A stretch of 64,000 nt of DNA. Source: Malacoraja senta. Its lineage: Eukaryota. Position 1 is the stretch's first letter; the number at the start of each line of letters is the position of its first letter. The stretch lies in contig CM075989.1 in NCBI GenBank assembly GCA_038087875.1, positions 6,014,001 to 6,078,000 of the forward strand. The letters are read 5' to 3'. The notes beneath the pieces were generated by a model. That model was not told the origin of the DNA. It did not search any database and saw only the letters and a list, made by a program, of their open reading frames with translations. The position numbers were made by a program, and so were the translations under genes. Of the stretch, positions 1 to 64,000 are shown piece after piece.

Positions 1-414
1 CAGAAAGGGAATCACAAATTAACTAGCAGATCGGATTTCACAGCCAAGAAATCAATGACATCGTCACTTCCCATCCCAATAAAATAATGCTGGTCAAAAT
101 CTTTGAATCTGTGTTACCCAATAACTAGATCAAACCTCATTCACCCAATCACAACATTGCTTTAAAGTTAGCATCAATGCTATAAATGTGCTGTTTTATT
201 TTTTAAAATGGTAGTTGCAGATTAAAAAAAATATGAGATAAAATTGAATCCATAATGTTATGAAGTACTTATGTGCCTCAAGAGATCTGGACAGCAAAAG
301 TATTGTTTGCTTCTATCCTCTACATATTAAGCACAGGAAACATCATCTTTGGTTCCTTCCTATAACCCTTGCTGGGATTGGAACAGCAGGCGCGGATAAA
401 ATGGTGAAGAAAAA

Positions 415-640
415 AAGACGCAAAATGCTGGCATAACTCAGCTGGTCCGGCTGCATCTCTGGAGACCATGGAAAGGTAACGTTTTGGATCGGGACCCTTC
501 TTCAGAATGATTGTGAGGGAGGGGGAAAGAAAGCTGGAAGAGAGGTCTATGTTCTCCAGAGGTGTTGCCAGACCCGCAGAGTTACTCCAGCACTTTGCAT
601 CTTTTTTTGTAAACCAGCAACTGCAGTTCCTTGTTTCTAG
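415..640. mobile_element. Inverted pair of PLE termini (degraded)
   Basis: GCTGGCATAACTCAGC...GACCCTTCTTCAG...GAGTTACTCCAGC...CTGCAGTTCC. Confidence 0.7.
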
Positions 641-815
641 AATGGGATGTAGCCTTTGATCTCAGAGTGGTCAGGTACAAGGGACATGCCCCCATTCATT
701 TGGGCATCTGGAAAGTATTGCGGAGGGTTAAGTCTCTTCCCATTTCACTGTCAGAGATGAGTCTCCTTGGCACCTCAAGACCAGGCTGCTCAAAGAAAGC
801 ACTGAAAATCAATAA

Positions 816-1134
816 GGGCAATACAGTGGCGCAGCTGATAGAGTTGTTGCCTCACAGCACCAGAGACCCTGACCTCGGGTGCTGCCCGTGTGGAGTTTGC
901 ACGTTTTCTCTGTGACTGTGTGGGTTTCCTCTGGGTGCTCCGGTTTCCTACCACATGCCAAAGTCATTCGGGTTTGAAGGTTAATCGGCAGGAATGAGTG
1001 GGGTGTGGCTGAGCAAGTGGGATAACACAGAATTATTGTGAATGGGTGAACGATTGTTGGCGTGGAGCCGGTAGGGTGAAAGTCCTGGTTTAAGTTCTAT
1101 ATCACTAAACAAAACGAGACTAAACTAAACTAAA
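816..1134 (+). mobile_element. tRNA-derived V-SINE (HE1-like), diverged
   Basis: A box TGGCGCAGCTG, V-domain GGGTTTCCTCTGGGTGCTCCGGTTTCC, (CTAAA)n tail. Confidence 0.8.
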
Positions 1135-1159
1135 TGTTTGATACATATTTGATATGTAA

Positions 1160-1488
1160 AACCCTGTCCCACAGTATGAGTTCATTCCAAGAGCTCTCCT
1201 GAGTTTTAAAAAAATCAGACTCATGGTAAGCACGGAGAATGAACGTAGCAGGTACGTCGGAGCTCGGGGACATCTCTTAGTGCCTCGGAACGCTAACGGC
1301 AGGTACTCGGGAAGACTCGCTAACGGCAGGAAAGCTCGGGAAGACTCGTGAAGATTTTTCAACATGTGGAAAAATGTCCACGAGAGCCCCGAGTACCGAC
1401 GAGTGGCCGTTACCATAAATCTCCAGGTTTGAATCAGGGCAAACACGGGAGAACTCTTGGAATGAACTCGTACCGTGGGACAAGGCTA
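1160..1488. mobile_element. MITE (PIF/Harbinger-like)
   Basis: TIRs of about 40 bp: CCTGTCCCACAGTATGAGTTCATTCCAAGAG / CTCTTGGAATGAACTCGTACCGTGGGACAAGG. Confidence 0.8.
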
Positions 1489-1654
1489 TTATGCCATTAT
1501 ATCCACTACATTATATCCACAAATAAAAAACTTTTCACTGTACCTCAATACACTTGACAATAAACTAAACTAAAACTATTTGGAACAATAAGCCAATGAG
1601 TTTGTTTTGAAATACAGTCGCTATGTAAATGCACACCAACTAAGCTATTTACCG

Positions 1655-1885
1655 TGACTAAAAAGCAAAATGCTGCAGATGCCGGAAGTCTGAAATAAAA
1701 GCAAGATATGTTCGAAACACTCATTAGTTGGGCAGGGTCTGTGCGGAGAGATAGAGTTAGCATTTCTGATCTGGGGCCTTCATCAGAACCTTCTGACGAA
1801 GGGAACTGGAACAGAAACGTGAACTGTTTCACTCTCCACAGATGTTGCCTGCCCTGCTGAGTGTTTCTGGCATTTCCTGTTTCAA
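1655..1885. mobile_element. Older PLE-terminus palindrome with degenerate hammerhead (CTGACGAAGG...GAAACGT)
   Basis: Inverted arms around TTCATCAGAACCTTCTGACGAA. Confidence 0.6.
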
Positions 1886-2197
1886 TTATGTGTAGTTTAG
1901 CCCCATCGTAAATGAATGAAAGAAGGATTGAAGCAATTTGGGATGAATTATTTTGTTAAAGGTGCTATACAAATGCCAGATATTTTTTGGGGTTAATTGA
2001 CTGGATAACTCATTGTGTAATGATGAAGGGCTGTTTGAACAGAACCTGGTCTTTGTTTCTCCTTCCACACATGCTGCCTGACCAACTGAGTGTTTTTAGC
2101 ATTTTCTGTTTTTATTTCAGATTTCCAGCATCTGCGTGAAAATAAAAATAAAATTCTGCCCTGAAGAAATCAAACACAGAACAATTTGGGCGGTCTC

Positions 2198-2470
2198 TTT
2201 GCAGAACACCTGCCAGGGAGTTGTCCTAAGCTTCCTGTTGCCTGCCATTTTAATTCACTGTCCCTCTTACAGTCTGTCCTTTCTGTCTGAGGCCTCCTTC
2301 ATAGGTACATAAGTGATAGGAGCAGAATTAGGCCATTCGGCCCATCAAGTCCTTCTCCGCCATTTCCCTCTCAACCCCATTCTCCTGCCTTCTCCCCATA
2401 ACCCCTAACACCCATACTAATCAAGAATCTGTCTATCACTGCCTTAAATAATACCTCATCTTCCATCTTT
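2198..2470 (+). mobile_element. Degraded PLE GIY-YIG fragment interrupted by a CR1 3' end (about 2305-2450)
   Basis: FAEHL...LPVACHFNS...LSV*GLL, then CTCATCTTC (LIF) after the insert; parallels 62966-63184. Confidence 0.55.
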
Positions 2471-3655
2471 CATCTGAAACTCAATGGTGAACTCAGGTTT
2501 ATTTTGAAGGTAGACACAAAATGCTGGAGTAACTCAGCGGGACAGGCAGCATCTCTGGAGAGAAGGAATGGTCGAGACCCTTCTTCAGGTTTATTTTCTC
2601 TGGAGCATTAGAGGCAGAGGGGAGACCTGAGAGAGGCATGTAAAATTATGAGAGGCATAATGGATAGGACAGGCTTAGAGGGATATGGGGCAAACGCAGG
2701 CAGGTAGGATGAGTGTAGATGGGACACGTTGGATGATATGGGCAAATTGGGCCAAGGGGCCTGTTTCCAATCGGTATTACTCTATGACTCTATGCATAGG
2801 TAGAGTTGACACCCAGAACCTATTTCCCAGGGTGGAAATGACAAAGGTTAGAGGGCATAGCTTCAAGGTGAAAGGGGCAAAATTTAAAAGAAATATGCAG
2901 GACTAGTGTTTTACGAGACGGCGGTGGGTACCAGGAGTGGTGGTAGAGGCAGATACGATAATGCAGTTTAAGAGACATAGATAGGCTCATGGATATCCAG
3001 GAAATGGAAGGCTATGGATTGTGTACAAGCAGAGGACATTAGTTTAACTTGGGGTCGTGTTCGGCACGGACTGTGTGGGCCAAATGGTCTGTTCCTGTGC
3101 TGTACTGTCCTACGTTCTGTGTTCAGTACCAGAGGAACTGCTGATTCAGACATTTGGAGTATGTGTTTGGTTACCATCCACAGGGAAAGGGTTATCACTG
3201 AACACCATCAAATCAGAAGCCTCCTTAACCCCCATACTGTTCTGATGGAGTTCAGTTTAGTTTAATTTAGTTTAGTTTTAGGTTAGAGATACATTGTGGA
3301 AACCGCCCCTTTGGCCCAGCCAGTCAGCGCTGACCAACGATCACCCGTATATTAGTTCTATCTGTGAGTTGGTCATCCAAGTGGCTGCCAAAATCCTGGA
3401 TAGGAAAAGTGCAGAAGAATATGGGTCCAATGAAGGCAATGGGATCTATGTAAATAAACGTCATGGCCGAGTTTGGGCCATTTCTGTGGTTGACCTTTCC
3501 ATGACTCCATGACTCAGTAGAAAAATCAAGGCCCCTGCTCAACCAATAACGATCTTGTGGAAGTGGAATTAGTCATACCTCTACTTTCAGGAAGCTGTGT
3601 ACTTGGACCTCAAGATCCCTCTGTACATTAATGCTATCAAGGGTTTTGCCATTAA

Positions 3656-3851
3656 AGGGCCTGCCCCACTTGGGCGTCATTTGCACGTAATTTATGCGAC
3701 ATCATTTACGCGTCATGACACACGACATGCGCATGGTGCGTGGTGACGTAGGCAGTGGTACGTGGTCGCCCGTGGCGCCCCAGGGTTTTGGGATGTACAA
3801 AATCTTCGCGCGCCATCTGCGTGAGTGGGACGCCCGAGTGGGACAGGCCCG
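3656..3851. mobile_element. MITE (PIF/Harbinger-like), TAA TSD
   Basis: TAA-AGGGCCTGCCCCACTTGGGCGTC...GACGCCCGAGTGGGACAGGCCCG-TAA. Confidence 0.85.
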
Positions 3852-4530
3852 TAACTACATACCTTCCCCTTACATTCGACCCCCTGAAGTGCAACACCTC
3901 ACACTTGCAACCCGACAGAGTAGGATTACAATTGCAACAATAATTTTCAAACATAGCTCACCACCAAAACTGACCACCAGAATAGAGACAGGACCACAAC
4001 GAATGGCAAAATTGGACTCAAATTCCGATTTTCGCTTCATAGTGTTTTTCTGGATAGCTTTACAATGTCAGAAACAAAAATAGTCGATGTTCTTAACTTT
4101 AAAAACAATTCATCACTTCTCTTTATTTATGTTTACCATGAAGGGAGTGTTGAAGAATGGATCAATCAAAAAGCAAAATTGAGCTGGTGAAAGTACACCG
4201 AATATGGCAAAGAATATACTTGCAATCAGAAAGCTTTGGCAGTCGCAACTAAATAAATAAATCCTGAAGAAATAAATCCTTAAGGCAGGGTTGAAATGTT
4301 AAACAGCTCTGAAGCAATACTAAAACAAGGTTTGCTGTTGTCAGATCCAAGCAAGCTATTTACAAACTCCCAAATCATTCCTCTCCCACTACACTCAACT
4401 TCCTTCTAAAGGCATTGAGGTTGGAAGTGTGTAGGAAGGAACTGCAGATGCTGGTTTCAACCGAACATAGGCACAAAACGCTGGAGTAACTCAGCGGGTC
4501 AGGCAACAACTCGGGAGAAAATGAATAGGT

Positions 4531-4558
4531 GACGTTTCAGGTCGAGACCCTTCTTCAG
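4531..4558 (-). ncRNA. Minimal hammerhead ribozyme motif
   Basis: Reverse complement is CTGAAGAAGGGTCTCGACCTGAAACGTC; an inverted partner lies at 4560-4587. Confidence 0.7.
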
Positions 4559-5097
4559 ACTGAAGAAGGGTTTTGACCCGAAAGGTCGCCTATTCCTCTA
4601 CTCCAGAGGTTGGAAGCGTGATCTGTGGATGTTTTCCCATTTTATTAATACAGGTTGAACAGCAAACACATACCAAGATTCCAGGAATAGTTTCTCTTCA
4701 ACACGGCATTGGAGGTCTTTCATACATATCTGAGAATACCAGCCATGCTGTTTATGGTAACTTCTTATACTGAGAGCCAAAAGTTGCAAACCTGTGCTTT
4801 TTATTAATTGTAGAAATGTCTTTTAGCAATTCCACTGATCACAGATAATGATCCATTCTTCCTTGCTATTTTGGGGTTAGTAATGTTATTTTAGTTTAGT
4901 TTAGTTTAGTGTAGAGATACAGCGCGGAAACAGTCGGTAGAAGGGTCTCGACTCGAAACGTCGCCCATTCCTTCTCTCCAGAGATGCTGCTTGACCTGCT
5001 GAGTTACTCCAGCTTTTTGTGTCTCCCTTCGATTTTACCAGCATCTGCAGTTCGTTCGTACTACTTTCTTTTAGTTCAGTTCAGTTTAGAGACCCTT

Positions 5098-5413
5098 TAG
5101 TTTAATTTAGTTTAGAGATACAGTGCGGAAACAGGCCCCTCGACCCACCGAGTCCGCGCCGACCAGAGATTCCCGCACACTTACACTATCCTACACAAAC
5201 TAGGGACATTTTTTACATTTATACCAAGCCAATTAACCTACAAAGCCTGTAGGTCTTTGGAGTGTGGGAGGAATCTGAAGATCTCGGAGAAATCCCACGC
5301 AGGTCACGGGGAGAACGTACAAACTCCTTACAGACAGCACCCATAGTCGGGATCGAACCCAGGTCTCTGGCGCTGTAAGACAGTGGCTCTACCGCTGCGC
5401 CACCGTGCTGCCC
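5098..5413 (-). mobile_element. V-SINE (HE1-like), full length
   Basis: A box TGGCGCAGCGG, B box GGTTCGATCCC, V-domain, CR1-like tail with (CTAAA)n. Confidence 0.9.
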
Positions 5414-6055
5414 TATCCTCGAGCAGGTGACCAGATGGTCTTTATTGATGGGTTTACAATAGAACCGATGAGGGGTGTTAGCATTGTGAAGCTATGCTGT
5501 GTAGTCAGCACAATGACTTCAAGCCCAGGTATTCTTAAATGCTGAGAGGCTGAGCAATTGCCATAGTGTACACAGTGTTCTTGGAAAGGAGCTCAGGATT
5601 GTTAGTGATGGTTCTGTGGCTTTGCTATTCTGTCCCAAGTTAACCTCAGCAATAAACTCCTTTCACATTTGGAAAAGAAGCTGATGTTTGAATTTTATTC
5701 CCAAAACCCTGCTAACTCTGCTTGTTTATGGAGTGAACGGGTTGGTTGAAACATTCTGATCAGGAATGGCTCTGCAGCATATGATCTGAGAGCTGGCATC
5801 AAAATGGAGGCTGAAGGAACTGCAAATGCTGGGATGCTTAATAAAATGCAAAGTGCTGGAGGAACTCAATGGGTCAGGCATCCGTAGGAGGAATGAACAA
5901 ACAACATTTTGGGTCTGAAGAAGGGTCTTGACCCGAAGAGTCATGAGTCTTTGGCATATATGCCAACGATGACTTGAAGGCCAAACTCCGAATGTGCCAT
6001 AAGGGTGCAGTTGATACCAAACTGTAATTCTCTCTCTCTAGCATTTTGCTTCTTA

Positions 6056-6542
6056 AAGGCCTGTCCCACTTGGCTGTCATTTGCGCCTCATTTACACGTG
6101 ATATGTAAAATAGATCGACGCGTCGTGATGCGCGACGTCGCGTGCAAATCACGCAACAGCACAGCCGTCTGGTGCGTGTGACATCATTAGAATACCCTGT
6201 GGCGTGCGGCAGGACGTTGACGCAAGGACGTAAGGACGTTGACGCACGGTGACGTAACCATGCGTCACCACGCGATACACGTGAGACGTTGGGATGCCAG
6301 CGTACGACGGCAATGCGTCAGCGTGCGTACCCAATGCGTCAGCGTACATACGCGATACGTCATGCAGGTGGCTTGCGAGCATTTCGTTCCTGTACTAAAT
6401 CCTGGAGCGCCGCGTGATACCGCGCGCCACCGCATACGATTCCACACCTCACCATGCGCACCCCACGCATCACGACGCGTCGACCTAATTTACATATAAC
6501 GCGTAAATGAGGCGCAAATGACAGCCAAGTGGGATAGGCCTT
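6056..6542. mobile_element. MITE (PIF/Harbinger-like), TTA TSD, long TIRs
   Basis: TTA-AAGGCCTGTCCCACTTGGCTGTCATTTGCGCCTCATTTAC...GTAAATGAGGCGCAAATGACAGCCAAGTGGGATAGGCCTT-TTA; CpG-rich. Confidence 0.9.
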
Positions 6543-6917
6543 TTAGACTTCAATTTCAGGAGGTGGAAGAGCTAGCCGTCCATTTGTATCTCAAGAACAC
6601 TCCTCTTTATGCAGCAGGGCGGGCTCCAGGACTCGTGTGAAAAACAGGTTGAACAGGTCTTGAGAAGTAGAACACAAAGTGCTGCAGGTGCCCAGCAGAT
6701 CAGGCAGCAACTGGGGGTGGGGGGAATGGATTGGCGACGGTTTGATCTGGAACCTTGTTCAGACTGATTGGAACAGTGGGGAGAAAGCTGGAAAAGAGAG
6801 ATGGAGGGGGGTGGGGGACAAAGGGTCATAGATACATAGAAAATAGGAGCAGGAGTAGGCCATTCGGCCCTTCGAGCCTGCACCGCCATTCAATATGATC
6901 ATGGCTGATCATCCAAC

Positions 6918-8201
6918 TCAGTATCCCGTACCTGCCTTCTCTCCATACCCCCTGATCCCTTTAGCCACAAGGGCCACATCTAACTCCCTCTCAAATATAG
7001 CCAATGAACTGGCCTCAACTACCCTCTGTGGCAGAGAGTTCCAGAGATTCACCACTCTCTGTGTGAAAAAGTTTTTCCTCATCTCGGTCTTAAAGGATTT
7101 CCCCCTTATCCTTAAGCTGTGACCCCTTGTCCTGGACTTCCCCAACATCGGGAACAATCTTCCTGCATCTAGCCTGTCCAACCCCATAAAAATTTTGTAC
7201 GTTTCTATAAGATCCCCTCTCAATCTCCTAAATTCTAGCGAGTATAAGCCAAGTCTATCCAGTCTTTCTTCATATGAAAGTCCTGACATCCCAGGAATCA
7301 GTCTGGTGAACCTTCTTTGCACTCCCTCTATGGCTATAATGTCCTTCCTCAGATTTGGAGACCAAAACTGTATGCAATACTCCAGGTGTGGTCTCACCAA
7401 GACCCTGTACAACTGCAGTAGAACCTCCCTGCTCCTATACTCAAATCCTCTTGCTATGAAGGCCAACATACCATTCGCTTTCTTCACTGCCTGCAGCACC
7501 TGCATGCCTACTTTCAATGACTGGTGTACCATGACACCCAGGTCTCGCTGCATCTCCCCATTTCCTAATCGGCCACCATTTAGATAATAGTCTGCCTTCC
7601 TGTTTTTGCCACCAAAGTGGATAACCTCACATTTATCCACATTATACTGCATCTGCCAAACATTTGCCCACTCACCCAGCCTATCCAAGTCACCTTGCAG
7701 TCTCCTAGCATCCTCCTCACAGCTAACACTGCCCCCCAGCTTAGTGTCATCCGCAAACTTGGAGATGTTGCTTTCAATTCCCTCGTCCAGATCATTAATA
7801 TAAATTGTAAATAGCTGGGGTCCCACCACTGAGCCTTGCGGTACCCCACTAGTCACTGCCTGCCATTGTGAAAAGGACCCGTTTACTCCTACTCTTTGCT
7901 TCCTGTTTGCCAGCCAGTTCTCTATCCACATCAATACTGAACCTCCAATACCGTGTGATTTAAGTTTGTATCCTAATCTCTTATGTGGTACCTTGTCGAA
8001 AGCCTTCTGAAAGTCCAGATACAACACATCCACTGGTTCTCCCCTATCCACTCTACTAGTTACATCCTCGAAAAATTCTATAAGATTCGTCAGACACGAT
8101 TTACCTTTCGTAAATCCATGCTGACTTTGTCCAATGATTTCACCACTTTCCAAATGTGCTGCTATCCCATCTTTAATAACTGACTCTAGCAGTTTCCCCA
8201 C
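6918..8201 (-). CDS. CR1 ORF2 reverse transcriptase domain and C-terminus (open 427-aa segment)
   Basis: Motifs QHGFTKGKSCLTNL, YLDFQKAFDKVPH, SGVPQGSVVGP, KFADDTKL, RPHLEYC. The frame stays open upstream to about 8290 (WRVANVTPLFKKG...NYRPVSLTS). Confidence 0.93.
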   Translation of the reverse strand: MGKLLESVIKDGIAAHLESGEIIGQSQHGFTKGKSCLTNLIEFFEDVTSRVDRGEPVDVLYLDFQKAFDKVPHKRLGYKLKSHGIGGSVLMWIENWLANRKQRVGVNGSFSQWQAVTSGVPQGSVVGPQLFTIYINDLDEGIESNISKFADDTKLGGSVSCEEDARRLQGDLDRLGEWANVWQMQYNVDKCEVIHFGGKNRKADYYLNGGRLGNGEMQRDLGVMVHQSLKVGMQVLQAVKKANGMLAFIARGFEYRSREVLLQLYRVLVRPHLEYCIQFWSPNLRKDIIAIEGVQRRFTRLIPGMSGLSYEERLDRLGLYSLEFRRLRGDLIETYKIFMGLDRLDAGRLFPMLGKSRTRGHSLRIRGKSFKTEMRKNFFTQRVVNLWNSLPQRVVEASSLAIFERELDVALVAKGIRGYGEKAGTGY

Positions 8202-9460
8202 TACCGATGTTAGACTAACTGGTCTGTAATTCCCCGTTTTCTCTCTCCCTCCCTTCTTAAAAAGTGGGGTTACGTTTGCTACCCTCCAATACTCCAGAAT
8301 CTACAGAGTTTTGAAAAATTATCACTAATGCATCCACTATTTCTGGAGCTACTTCCTTAAGTACTCTGGGATGCAGCCTATCTGGCCCTGGTGATTTATC
8401 GGCCTTTAATCCATTCAATTTACCCAACACCACTTCCCGACTAACCTGGATTTCACTCAGTTCCTCCATCTCCTTTGACCCGCGGCCCCCTGCTATTTCC
8501 GGCAGATTATTTATGTCTTCCTTATGGCTAATTTGTACGCATCATCTTTTGCTTTGATACTATCCCTGATTTCCCTTGTTATCCACGGATGCACTACCTT
8601 CCCTGATTTATTCTTTTGCCAAACTGGGATGAACAATTTTTGTAGTTCATCCATGCAGTGTTTAAATGCCTTCCATTGCATATCCACCGTCAACCCTTTT
8701 AGAACTAATTGCCAGTCAATCTTGGCCAATTCACGTCTCATACCCTCAAAGTTACCTTTCTTTAAGTTCAGAACCGTTGTTTCTGAATTAACAATGTCAC
8801 TCTCCATCCTAATGAAGAACTCAACCATATTATGGTCACTCTTGCCAAGGGGGCACGCACAACAAGACTGCTAACTAACCCTTCCTCATTACTCAATACC
8901 CAGTCTAGAATAGCCTGCTCTCTCGTTGGTTCCTCTACATGTTGATTTAGATAACTATCCCTCATACATTCCAAGAAATCCTCTTCCTCAGCACCCCTGC
9001 CAATTTTATTCACCCAATCTATATGTAGATTGAAGTCACGCATTATAACTGTTTTGCCTTTGTTGCACGCATTTCTAATTTCCTGTTTGATGCCATCCCC
9101 AACTTCACTACTACTGCTAGGTGGCCTGTACACAACACCCACCAGCGTTTTCTGCCCTTAGTGTTTCGCAGCTCTACCCATACCGATTCCACATCCTCCA
9201 AGCTAATGTCCTTCCTTTCCACTGCGTTAATCTCCTCTCTAACCAGCAACGCTACCCCACCTCCTTTTCCTTTCTCTCTATCCCTCCTGAATATTGAATA
9301 TCCCTGGATGTTCAGCTCCCAGCCTTGATCGCAGTTGGGATCATGGAGCCATGTCTCCGTGATCCCAACTATATCATAATCATTAATTGCTATCTGCACG
9401 TTCAACTCATCCACCTTATTACGAATGCTCCTTGCATTGAGACACAAAGCCTTCAGGCTT
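8202..9460 (-). pseudogene. CR1 ORF2 N-terminal half (APE endonuclease and linker), frameshifted and internally deleted
   Basis: Fragments in different frames: LNARSIRNKVDEL, GITETWL, KGGGVALLV, GVVYRPP, DFNLHIDW, PTREQAILDWVLSN, KSPGPDRLHPRVLKE. Apparent deletion near 8520. Confidence 0.9.
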
Positions 9461-9763
9461 GTTTTTACAACGCTCTTACCCCTTATACAATTATGTTGAA
9501 AAGTGGCTCTTTTTGATTTTTGCCCTGGATTTGTCTGCCTGCCACTTTTACTTTTCACCTTGCTACCTATTGCTTCCGCCCGCATTTTACACCCCTCTGT
9601 TTCTCTGCTCACCCATTTAAGAACCCCACCACCTCTTATTCTCTGTTTATTATTGTTTTCTTCTTTCCCCCTACATGTTGGGTCTGAGTGCTTTCCTTCT
9701 CTGCCTCCTGCCTCACACACTGTCTAATAGCATTCTCTATTTGAGTCCCTCCCCCCAACCATT

Positions 9764-10200
9764 CTAGTTTAAACTCTTCCCAGTAGCCTTTGCAGATCTC
9801 CCCGCCAGGATATCGGTCCCCCTCAGGTTCAAGTACAACCCATCCTTTTTGTACAGGTCGAACCTTCCACAAAAGAGGTCCCAATGATCCAGAAATTTGA
9901 ATCCCTGCCCTCTGCACCAGTCCTTCAGCCACGCATTTATCCTCCGCCTCGCTCCATTCCTACTCTCACTGTCGCGTGGCACAGGCAGTAATCCCGAGAT
10001 TGTTACCTTTGCTGTCCTTCTCTTTAACTCCCCTCCTAACTCCCTAAATTCTCCTTTCAGGACCTCTTCTCTTTTTTTACCTATGTCATTGGTACCTATA
10101 TGTATCACGACCTCGGGCTCCCCTCCCTGCCCTTTCAGGATATCTTGGACACGTTGAGACACATCACAGACCCTGGCACCAGGGAGGCAAACTACCATCC
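9764..10200 (-). pseudogene. CR1 ORF1 C-terminal SGNH/GDSL esterase-like domain, 5'-truncated
   Basis: VVCLPGARV, VVIHIGTNDIG, ISGLLP and DGLYLN (normally DGLHLN) match CR1 ORF1p esterase blocks. The first residues of the predicted ORF come from the flanking repeat. Confidence 0.85.
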
Positions 10201-10411
10201 AAACTACCATGTCTCGACCCGAAACATCGGCCATTCCTTCTCTCCAGAGATACTGCCTCACCTGCTGAGTTACTCCAGCATTTTGTGTCTACCTTGGATT
10301 TAAACCAACATCTGCAGTTCTTTCTTACACACTTACTCCTCCCCCCCCCCCCCTGCTCCACCTAGTCTGAAGGGTCCCGTCCCATAGCGCTGCCTATCCA
10401 TTCTCCACAGA

Positions 10412-10905
10412 TTTTAGAGTTTCGCGATACAGCACGGAAACAGGCTCTTCAGCCCACAGAGTCCATGCAATCTCCACAGACTAACACAATACTACACTCA
10501 CTAAGGAGAATGTACAATTATACCAAGCCAATTAACCTACAAACCTGTACGTCTTTAGAGTGTGGGAGGAAAGCGGAGATCCCGGAGAAAACCCACGCAG
10601 GTCACGGAGAGAATGCACAAACTCCAAACAGACAGCACCCATAGTCAAGATCAAACCCGGGTCTCTGGCGCAGTAAGGCAGCAACTCTACCGCTGTGTCA
10701 CCGTGTCGCCCTATGTTACCCCACTCCCTGCACACCAGGGGCAATTTACAGAGGCCAGTTAAACTACAAACCCCACACATCTTTGGAGGAAACCAGAGCA
10801 CCCAGAGAAATCCCACGTGGTCCCAAGAAGAATATGCAATCTCCACATGGACACCGCCCAAATTTGTCATCAAACCCGGGTTTCCGGTGCCGTGATGCTG
10901 CCCCA
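10412..10905 (-). mobile_element. Two adjacent V-SINEs (10412-10711 and degraded 10720-10905)
   Basis: Match to the other copies. Confidence 0.8.
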
Positions 10906-12029
10906 CCCGTTGCATTCCTCCAGCACTTTGTGCTTTGCTCAAGATTCCAGCATTTGCAGTTCCCTGTGTCTCTGGAGCAGGTTCACGGTCCTGGTTCAAA
11001 CAGAAGCAGCAATATGACCAGATCATGTGTTTGATTGTCAATAATCATCTTTGGGAGATAAATCCTCACAAGGCCGACAGGAATAATGCTTCTCCTCATC
11101 TTCTGGCAGGACCTCGTTTAACTTCTCCCCTGAAAGGTGACACCACCTGAAAGGCAGCACAGTGGCGCAGCTGGTAGAGCTGCTGCCTCACAGTGCCGGA
11201 GACCCAAGTTCGATCCCGACCTCCGGAGCTGTCTATGTGGAGTTTGCATGTTCTCCCAGTTACGACATGGGTTTTCTCCAGCTGCTCCAGTTTTCTGCCA
11301 CACCCCCAAATGAAAGGAAGTGTGGGTTTGTAGGTTGATTGGCCTCTATAAATCACCCCTATGGGCCTGTCCCACTTAGGCGACTTTTTAGCCGACTGCA
11401 GGAGACTATGCGATCACCACATGTTCGCGGGTGGTTGCCGAGGAGTCGCCTTCATGGTCGTGAGGAGTTCCCACATTCTGGGAACTAGTCGCGGCCTCAT
11501 TATCACCACGTTGAAAAATTAGCGGCGACCAGAATGAAGCCGCCACGGAGAGTAGCGAGTATTCTCGTGCAGTGGTAGTGGGTCGCCATGAGGTCCTAGG
11601 GGGTTGCCAGGAGGTCGAAGGTTGTCGTAGGCTCTCACAGGTTGTAGCCGGTGCTGACTGGTGTATTTCATTGGCTCATTGGGAAAAAAAATGTAAGCAG
11701 TAGTTTTCAGAACCAAGGATAACCGACCGGTAATGTTAAATGTCCGCCGAGCTTCACAGCCGTGTATCTCTGGCTTCTTAAAAGTTGTCTCCATTCCTTC
11801 TCCCCCGTCTCCCGCCTCTCTCCCCCTCTCCCCCCTCCCCCTCTTTTAAGGGACTTACGTGACCCTTCCGTACACTGTGCTTTCACTGTCTTAATTACAG
11901 CGCCAACCTTCCTGTTCATCGCGGTGTGTGTCTGTATCGCATTGGCTTTGCACCGTGTGAATTTCACTCAGACAGCGCTCCCCCGCTTGCCCTGTCCCCC
12001 GACTGCATAACGGGCTGGTGAAGGAAGCG

Positions 12030-15027
<2,998 letters not shown>

Positions 15028-15854
15028 TTCCACTCTGACAGTCGCCGTTCCAGTCGCCTGGTTTTTCAGGCCCAATAGTGTGTAGGGAGTGGATGGGAGG
15101 GTGGGATAACATAGAACTGGTGAGAATGGAAGCTCGATGGTCAACATTGACTTTGCAGACTGAAGGGCCTGTTTCGATGCTGTGTCTTCCCATCATATGG
15201 TGCAGTACTTCCCTCCAAACTGCATGGAATTATCATCTTATTAATTCATCAGAACAGCCTCCCAAAATATGAACCAGGTAAAACTGGCATCTTTAAAGAA
15301 TCTTATAGGGAAGTGAAAACATGCTTTATCCCACAATTCTTTATAAATTGTTCAATGATGTAAACATGTCATGGAAAGGGAACAATGTTTGTGCTTTCAT
15401 TTCCTTTGAAGAGCTATTTATGTGTTAAGCTGAGGGAGCTAGGCTATTCAACCGTGTGGGAAAGAGGAGGTAAGGCCCGATTTATCGAATACTTAGAGGA
15501 TAGACACATAAAGCTGGAGTAACTCAGCGGAACAGGCAGCATCTCTGGAGAGAAGGAAAGTGGGACGTTTCAGGTCGAGACCCTTCTTCAAACTCCAACA
15601 AATTCTCCACAACTACTTCACCAGCTCGACCCAACCAGAACCACCAGATATAGTTAGGTCCAATCAAGCTTGAAGTACATTTTTAGGCTGTGTTGTACCT
15701 GTTCCTTTAGGAAGGTCCCAAAGCTGTTTAGAGTCAAGGACACACTTTCCAAAGTGTAATGTAGATCATGTGGTGAGAAGGGGCAATGAAAGTGACCGAG
15801 GCAAAGTTTAAAGGAGATGTGCCGGAAGTTCTTTTACACAGATAGCAGTCGTAG

Positions 15855-16340
15855 AATCATAGAGTGATACAGCATGAAAATAGGCCCTTCGGCCCAACTT
15901 GCCCATACCGGCCAACATACCCATCTGTCCGCTTTTGATCCATATCCCTCCAAACCTGTCCTATCCATGTACCTGTCTAACTGTTTCTTAAATGTTGGGA
16001 TAGTCCCAGCCTCAACTACCTCCTCTGGCAGCTTGTTCCATACACCCACCACCCTTTGTGTGAAAAAGTCACCCTTCAGACTCCTATTTAATCTTTTCCC
16101 CTTCACCTTAAACCTATGTCCTCTGGTCCTTGATTCACCTACTCTGTGCATCTACCCTATCTATTCCTCTCATGATTTTATACACCTCTATAAGACCCCC
16201 CCCCCCTCCCTTTTCCTCCTGCGCTCCAAGGAATAGAGTCCCAACCTACTCACCCTCTCCCTATAGCTCAGACCCTCTAGTCCTGGCAACATCCTTGTAA
16301 ATCTTCTCTGTACCCTTTCCAGCTTGACAACATCTTTCCT
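15855..16340 (-). mobile_element. CR1 3' fragment
   Basis: RTRGHRFKVKG...FFTQRVVGVWNKLPEEVV. Confidence 0.88.
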
Positions 16341-17214
16341 GTCGTGCCCACGGTGCCCAGAACTGAACTCAATAGCGGTGAGTGCCTGCCACGCGCTGCC
16401 AGGACTGGAGATATGATAGTGGCATTTAAAAGTCTTTTAGATGGGCCCATGGATATGCAGGGAATGGTGGGATGTGGATCAATGTACAAGCGAGGAGATT
16501 ACTTTAACTTGGTGTCATGTTCGGTATGGACAGTGTGGGCCGAAGGGCCTGTTCCTGTGCTATACTATTCTATGTTTTATGTTATGTTGTATATGGAAGC
16601 AATAAAGTATGATTTGACTAAGATAGACACAAAAAGCTGGAATAACTCAGCGGGTCAGGCAGCATCTCTAGAGAAAAGGAATAGGTGATATTTTGGGGTC
16701 GAGAGCCGCAACTGCACCGATCCCTTCTCTCCTGAGATGCTGCCTGACCCGCTGAGTGACTCCAGCTTTTTGTGTCTATGTTCGGTTTAAACCAGCATCT
16801 ACACTTTGTTTGACATATTTGAATCTTGAGTGTTGGTTAGAAATCTGTGAATGTTTCACAGAGACGAGTCTTCTTCTTGGCCATCCAAGCCACTTTATAT
16901 TTCTCAGGAAGATGCTTTTTATGCATCACCGTGGTCAATGGAGCTTGAAATGGTGATGGTGTAAACAAAGACTGCGCACTCATCCCTGACCTTGTAATCT
17001 CACGCAGAGCGTTCACCTTCAGCATTTCCAGAATCGCATTAGCAACTCATTATGCTCCAGCGAGGCAAAGTGAAGGATGTTCCTTCACCAAGAACCGTAT
17101 CACTTCAGTTGATCAATTGCAATCAACATCCCTGTGCGGATAGGAACGCAGCCAGGTGCCACAGTACCACACACCTTGTTGCCTTTGGAAGCCGGACCAG
17201 TATCTCAACATATA

Positions 17215-17637
17215 TGGGCCTGGACCCGTTGGAGTTTAGAAGAATGAGGGGGGACCTCATTGAAATGTACAGAATAGTGAAAGGCTTGGATAGAGTGGAT
17301 GGGGAGAGGATGTTTCCACCAGTGGGAGAGTCTAGGACCAGAGGGCATAGCCTCAGAATTAAAGGACATTATTTTAAGAAGAAGATGAGGAAGAATTTCT
17401 TTAGTCAGAGGGTGGTGAATCTGTGGAATTCTTTGCCACAGAAGGGTGTGGAGGCAAGGTCAGTGAATATATTTAAGGCAGAGATAAATAGATTATTGAT
17501 TAGTACGGGGTGTCAGTTATGGGGAGAGGGCAGGAGAATGGGGTTTGGAGGGGGAGATAGATCAGCCATGATTGAATGGCGGAGTAGACTTGATGGGCCA
17601 AATGGCCTAATTCTGCTCCTATCACTTATGATCTTAT
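17215..17637 (+). mobile_element. CR1 3' fragment
   Basis: LEFRRMRGDLIEMY...RTRGHSLRIKG...FFSQRVVNLWNSLP. Confidence 0.9.
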
Positions 17638-17984
17638 GATCAACATGTACGTTTGGAAAACTTTCTCCTTTGTACTTCTTCTTCTTATCGAGTCCAAACA
17701 CAAGATTAGAAGTTGTTCAGCCAGAGCTGAACACACATCTCAGCATCTGCACACAATGGTGTCTGTCTTGTCCTTCTTGTGCATGGTGGTGGTGTTAGAG
17801 CTAGTGTGCAGGGATCGCAGGTCGGTGCGGACTCGGTGCGGACTCGGTGGGCCTGTTTCCGCGCTGTAACTCGAAAAAAATAACTGCCTTGCATGTCGGT
17901 TTGAATGTGGGATCGAGCATGAATTGAGTCCATTCATCAGTTATCCACACAGGCATTTATCGTCCAACGCGTAATCCAAGAGTC

Positions 17985-18545
17985 CAGAGAAGATTTACGA
18001 GGATGTTGCCAGGAGTCGTGGGCCTGAGCTATAGGGCAGGCCAGGACGTTATTGCTTGGAGCGCAGGAGAATGAGGGTGATATAGTTCATGAGGGGAATA
18101 GTTGGGGTAGAAGCACAGTGTTTTTTTTACCCAGAGTAGGGGAATCAAGAACCAGCGGTCATAGGTTTAGGGTGAGAGGGGAAGATATTTAATAGGAACT
18201 GGAGGGGCAACTTTTTCACTCAAAGGGTGATGGTGATGGGTATATGGAACGAGCTGCCAAATGAGGCACAGGTGTTGAAGCAAGTACTATAGCAAGATTT
18301 AAAAGGCATTTGGACAGGTACATGGATGGGAAAGCTTTAGGTCATAAGGTCGTAGGTGACAGGAGTAGAATTAGGCCATTCGGCCCATCAAGTCTACTCC
18401 GCCTCTCAATCATGGCTGGTCTATCTCTCACTCCTGAGAGGGATCTGGACCAGACGTGGGCAGCTGGGACCTGTGTAGATGGGACATTTTGGTCAGCATG
18501 GGGACATTGGGCTAGGGACCTGTTTCCATGCTGTATGAGTCTACG
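17985..18545 (+). mobile_element. CR1 3' fragment (degraded, nested)
   Basis: Colinear with the other CR1 tails. Confidence 0.8.
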
Positions 18546-18560
18546 AATGTGACACGCTCG

Positions 18561-19070
18561 GGCGGCACGGTGGTGCAGCGGTAGAGTTGCTGCCTTACAG
18601 CGCCAGAGACCCGGGTTTGTAGGTTAATTGGCTTGGTAGAATTGTAAATTGGCCCCAGTGCGTATAGAATAGTGTTAGTGTGCGGGGATCGCTGGTCAAT
18701 AGACAATAGACAATAGGTGCAGGAGTAGGCCATTCGGCCCTTCAAGCCAGCACCACCATGCAATGTGATCATGGCTGATCATCCACAATCAGTACCCCGT
18801 TCCTGCCTTCTCCCCATATCCCCTGACACCGCTATCTTCAAGAGCCCTATCTAGTCTCCCTTGAAAGTATCCAGAGAAGTGGCCTCCACCGCCTTCTGAG
18901 GCAGAGAATTCCACAGGCTCAAAAAAAAGTGTTTCTTCATCTCCGTTCTAAATGGCTTACCCCTTAATCTTAATCTGTGACCCCTTATTCTCAATCAGGA
19001 ATAATCCTTATTCCTGTGGACTAGATGGGCCGAAGGGCCTGTTTCCTCACTGTATCTCTGAACTAAACTA
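18561..19070 (+). mobile_element. V-SINE interrupted by a minus-strand CR1 3' end (about 18700-18990)
   Basis: Head at 18561; tail GGGCCGAAGGGCCTGTTTCC at about 19027. Confidence 0.8.
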
Positions 19071-19557
19071 CACTCAAGTCGCAATGCAGTGACAAGTATT
19101 TTTGCAAAGCAATCAGTGTTCCACAAAATGGTTTTCTATTTGTCACCCCTAGCCTGTGATTGCAGCTTCCTGATAACATTTCTCAAGTGACGCTGTGTTG
19201 AAATGGTTTCACAGGTTTGCAATTACTTCAGGCTCGTCCAGTGCCTAATGCATATCTGACCCCATTTCTATTCACAGCATCATCTTCATGCTCGGCATAT
19301 CCTCACCGCAGGCATTTTCATCTCCATTTTAATGATGTTATTCACCTTGCAAAACATCTGCATCAGAGCTTTGTTGTAACTGTTGAGATCACCTATATTC
19401 CTTTTCTCCAGAGATGCAGCCTGACCCGCTGAGTTACTCCAGCATTTTCGAGATCATTCCGGGAATATGCTCCCAGATTGCTCTGTCTTCCACTTCAACT
19501 TTCATTCAGCTTTTCATTTCAGCGGCTATAGGTTTTGCAGATACCCCACTGTTGTAA

Positions 19558-19869
19558 AGTTTAGCTTAGATTAGTTTAGTTTAAAGATACAGCAGTGGAT
19601 ACAGGCCTTTTCGGCCGACTGAGTCCGCGCCGACCAGTGACCCCCACACACTAACACGCCAGGGACAATTTACATTTACACCAAGCCAATTAACCTACAA
19701 TGCTGTACGCCTTTGGAGTGTGGGAGGAAACCGAAGATCTCGGAGAAAACCCACGGGGAGAACGTACAAACTTCGTACAGACAGCACCCATAGTCAAGAT
19801 AGAACCCGGGACTCTGTCGCTGTAAGCACTATAAGGTAGCAACTCTACCGCTGCACCACTGTGCTGCCC
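19558..19869 (-). mobile_element. V-SINE (HE1-like)
   Basis: Match to the other copies. Confidence 0.9.
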
Positions 19870-20024
19870 AATTCTCCCACGTCGTGCAGTAGTCTGCTCC
19901 CAAGATTTACCGAGATTGTGAGCCCCCAGAAGCACCAGGCTAACGTGATCACGGTGCCCTGATGACTTTTGTCACTTTGATTTCCATGACTCTTTTCCAT
20001 CCCATCCCCGTTACCACTGTGAAC

Positions 20025-21261
<1,237 letters not shown>

Positions 21262-22367
21262 TAAGTGGAGGTTTAACTCTTACAAATCCCATTGCAGAGT
21301 GTACAGGTAGAACGACATGCGAGTCAAGCAAGCAGTGTCTAGAGGGAAGATAGACACAAAAAGCTGGAGTAACTCAGCGGGTCGGGACTTCTTCAGAGGG
21401 ATAAGGGCCAAACACAGGCAAATGGGACTAGCCTAGATGGGGCATCTTGGTCTGCATGGATGAGTTGGGCTGAAGGGCCTCTTTCCATGCCATGTGACTA
21501 TGACTCAATAGTTCTATTTAAAGGCACCACTCGTATACAAAATGCACTGTTTAAGACACGTGGTATAAATGGCATTACATACACAAGACTGATGAAACCA
21601 TGTATATTCTTGCCTCAAGAGTATCCAACCTCATGCTCACTACAACGATAGCAACAGAATCTTGTTTAGCCTCAATATTCCCTGCCCCATCTCCCCAGAG
21701 TTTACCCACCAGTTTCCCATGTTCAACCAAGTGAGACCATCATTAGTTTTTAATATTCAGGCAGAAATTTATGCCCCTTATAGAACAGTAGGGAAGCTCC
21801 CAGAAATAACCAGGAAAACAAGCCTTGCTTTAGTGTGGGGCACTCAATAATCAGTTTGGTCAAAAGGAATCATGTCACCAGAGCCTATGAATAGAGGTGT
21901 ACAAAATCATGAGAGGAGTGGATAAGGTGAATGGCCATCATCTTTTATCCTAGGTTAGAGGAGTGCTGAGAAAGAGGGCTTTAGGTGAAAGGGGCAAGAT
22001 GAGGGGCAATTTGTTTCACACAGTAGGTGGTATGTATCTGGAACACGCTCCCAGAGATAGCTGTAGAGGCTGGTGTTTACATTTAGGCAGGTACTGTCAT
22101 GGATAGGGATGCAGCCAAAACATATAAAATGTGGTCAGCATGAACGAGTTGGGCCGAAGGGCCTATTTCTAAGCTCCATATCTCAATGAGTACCTTCCAT
22201 GCACCTTCTTCTGCAAAGAGGATTAATGATCAGAACATAGAACATAGAAAATTCCAGCAGTGAAAGAGACCCTTCAGCCCACAATGTCCGTGTTGTATAC
22301 AATGTCAAGGTAAAGTAGTCCCATTTGCCTAGGCATGATCTATACTTCTCCAGCATATTCATGTGCC

Positions 22368-22578
22368 GGTGACCTGCGTGGGTATTCTCCGGGAGTTCCA
22401 GTCTCCTCCCACACTCCAAAGACGTACAGGTTTGTACGTGAATTGGCTTTGGTAAAATTCTAAATTGTCCCTAGTGTGTGTAGGGTAGCGTTAACGTGCG
22501 GGGATCGCAGGTCGGCGCGGACTCGGTGGGCCAAAGGGCCTGTTTCCACGCTGTATCTCCAAACTAAACTAAACTAAA
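22368..22578 (+). mobile_element. 5'-truncated V-SINE nested in a CR1 fragment
   Basis: V-domain and tail only. Confidence 0.85.
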
Positions 22579-22752
22579 AGCCTCTTAAATGCCCCTGATG
22601 TTTCTGCCTCCACCACCACCCCTGGGGCCGTGGTTTACCAGCCACTCAGCTCTCTCTGTGTAAAAAAATGCCCCTCAAGATGATCTGCGTGAGATATGCT
22701 GAATGAGAGAAAAATAGTGACCTGGGATAACTTTTAATCCAGCTCATTTTTT

Positions 22753-23020
22753 TTAGTTTAGTTTTTTATATAAACAGGCCTTTCGGCCTACCGAGTCTGC
22801 GCGGACCAACAATCCTCGCACAGTAACACTATCCAACACAATAGGAACAATTTACAAATGTTTCAGGCCAATTAGCCTACAAACCTGTACGTCTTTGGAG
22901 TGTGGGAGGAAACTGGAGCGCCCGGAGAAAATCTAGGTGGTCACAGGGAGAAACTCCATACGGACAGCACTTGTAGTCAGGATCGAACCCGGGTCTCTGG
23001 TGCAGCCAACGTGCCACCTC
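22753..23020 (-). mobile_element. V-SINE
   Basis: Match to the other copies. Confidence 0.85.
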
Positions 23021-23084
23021 TTCCTCGGTAAATTGTCCCGGGAACATTAACTCCTACCCGTGAATGTAAACACAGCTTCATCTT

Positions 23085-23230
23085 AATGTTCCACCTGCAA
23101 GAGAGCCGCTCTGACAGGGCAGCATCCCCTCAGTACCGCACAGGAGCCCAGGTTTGCGTGGTCATTTCTCTAGAACAGGGCTTGAACCCACAGTCTCCTG
23201 ACATGGGCAAGAAAATGCAACCAAGCCGAA
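23085..23230 (-). mobile_element. Old DeuSINE (SacSINE1-like) 5' fragment
   Basis: Minus strand has TGTGGGTTCAAGCCC (B box), then GTACTGAGGGGATGCTGCCCTGTCAGAG, resembling my recollection of the SacSINE1/AmnSINE1 body. Confidence 0.5.
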
Positions 23231-23403
23231 AGTTGAAATAAGTATCCAAAAGAGAAACTGAACATATTCTTTACGATGAACTGGCAGATGGATTGAAAGT
23301 CCTGAAAATGCTGCACTGTTAGTTGCTAATTTGTGATTGTGTCAGTAACTTGTTGCTAATTTGTTCGTGCTTACTATGACGATAGGCACAAATGCTTGAG
23401 TAA

Positions 23404-23955
23404 AGGCTCTGTCTCACGGTGTTGCGGTCATCGGCGGTGAAGCGCGGCTTCGCCTGTAGAGGGGACCGCACGGCAACGGCGAGAGCGCCGAGCCTATGCC
23501 ACGGGAGCGCCACACGGATGCTGCGCAGGGGCCGAGTGATTTAAATACGGCTGGTCCCACGAGCTTGCGGTAAGTAAAAAAAAGGGCGGGCCGACTGTGA
23601 TGACGTCATTTTGGATCTGCTGGGCTGTGGCGGCGTCCGTGCTGATCGTGACGCTGTAGCGGTGGCTGTGGCGCCGGCCGTGCCGCACACGTGACTCACT
23701 AGCGGCGGCTGTGGCAGCAGCTGTGCTGATCGCGGCGCTGTAGCGGTGGCTGTGGCGGCGGCCGTGCCGCACTCGTGCCTCACTGGCGGAGGCTGTGCGG
23801 TAGGGACATATTTTTGAACATTGTTGGTTTTATTTTAGCACCGTGCGGTGCCGCGGAATTGTGCGTTTGACCGAGTGCGCGGTCTATGGCGGCCCAGGAG
23901 CGGTAGATTCTTCCTGTTTCGCCGCCAATGACCGCAGACTCGTGAGACAGGCCTT
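23404..23955. mobile_element. MITE, TAA TSD, internal dimer of about 84 bp
   Basis: TAA-AGGCTCTGTCTCACG...CGTGAGACAGGCCTT-TAA, inside a PLE terminus. Confidence 0.85.
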
Positions 23956-24032
23956 TAACAAAGCGGGTCAGGCAGCATCTCTGGAGAAAAGGAATAGGTG
24001 ACGTTTCGGGTCGAGACTCAACATCAGACTGA

Positions 24033-24526
24033 AGGGCCTGTCCAGTTTCACGACTTAATCCAAAACCTCTGCCGAGTTTAAAGGACCTAAAAAAAAAAAA
24101 TCAAGATTTTGGTAATCTACGAACTCCTATGACCTCCCACGAATATGCTCACGAACTGGAATGACAGAGGTCACGTGCTGAGCTACCGAGCTACGAGTAC
24201 CCACGAATATCTACGAGTACCCACGACTACCTACGACTACCCTCACGGCCTACTGCAGTCTGCCCACGAACTAACTACAAGTAAAAAGTTGCAATTTCTT
24301 TCATCCCGACTATTTTTTTACTCGTGGACATTTTTCATCGGGCTGGAAAAAACTTCCCGACTTACCTGATGCCCCAAGTACCTACGGCTGGCATAACGAG
24401 CCGCTACGATATATCTACAAACTCCTAGGGCCTCCTACGGACTCGTTACGAACGTTCTGCGAGTTTGAATCAAGGGGAAAACTCGGGAGAATTCGTGAAT
24501 TATCTCGTGAAAGTGGGACAGGCCCT
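24033..24526. mobile_element. MITE, TGA TSD
   Basis: TGA-AGGGCCTGTCCAGTTTCACGA...TCGTGAAAGTGGGACAGGCCCT-TGA. Confidence 0.85.
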
Positions 24527-24977
24527 TGAGAGTCAGGGAGAGGGAAACCTTTCTTACTGTGGTTCAGTTATTATATGCCTGTATTCCTACTGAATTAATT
24601 GTCCAAGTTCCCTGCTTGGATGCCTCCATTCATCCGCTGGAGAAGTGGCGGAGGTTGATAGGATCCATCACCAATTGTGGACCTACTACCACTTTCCAGC
24701 AATGTTTTACATATTTGACGCTTTTTTTCCCTTCTCTCCTGGTTTGTCTCTCCACCACCCTGGCCTTTCCACCTTTGATAAATTAACCTTGACATTGTGG
24801 AAACAAAGAACTGCAGGTGCTGGTTTATACTGAAGATAGACACAAAGAGCTGGAATAACTCAACTGGTCAGGCAGCATCTCTGCCTGACCCGCTGAGTTG
24901 CTCCAAAACTTTGTGTCTAACCTTGGCATTGTGTTGTGCTTTCCCATGTAATTAGCGGAGCTCCAGGGATTTCATGT

Positions 24978-25298
24978 TTTTAGTTTAGTTTAGTTTAGTT
25001 TAGAGATACAGCGCGGAAACAGGCCCTTCGTCCCACCGAGTCCGCGCCGACCAGCGATCCCCGCACATTAACACAAGTCTACAGACACACAAGGGACAAT
25101 TTATATCAAGTATTACAAACTTAAACCAATTAACCTACAAACCTGTACGTTTTGGGAGTGTGTGGGGAAACCGAAGATCTCGGGGAAAAAAAGCACGCGG
25201 TCACAGCGAGAACGTACAGACAAGCACCCGTAGTCGGGATCGAACCCGGGTCTCTGGCGCTGTGAGCGCTGTAAGGCAGCAACTCTACGGCTGCACCT
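24978..25298 (-). mobile_element. V-SINE
   Basis: B box, V-domain and tail present. Confidence 0.9.
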
Positions 25299-25521
25299 GA
25301 CCTAGATTTCATTTCTTGGTGTCTCGAACATTAATTGCGATTTCCCATTTCATTTTTTTTTCTGGTTGTGAACCCACAGGAATGTGGGCCATTTTACCAA
25401 GCTGCTGGCAAGTCACTTCAGGCTTTTTTTACCATCTGCCCGACAGGAGAAGGGAGGAGAGGGAATGACCGGGGTGTAGAGATCCTTCATTATGTCGGCT
25501 GTTTCCCGAGGCAACATTAGT

Positions 25522-25955
25522 GTAAGTAAGTAAGTAAGTAAGTAAATATTATTTATATAGCACATTTAAATCAACTCGCGTTGAAACCAAAGTGCTTTAC
25601 ATGAAAGAAATAATAAAAAAAATAATAACGTTTCCGTACATCCATAGAAAAATTTAAAAATCAGAAAAATGACACAACACATTATAGAATTCAACAAGAA
25701 CGTCCCCCCCCCCCCCCCCCACAACAGAATCAAAATTTTCCACTGTGGGGATAGGCAACAAAAAGTTAAGTCCTCTTCCTCTGTGAAACACCCAAGGTCG
25801 GGGCCTATTTGTGGCCTCCACAGCCAGTACGATGTTTTCAGGCCCTCTTTGCCGGAAAGCTGGAACTCCGGCGTCGGGTGAATACTACTCAGCGGCTTCG
25901 AAAATGTCTGGAGCGGCCGCTCCCTCCCCGGAGACCGCGGCACCCGTAGTCCTCA
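25522..25955 (-). mobile_element. GC-rich retroposon fragment with L2-type tail
   Basis: Core at 25719-25756 matches the reverse complement of 32140-32182; tail TGTAAAGCACTTTGG...AAATGTGCTATATAAAT plus (TTAC)n. Confidence 0.65.
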
Positions 25956-25974
25956 GGCCGCGTTAGTGTAAACT

Positions 25975-26550
25975 TTTAAAATCTTTTCCCTGTACGGAGG
26001 ACCCGACCTTTCTCTGTCGGGTCTCCGTTGTCGTTGGGGCTTAGCACCGTGGAGAGGCCTCCAACCGGAACGACCTGGGGCTCCAGTCGCGGAGGCTGCG
26101 ACCCGACCCCGGAGATTCGGAGGCTCCAGCCGCAGGTCTGGTGGACGGTGACATCGGGAGCCCGCGGGTCCCTGGTGGGTGACCGCTTTTTGGAGCTCCC
26201 GCAACGGCGACTTCTCCCGCCCGAGCTGCGGGGTTTAGGATTACCTGGAGCGGGGCCTTGCATCGCCCGGCGTGGCTTTAATGTCCGCGGGACTTATTTA
26301 CCATCGTCCGCCGGGGGCTTTGACTTTGACATCGGGAGGAGAATGGGGAGTGCAGGGGAGAGATGCAGTAAGACTTTGCCTTCCATCACAGCGAGGAGGA
26401 GATTCGCTGTGATGGATGTTTGTGTAAATTGTGTTGTGTCTTGGTTCTTCTACTTGTTTGTATGACTGCAGAAACCAAATTTCGTTTGAACCTCAATGAG
26501 GTTCAAATGACAACAAATAAATTGTATAATTGTATCATATTGTATCATTG
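25975..26550 (+). mobile_element. GC-rich non-autonomous retroposon, 5'-truncated
   Basis: Shared core hairpin at 26382-26416; tail hairpin TTTGAACCTCAATGAGGTTCAAA, then AATAAA and TTGTAT repeats. Confidence 0.7.
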
Positions 26551-26718
26551 TATCATGGCTGATCGTCCCCAATCAATAACCCGTGCCTGCCTTCTCCCCA
26601 TATCCCTTGTTTCCACTAGCCCCTAGAGCTCTATCTAACTCTCTCTTATTAGAAATAGAAATAGTTTTCACACCTTACCCTTCCATGTCTCTTGTTTCCC
26701 TCTCTCCTGACTCTCAGT

Positions 26719-26746
26719 CTGAAGAAGGGTCTCGACCCGAAACGTG
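26719..26746 (+). ncRNA. Hammerhead motif with mutated cleavage triplet (GUG)
   Basis: CTGAAGAAGGGTCTCGACCCGAAACGTG within a PLE terminus at about 26665-26815. Confidence 0.55.
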
Positions 26747-27424
26747 ACCCATTCCTTCACTCCAGAGATGCTGCCTCACCCGCTGAGTTACTCCATCTTT
26801 TTGTGTCTATCTTTAGTGTAGATAGAATTGATGGGAGGGAGGCTGGTTTGTGTACTGGACTGGACTGAGCCCACAACTCTACAATTTCTTGCGGCTCTAG
26901 GTGGGGAAGCTGCTAAAACCAAGCTGCAATGCATCCTGAAAGGACCTTTGCACAGCATCCTCTAAAAAATTGATCCAAGGTCACCTTTGAAGTATCGCCA
27001 TGGAGCGCCACACACCTGGGAGTTGCTGGTTTAGCTTTGCCGATAGGTTATCACTGGAAACATCGGTCTACATTATCAATGGTTCAACCTGCTAATTCGA
27101 CCCATCGTCCCCTTAAAATTATTTTTATGAAATCATAGATATTAGTCATTGAGGAATCCTTTTCTGGCTTCTTGCAATAGGATGTTGACATCAGGTTATT
27201 AGTAAGATTGAATGAGAACCAGGCAGCTCTGGCTTTGCACAGAGGAACGTATTAAAACAACACAACACAACAAAAATCATTACATGCCTGAGGGGAGAAG
27301 GGAATTAAATCTCTCTGGTCCAAACACCTCAAAGCAATGCCACTGTGCTGCATTTAAAGCAGCATCTATATTTTATGCTTACCGTTGAAGCTCTGTTTAA
27401 ATTTGTTTTTTATAAATCCGTAAG

Positions 27425-27755
27425 TTACAGCAGCAGGATTAGGATATTCGGCCCATCAAGTCTACTCTGCCATTTAATCATGGCTGATCTATCATTCCCT
27501 CTTCTCCTGTCTTCTCCCCATATCTCCTGACACCTGTACTAATCAAGAATCTGTCATTCTTAAAAATATCCATTGACGGCCTCCACAGCCTTCTGTGGCA
27601 ATGAATTCCACACATTCACCACCCTCTGACTAAAGAAATTCCTAAAGGTACATCCTTTTATTCTGAGGCTGTGGCTTCTGGTCCTAGACTCTCCCACTAG
27701 TGGTAACATCCTCTCCACATCCACTCTATCCAGGCCTTTCATTATTCAGTAAGCT
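27425..27755 (-). mobile_element. CR1 3' fragment
   Basis: KGLDRVDVERM...FFSQRVVNVWNSLP. Confidence 0.88.
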
Positions 27756-28059
27756 TCAGAGAATTCTCAACATACTGTGGAAGCAAGAGCTAACAGGGCC
27801 AAGAAAGTTTCTCTCTATGGCGATAGCACTGATAGCTATGATACATTGCAGCTTGTTATTCTAACCGCTATGTTTACCCACTGCGCTGCATGGCGTGATA
27901 AGCAGCATCAGTCTATTGAAGCTTGTTCCATAAGTCAAAATCCTTAGCCTAAGTGAATTCATCTTCACCAATGGAGCACTCTGTTTATGGGCAAGGTGAT
28001 CAAAAACAATATGTTTGCAGACTATAGAGTAGGGAAGCATTCAAATGGTCTTTCAATTC

Positions 28060-28845
28060 GAGTCATAGAGTCATACAGCATGGAAACGAGCCCTTTGGCC
28101 CAACTTGCCCAAGCTGACCAAGGTGTCCAATTATCAAACAATCTGTGTGTTTAGTCACTGGTGAATGGTGAGTGCACAAAGACTTTTCCCCAGAGGAGGG
28201 AAATCAAGAACCAGAGGACATAGGCTTAAGGTGAGAGGGGAAAGATTTAATAGGACCACGAGGGAAATCCTTTCACAAAGAGGGTGGTGAGGATATGGAC
28301 TGGGCCGGCAGATGAGCTTGTCCAGCTATGGCACTACAATAGCATGTAAAAGACACTTGAACAGGTACATAGATACAAAAGGTTAGAGAGGATATGGGCC
28401 AAATGTGGGCAAATGGGACCAGCTTGGATAGAGAATCTTGGTCGGCATGGACAAGTTGGGCCTGTTTCCGTGCTGCATAACTCTACGACTGATACAATAT
28501 CTAAACTGATGGAGCAGTAACCTTCCATTACTGAAAACCTAATTCTCATGGTTACGTATCTCTCTTTGCTTTTTCTCCCCCTTCCATTCAGAAGTAATCC
28601 AGAGACCTGACATCCAGGTGATCTCATAGAGTCTTAGAGTCATACCGCATGGAAACGGGCCCTTTGGCCCAACTTGACCCACGCTGACTAACGTGCCCAA
28701 TCTACACTAGTCCCACCTGCCTGCGCTTCGCCCATATCCCTCTAAACCTACCATATCCATGCACCTGTCTAAACATTTCTTAAACGTTGCCATAGTATCT
28801 GCCCCAACTACCTCCTCCGGCAGCTCGTTCCATACACCCACCCGA
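28060..28845. mobile_element. Cluster of CR1 3' fragments, both strands
   Basis: Colinear with the other CR1 tails. Confidence 0.78.
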
Positions 28846-29238
28846 GATCTACTCATGCGGCTGAGTTCAGGAATGTTTGGATGGATACGTCAAGGTCCTG
28901 CCATCCATCTCTATCTTGTATTCAAGAGTACATGTCCCCTTTGGGTTCTGTCCTGAGAACTGTTCATAACCCAAACAGTTTGCAAGTCGGGAATGTGTGC
29001 GCAAACTAAGTTCCCACTCTGCGCTACCTCGATCTAAATTTAGCATCTATCTGGAGCTAAATCTGTTAATATCAGCAATTTTATTAAGAATGGCAAAATG
29101 TCAATCAGCTGGAGCCGACAAATAGCCGACAAATCGATCCCACAATGCTCATTCATATGTACGGGCTGTAAATAAGCTGGGGTTGACTTGTAAGAGATTT
29201 TAAATGAATCATGTTAAGTGTAGCTTCTTCATGTAATC

Positions 29239-29546
29239 TAGTTTAGTATAGAGATACAGCACGGAAACAGGACCATCGGCCCACCGAGTCCGCACCGGCC
29301 AGCGATCCCCGCACATTAACACTATCCTGCACACACTAGGGCAATTTACATTTACACCAAGCCACTTAACTTACAAACCTGTACGTCTTACAAATCTAGT
29401 GTGGGAGGAAACTGAAGATCTCGGAGAAAACTCACGCAGGTCACGGGGAGAAGGAACACAATCTGTACAGACAGCCGCTGTAGTATCAAACCCGGGTCTG
29501 TGGCGCTGTAAGGCAGTAGTTCTACCACTGCGCCACCGTGCTGCCC
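29239..29546 (-). mobile_element. V-SINE
   Basis: Match to the other copies. Confidence 0.9.
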
Positions 29547-29693
29547 ACAGTCAAATCTTTTTAATACAGACCCTTTTGCTTTAAAGCACAATGATATTAC
29601 AGCCCAGATAGACACATAATCACACATTAGCTGGAGTAACTCAGCATTTTGTGTGTATCCTTATATAACCAGGATCTGTAGTTCCTTCCTACA

Positions 29694-29755
<62 letters not shown>

Positions 29756-29782
29756 GTCTTATATACAGATATACACTATATT

Positions 29783-29985
29783 GGAAGGATTGCAGATGCT
29801 GGTTTAAATCAAAGATAGACGCAACATGCTGGAGTGACTCAGTGGGACAGGCAGGATCTCTGGAGAGAAGGAATGGGTGAAGTTTCAGGTCAAGACCCTT
29901 CTTCAGACTGATCCATCACCCATTCCTCCTCTCAAGAGATGCTGCCTGTCCCGTTGAGTTACTCCAGCATTTTGTGTCTCTCTTC
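29783..29985. mobile_element. Inverted pair of PLE termini
   Basis: Same family arms in opposite orientation. Confidence 0.75.
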
Positions 29986-29999
29986 TTGTTATATATATA

Positions 30000-31293
30000 C
30001 TAGACTAAGTAGGACCCGTTGGGACCCAGCATCACATGGGAGGGCTGGTCCCCAACACAATATTCCACCTCTCCACCAATTCCAATATTGGTGGCCAGTG
30101 GGGGAGGGGGGGCTTTCTGGAGCGCTAGTATGGGGTGGGCTGAAGGGCTGAAGGACTGGTTTCCAGAGGGCTAGTATGGACATTGTGGGCCGAATGGATT
30201 CTTGGGCTGGCAGCTCAGTCACTCAAGCCTGTTGTGCTGGCAGCTCACTCACTCATGGCTGGTGGGCTGCCAGTTGACTCACGGCTATTCCTTGAAATTC
30301 CATTTCAAGCAGTGTGCAAGGCCATCAAATTCACGTGCAGTTTCTTACCATTTCAAGCAGGTTGCAAGTCCACTAAAGATAGCGAGTCGTGACATCTCCC
30401 TCCTCCATCTTGCAGAGACTGAGCCACGCCCACACTTCTGGGTTTTATAGTCCCACCCCCACCCCCACCCCCCTCCCACCAGAAGGAGCATGGCCTTCAT
30501 GGCGTGATTGACAGGAGAGAAAAACTCAACATTTTTTAAACACTAATAACTCTTTTATTTTTCATCGATGGGAAAAGTCCTCGGCACCTGATGAGCGGAG
30601 AGGCTCTGAGTAAAATGGCCAAAAATCACAGCCGTACGTGGTAGCGTTCTTTCTAAAATCAATATAAAGCGCAAACAGGAAGTGGTCAAGATTAGACTTT
30701 TAATTATATAAGGGGCAAGGCAACTTTAATTAGGCAAGGCAACTTTAATTAGGCAAGGCATCTTTAATTAGGCAAGGCATCTTTAATTAGGCAAGGCAAC
30801 TTTAATTAGGCAACACAGCTTTAGCATTTCCGAACCAAAGTCTACACAGCTTTAGCATTTCCAAACCAAAGGCAACACAGCTTTAGCATTTCCAAACTAT
30901 ATTATTAAAACCACATTAAGGGCACTGACAGATCAGTAAAACCACTCACAGTTTAGTAGACATGTGTTCAGTGTTATTCACAGCTCAGACTGAGAGACGT
31001 GACCCTCTCACTCCCCCATCTTGCAGAGACTGACTGAGGCACTCAACACTTCCGGGTTTTATAGTCCCTCCGGAAGGGGCGTGGCCTTCAGGAGCGAGAA
31101 TCTCAACATTTTTTAAACACTAATAACTCTTTTATTTTTCATCGATGGGAAAAATCCCCTTGTCCTGCGCAGCGGAGGGAGGATCTGAGTAATATGGCCA
31201 AACATCATAGCCGTAAGTGACAGCGTTTTTTTTTCTAAAATCAATATACAGAACAACAGGAAGTGGTCAAGATCAGACTTTTAGTAATATAGA
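30000..31293 (-). mobile_element. Non-autonomous Helitron
   Basis: Minus strand A|TCTATATTACTAAAAG...imperfect GC hairpin (30011-30027)...CTAG|T; no TSD; sits in AT repeat. Confidence 0.8.
30712..30897. repeat. Minisatellites inside the Helitron
   Basis: About 5 x 19-bp AGGCAAGGCAACTTTAATT, then about 3 x ACACAGCTTTAGCATTTCC-containing units. Confidence 0.9.
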
Positions 31294-31448
31294 TACAATC
31301 TATATATATATATATATATGTGTGTAATTGTGAGTATGTGCACACACATTGAACTTTTTTTCCCTCTTGTTTATTATATTGTTTACAGTGTACTATGTTT
31401 ACATATTCTGTTGTGCTGCTGCAAGTAAGAATGTCGTTGTCCAATCTG

Positions 31449-32314
31449 TTGTATCAACAGGGGGCGCTACACTGAGGGCAGCCTCTGCCTGCAGCCTGTT
31501 CGTTTTTTTCCATCTTTTTTTTAATTTTTAATTAGTTTAATGTTTGTTTAGGGGGAAACTTTAACTTTTCTATGTGGGGGAGGGGGGTAGGGTAAGGGGG
31601 AAACTGTTTCCCAGTCGCTTCCTGGCGGGGGCGCGACTATTTCTCCAAGTCGCGTCCTCGCCCCCCTCCTTGCGGCCTACCACCTGGATCGGAGCGGCCT
31701 TTCCTACCGGGGACCGGGAACTGGACCAGAGCTGCAACAGCGGCGGCGCGGCGCTGAATTCACCGTGGAGCGGGCGATGCCGACCTAGATCGCCGTTTGG
31801 AGCTCGTGGAGCTGCGGTTTGGGAGAGCTTCCAGCGCGGCCGGCGCTGAATAACATCACGGAGTCCTGGGGCCCTTTGCCAAGGGCCGCCAGCGCTGCAC
31901 CTCTGCATCTTTGCCCGGCGCGGCCTGCGGACTTTGGGAGCCGTGGACTCCGGTAGGAGGGGGCCGACTCTGATGTCCAGGCCGCTGAGGAGGTCACCCA
32001 GCCCTGACATCGGACTTACTTCACCCCGGCGAGCGGGCCTGAACATCGGACCGCCCGTAGCGGCGACTGCGGTGGGCTCGGGGAGGCCCCGACCACCGGT
32101 GAACAGCGGGGAACATTAGAGGAAGATGACTGACTTTGGTGCCTTCCCTCACAGTGGGAAACTTTGATTCTGCTGTGTGGGGATGTTTTATGTTGAACTC
32201 TATCGTGTGTGGTGTTCTTATTTTTGATTGTATGGCTGGATGGCAATCACACATTTCACTGTGCCAACTGGCACATGTGACAAATAAAATAATTTCAATT
32301 TCAATTTCAATTTC
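31449..32314 (+). mobile_element. GC-rich non-autonomous retroposon, apparently full length, Rex1-type tail
   Basis: CAATCTG on both flanks, (ATTTCA)n tail, TTTCACTGTGCC...GTGACAAATAAA end; no recognisable ORF or Pol III boxes. Confidence 0.75.
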
Positions 32315-33136
32315 AATCTGGGACACATGACAATAAAACTCTCTTGACTCTATTGACTCATATTACAGCCTAGCTCTGGCAGTGCTGATAGATTGAGTTC
32401 TGTGACAGAAGGCTCATCAAGAATTCTGCGTGTGTTTTCCTATAAACCCAATCTGGATGTGATGGTGTGAAGACTCAGTCCAAGGCTCGTTCCATATTTC
32501 GGCAGCATTCCCGTGCCATCCTGGCTTTCATCTGAAAGTTTGTCTCTGTGAGAGACTGACGTGTTGAATAATTCGAGGAGGGCATGTTGTTTGCCTATCT
32601 TAAGGTCATACGGTCATTAGTGATAAGGACAGAATTAGGCCATTCGATCCATCAAGTCTACTCCACCATTCAATCATGGCTGATCTATCTCTCCCTCCTA
32701 ACCCCATTCTCCTGCCTTCACCCCATAACCCATGACATCTTCTGTATGCCTGTCTGACAGTGTAACGGACTTGGCCCCAGGAGTATTTCAGAAGGAACAT
32801 TAGTTACGATTTGCTTTTATTTTGTATTGTCACTGAGTTATTTTATGAGTTCCTCTTCTCTCCTCCGTAATCCCAAAATATCTTTCCTGAGATTTGGAAT
32901 AGAGCTCTCTGGGGTTTTATCTAAAGTTAGTCGCAGCTGATATTCAACTTCCTGTGTTTTCAATTCCAAACCCCTTGAGGTTATAGCCACAATTCCATTT
33001 AAAATGTTGGATTATTTCTTGAACCTGTGTGTAACTCTGATAGTGATGTCAATTTATATGTGACCTTTCAATACAGCAACACACCACACGTTGCCTCTCC
33101 CAGGAGCAAATCCCAACAAAGTCAAACCGTGAATAA

Positions 33137-34043
33137 ACGCAAAAAGCTGGAGTAAAGGGCCTGTCCCACTTGGACGACCTAATCCACGAGTTCAGAAGAC
33201 CCTAGACGAGTTGAAAAAAATGTCAAGGTCGTGTTGACTCGCTGAAGTAAAAGACATCCTACGACCTCCTACGACTATGTCTACAACATCCTACGACTAT
33301 GTCTACGATCTCCTACGACCCCCCTCGACCTCAGTCTTCCACACCGAAAACTAACTTCGACTAGCTGCGAGTGGAAAATTATCACATGGTAAAATTATGT
33401 CACGTTTGCATTTTTTTCTAGGGCCGGTTACTGACCTACGACCTAACTACGACTACCTACGAGTAAAAAGTATCAATTTTTTCCATGCCAACCTTTTTTT
33501 TACTCGCTGACATTTTTGATCAGGCTGGAAAATTCGCCGCGACCTACTTGAGGCCACGTGTACGCGGAGATCACTCACGAGCATGAGGAAGAGTTACGAA
33601 GACCTCCTACGACCTCGTGGCGACCATGCTGCGAGTATGAGTCAAGGGCAAACTCGGCAGAGGTCGCCAATTAGGTCGTGAAAGTGGGACAGGGGCTTAA
33701 CTCAGCGGGTCAGGCAGCATCTCTGGAGATAAGGAATAGGTGGCATTTCAGGCCGAGACCCTTCTTCAGACTGAGAGCCAGGGGAAAGGGAAACGAGAGA
33801 TATAGACTGTGATGTAGCGAGATATAGAACAAATGAATGAAAGATATGCAAAAAATTACTGATGATAAAGGAAACAGGCCATTGTTAGCTGTGGGCTAGG
33901 TGAAAACCAGTTACAGACAATGAGACTCACCAGGATGACATTGAAACTAGCACAACGACTAGGGTGGGGGAGGGATGAAGAGAGAGGGGATGCAACGGTC
34001 ACTTGAAGTTAGAGAAATTAATACACATACCTCTGGCTTGTAA
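33137..34043 (-). mobile_element. PLE 3' region (ORF end, UTR, hammerhead terminus) interrupted by a MITE
   Basis: Minus strand reads LQARGMCINFSNFK*, then UTR, CTGAAGAAGGGTCTCGGCCTGAAATGCC and the common terminus. Confidence 0.75.
33156..33697. mobile_element. MITE, TAA TSD
   Basis: TAA-AGGGCCTGTCCCACTT...AAGTGGGACAGGGGCT-TAA; internal CTACGA repeats. Confidence 0.9.
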
Positions 34044-34194
34044 AACCGTGAGCCAGATCACCAGAAATTCAGCCTAAAATATTGGTGCGATGCTTTGTTT
34101 AAAACAATGCCACAAAGATTCAGAGTCCTGGTGAGATGCAGCACAGATACAAGCCCTTTGTCCCACTAAGTCCATGGTGACCCTTACATTAAGG

Positions 34195-34480
34195 AAAGAC
34201 ACGCAAGATGCTGGTGTAACGCAGCAAATCAGGCAGCATCTCTGGAGAACATGGATGGGTGACATTTCTGGGTCGGGACCCTTCTTCGGACAGATTGCAG
34301 GGATGGGGAAAACTAAAGCTAGAAGAGAGGAGGGGCAGGACTTCAGTCTAAATAACTTAGGGTCTCGACCCAAAACGTCACCTATTCCTTTTCTCCAGAA
34401 ATGCTGCCTGACCCGCTGGGTTACTCCAGCATTTTGTGTCTCTCTTCAGTGTTAACCAGCATCTGCAGTTCCCTCCTACC
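34195..34480. mobile_element. Inverted pair of PLE termini with spacer
   Basis: Same family arms in opposite orientation. Confidence 0.75.
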
Positions 34481-34764
34481 CAGACCTACAAACCCGCAAG
34501 TGGAGCATCCAGCATCCAGTCACAGGGAGAATGTGCAGACTACACGTAGTTCCGGAGGTGAGGATGGAACCAGCTGGAGCTGCATGACTGCAATATTACC
34601 TGCTGCACTACTGAGCCACCTGCATCTGCTGCACCAAGGCTCCACTGACTACCCATGCCTTAAGAATTTCCACCATCACATCACTGACTAACATGAATGC
34701 ATCAGCAGCACATTGAAATAACACACCTTTCTGTCATGAACTTAGCATCATTCTTAGCTCCCTG

Positions 34765-35057
34765 TTTCGTTTAGTTTAGTTTAGAGATACAGCGCAGATG
34801 CAGGCTGCACCGACCAGCAACCCCTGTTACACTGGTGCACACTACACAATGGGGCCAATTTACAATTTTTACTGCAACCAATCAACCTACAAACCTGTAC
34901 ATCTTCTGAGTGTGGGAGGAAACCGGTGCACCTGGAAAAAACCCACACGGTCACAGGGAGGATGTACAAACTACATGCAGACAGCAGCCATAGTCAGGAC
35001 CAAACCCGTGTCTCTGGTGCTGCAAGGCACTAACTCTACCTCTGTGTTACCGTGCCT
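34765..35057 (-). mobile_element. V-SINE (diverged)
   Basis: Match to the other copies. Confidence 0.8.
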
Positions 35058-35644
35058 GCTTTTGATTAATTCAATGAAATGGTACAAGTGCACACATTTC
35101 CATGGCTTCTTGGGAACATCAATGAAAGTCTGAAGAAGGGTCTCGACCCGAAACGACACCCATTCCATCAATCCAGAGATGCTGCCTGTTCCGCTGAGTT
35201 ACTCCAGCATTTTGTGTCTACCTTCGGTGTAAACTAGCAGTCTGCAGTTCACTTCCTACAAAATAAAATTCCAGAAATGGGCAAGGAATACCTCTAGTGT
35301 CTGCCTGGGCCAACTCAATATTCCCAGGTGCGAGATTTAGCAGATATTTTAATAAATTCGTTGCAAAGAAACAGTGTCAAAAAAACCAAAATCAATTTGA
35401 AGTTCCCTTGACACTACTATTCTCATCTTCAAAGTGCTTTCAGATTTTAGCTCTGGGGAAAGATATACTTCAATCATAAAGGAAGAGTCTACACATGCAG
35501 GTTGCTAAACCAAGTGATTGCCTGTGTACAGAGAGGGCAACAAAACACACGCTTCCCCTCGATTACCTTAAGCACAAACGCACCACCTTTGAACACTTTG
35601 TCTCATCTTCTTTCTACTGAAGAATTGCCAATAATCAATTATAA

Positions 35645-36830
<1,186 letters not shown>

Positions 36831-37879
36831 TTTCAGGATCATGGCTGATCTATCTTTCCCTCTCAACCCCATTCTCATGCCTTCTCCCCATAACCCCTGA
36901 CACCCGCACTAATCGACAATTTGTTCATCTCCACCTAAAAATATCCATTGACTTGGCCTCCACAGCCTTCTGTGGCAATGATTTCCACAGATTCTCCACC
37001 CTCTGACTAAAGAAGTTTAAACCAGCATCTGCAGTATTTTCTTACACAAATTCCTCCTCATGTCCTTTTTTTTCTCAGGCTATGGCCTCTGGTTGTAGAC
37101 TCTCCCACTAGTGGAAACATCCTCTCTATCCAGGCCTTTCAGGCCTATCCAGGCCGGTGCTGTACCGTTCTACATTCTATGTTTATGTAGAATGCTTCCT
37201 CAAGTCCTTCATCTCAAACAAATGTCCACATCGTTATTTCTGAACTTCCACGGCAAAATATCCCATCAATGTTACCTGGATTGTCCCATCAATGTTCCCA
37301 TCCCATCAAATATCCCATCAATGTTACCCAAAGGTGGAAGGTCGATGGGTCTAAATCACTTGGGCACAAGAACTCTCAGACTTCAGTAATTTATTCCAAG
37401 CACATGCAGAGCCCTAAGCAGTGATTTATTTGTCATTAAGCAGTAGCCACACATTTCATTGACAATACGTTACAGGAACTTTGTTTTTGAAATTGGTTGT
37501 TTTTTGCCCTGGGTTAATTTATTGCCAGCGATGTTGACTGAGTAAGAGATGCTGGCTTTCACTCAACCAGGAATCACTCAGCTGACAATGATACAGTAGA
37601 AGAACCACAACAGCTAAGGAAAGACACGGGAGTAACTGGCTCCTGTATTTAATGGTAAATTAATTTGAATGTTACAGATGGATCCTAATTAATTTTATTA
37701 CTCATGCTCCATAGTGGGAACAACATTGGCAACTGGATTCGGAGCATTGCAGAGCCGTCATCGCTGAAATCTGACGGCACAACCAGCCGCCATGTCATGA
37801 GAATGAGCTTTTTGTACACAACGTAATGGCCTTGACTTTACAGTGCCTGTGAAGAGTCTGCACCTGTGTGATTACCTGT

Positions 37880-38200
37880 TAGAGTCATAGGGTCATAGAG
37901 TGATACTGTGTGGAAACAGGCCCTTCGGCCCAACTCGCCCACACCAGCCAACAATGTCCCATCTACCCTAGTCCCACTTGCCTGCGCTTGGTCCATAACC
38001 CTCCAAAACTGTCCTAGCCATGTACCTGTCCAACTGTTTCTTAAACGATGGGATAGTCCCAGCCTCAACTACCTCCTCTGGCAGCTTGTTCCATACATCC
38101 ACCACCCTCTGTGTGAAAAAGCTGCCCCTTGGATTCCTATTAAATCTTTTCCCCTTCGCCTTGAACCTATGTCTTCTGGTCCTCGATTCCCCTATTGGGT
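37880..38200 (-). mobile_element. CR1 3' fragment
   Basis: Colinear with 15855-16340. Confidence 0.85.
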
Positions 38201-38769
38201 AATCTGGTATTTGGCTATCAGGATTTGGTAATCGGGAACCGTGTCAAATTCAAGAAAGGAAAGGGAATATAACTGAAGATTTCAAACAAAAAATCATTAG
38301 CAAATGTTGCTTTGAACTGGTGAACTCCTGCACAAAGGCATCAGCTGAAGTCCCCAGGGCTGATCTGGCAGCCCCTGACCTCCTATCTCAACACCAATTA
38401 GCATTCTACAGGATTCACACCAGTCAGTAGGTCTCTTGTGAGGCTCAGGTGCTTTGAAAAATGCATATATTTTTATCGCAATGTGCTGGACGCTGGGTCT
38501 TGGTGGGCAGCTGCCTTTTAGAGGGTTCCCAGTCCAGGGACATGAGCTTAAAACCCTGGTGTATGAAGGAACTGCTGATGCTGCTTTAAACCAAAGATAG
38601 GCACAAAAAGCTGGAGTAACTCAGCGGGACAGGCAACATCTCTGGAGAGAAGGAATGGGTGAGTGTTTCGGGTTGAGAAGGGTCTCGACCCGAAACATCA
38701 CCTATTCCTTTTCTCCAGAGATGCTGCCTGTCCCGCTGAGTTACACTTGCACACAAAATGCTGGGGTAT

Positions 38770-39004
38770 CACCTTATACACTAGTACAATCCTACTCACT
38801 AGAATCAATTTACAATTTTACCAAAGCCAACTAACCTCCAAAGAGTCTTGCAGAAGAGTGTGGAAGGAAACCGGAGCACCTGGGGAAAACCCACGCCGTC
38901 ACGGGGACAATGCACAAACTCCGTACAGACAGCACCTGTAGTCGGGATCGAACCCGGTTGTCTGGCGCTGCAATGCAGCAACTCTACCGCTGCGCCACCG
39001 TGAC
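38770..39004 (-). mobile_element. V-SINE
   Basis: A and B boxes intact; tail missing. Confidence 0.85.
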
Positions 39005-39942
39005 GTCCCCCCACTTTGGAGGGAGGGGACAGGGGCGTGAAGAAGGGGAGAAATGGGTGAGCGTGACGCTTGGGGTACATCCCACACCTCTTCTGCTATC
39101 TCTTCTGTTTTGTTATCTGTTTCTCACTCCCATTTATCTTTGCACATCTGGTCTTTGTCTAGACATCTGCCAATAACCACCCCACCCCCACTCATCTGTA
39201 TCTACCTGTTTTCTCTCCACCTTTTGTCTTTTCACCTCTGCCATTTGTCTACCCATATGCCCTCCCCCCAACCCCCCATCCACCCCCTCCCCCCCTCCCC
39301 CCACCCCACCACCCCACTACAAAAAGCTGGAGTAACTCAGCGGGACAGGCAGCATCTCCGGAGAGAAGGAATATGTGATGCTTCGGGTTAAGAAGGGGCT
39401 CGACCCGAAACATCAGTCTGAACAAGGGTCCTGGCCCAAGAAGTCACCTGCCCATATTCTCCGAAGATGCTGCCAGACCCGTTGAGTTACTCCAGCACTT
39501 TGTGTCTTTTTTTGTAAAGCAGTTCCTTGTGTCTACATTCTCTATTTACAGTTTTGGTTTAATGTCACGTCAAGAAAAGATGGCAACTCAGGATAATCCA
39601 GCTCCGTCGGTACTGCATTGGGATCCCAGGGATTGAACAACATAACTTTTATTCAGAGATGGGAAGATATTGTACACGGATCCAGGTTAGCATGGTATAG
39701 CACTGTGTTAAATTAAACTGTGCTAATGGTGTCATATAGGACAGTCATAGTCTGTAGCAGAGGGAAGAAGCAGGCAGGATTACCACATTAGAATTACACC
39801 AACATTATTCTCTGACTGTACTTCATTCAACTGCATTTATAGAGCACTTAGTGAGACCATTCAAATATTCACATTGTCAATGTCTTAGAATAACATGATT
39901 ATTATTTTCAACATTACAGAACTCATCACAGAACATTGAAGC

Positions 39943-40615
39943 AGGTGGCACGGTGGCGCTGCGGTAGAGTTGCTGCCTTAAGCCCCTGTCCCACTTTCAC
40001 GACCTAATTGGCGACCTCTGCCGAGTTTGCCCTTGACTCATACTCGCAGCATGGTCGCCATGAGTGTCGTAGGAGGTCTTCGTAACTCTTCCTCATGCTC
40101 GTGAGTGGTCTCCGCGTACTCGTGGCCCCAAGTAGGTCGCGGCGTTTTTTCCAGCCTGATAAAAAATGTCCACGAGTAAAGAAAAGGTCGGCATGGAAAA
40201 AATTGATACTTTTTACTCGTAGATAGGTCGTAGTAGGCCGTGATGGTAGTCGTAGGTAGTCGTAGTTGGTCTTAGGTGGGGAAGACTGAGGTCGAGGGGG
40301 GTCGTAGGAGGTCGTAGACATAGTCGTAGGATGTCTTTAACTTTGGCGAGTCAACGACCTTGACATTTATTTCAACTCGTCTAGGGTCTTCTAAACTCGT
40401 CCAAGTGGGACAGGCCCTTCACTCCTGCGTGGGTTTTCTCCAAGATCGTTGGTTTCCTCCCACACTTCAAAGACGTACAGGTTTACAGGTTAATTGGCTT
40501 GGTATACGTGTAAAATTGTCCCTGGTGGTGCTAATGTGTGGGGAGCGCTGGTCGGTGCGGACCCGGTGGGCCGAAGGGCCTGTTTCCGTGCTCTATCGCT
40601 AAACTAAACTAAACT
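39943..40615 (+). mobile_element. V-SINE interrupted by a MITE
   Basis: Head 39943-39980; body and tail 40422-40615. Confidence 0.85.
39981..40418. mobile_element. MITE, inverted and internally deleted sibling of 33156-33697
   Basis: Largely the reverse complement, including the AGCCCCTG TIR variant; inserted in a V-SINE. Confidence 0.9.
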
Positions 40616-40976
40616 TCAGAACTCAAATTAAGCATCACCTTTCCAGAAAACCTTCACTACTTTCACACCTACCCGATCTCCTGTTAACGTCAGGGGCTCT
40701 TCATCTGTTGTGCCTTCAGACAATGTAGTGAACTGCATTATCACCCACACATAACCTCTGGCACGTAACGATGGGTAGGATCCCATCCTGTCTCTCTCCC
40801 GCAGTGCTTTAAGGGCCTGTCCCACTAGGGCGTTATTTGCGAGAACACTCTAAAAAAGACAAAAAGGTGCTGGAGTAAGTCAGCGGGTCAGGAAGCATCT
40901 CTAGAGGACTTGGATAGGTGATGTTGCAGGTCTGGACCCTTCTTCAGAAGGCACAGGACTCTGCCAGAAGCATCGT

Positions 40977-41004
40977 CTGAAGAAGGGTCTCGACCTGAAA
41001 TGTC
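40977..41004 (+). ncRNA. Minimal hammerhead ribozyme motif
   Basis: CTGAAGAAGGGTCTCGACCTGAAATGTC. Confidence 0.6.
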
Positions 41005-41027
41005 GCCTAACCATATTCTCCAGAGAT

Positions 41028-41830
41028 CATAATCATAATAATCTTAATCATACTTTATTAGCCAAGTATGTTTTGTAACATACGAGGAATTTGATTTGCC
41101 ACACAGTCAAACTAATAAAAAGCAACAAGACACACAAAATACATTTTAACATAAACATCCACCACAGTGACCCCTCCACATTCCTCACTGTGATGGAAGG
41201 TGAAAAAAAAGTTAAAATTTCTTCCCTTCTTTGTTCTCCCGCGGGCGGAGGCCTCGAGCCTTCTGTTGATGCGACGATCTTGGCTCCCGTAGCCGGTGGT
41301 CTGGCCCTCCGCGTCACGGCGATCAAACTCCTGCATCGGGGGGGGGGGTGGAATCTCAGCTCCACCGTTGACAGATCCTTCCATCGACGGGACGATCCTG
41401 GCTCCCGTAGCCGGGCGAACTGACCCTAGGTCAGGGCTGGTCGAAACCTTCTGTGTCGTTTGGAGCTTCCTGCCCGAGACTGCGAGCTCCTCGATGGTGA
41501 AATCCGCAGGCCGTGGTTGGAGCGTCGATCCCAGGCAAGGTGATCGGCTCCGATGGCAAGTCCATGGCCCCGTGGTGGGGCTCAAAGTCAGTTCCGAGCA
41601 AGGCCGCCAGCTCCATGATGTTAGGCCGCAGAGCGACCGGAGTTACGATCCGGAAAACAATCGCTTCTCCGGCAAGGTAAGAGATCGAAAAAAAGATTCC
41701 ATTGACCCCCCCCCCGCCCACCCCCAACATAAAACAAACTAGAGAACATTAACACACTAGAAATAAAAGAAAGACGAAAAGACAGACAGACTGTTGGCGA
41801 GGCTGCCATCGTGCGGCGCCACCCGGTGGA
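41028..41830 (-). mobile_element. GC-rich non-autonomous retroposon, apparently full length
   Basis: Splits a PLE terminus; tail AAATTCCTCGTATGTT...CATACTTGGCTAATAAA plus short tandem repeat; homologous to 57953-58676. Confidence 0.75.
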
Positions 41831-42996
41831 ATACTGCCTGACCCTGAGTTACTCCAGCACTTTGTGCCTATTTTCAATATGAACCAGCATCTGCAGTTCC
41901 TTTCCACATAAAAAAATGGGATTGTTGGGATTGCTTTGAGATAGCATGGACTTAATGGGCTGAATGGTCCGCTCTGCCTGAAGGAAACATGCCATCCAAG
42001 ACAACATGAGTTAACAACCTGCTGTGGGTACCAGTTTGTAGGTAATCACCTCCTCCTGAAGAGATGCATAACCTTTATAACAACGGGTCTCGTCCTGAAA
42101 TATCACCTGTTCCTTTTCTCCGGAGATGCTGTCCGACCCGCTGAGTTACTCCAGCTTTTTGTGTCTATCTTTGAAACAAAGAGTGTTTTTGCTGAACCTT
42201 GCAACTCGTTAGAGCACAGTCACATCTCCTGGAGCTGCAGGATAGCGGATACATTCCAGGCACGCGCTGGAGGCTTCCCCAGGTATCTGATGGAATTAGT
42301 TTTATGCAAATGGCTTTCGGGGCTAACTGCTACACCAACCTCACCGGCACATTTAGTATCGCCTGTCGTGTTTCAAGTATGGCACCCCATTGTTAAACCT
42401 CCTCTCACTCTGCACGCCCTCCCCTTGTTATGTGGCAATGTTTGCTGCTTTCATGTAAGATATATACGTTCTCTCGATTACCCAACAAATAGAATATCTT
42501 CAGTAATAACGATACGCAGACATTGCATTCGTGAGGGAAATGGGTAAGAAAAACTGATATTTATTTATCAGGTTCCACAACCGCAGGTCGTTGAAATGAC
42601 ATTCGCTGCTAATATTTGTAGTCATGCAGAAAATACAACAAAAAAACAAGTTTCCATAGAAGCAATTGATGAATAATCAGAATATCATGTTTGTGATGAA
42701 GCATAAGAGATAAATCTTGGCCTCGGGAAGCTGGGGTAGCTCACTGACTCTTTTTGTTTCAAATACCACCATGGGGACATGCACATTGGCCCAAAGAAAA
42801 CGGACGAGGCTTCAGATTTAGATCTGCAATGGGCTTCTGGCTGTGCCACACACCCTCTGTGCCTTATAGCAGTGCCTGGCACGGCTAAAGCTCTGGATAA
42901 AGCCCACTGCCATCCAACTCCGCGGCAGAGGGGGTCCCTAATGTCAGAATTGACACACCTGACATGGTTAAAAGTGCATACATTTCAATGCCAGCG

Positions 42997-43023
42997 AGAG
43001 AGAGAGAGAGAGAGATCAACGAG

Positions 43024-43106
<83 letters not shown>

Positions 43107-43235
43107 AAACAAGAAAGACTGAAAGGGAGGGCGAGACGGTGTCTGTGTGTGTGAGAGAGAGGGAGAGAGAAATAGATAGATAAGCGAAGAGAGAGTGAAA
43201 GGGAGTATGTGTGAGATAGAGAGAGGGAGAGAGAT

Positions 43236-43328
<93 letters not shown>

Positions 43329-43343
43329 GACAGACAGACAGAG
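42997..43343. repeat. (GA)n microsatellite
   Basis: Seen directly. Confidence 0.97.
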
Positions 43344-43439
43344 AATAACATTAACTGTCTCGAGGTCACAATTCACCAAATGTTCCAGCCAGATAAATAC
43401 AAGAGGAGGTCAGAGACGAGGTATTCTGAGGTGAGTAAT

Positions 43440-44095
43440 TCACCTCTTGACAGCCTGACAGGGGTGTGTGGGAACAGCTCTGCCCAAGACCGCAAGATAT
43501 TGCAGAGTTGTAGATGGAGCCCAGTCCGTCACACAGACCACACTCCCCACCATTGTAGATGTGGCCCAGTCCATCACACACAGACCACACTCCCCACCAT
43601 TGTAGATGTGGCCCAGTCTATACACACACCACACTCCCCACCATTGTAGATGGAGCCCAGTCCGTCACACAGACCACACTCCCCACTATTGACTCCATCT
43701 ACACTCCAGGCTGGTTTGGAAATACAACCAACATAATCACCGACTTGTCCCACCCCAGTTATTCCTTCCCGCTCCCATCGGGCAGAATATACAGAACTTT
43801 GAAAGCTCGCACCACCATGCTCAGGAACAATGTCTTCCCCTCTGTTATCAAGCTTCTGAACAGTCCTTCCATATCCTGGGGTACTGGCCGATTCAACGTT
43901 ATCCCATTGTGCTTTGGACTTTGTCTAGGGAACTGGTGGGCTACAATGCTGAGAACTATATTCATTACTCTGCATCCTTCCCTTTGCTCTACCTATTGTA
44001 CCCGTGTTCGGTTTGATTGTATTTCTGTATAGTATAAGCTGCATTTATTGGGTAGCATGCAAATCACAGTTTTTCACTTTAATTTGGTAATAACC
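43440..44095 (+). mobile_element. Rex1/Babar LINE 3' fragment with internal minisatellite
   Basis: IITDLSHPSYSFPLPSGRIYRTLKARTTMLRNNVFPSVIKLLN. Confidence 0.8.
43508..43690 (+). repeat. About 45-bp minisatellite, 4 copies
   Basis: TGTAGATG(GAG/TGG)CCCAGTC...CAGACCACACTCCCCACCAT repeated. Confidence 0.9.
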
Positions 44096-44392
44096 AAGGT
44101 CCTTCCCCCATCCACACATCAGGAACGCAATAGAATACTCATGATCAAGTGATGAGTGCAGTTTCAAAAACTGTCACGAAACTTAACTGCAGGCAGGATA
44201 AAGTAAAGATAGACACAAGGCTGGAGTAACTCAGCGGGTCAGATACCATCTCTGGAGAAAAGGAATAGGTGACGTTTCTGGCCGAGATCCTTCTTCAGAA
44301 AGGGTCAAGTAGTTTGCCTAATGCATACCTGTGTGACATCCATTATCTCAGGTGTTCTTCTCCATCATAACCAATGCACTGTAGCCACATTA

Positions 44393-44931
44393 TTTAGTTT
44401 AGTGTAGAGATACAGCGCAGAAACGGGCCCTTCGGCCCACCGAGTCCGCGCCGACCAGTGATCCCCACACACTAAAGGGCTTGTCCCACTTTCACGACCT
44501 AATTCACGACCTTTTTTACTCGTGGACATTTTTCATCAGGCTAGAAAAACGCCCCGACCTACTTGATGCCACGAGTACCTACGACTAGCATCACGACCTG
44601 CTACGACCTACCTACGACCTCCTACAACCTCGTGACGACCGTGCTGCGAGTATGAGTCAAGGGCGAACTCGTCAGAGGTCGTGAATTAGGTCGTGAAAGT
44701 TGGACAGGCCCTTTACACTATCCCACACACACTGGGGACAATTTACAATATCATCAAAGCCAATTCGCCTACATCTTTGGAGTGTGGGGGGAAACCAGAG
44801 CACCCGGAGAAAACCCACGCAGGTCACGATGGAGAACGTACAAACTGCACACAGACAGCACCCGTAGTCAGGATCGAACCTGGGTCTCTGGCTCTGTAAG
44901 ACATGAACTCTACCGCTGCGCCACCTTGCCG
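44393..44931 (-). mobile_element. V-SINE interrupted by a MITE
   Basis: Continuous once 44476-44712 is removed. Confidence 0.9.
44476..44712. mobile_element. Short MITE inserted in a V-SINE
   Basis: AGGGCTTGTCCCACTTTCACGACCTAATTCACGACC...GGTCGTGAATTAGGTCGTGAAAGTTGGACAGGCCCT. Confidence 0.9.
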
Positions 44932-45644
44932 CTCAAATTGGTTGGAAACCATTTTGGAATATATTTAGTTCATGAAGGGCACCTATAAATGCTGCAGCTT
45001 TCTTCCATGAAGGAACAAATCACAATGGCTGCTGTATCTACTTAAGTTCTTATCCTTCACTGTATGAACGTCATTCGGCAATGTTTTAAAGTGTTTTCAG
45101 GAAATATATTAATATGTGTCCTTTTTGTCCCTGTGCAAGACAGGGGAATTTTATTTTAACTACAGTTTGTCATTAGTGTTATATTATATTATAAATAAGC
45201 TGTCAGGCTTAATGTTTTTCTTAGTTTGTCTGCCTTAACCTATATTGATATGCTGCACTTACTGAGCGAAACTCTCCACTCCGAAAATGTGCCATTTATA
45301 ATTAAGCTGACTAATTTAATTTTTACATTTAGCCGCTTGATATTGTCTGGAGTATTTTCCACAACACGATTATCCGCCCTGAAATGGATCACAAAAGCTC
45401 TGAACTCATTAAATTATGAACCATTTTATTCCCACCCCCGGCCTCTTCCCGTCCCAGACAGCTCTGCTGATTAATGGAACAGAACTGTACGGACATGAAG
45501 CACCCAGGTGAGGCCGTGTTGAATGTAGCTGAGAAACAGCCCCCCCGGCAAACAACCGTTGCCGATCCCTTCCACGACTCATGCCGAGACGTGCACGGTG
45601 TCGTTGGCTGAGACCTGAACTCGCATGACTTTGCGAAGTCGGGG

Positions 45645-46210
45645 GTTAGTTTATTGTCACGTGTGCAGAGGTACAGTGGAAAGCTGTGGTCGCCTGCTAA
45701 CCGGTCAGCGGGAACACTATGCATGATTACGGTCCTGCCGTCCACAGGGTGCAGATACAGGAGAGAGGAATACCATTTCGTGCAAGATACAGTCGAGTAT
45801 CAGAGATAGTCCAAGTGTCTCCAGTGAGGTACAGTAGCTCACGACCGCTCTCTAATTGTTGGTAACAGCCGGGAAGAAACTGCCCCTGAATCTCAACGCA
45901 TATTTTTAAGGCGGAGAGGGATAGATTCTTGATTAGTACAGTTGTCAGGGGTTACGGGGAGAGGCCAAGAGAATGGGGTTAGGAAGGTGGCCCAGCCATG
46001 ATTGAATGGTGGAGTAGACTGAATGGTCAGAATGGCCTCATTATGTTCCTATCACTTATGAACATGAACTTATTGATGTGGAGGTGTGCGTTTTCACTTC
46101 TATACCTCTTGCCTGATGGGAGAGGGGAGAAGAGGGAGTGACAGGGGTGAGACTCGTCCTTGATTATGTTGCTGGCCTTGCCGAGGCAGCGTGAGGTTTA
46201 GATGGAGTCA
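45645..46210 (-). mobile_element. Rex1 3' end interrupted by a CR1 3' fragment (about 45895-46075)
   Basis: Colinear with 50955-51370. Confidence 0.8.
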
Positions 46211-46754
46211 ATGGAAGAAATGTTAATTATTTTGGGGGGATCGATGGTGGTGGTGGGGGGGGGGGGGATGTGAGGGGCTTTGCTACACAGCTGTGTTAGG
46301 CTGTTCTAAATTGAAACCATGATATCACCCAATGGAAATCTACTAAGAACCGCAGATGCGGGAAATCTGAAACAAAAACTGAAAATGCTTGAAACACTCA
46401 GATGGTCAGGCAGTGTCTGGGGAGAGAGAAGCAGAGTAAATGTTTCGGTTGGAAGCCACTTTCTTTATAGTATCAGTGTGCCTCAGCAATTGGACACTCA
46501 GGTTGTAGTTAAAGAATTCTGCATACTCGTCCGCGTACAGTGAATGAAGCATAAAGTATGGGCTGATATTTGTCTACCACCAGTGCCGTGCCTCAGTGGT
46601 AGTGTTGCCGACCTCCATATGGCAGGAAGCCAAACACTCACTGGGACAACTCTGGGGGCAATGAAAGGATCCTACAACATACATGAAGAAGATCACGCAT
46701 GGTTTTCTAACGTGTCCTGACCAATAAATATCCTTCTGATAGCATTAATGTCTA

Positions 46755-48023
<1,269 letters not shown>

Positions 48024-48495
48024 GAATGTGCAGCCTCAGCCAGACACATCTCAGAGCTCACTGGTCTTCCTGTGTATTGTTATGCATGTTCCTGCAGTTA
48101 CAATAAATAACCTACAAAGACATATGGAATGCATGTGTTTAATCAGTTCCCTAACATGTTTTGTGTCAGAAGGAAATGCAGACGCTGGTTTAAACCAAAG
48201 ATAGTCACAAAAAGCTGGAGTAACTTAATGGGACAGGCAGCATCTCTAGAGAGAAGGAATGTTTTCTCCTTATCAGAGAGAATCAAACTTGTGGGCATAG
48301 ATTCAGGGCGAGGTGTGTGAGATTTTGAGGGATTTGAGAGGCACCTTTATCACCCAAAACGTAGGGAGTACCTGGAATGCGCTGACAGAGAGAGTGGTGC
48401 AAACACATACATTGAACAGCATTTAGGAGATGTCCAAATGAGCCTTTCAATTGAGCACGTGAAGACCAGAGGCCGTGCTGGATGATGGCATTAAT

Positions 48496-48816
48496 GGGCG
48501 GCACAGGTGTCATTAGCAGTAGAGTTACTGCCTTACAGCGCCAGAGACCCGAGTTCAATCCCGACTAAGGGTGCTGTCCGTATGGAGTTTGTAAGTTCGC
48601 CCCGTGACCTGCGTGGGTTTTCACCGAGATCTTCAGTTTCTTTCCACACTCCAAAGCCGTACAGGTTTATAGTTTAATTGTATAACTGTAAAATTGTCCA
48701 TCGTGTGTGTATGGTAGTGCTAATGTGCAGGGATCGCTGGTCGGCGTGGACTACGTGGGTCGAAGGGCCTGTATTGCTAAACTAAATTAAAGGGTCTCTA
48801 AACTGAACTGAACTAA
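48496..48816 (+). mobile_element. V-SINE
   Basis: B box GAGTTCAATCCC, V-domain, tail. Confidence 0.88.
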
Positions 48817-48829
48817 AAGAAAGTAGTAA

Positions 48830-49048
48830 GAATGAACTGCAGATGCTGGTAAAATCGAAGATAGACACAAAATGCTGGAGTAACTCAGCGGGTCAAGCAG
48901 CATCTCTGGAGAGAAGGAATGGGCGACGTTTCGGATCGAGACCCTTCTTCAGACTGAAGAAGGGTCTCGACCCAAAACGTCACATATTCCTTCCCTCCAG
49001 AGATGCTGCTTGACCCGCTGAGTTACTCCAGAATTTTGTGCCTACCTA
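48830..49048. mobile_element. Palindromic pair of PLE termini
   Basis: Arms of about 95 bp symmetric about CTTCTTCAG-A-CTGAAGAAG (centre 48953). Confidence 0.85.
48925..48952 (-). ncRNA. Minimal hammerhead ribozyme motif
   Basis: Reverse complement is CTGAAGAAGGGTCTCGATCCGAAACGTC; the plus-strand partner at 48954-48981 has GAAA changed to AAAA. Confidence 0.7.
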
Positions 49049-49596
49049 AACTAAAAGAAAGACTGGTCAGCATGGATGTGATGGGCCGAATGGCCTCTTT
49101 CCATGCTGCATAACAGCATGTAATTAAGAAAAACACTCCCACACTAAACCCAAAATAAATATACAAATCTGGAAGTTGAGGCTCATGTTTGATTGTGAAA
49201 TGTAATCCCTCTGTAGCTTTGAAAAAAACAAAGCCTTTTCTCCACAGGATAATTATGGAAGAAGCATTGGTATTTATAGACTGTTCAAGCAAGCCAAAGT
49301 TATAACTTGGGGCTGTGTGATTACAGTTAAGCAGAATTACTGTATGTTATTAGTCGTAAATAGATGTCTGAAGGAAACACAATTTGTCAACAGTGTGGTT
49401 AATGCAATTAGCTTGCTGCCTGGAACTACTGGCTAATAAATGGTTTGCACTGAATACAGAAGCATTGGACTAAATTCATCGTTACATTAACAATAATAAA
49501 TTGGATAGCATCACCATGTCAGCGCACTGCATCAATGGTATTTGGAAAATCCGATTCCAATCACTCCGTGAAAACCAAACAAAAACAGCACTGGTT

Positions 49597-49988
49597 TCAA
49601 GGAGCTCCGGAGCGTTGGGCCGCTGCTCCAACACCACGGAGCTGTGGTTTGGAGAGCATCCAGCGCGGCTGGCGCTGAACAACATCGCTGAGTCCTGAGG
49701 CCCTTTGCCGAAGGCCGCCAACGTTGAATCTCTGCCCAGTGCGGCCTGCGGATTTCGGGAGGCCGCAGCCGCTGGCCAAGTGTCCAAGCCGCTGAGGACG
49801 TCCTCCAGTCCTGACGTCGGACATCCAACACCCCGGCGAGCGGGCCTGAACATCGGGCCGCCCGTAGCGGCGACAGCGGGGGGGTTCGGGAGCCCCCCCC
49901 CCCCGACCACGGGAGGACAACAGAGGAGGATGACTGAATTTTTGGAGCCTTCCCTCATAGTGGGAAACTTTGATCTCCCTGTGTGGGG
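49597..49988 (+). mobile_element. Internal fragment of the GC-rich retroposon
   Basis: Colinear with about 31800-32180. Confidence 0.75.
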
Positions 49989-50382
49989 GTAACTCAGCGG
50001 AACAGGCAGTATCTCTGGAGAGAAGGGAATGGGTGTCCTCCAGAGATGCTGCCTGTCCCGCTGAGTTACTCCAGCATTTCGTGTCGATCTTCGGTATAAA
50101 ACCAGCCTCTGCAGTTCCCTCCCACACCAGGCTCACAGGGATATGGGCCAAGCACGGGCAAATGGTGTAGGAGGGAACTACGGTTGTGAGTTTACATCAG
50201 AGTTAGACACAAAATGGTGGAGTAACTCAGCGGGTCAGGCTGCATCTCGGGAGAAACATCACCTATTCCTTCTCTCCAGAGATGCTGCCTAACCCGCTGA
50301 GTTACTCCAGTATTTTGTGCCTATCTGCTTTCAAATGGGACTAGCTTAGATGGAGCATCTTGGTCTGTATGGACGGGTGTTA

Positions 50383-50622
50383 AAGGGCCCTGTCCCACTT
50401 TCACGACCTAATTCACGACCTCTGCCGAGTTTGCCCTTGACTCGTACTCGCAGCATGGTCGTCACGACGACGTAGGAGGTCGTAGGTAGGTCGTAGGTAG
50501 GCCGTGATGCTAGTCGTAGGTACTCGTGGCATCAAGTAGGTCGGGGCATTTTTCTAGCCTGATGAAAAATGTCCACGAGTAAAAACGGTCGTGAATTAGG
50601 TCGTGAAAGTGGGGCAGGCCCT
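50383..50622. mobile_element. Short MITE, inverted sibling of 44476-44712, TTA TSD
   Basis: Near reverse complement of 44476-44712. Confidence 0.9.
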
Positions 50623-50954
50623 TTAGGCCGGAGGGCCTGTTTTCATTCTGTCTGACTCAATGACTCTCTAATCCAAATCTAAAATTGTCAGTGGAAATAT
50701 TAGGGGTCAAACGCTTGACTATTTCAGAAGATATTCCTGGTATTTTAACTGAGTTAATATCTCTCTTAAAATAAGGCTCCCACCTGTCGGTATCCATCTG
50801 CAGAGGTCATTTCTGAATCACTACAATTTTTTTAATTAAATGTTTTAAATTGCTCTTATTGTAAAAAAAAAAGTGGACAGAGGCTTTTAATAATCCGAAG
50901 AGAGGAATAACTCTGAAATTCAGAAAGAGGTGGAATGGGAAATGCGGGACTTAA

Positions 50955-51370
50955 TTTAGTTCAGTTTAGTTTGGTTTATTGTCACGTGTACCGAGGTACA
51001 GTGAAAAGCTTTTGGTGCATGCTGTCCAGTCAGCAGAAAGACAATACATGATTACAATCGAGCCATTTACAGTGTATAGATACATGATAAGGGAATAATG
51101 TTTAGTGCAAGGTAAAGCCAACAAAGTCCGATCAAGGATAGTCCGAGGGTCACCAAAGAGGTAGATAGTAGTTGAGGACTGCTCTCTGGTTGTGGTAGGA
51201 TGATTCAGTTGCCTGATAACAGCTGGGAAGAAGCTGTCCCTGAATCTGGAGGTGTGCGTTTTCACACTTCTGTACTTTTTGCCTGATGGGAGAGGGGAGA
51301 AGAGGGAGTGGTCAGGGTGCGACTCGTCCTTGATTATGCTGGTGGTCTTGCCGAAGCAGTGGGAAATGTG
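50955..51370 (-). mobile_element. Rex1/Babar LINE 3' end
   Basis: IIKDESHPDHSLFSPLPSGKKYRSVKTHTSRFRDSFFPAVIRQLN; tail TTTCACTGTACCTCGGTACACGTGACAATAAA. Confidence 0.85.
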
Positions 51371-52260
51371 TACAACAGAAGGGTGAGGAGTAGGGTAACT
51401 GGGAAATAGTGGGAGAAATGGGAGCACACCGGGATGAGGAGGGGGTGGAACAGGAAAGAGGGAGGGCCCTGCCCCATCTCTCCTCCAGCTTTCTCCCCCC
51501 CTACTTCAATCAGCCTGAAATGCCGTCTATCCACGTTCTCCAAAGATGCTGCCTGACCCGCTGAGTTACTCCAGCACATTGTGACTTTTTTTTGTAACCC
51601 AGCATCTGCAGTTCCTTGTATCCACTCCATTAAAGCAACGTAATTACATTTGAAGAGCAGCAAGGAAATTAGGTTCTCAATTAGGCCATTGGGATCAGGT
51701 GGCAAAAGGCCCCCGAGGCCTTCCTGCTGAGAGAGCTGCAGGTGTCTAGGAATAAGCCTGATCTCTTCTGAGAATTATTAAGCATTGCCTCCAAGCAATT
51801 GGAAGGGCCAGAGGTTTAAAGTTTCACTGCAGAGCTGTAAGAGGAAGCAGAGGCGCACAATGGATTAGCTCTTTGTAAAGTGTCTGGATTGAATGGCAAG
51901 CAGTGATAAGGATGCAATTTGTAGTTGGACATAATGATTTTATCTGCAGCGCTGAACTGGGGCTGAACAAAGGAGCTGAGGGAATTTGCTTTGAACAGGA
52001 CTGCCTGGGTGGAAGGCTTGGCTGGATTCTTTTCAAGATCCTGTGAAAGAGTATATTTTTAACAGTGAAGGACTCCAGCCCACAGAGTGAATAGAGCGAG
52101 CTCCTCTTACCTGTAAATTTAACACTTAACAGGCAGGTACACACAGCTGGAAACCCCGCAGATAGATACAGAAAGCTGGAGTAACTCAGCGGGTCAGGCG
52201 GCATCTCTGGACAGAAGGAATGGGTGACGTTTCGAGGACTAGAGGACACAGGTTTATGCT

Positions 52261-52430
52261 TCTTCTTCTTCCTCGTGTCCGGCCATCTTCTATATCACGT
52301 CTTTCCGGTCGGTCAGTGACGGTTGACGGTCGGTGGTTGCAGAATTGGCTACTTCAGTCAGTCACTGTGGTACAGTTTCTGTCGTCAGCATTGCCCGGGA
52401 TGCGCCACGTGGAGGCTTCTGCTTGCATCC
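52261..52430 (-). mobile_element. 170-bp retroposon with (GAA)n tail, possibly Vingi/Ingi-derived
   Basis: CAGGTTTA(T/C)GCT duplicated at 52249-52260 and 52431-52442; 3' end GGACACGAGGAAGAAGAAG. Confidence 0.6.
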
Positions 52431-52710
52431 CAGGTTTACGCTGAGAGGGTCAAAATTTAAAGGGGATGTGCGGGGCATGTTTTTTTGACAAAGACAGTGG
52501 TGGGGTGCCTGGAACGCCCTGCAAGGGTGGTAGTGGAGGCAGAAGCGATAATGGCTTTCAGGAGGCCTTTAGATAGGCACATGTATATGTCGGGAATGGA
52601 GGGATACGGATCACATGCAGGCAGAGGAGCTTAGTTTATCTTGCCATCCATCATGTCCGGCACAGACATTGTGGGCCGAATGGCCTCTTCCTGTGCTGCA
52701 CTCTTCCATA

Positions 52711-52935
52711 GATAGACATAAAGTGCTGGAGTAACTCAGCAGGTCAGGCAGCATCTCTCGAGAAAACGAATAGGTGACATTTTGCGTCGGGACCCTTCTT
52801 CAGACTCTGTAGAAGGGTTCTGACCCGAAACGTCACCCATCCTTTTTCTCCAGAGATGCTGCCTGTCCTGCTGCTGTACTCCAGCATTTTGTGTCTATCT
52901 TCGGTATAAACCAGCATCGGCAGTTGCTTCATACA
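52711..52935. mobile_element. Inverted pair of PLE termini
   Basis: Arms meet at CTTCTTCAGACTCTGTAGAAGGG. Confidence 0.8.
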
Positions 52936-53137
52936 CACTGTACTCTTCCATGTTCTACAGAATATATCTTGCAGAACCATTAGCAAACAACTCATCCAAA
53001 GATCCTCGCCGCATCGTGATGTGCATTGATCCCTTTTCTCTTCTGACGTTGATCTACATTAGAACGCAGAACGGCAGCAACTCACCTTCTTGTCATGTTC
53101 CAATCTCTCCGCACCTTTGCCTCTCCTTATCTCTTTC

Positions 53138-53464
53138 GGCCAGCTCACGGTGGCGCAGCGGTAGAGTTGCCGCCTTACAGCGAATGCAGCGCCCGAGACC
53201 CGGGTTCGATCCCGACTACGGGTGCTGTCGGTACCTTCCCCCCGTGACCCTGCGTGGGGTTTTCTCCGAGATCTTCGGTTTCCTCCCACACTCCAAAGAC
53301 GCACAGGTTTGTAGGTTAATTGGCTTGGTAAATGTAAAAATTGTCCGGGCTAGTGGGTGTAGGATATTGTTAATGTGCGGGGATCGTTGGTCGGCGCGGG
53401 CCCAGTGGGCCTAAAGGCCTGTTTCCGTGCTGTATCTCTAAACTAAACTAAATTAAATTAAACT
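53138..53464 (+). mobile_element. V-SINE
   Basis: A box TGGCGCAGCGG, B box GGTTCGATCCC, tail. Confidence 0.9.
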
Positions 53465-53748
53465 GTAATGCCATCCAACATGAAACCCCCCAGGATAACT
53501 GCGCTCCTCTAACTCCAGCCTAGAACAAAGGGGGACCCAGTATGGAAGGGGCCACCGAGTACTAAGGGGGTCCCGGCGGGAGGAGGCTCCAAGAACTGAA
53601 GGGGAGCCTGCGTGGTGACGAAGAAGGGATGAGTACTTTTAGTTACTGGTCTTTAGGGCGATTCTTTTGTGTACTTCGTATGCAAAGACAAAGACTTTCA
53701 CTCAACCTCGGTAGAAGTGACAATAATGTTTCATCATCATTAACCATC

Positions 53749-54067
53749 TTTAGTTTAATGTAGTTTGAAGACACAGCTCAGAAACAGGCCCTTGGGCCCG
53801 CCGAGTCCACGCCGGCCAGCGATCCCTGCACACTAACACTATCCCATACACACACACATGAGGGACAATTTTACATTTACACTGAAGCCAATAAGCCGAC
53901 AGACCTGTATGTCTTTGGAGTGTAAGAGGAAACCAAAGATCTCGGAGAAAAGCCGCGCAGGTCACGGGGAGAACGTACAAACTCCGTTCTTGACAAGCAC
54001 CCGTAGTCAGGATCGAACCCGGGGTCTCTGGTTCCGTGAGGCGGCAACTCTACTGCTGCGTCACCGA
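53749..54067 (-). mobile_element. V-SINE
   Basis: Match to the other copies; inverted relative to 53138-53464. Confidence 0.88.
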
Positions 54068-54917
54068 TCTTATATCCCCAATATGCATCACTCAACTATA
54101 GAGGGTGTGAGGCCTCCCAGTACCAAGACCCTGATGGTTTGGAATTTCCCCACTAATCCTGTCCCGCTGCCTCTCCTCCTTCATTGGTTGGTGAGCATCA
54201 GCCTCTCCAACAAAGCTTCTGTCTAACTTGTCTCAATGTGCCCCTGCATGGCTCAGAGTTATAGCTCTTCTGCTCCGTGGCCACAAATCAAAATCTGCCC
54301 GCAGGTGTCTCATAAATTTCACCCGAGTGGCCTTCTGAGAACAGGGAGAAATAGTGGGAGTTGCTGGGTCCAAGGTCCAACAGATGCATGAGTCAGGCTG
54401 TTCCAGGCTGCATTCCAGAGCAGAGTCTCTCAGGTGACAGAAATCTCTAGAGGGGAAGAAATCTGTGGGAAACCTGGCCGTTGGGAATCCGCACAGATTT
54501 TTTTTTATGGACTGAGAGAGGTTAAACAGTTCCCGAGGAGCTCTGGTGTGAAGTAACTGGGGCCCACAGTCATGCAGAACTAATGGGCTGCAAATGTGCA
54601 ACAGCTGAAGATGTTTGGAATGAACCTTCCCTCATGTTTACTGGAGGATGCTATTCAGCTTTAGGCCTCCTATTAATTGGCATTTGGAGGAGGCTTAAAT
54701 CAAGGTCTGGGGACATTTGAGAGACCACCACCTGTTGGCTCCTCTGCATGCCGACTGGGAAATACAATGTTGGCCCTTCATCCTCGTTGAGTCCAAGCTC
54801 ACCCCAGACAATATGTTCGCCACTGTGGTGGTCCAACATGGCAGCCCACCACCATCTCCTCAAGGGCAATGAGTTTAGTTTCGAGATACACCTCAATATC
54901 TCTCGGTGTGAGATTTA

Positions 54918-55735
54918 AGGAACTGCAGACGCAGATTTATACAAGAAAAAAGAAAACAAAGTGCTGGAGTAACTCAGCAGGTCAGGCGGAATCCCTGGAG
55001 AACAAGGATAGGTGATGTTTCGGGTCGGGACCCTTCTTCAGGTCCCGAACTAAAACATCACCTGTCCACGTTCTCCAGAGATGCTGCCTGACCCGCTGAG
55101 TTACTCCAGCATTTTGCGTCTCTTTTTTTCTAACCAGCATCTGCAGTTCCTTGTTTCCACTATTTATGACAAGCCACCTTCAGTAATCTTGGTGACAACA
55201 GAAAGCTATAGTCTTCTAGGGATAGACACAAAATGCTGGAGTAACTCAGCAGGTCAGGCAGCATCCCTGGAGAAAAGGAATAGGTCACTTTTCGGGTCGG
55301 AACCCTTCTTCAGATAGGAAGGCCCGGGTCTGACCCGAAACGTCACCCATTCCTTTTCTCCAGAGAGAGGAGGACGGTGGAATCGATGGTCAAAGTCCGC
55401 GGGGAGTAGAGTCCGGGTCAGCGGGCGAGGCGTGGGAGGTCCCGGTGGGCGGATGGTCGGTGGGGCGGCGCGGTTCGGTGGGCCCGGAGAGGCGGACGAG
55501 GTGAGTCAGCCACGGTGCGGTGGCGATGTTCGATGGGCCGGGTGCGGCTTCTGAAGAAGGGTTTAGGCCCGAAACGTTGCCTATTTCCTTCGCTCCATAG
55601 ATGCTGCCGCACCCGCTGAGTTTCTCCAGCACTTTTGTCTACCTTTTCTCCAGAGATGCTGCCTGACCTGCAGAGTTACTCCAGCACTTTGGGCTTATCT
55701 TCGGTATAAACCGGCTTCTGCAGTTCCTTCCTACA
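54918..55735. mobile_element. Cluster of PLE terminal palindromes with a nested GC-rich fragment (about 55368-55550)
   Basis: Two inverted pairs; the second is split by an insert. Confidence 0.7.
55551..55578 (+). ncRNA. Minimal hammerhead ribozyme motif, second subfamily
   Basis: CTGAAGAAGGGTTTAGGCCCGAAACGTT; helix II GGGT/GCCC, palindrome AACGTT, GUU triplet. Confidence 0.7.
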
Positions 55736-56304
55736 CAGTCTTCTAATGAAGTCGGATTGAAATATAAAAAGATTAAAATGTGGCACTTAAACTGCTGAAC
55801 ATTATCTTCCTGCGATCCTAAATTATATTAGCATTAATGTGAGCATTATGTTGCCAAACCACAATATCAGCTCATGATTGTATCTGTACTTTTTTTCCTT
55901 TGCAGATAAAACTCAAAGAGGCTGTGAATGGATACCAACTACTTCTCAGCTCTTTATCTCCAATGCATGAATTACTCTGTAGTGGCATTAGTCAAAGTGT
56001 GGATAATGGATACACATTTCACATCTCTTTGTTTCATGGCCTTTTATCATGTACCTTTGCCAAAAACATAGCTCAGATATAGTGCTGCTTTCCATCCAGA
56101 AGCAAGAAACTAGCACAAAAAAAAGAAGGGTCTCAACCCGAAACGTCGCCTATTTCCTTCGCTCCATAGATGCTGCCTCACCCGCTGAGTTTCTCCAGCA
56201 TTTTTGTCTACCTTCGATTTTCCAGCATCTGCAGTTCCATCTTAAACAAACAAACAAAAAAAATCACCTGTGTGTTTGGCAGGGCTGGTCTTCAGCAGTG
56301 AATC

Positions 56305-57305
56305 GAGAACTAGAGGACATAGGTTTAAGGTGAAGGGGGAAAGAGAATTTTAAGGAATCTGAGGGGGTAACTATTTCATGCATAGGGTGGTGGGTGTATG
56401 AAATGAGCTGCAGGAAGAGGGAGTTGAGGCAGGGACTATCGCAACATTTACGAAGCAATTAGATAGGTACATTGATAGGACATGTTTAAAGGAATATGGG
56501 CCATATGCAGGCAAGTGGGCCTAGTGTAAGGTAATAAGACCATGTGATAGGAGAATTAGGCCATTCGACCCTTCAAGTCTACTCCGCCATTCAATCGTGG
56601 CTGATCTCTCTCTCCTATTCTCCTGACTTCTCCCCTGACACCCGTACTAATCAAGAATCTATCTATCTCTGCCTTAAAAATATCCATTGACTTGGCCTCC
56701 ACGGTCTTCTGTGGCAAAGAATTCCACAGATTCACCACCCTCTGACAAAAGAAACTCCTCCTCATCTCCCTCTTAAAGGAACATCCTTTAATTCTGAGGC
56801 TATGACCTCTGGTCCTAGACTCTCCCACTAGTGGAAACATCCTCTCCACATCAATAGACAATAGGTGCAGGAGTTGGCCATTCAGCCGTTCGAGCCAGCA
56901 CCGCCATTCAATGTGATCATGGCTGATCATCCCTCTATCTCCAGACTCCGCTATCATTAACAGCCCTATCTAGTTCTCTCTTGAAAGTATCCAGAGAACC
57001 GGCCTCCACCACCCTCTGAGGCAGAGAATTCCACAGACTCACAATTCTCGGTGTGAAAAATTGTTTCCTCATCTCCGTTCTAAATGGCTTACTCCTTATT
57101 CTTAAACTGTGGCCCCTGGTTCTGGACTCCCCCCAACATCGGGAACATCCTCTCCACCCAATCTATTTCACTATTCGGTAAGTTTCAATGAGGTCCCCCC
57201 CTCATCCATCTAAACTCCAGCGAGTACAGGCCCAGTGCCGTCAAACATAGAAGGGATAAGTTGGTCGCCGTGGGCAAGTTGGGCCGAAGGGCCTGTTTCC
57301 ATACT
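56305..57305. mobile_element. Nested CR1 3' fragments
   Basis: RTRGHSLRIKG...QRVVNLWNSLP on minus; an outer plus-strand copy. Confidence 0.85.
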
Positions 57306-57952
57306 GGAAAATTCTGTGATTCAATGGCTATGCAATGTACCAGTACGTCTAAAAAGTTAATTGTCCCTATTTCATTTTTCAGCCAGGGCGACATGTATTT
57401 GATTATGAATCGTGCGTATCAGCTCTATTTTTATCTTCAAAAAATAACACTGACCCTAAGCTTACTGATGCCTGGTTCAAAGGAATAGTCTTTCGACCTG
57501 AAATATTAAGTCTTTGTCTTTTCGTCCAGGCTGCAGAATGTGCGGAGATTCAACAGCATTTTCTGCTTAATTTCCACGATACTCAGCCTTGCTATGTTGA
57601 ATTTTGTTGAATTTATTCCTAACAATTTCATCCATCTGCCATTCAATGGTTAATATTCAAGTTGATGTTAATCGGTTGAGGACTTGATCTCATGAGACAT
57701 GCAGTAGACATTTCTATGAGTGGGTCCATCTCACGATCTCAGTGCAATGTTTTTGGAATAGGCAAGGAGTATTAATCCCAGGATAAGTGGTTGGGCATAT
57801 AGGTATGGATAAGTAGTTGTAGAAATTGCATACAAAATGTGTAGGAAGGAACTTCAGATGCTGGTTTACACAGAAGATTTATTTTGTTCTTTCATTCATT
57901 TGTTCTTTGTGCCTTTCCATACCTCTAGTTTCCCTCTCCCCTGAGTCTGAAA

Positions 57953-58676
57953 AATCACAATCACAATCACACAATCACAATGATAATTAGCCAAGTATGT
58001 TTTGCAACATACGAGGAATTTCATTTGCCAAGTCAGTCATACGAATAAAAAGCAACAGAACACACAAAATACATTTTAACATAAACATCCACCACAGTGA
58101 CTCCTCCACATTGCTCACCGTAATGGAAGGCGAAAAAAAGTTCATTCTCTTCCCTTAGCTCACCTGTGGCCTGGGGCCTCGAGCCCTCCGTTGACAGAAC
58201 TATCTTGACTCCGGCGTTTTGGGCCCTCCCCATCGGGGCGATCCAGCCCCTGCATCGGGGGGGGGGGGTGTCAGCTCCCCCGCGCCGGTGATCAAACCCC
58301 GCGTCGAGGCTGGTCGAGCCTCTGCATTCGTCGGAGCTCCCGACTAGCCTCTCCCGAGACTGCGAGCTCTTGAGGTTAAGGCCGCAGGCAAGGGATCAGC
58401 TCCAATGTTCAGCAGCCAGCAGTGGGGCCCAAGGTCAGTCCGAGGAGGCCTCCAGCTCCATCAATGGTAGGCCGCAGAGCGACCGGAGAATACAATCTGA
58501 AAATCGCATCTCCGGCAAGGTAAGAAACTGAGAAAAAAAATCCCCCCGACCCACCCCCCCCCCCTCCTCCCACATAAAACAAACCGGAGAACATTTACAC
58601 AAACTTACACAAACGCACAATTTATTTTTTTTAAGACGAAAAAACAAACGTTGGCGGGACTGCCAACCCTGGTGGT
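57953..58676 (-). mobile_element. GC-rich non-autonomous retroposon
   Basis: Colinear with 41028-41830; (TGATTG)n tail; splits a hammerhead motif. Confidence 0.75.
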
Positions 58677-59046
58677 AAAAAGGGTCTGCACCCAAAAATT
58701 CACCTATTCCTTTTCTGCAGAGATGCTGCCTGATCTGCTGAGTTACTCCTGCATTTTTGTCAACCTTTTGTAGAAGCTGCAGATGCTGATTTATACCAGA
58801 GATAGACACAAAGTGCTGGAGTAACTCAGTGGGTCAGCCAGCATCTCTGGAGAAAAATGATAGCTGGCATTTAGGGTCGGGACTGAAGAAGAGTCTCAGT
58901 TTCAGAGTGTCAGTCGGAAGAAGGGACCCGACCCGAGACATCACGTATCCTTTTCCTCCAGAGATGCTGTCTGACCCATTGGGTTACTCCAGCACTTTGT
59001 GCCTATCTATGGATAAATAGTTATTGTTACTTCTCTCAGAGGTCAC

Positions 59047-59345
59047 TTTAGTTTAGTTTAGTTTAGAGATACAGCGCGGAAACAGGCCCTTCCGCCCACC
59101 GTGTCCCCGCCGACCAGCGATCCCCGCACATGAACACTACCCAACACACACTCAGGACAATTTTACATTGATACCAAGCCAATTAACCTGTACGTCTTTG
59201 GAGTGTGGGAGGTAACCAAAGATCTCGGAGAAAAACCCACGCAGGTCACGGGGAGAACGTACAGACAAGCACCCGTAGTCAGGATGGAACCCTGGTCTCA
59301 GGCATTGTAAGGCAGTAGTTCTACCACTGCGCCACCATGCCGCCC
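59047..59345 (-). mobile_element. V-SINE
   Basis: Match to the other copies. Confidence 0.9.
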
Positions 59346-60198
59346 AGTCTTGTAGTTGGAAGCCAAGCTGCAATGCCAACTCACTGTTATTCAGCGCGTA
59401 GCATATGACAGCCCAGCTGAACCTTAGCATCACAATTCAGTGCGATCCAGTGGGCAAGTTAATTGTGTAACTCTCAGCGCTAGAACATCCCAGATTTGCC
59501 CTACTTATCGAGGAATGCTTGGATAGGTTTAGTGGCTATTTGAAACTGGCCATCCTAGTGTAAAACAGGAGGATATCCCATAAAAATGAGTTTCCCAAGT
59601 AGCAAAGAGAATACAGTAAAACACACGCATCCACTTTCACAGAATTGCTCGGCATTATCTCTCTGCTCTCCTCGAATCTGTTCGCTTTTATGCCAGAATT
59701 ATTCTGTTCAAAGGCTGATATTATCTGAGGCGTGTTTAGTCTTCCATTCTAGATTAACTACCGAGGCTGCAGGCATGATCACACGTTTCCCTTGACCGCA
59801 GATGTGATGCCAAGTTGTGGTTTTGATGAAGTCTTGATGATCTGAAAGCACTGATTCCACAATCGCACTCTATATTTTAATCATTAGTCAAGCTATTTGA
59901 ATTTTATTGCATGATAAATTGAGACGTTGTGCAGTGTTTATCTTTGATATATTGTTCAAAGGCTGAGATACAAAGCCTGCTTTAGTCATGATGCTTTCCG
60001 TTAATGTTTCAGACTGCAAACAACATAATCTTCAATAGCTATAAACGTCCATGGCCTATTTTACTTCACTGAAGAAGCCAAGATAATTCCACAGTAAAGT
60101 TAACTCTGATTCTCAGCTGCTTCATCAGCCAACTGATATTTCCATATCTTCTTATCTTCCTTTCAATCAAAATGATTTATAATTTTCTTATTATTATT

Positions 60199-60470
60199 TG
60201 GTGGCGCAGCAGTAGAGTTGCTGCCTTACAGCGCCAGAGACCCGGGTTCAATCCTGACTACGGGTGCTGTCTGTACGGACTTTGTGTGTTCTCCCGGTGA
60301 CTACTTCGGTTTGCCCTGGGAGCTCTGGTTTCCTCCCACATTCCAAAGACGTACAGGTTTGTAGGTTAATTGGCTTTGGTAAAGATCATAAATTGTCCCT
60401 CGTGTGTAGGGTAGTGCCAGTGTATGGGGATCGCTGGTCGGCAAGGACTCGGTGGGCTCGGTTTCCCCTC
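60199..60470 (+). mobile_element. V-SINE
   Basis: A and B boxes, V-domain. Confidence 0.88.
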
Positions 60471-60944
60471 TGCAATTGTGTAGTCCCAGGTGTGCATTGG
60501 TGCCAGTGCAGGAGATCGACAATTAGCAGCTTCCCTCACCACGGATGCCGCCTAACCTGATGAACATTTCCAGCATTGGCTATCTTCTTTCAAATTTCCA
60601 ACAGGATTTTGCTTTTGGAGTTCCATAATCCCACTGAGTGGTCTTTGTGCTTGACAGGAAATTTTGGATCAACCCAATAGCTAATTGGGAAAAGGGCAAT
60701 GCTGGTGAAATCAGAATACCTGTTCAGAGCTACAGAACAATTCCATCAGAGTATTAATGGACTATCCTGCAGCAGCCAATGCACTAGACTGCCTGCCCGT
60801 CTTCCGGGCCTATGTCCAGGCTCGTGTGTTCCTGGAGAGGGAGCACGCGGCATCCACGGGGACTCTGGAGGACTTCCGTGAATCCTGGTCGCCGCGGGGG
60901 GGAGGGGGGGCAAGTGTACTGTACATAAAGTTGACACTATTTTA

Positions 60945-61072
60945 GTCTGAAGAAGGGTCTCGACTCGAAACGTCACCTATTCCTTCGCTCCATAGATGCT
61001 GCCTCACCCGCTGAGTTTCTCCAGCATTTTTGTCTACCTTCGATTTTCCCAGCATCTGCAGTTCTTTCTTAA
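60945..61072 (+). mobile_element. 128-bp PLE terminal unit flanked by an 11-bp duplication
   Basis: ACACTATTTTA at 60934-60944 and 61073-61083; the unit begins at the hammerhead motif. Confidence 0.85.
60947..60974 (+). ncRNA. Minimal type I hammerhead ribozyme motif (PLE type)
   Basis: CTGAAGA A GGGTC TC GACTC GAAACGTC: CUGANGA and GAAA core, helix II with one G-U, palindromic ACGU, GUC cleavage triplet. Activity is not shown. Confidence 0.75.
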
Positions 61073-61495
61073 ACACTATTTTAATCTGATAACTGTTTGA
61101 TTGTAAATTGCCAACTGATTTTGTCACTACTCTGTATTTGTGTTTATTTGAATAAAAGCTCTTTGTATTTTATAAAAATAAAAATAAATAAAAAATAAAC
61201 AAATAAATAAATATATGCACGGCTTGATAAATAAATAAATAAAATGAGAAAGAAAAAGAAAAAGAAATTGAGAAAGTAATTAAGCGTGGGTATGGCTCTC
61301 AGCCAATAGTCCATTGTACACCATACAATGCCAATAAACACAGACTTTATTTAAGGAGTGGAAGACCATAAAATATAGGACATAGAACAGTACAGAAGAA
61401 AGACACAAAGTGGTGGAGTAACTCAGCAGGTCAGGCAGCATCTCTGGAGAAAAGGTTTGGGTGATGTTTCCGGTTCCTGACCTTTTTAGGACCGT

Positions 61496-61925
61496 CTTTT
61501 TTTTTTTTTTTTTAAATTTATTAGAAGTACATTACATTACAACCACATACATTAGTACTCGTCATTTATATCTTCTTACAATTAATGTACTCCATTTATT
61601 TTTTACACTAGAAAAGGAAAAGATTGAAAGAAAGAAGAAAGTGAAGGAAAAAGTGAAAGTGTAGGAAATGTGACAACAAAAAAGGACGAAGACCCTATAA
61701 GAACAAAATTAAAAACAAAAGAAAAAGAGTTAAGAAATAGACCCTAGGAGAGAAAGAGAGAGAGAAAGAGGAAAAAGAGAGAAACAAATATTTTTATGAG
61801 CATTACGTAAATGGGACATACCAACTCTTCAACTATCATCCCCCCTTACCTGACCTCAATTTTTTTTAAAGTACTTTTGCACCCTATGTTTGTAATAATT
61901 CTATAAATGCAGACCACGTCAGCAT
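61496..61925 (-). mobile_element. Probable L1 3' end
   Basis: Poly(T) and TTTATT on plus; minus strand reads LTWSAFIELLQT* before a pyrimidine-rich UTR. Confidence 0.5.
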
Positions 61926-62443
61926 TTTTTAAAGCGGAGATTGATCAGTCAGACTGGCAAATGCTCGCGGGGGAAAAGGCAGGAGAATGGGTGTGAGAAG
62001 GAAAAATAGATCGAAGGGTAGAGCAGACTCAATGGGCCAAATGGCCGATTTCTGTTCACATGTCTTACGATCCTATAATCTTCCAGTACTATTCTGTTCC
62101 ATGTTCTGTGTTCTATGGATGGTAGGTAACAAAGTTGCGTGTGATTGTCGGAGCATGCCTCAGTATAATAGGGTTAATATTGACTATGTGCAAAGGTGTA
62201 AAATGGCTGCTAATAAGTTGTCAACCCATTTTCCAAACACCCTGATTTTTATTCTTGAGGCAGCCAATAAGTTGATTGTATCTCTATGCATTATTACATG
62301 CTGACATGTCCATTCAGAATGGGCTCATCATTTCTATTTTCTCCATAATCTTTCTGTGGAGATGTGAAGTAGAAAGGTGTGGGAGGATGACTGATTGAAA
62401 TAGTTTACTCTGTGCAGAAACACAGCCCGGGACTTATATCTCA

Positions 62444-62755
62444 GTGTGAGCACCACCGGAAATTGGAGGAGCAGCCCCTCATATTCCGCTTGGGCAGTCT
62501 GCACCCTAGCGGCATAAACATTGACTTCTCCAATTTCCGGTAGCCCTTGCTGTCTCCACCACTTCTCAGCTCTCCCTCAGCCCTCGGGCTCCTCCTCTTC
62601 CTTTCTCCTTTCGGGACAAAACCCTTCTTAAAGGGTTTTGGCCCGAAACGTTGCCTATTTCCTTCGCTCCATAGATGCTGCTGCACCCGCTTAGTTTCTC
62701 CAGCGCTTTTGTCTACCTTCGATTTTCCAGCATCTGCAGTCCCTTCTTAAACATA
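62444..62755 (+). mobile_element. Penelope-like element 3' end (GIY-YIG C-terminus and terminal repeat)
   Basis: Translates EHHRKLEEQPLIFRLGSLHPSGINIDFSNFR* (stop 62541-62543), then a degenerate hammerhead and the common terminal sequence. TATATCTCA duplicated at 62435-62443 and 62756-62764. Confidence 0.85.
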
Positions 62756-62965
62756 TATATCTCACCGATCCATTGTACGGTACAAATTAATAACGAAATG
62801 CACGGTTCATGATTACCCAACAGAGCCAAATAATTACCCTGCCTTGTGTTTTAACTGCAGCTCAATAAATAATGAGTCTGCCTTGTGATGCCAGGACATT
62901 GAACTGTGTTGGATCACTACAGTCAGGCATGGTACTGACACTGCACCAGAATGAACACTTGAATC

Positions 62966-63330
62966 ACTGAACACCTCCGCTCAGTCCGCCTAGGCCTAGG
63001 ATTACGCGATCTCCCATTTGCTAAACATTTTAACTCCCCTTCCCATTCCCACACCCACCTTTCCGTCCTGGGCCTCCTCCATTGTCAGAGTGATGCCCAA
63101 TGCAAATTGGAGGAACAGCACCTCATATTTCGCTTGGGCAGCTTACACCCCGGCGGTATGAACATTGACTTCTCTAACTCTTAGTAACACTTGCTTTCCC
63201 TCTCTCTCTGTTGCTCCCCCACCCTAGTTCTCTGACAGGTTCCACTGATTAATTTTACTGATGCTACACCTCATTGTTGCCGTCCCCTCAGCCAACAATG
63301 AACCTTTCTACATTCTCCTTGAGCATCATC
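62966..63330 (+). mobile_element. Penelope-like element fragment, GIY-YIG endonuclease C-terminus
   Basis: Manual translation of 62966-63184: TEHLRSVRLGLGLRDLPFAKHFNSPSHSHTHLSVLGLLHCQSDAQCKLEEQHLIFRLGSLHPGGMNIDFSNS*. Interrupted by CR1 at about 63340; UTR-like sequence resumes at about 63800. Confidence 0.85.
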
Positions 63331-63339
63331 TGCTTTATG

Positions 63340-63790
63340 ACAATGGACAATAGGTGCAGGAGTAGGCCATTCGGCCCTTCGAGCCTGCACCGCCATTCAA
63401 TGTGATCATGGCTGATCATCCCCAATCAGTACCCTGTTCCTGCCTTCTCCCCATATACTCTGACTCCGCTATCTTTAAGAGCCCTATCTAACTCTCTCTT
63501 GAAAGTATCAGAGAACCGGCCTCCACCGCCCTCTGAGCCAGAGAATTCCACAGACTCACAACTCTCTGTGAGAAAAAGTGTTTCCTCGTCCCCGTTCTAA
63601 ATGGCTTACCCCTTATTCTTGACCTGTGGCCCCTGGTTCTGGACTCCCCGAACATCGGGAACATGTTTCCTGCCTCTAGCGTGCCCAAACCCGTAACAAT
63701 CTTGTATGTTTCAATAAGATTCCCTCTCATCCTTCTAAACCCCAGAGTGTACAAGCCCAGCCGCTCCATTCTCTCAGCATATGACAGCAT
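63340..63790 (-). mobile_element. CR1 3' fragment
   Basis: LSYAERMERLGLYTLGFRRMRGNLIETYKI...FFSQRVVSLWNSL. Confidence 0.9.
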
Positions 63791-64000
63791 TTGATTTGTC
63801 CTTTTCACTCCTTACCCTTCCATATCTCTAGTCTCCCTCTAACCCTGACTCTCATTCTGAATCCCTCTCTTCCTTGAAGCCACAATTATGCGGCAGACCT
63901 GCATGTGGACAGCGCATGGCTGCCTCTGGTCTGAACAGTGGCTGTACGGATTGCTTATCTGTAAATGATCAAGGTCCTCTGTAAGCAGATGAAATACACA

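What the first reader, a model, noticed from the sequence alone, without database searches (positions are those of the whole stretch)
25522..58676. GC-rich non-tRNA retroposon family with one shared core and four different LINE tails
Seen: copies at 25522-25955(-), 25975-26550(+), 31449-32314(+), 41028-41830(-), 49597-49988(+) and 57953-58676(-) have GC-rich bodies, no Pol III boxes or recognisable ORF, and a shared GCCTTCC.TCACAG...TGTG..GGATGTTT core. The 3' ends differ: (a) TTTCACTGTGCC..GTGACAAATAAA, like the Rex1 tail at about 50965-51010; (b) AAATTCCTCGTATG..CATACTTGGCTAAT; (c) TTTGAACCTCAATGAGGTTCAAA; (d) L2-like GTAAAGCACTTTG..GCTATATAAAT(TTAC)n. Inference: a modular non-autonomous element that has switched partner LINEs. 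I do not recognise the family, so it may be undescribed.
Basis: partly seen in the sequence, partly recalled or inferred. Interest (0 to 1): 0.72.

Follow-up and report, generated by a model that had tools for sequence, protein, structure and literature searches.

The report
Tail-swapping non-coding retroposon with conserved hairpin
This is an abundant, non-coding, GC-rich mobile element about 0.8 kb long, in what looks like a ray or shark genome, that keeps one hairpin near its end while borrowing its last 40-60 bases from different LINE retrotransposons, so it swaps partners as SINEs do but lacks a SINE's tRNA-type promoter.

Summary
Six copies share a core (14 of 15 pairs beat all 200 shuffles), while tails of different type are unrelated. 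The core is a covarying hairpin 60-70 nt upstream of the tail. Three copies with two tail types start at the same head inside otherwise continuous host repeats, so they are whole units, not cut-short LINE 3' UTRs. The body is non-coding and rich in T-runs, which argues against Pol III. One correction: tails a, b and c all match 3' ends of Rex1/Babar-type LINEs from different lineages. Only tail d comes from outside that group; its L2-type label is recalled. The d-tailed copy is the closest relative of an a-tailed copy, and other loci carry the same core-to-d-tail join, so it is a family. The two subfamilies laid on public contigs are highly repeated in 4 of 4 organisms. Verdict: a probably Pol II-transcribed non-autonomous retroposon superfamily that has switched LINE partners. 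The origin of the head is unresolved, and Repbase/Dfam could not be checked.

The parts
31449..32313 (+). Copy C, full length: head, T-rich tract, G-run, GC-rich body, core hairpin, Rex1-type tail a, (AATTTC)n end
   Evidence: 7-bp duplication CAATCTG at 31442-31448 and 32314-32320; the host Rex1-type 3' end is continuous across the insertion; sequence
31449..31530 (+). Shared 5' head (short GC-rich start, then T-rich tract); presumed internal Pol II promoter (inferred)
   Evidence: C-D z 14.0 and D-F z 11.6 (0 of 200 shuffles each), C-F not significant (20 of 200); T4+ runs from +55
32144..32183 (+). Core hairpin of C
   Evidence: fold z -3.67, 0 of 200 shuffles; pair counts
32252..32291 (+). 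Tail a, a Rex1/Babar-type 3' stem-loop
   Evidence: matches the window's Rex1-type end at 50965-51015, z 7.3; L012 z 5.5 and L007 z 5.0
41027..41830 (-). Copy D, full length, tail b; core hairpin arms at 41158-41170 and 41185-41197; ~87-nt internal duplication in the body
   Evidence: host repeat continuous across the insertion, no duplication of 5 bp or more; tail matches L016, z 10.3
57953..58676 (-). Copy F, full length (head with a short deletion relative to D), tail b
   Evidence: about 70% identical to D over 700 nt; possible 5-bp T duplication, host continuous; tail matches L016, z 9.1
25980..26548 (+). Copy B, 5'-truncated just after the G-run position; tail c at about 26472-26525; core hairpin 26382-26416
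   Evidence: 5' body homologous to C, D and F (z 4.8-8.5); hairpin z -5.24; tail matches L012 z 7.8 and L015 z 4.8; highly repeated in 4 of 4 runs
25526..25962 (-). Copy A, 5'-truncated; C-type body and core; tail d at about 25548-25610; (TTAC)n end
   Evidence: 9-bp duplication at 25517-25525 and 25963-25971; groups with C, support 99/99; contigs from other loci bridge core and tail; tail matches non-Rex ends L069 z 8.1 and L075 z 3.8, and none of 14 Rex1 ends (z at most 1.6)
49597..49989 (+). Copy E, internal fragment of the C type, cut in the G-run after the core; no tail
   Evidence: 77% identical to C; junctions
50965..51373 (-). 3' fragment of a Rex1/Babar-type LINE (end of the ORF, 3' UTR, tail of type a); it represents the candidate partner lineage of C and is not part of the family
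   Evidence: its peptide hits fish proteins; 10 of 14 long hits scanned carry PF09004, 7 of them with RVT_1; its UTR lacks the core

Best explanation
A superfamily of non-autonomous, non-coding non-LTR retroposons, 0.72-0.87 kb when full length. SHOWN: a fixed 5' head, a GC/CpG-rich body with internal duplications, a covarying hairpin 60-70 nt upstream of the tail, and an exchangeable 40-60-nt tail ending in short tandem repeats; insertion with short variable duplications and 5' truncation. INFERRED: RNA polymerase II transcribes it from a promoter inside the head and CpG-rich body. The tail stem-loop is recognised in trans by the reverse transcriptase of the LINE that donated it, and the copy inserts by target-primed reverse transcription. 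New tails were gained by template switching or recombination just 3' of the core: between Rex1/Babar lineages (a, b, c), and at least once to or from a LINE outside that group (d, L2-type by recall). The hairpin works in the RNA; my favoured role is to help dock or fold the RNA for whichever RT is used, or to mark the switch point.
For: Whole units: C, D and F start at a homologous head; their hosts are continuous; C has a 7-bp and A a 9-bp duplication; no terminal inverted repeats. Non-coding: 0 Pfam hits in 8 body ORFs; indels that are multiples of 3 number 2 of 8, 4 of 22 and 4 of 10, with no codon-phase bias. Not Pol III: no A box, and T4-T8 runs in the first 140 nt of C, D and F. Hairpin: 90.9% of cells paired against 42-61% for slid controls; 2 pairs change on both sides, one A-U in 3 copies and C-G in 3. 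In public contigs 26392 C>T and 26406 G>A, partners in the stem, occur at matching rates in 4 of 4 runs (0.63/0.64, 0.99/0.94, 0.99/0.96, 0.64/0.58; my ratios). Tails: b matches L016, a LINE with a 1011-codon ORF; c matches L012 and L015; a matches the window's own Rex1 ends and L007. L016 is only 48-49% identical to L012, L015 and L007 in the last ~220 residues, yet the cores of B and D/F are 66-67% identical. Tail d sits on a body closest to C (75%, support 99/99). Contigs with 10-18 differences bridge core and tail d in 2 organisms, and 22-62 contigs in each of 3 runs continue past A's 5' cut into the same GC-rich module.
Against: No transcript, start site or mobilisation was shown. No full-length partner LINE from this genome was seen for tails b, c or d; their matches are to LINEs and SINE-like repeats in fish host DNA from other samples. 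Tails a and c both score best on L012, so the fetched set does not separate them cleanly. The 5' ends of the A and B subfamilies were not seen, and the loose ends reach only 30 nt. The C-F head comparison alone is not significant. Covariation rests on 6 related copies (9 of 500 and 7 of 500 shuffles reach the observed values). The 26392/26406 pair lies in two CpG sites, and linkage on single contigs was not shown. The hairpins of D, E and F fold only modestly better than shuffles (7, 11 and 16 of 200). The tree is unrooted, so the direction of the a/d switch is not fixed. A small control of the Rfam scan failed.
Confidence: 0.72

Rival explanations
1. Bipartite internal-deletion derivatives: each subfamily arose on its own from a Rex1 lineage by keeping the 5' end and the 3' UTR, so head and core are LINE UTR sequence and tails a, b and c reflect separate origins, not switching; only tail d is a swap.
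For: The head has the layout of Rex1 5' ends (GC-rich start, then T-rich tract) and aligns collinearly but weakly with L008 (C: 0 of 200 shuffles, z 3.4; D: 3 of 200; 24 comparisons). A profile of Rex1 N-termini ranks the D and C heads 2nd and 7th of 4646 scored frames. The C-type and D-type 3' bodies align poorly.
Against: The reversed control profile still ranks C 4th, and F ranks 215th, so the signal is largely compositional. The core is missing from 8 Rex1-type 3' fragments in the window, including the tail-a type, and from the 84 fetched loci, which include 8 full-length ORFs. The ~500-nt GC-rich body matches no fetched LINE.
Confidence: 0.13
2. The copies, or at least A and B, are 5'-truncated remains of autonomous LINE subfamilies with a long GC-rich 3' UTR.
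For: A and B are 5'-truncated and their subfamilies' starts were not seen; contig loose ends are only 30 nt long.
Against: Three copies with two different tails begin at the same head inside intact host repeats. The Rex1 C-terminal peptide finds no match in or next to the 5' end of any full-length copy. B's 5' part and A's whole body are homologous to the full-length copies. In the fetched Rex1 loci the end signal mostly lies 40-480 nt behind the ORF, and none holds the core.
Confidence: 0.08
3. A Pol III SINE superfamily with a small-RNA head that has decayed past recognition.
For: A conserved central domain with swapped tails is the textbook pattern of SINE superfamilies. One B-box-like word lies in D. 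The Rfam scan missed the head of the SINE used as control, so its blank is weak.
Against: T4-T8 runs in the first 140 nt of all three full-length copies would end Pol III transcription (established knowledge; runs listed). The same simple scan found an A or a B box in 3 of 3 control SINE heads and no A box in 6 of 6 copies. The length exceeds the <700 bp of the SINEBase definition (PMC3531059, passages).
Confidence: 0.04
4. An ORF1-only non-autonomous element (HAL1 or Ag-Sponge type) whose small protein is frameshifted in these copies.
For: Stop-free frames of 120-216 codons overlap the bodies.
Against: No Pfam hit; no homologue for the D frame among 81 candidates; indels and substitutions ignore codon phase. 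Long open frames are expected in 65% GC DNA.
Confidence: 0.03

Closest known systems
SINE superfamilies with a conserved central domain (CORE, V, Deu, Meta, Ceph; in cartilaginous fish HE1, SacSINE1, CmiSINE)
   Same: A shared central block with exchanged LINE-derived tails, and survival by changing partner (PMC4824008, PMC11481361, PMC5499810; passages read).
   Different: No tRNA, 5S or 7SL head, T-runs that would stop Pol III, and greater length. The partners are mainly Rex1/Babar; the 2013 table of SINE/LINE pairs lists one Rex1-tailed SINE, in a sea anemone (PMC3747384 Table 1). The six copies do not match the window's own tRNA-type SINE copies.
Bipartite ORF-less non-autonomous LINEs (RIME, Bov-A, RTE-N, Vingi-N, R2 SIDEs)
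   Same: Non-coding, defined 5' end, LINE 3' tail, presumed Pol II transcription (PMC5786205, parts 1-4 of 5 of the main text read).
   Different: That paper lists only RTE, Ingi, Vingi and R2 as sources. Here the tails are Rex1-type and L2-type, the large body and core match no fetched LINE, and one body carries several tails.
SVA/LAVA composite retrotransposons of hominoids
   Same: Non-autonomous, GC- and CpG-rich body with internal duplications, no small-RNA promoter (SVA features recalled; PMC3287187 seen as a search listing only).
   Different: SVA uses L1 through a poly(A) end (recalled). This family ends in structured LINE-specific tails and short repeats, and shows no regular VNTR (only C and D have a significant internal repeat).
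Bird RTE-mobilised SINEs with GC-rich heads of unknown origin
   Same: GC-rich 5' part of unknown origin on a LINE-derived end (as cited in PMC7245038 and PMC5786205; the original paper was not read).
   Different: Those carry bipartite RTE sequence and have one partner clade.
Rex1/Babar LINEs
   Same: Tails a, b and c match their 3' ends; the head has a similar GC-then-T-rich layout.
   Different: No ORF; core and body are absent from the fetched Rex1 loci.

Membership tests
Non-autonomous non-LTR retroposon | Interspersed, many copies | tested here: met
   6 copies make up 5.9% of the window; 7,119-14,199 contigs laid on A+B in each of 4 of 4 runs, with summed depth 1e4-1.9e6 per bin against mostly 12-57 for single listed contigs (not a copy number)
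Non-autonomous non-LTR retroposon | 3' tail shared with a LINE and ending in short repeats; variable target duplication; 5' truncation | tested here: met
   clear duplications for 2 of the 4 copies tested (C, A), doubtful for F, none for D
Non-autonomous non-LTR retroposon | No RT or endonuclease ORF | tested here: met
Non-autonomous non-LTR retroposon | Mobilisation in trans by the partner LINE | not testable with these tools
   needs a retrotransposition assay
SINE (SINEBase definition) | Head at least 60% identical over 60 nt to a tRNA, 5S or 7SL RNA | tested here: inconclusive
   ARAGORN and Rfam found nothing, but Rfam also missed the control SINE head
SINE (SINEBase definition) | Internal Pol III promoter and no early terminator | tested here: not met
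   no A box in 6 of 6 copies, one B-like word at +303 of D, T4-T8 runs within 140 nt of the start in C, D and F
SINE superfamilies (CORE, V, Deu, Meta, Ceph) | Central domain homologous to a named domain | tested here: inconclusive
   no match to the window's tRNA-type SINE copies (their HE1/V identity is recalled); two core words were not found in the supplements of PMC5786205 and PMC7245038, but control words also failed there; the domain consensuses were not available
Bipartite non-autonomous LINE | 3' end from the parent LINE | tested here: met
   tails a, b, c
Bipartite non-autonomous LINE | 5' end homologous to the 5' end of the same LINE | tested here: inconclusive
   weak collinear match to 1 of 8 Rex1 5' ends; largely compositional; no full-length Rex1 from this genome was available
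Bipartite non-autonomous LINE | Whole sequence derives from the two ends of one LINE | tested here: not met
   body and core are absent from all 84 fetched loci and from 8 window 3' fragments; one body type carries two unrelated tails
L2-tailed element (tail d) | Tail matches the 3' end of an L2 LINE downstream of its ORF | tested here: inconclusive
   matches SINE-like 3' ends in L069 and L075 and no Rex1 end; no L2 ORF locus was found; the label is recalled
DNA transposon / MITE | Terminal inverted repeats | tested here: not met
   (C, D, F)
A family already named in Repbase or Dfam | Match to a deposited consensus | not testable with these tools
   neither library is available

The most novel reading that the evidence does not exclude
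An undescribed, high-copy superfamily of Pol II retroposons in cartilaginous fish that is neither a SINE nor a deleted LINE. It has its own head, CpG-rich body and a selected RNA hairpin that acts as a partner-independent adaptor, letting the element capture tails from several deep Rex1/Babar lineages and from an L2-type LINE. It would show that a conserved central domain with tail exchange can arise without a Pol III head, and it would give that domain a testable structure.
Probability: 0.3. Interest if true: 0.8.

Novelty: new variant of a known kind. Interest (0 to 1): 0.6.

Why it matters
Why SINE central domains stay conserved while tails are swapped is an open question; PMC5499810 (passage) lists three models: LINE interaction, recombination hot spot and host benefit. 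This family offers a short domain with a predicted, covarying structure at a nearly fixed distance from exchangeable tails and without a Pol III head, so the first two models can be tested by mutating and restoring the stem. It would also add Rex1/Babar to the few LINE clades known to drive ORF-less Pol II passengers (PMC5786205 lists four). As an abundant CpG-rich repeat it matters for repeat annotation and methylation studies in these genomes.

Tried and rejected
No assembly was held for this window, so copy numbers and consensuses could not be made. The core pattern found 0 matches in viral and metagenome contigs; those collections may simply lack this animal group. Idea that A sits inside the 5' part of B: rejected, because A's flank at about 25437-25513 matches a Rex1-type ORF fragment on the minus strand. 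Idea that the head encodes a vestige of the Rex1 N-terminus: not supported beyond composition. The heads fold no better than shuffles in C and D. Rfam as a test for a small-RNA head: the control failed. Search for an L2 locus with tail d: 0 in viral contigs, and only L069 among 84 loci. Frameshifted loci L014 and L083 distort the protein tree; I used only its pairwise identities and ignored those 2 of 12 rows. No RNA holder was listed for the stretch, which says nothing about expression. The 0.31-0.34 word shares were not used as evidence, since flanking repeats could explain them. Earlier notes of this scan: nothing by sequence or place; the four word hits concern other genomes and other elements. 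Ten paper searches found no description of this family. The supplement of PMC5499810 and one file of PMC4824008 could not be read; they may hold L2 tail alignments that bear on tail d.
Full report
Setting. The window is repeat-rich animal DNA with a CR1-type LINE (RT, endonuclease and GDSL-esterase frames at 6918-10288), tRNA-type SINEs and Rex1-type fragments. I take it for a cartilaginous fish from the recalled look of its SINE and CR1 ends (HE1/HER1); no call names the organism. No assembly was held.

The observation. All six copies exist, and a family profile finds no seventh. The bodies are 62-69% GC and CpG-rich. The core block is similar in all 15 pairs (z 3.0-46; 14 of 15 with 0 of 200 shuffles). 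Tails of different type are unrelated in 9 of 9 pairs, and D-F share a tail. The strict core pattern matches 3 of 6 copies, with 0 expected by chance.

They are whole elements. C, D and F begin at a homologous head (C-D z 14, D-F z 11.6, C-F not significant). A T-rich tract, a G-run and a 5' body follow, the last shared also by B (6 of 6 pairs, 0 of 200 shuffles). With the elements removed, the flanks of C, D and F each form one continuous repeat found elsewhere in the window. C has a 7-bp and A a 9-bp target duplication, F perhaps 5 bp, D none. There are no terminal inverted repeats. A and B are 5'-truncated; E is cut at both ends and has no tail. Three insertions with two unrelated tails that start at one point are hard to explain as cut-short LINE UTRs.

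They are non-coding and unlike Pol III units. Eight body ORFs have no Pfam hit, and one searched frame has no homologue. Indels between related copies are multiples of three in only 2 of 8, 4 of 22 and 4 of 10 cases. No copy has an A box, one B-like word lies deep in D, and runs of 4-8 T occur within 140 nt of the start of C, D and F; the same scan found a box in 3 of 3 control SINE heads. Rfam found no small-RNA head but also missed the control SINE, so that blank is weak. Pol II transcription is inferred, not shown.

All six copies fold it (z -1.7 to -5.2; 0, 0, 2, 7, 11 and 16 of 200 shuffles as good). The consensus stem has 11 pairs with 90.9% of cells paired against 42-61% for slid controls; one pair is A-U in three copies and C-G in three. 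Six related copies give limited power (9 and 7 of 500 shuffles reach the values). In public contigs two positions that pair in B (26392, 26406) switch from C-G to U-A at matching rates in 4 of 4 runs (my ratios: 0.63/0.64, 0.99/0.94, 0.99/0.96, 0.64/0.58); both are CpG sites and linkage was not shown. The bin that holds the hairpin is the depth peak in all four runs, as expected if further subfamilies share it. The stem ends 60-70 nt before the tail in B, C and D (read).

The tails. The peptide at 51125-51373(-) is the C-terminus of fish LINE proteins; 10 of 14 long hits scanned carry PF09004 and 7 of those also RVT_1. I call them Rex1/Babar from recall. An alignment of 11 such proteins fetched 80 metagenome loci and 3 genome-collection loci, presumably fish host DNA, 8 of them with ORFs of about 1000 codons. 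Against 16 chosen 3' ends (14 Rex1-type, 2 others), tail b matches L016 (z 10.3, 9.1), tail c matches L012 and L015 (7.8, 4.8), tail a matches L012 and L007 (5.5, 5.0), and tail d matches only the two non-Rex ends (8.1, 3.8; Rex ends at most 1.6). Tail a also matches the window's own Rex1 end (z 7.3). So three tails come from one LINE clade and one from outside it. L016 is 48-49% identical to L012, L015 and L007 over the last 220 residues, so the donors of tail b and of tails a/c are deep lineages. Tails a and c are less cleanly separated. L069 and L075 are SINE-like ends without an ORF; the L2 label for tail d is recalled.

Evidence for switching. The core is absent from 8 Rex1-type 3' fragments in the window (best z 2.8) and from all 84 fetched loci, so it is not Rex1 UTR as far as sampled. 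Core identity groups A (tail d) with C (tail a) at 75%, against 52-62% to the b- and c-tailed copies; support is 99/99 in an unrooted tree. B and D/F are 66-67% alike in the core, yet tail b is closer to a LINE from another sample than to tail c. Laying four public runs (four coded organisms, four studies; X1 may be the source sample) on 25470-26560 placed 7,119-14,199 contigs per run, with depth across both A and B (depth is not a copy number). Contigs that differ from A at 10-18 sites bridge tail d and the post-core region or core in X1 and X6, so the join is a family and not a one-off chimera. Beyond A's 5' cut, 22, 62 and 47 contigs in three runs continue with a GC-rich word of the kind seen in the C and D bodies, but only 30 nt are shown.

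Origin of the head. Rex1 5' ends have the same layout, a GC-rich start and then a T-rich tract. One of 8 aligns collinearly with C and D (0 and 3 of 200 shuffles, among 24 comparisons). A profile of 19 N-termini ranks D 2nd, C 7th and F 215th of 4646 scored frames, but a reversed profile still ranks C 4th. This is unresolved. A Rex1-derived promoter end is plausible and would make the ancestor a bipartite element that later gained body, core and new tails.

Mechanism. Shown: structure, insertion marks, hairpin, tail identities a-c, incongruence of core and tail d. Inferred from the established stringent LINE model (PMC3747384, abstract and passages; PMC4824008, passages): Pol II transcript, tail recognition by the donor LINE's RT, target-primed insertion, and tail capture by template switching 3' of the core. 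The role of the hairpin is a hypothesis.

Comparison with what is known. It works like a SINE superfamily with a conserved domain and exchanged tails (PMC4824008, PMC11481361, PMC5499810; passages) but fails the Pol III promoter test of the SINE definition (PMC3531059, passages). It resembles bipartite non-autonomous LINEs, which PMC5786205 (parts 1-4 of 5 read) reports only for RTE, Ingi, Vingi and R2, but most of its length matches no fetched LINE. Table 1 of PMC3747384 lists one Rex1-tailed SINE, in a sea anemone. I also read section 2 and passages of PMC6274825 and passages of PMC7245038 and bioRxiv 10.64898/2026.07.22.740005. Ten searches of the open library found no description of this family. 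A repeat this abundant is likely to sit in Repbase or Dfam libraries under some label, which I could not check.

Verdict.

Noticed in passing
window-wide, e.g. 26719-26744, 35130-35155, 4533-4585: A very abundant short repeat carries a hammerhead-ribozyme-like word (19 matches with up to 3 mismatches, 0 expected), twice as back-to-back pairs. The likeness to Penelope-type ends or retrozymes is recalled; Rfam gathering thresholds did not detect it. D and F inserted into copies of it.
   Followed up: partly
window 50383-50624, 23400-23959, 24042-24516: MITE-like elements with 38-42-nt inverted arms; the one at 23400-23959 has a GC-rich interior with a 41-bp tandem repeat.
   Followed up: partly
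window 6918-10288 (-): Long, frameshifted CR1-type LINE with a GDSL-esterase ORF1 frame, two endonuclease frames and a 460-codon RT frame.
   Followed up: no
window 30384-30710 and 30994-31291: A locally duplicated ~300-bp unit separated by 19-bp and 31-bp tandem arrays, just upstream of C; not identified.
   Followed up: no
window 25437-26650: Nested cluster: a Rex1-type fragment on the minus strand holds A and abuts the truncated 5' end of B, whose 3' end abuts a cut CR1-type 3' piece; B has no matching target duplication.
   Followed up: partly
L082, L083, L084: Rex1-type LINE sequence lies in three bacterial genome records of the genome collection, most likely fish host contamination.
   Followed up: no
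L005, L006, L008, L010-L013, L016; P0153-P0186: Full-length Rex1-type elements have one ORF that starts at or near the 5' end, often with Met-Ala-Ala followed by a hydrophobic, signal-like stretch; whether that stretch works as protein or only reflects a T-rich promoter region is unexplained.
   Followed up: partly
run X9, loose end before 26480: In organism F, tail c is also joined to a different upstream sequence (11 contigs), hinting at a further subfamily or at the partner LINE.
   Followed up: no
window 12031-15028, 20025-21259, 35961-36641, 46748-47986: Very long compound dinucleotide microsatellites; the first contains an assembly gap of N.
   Followed up: no
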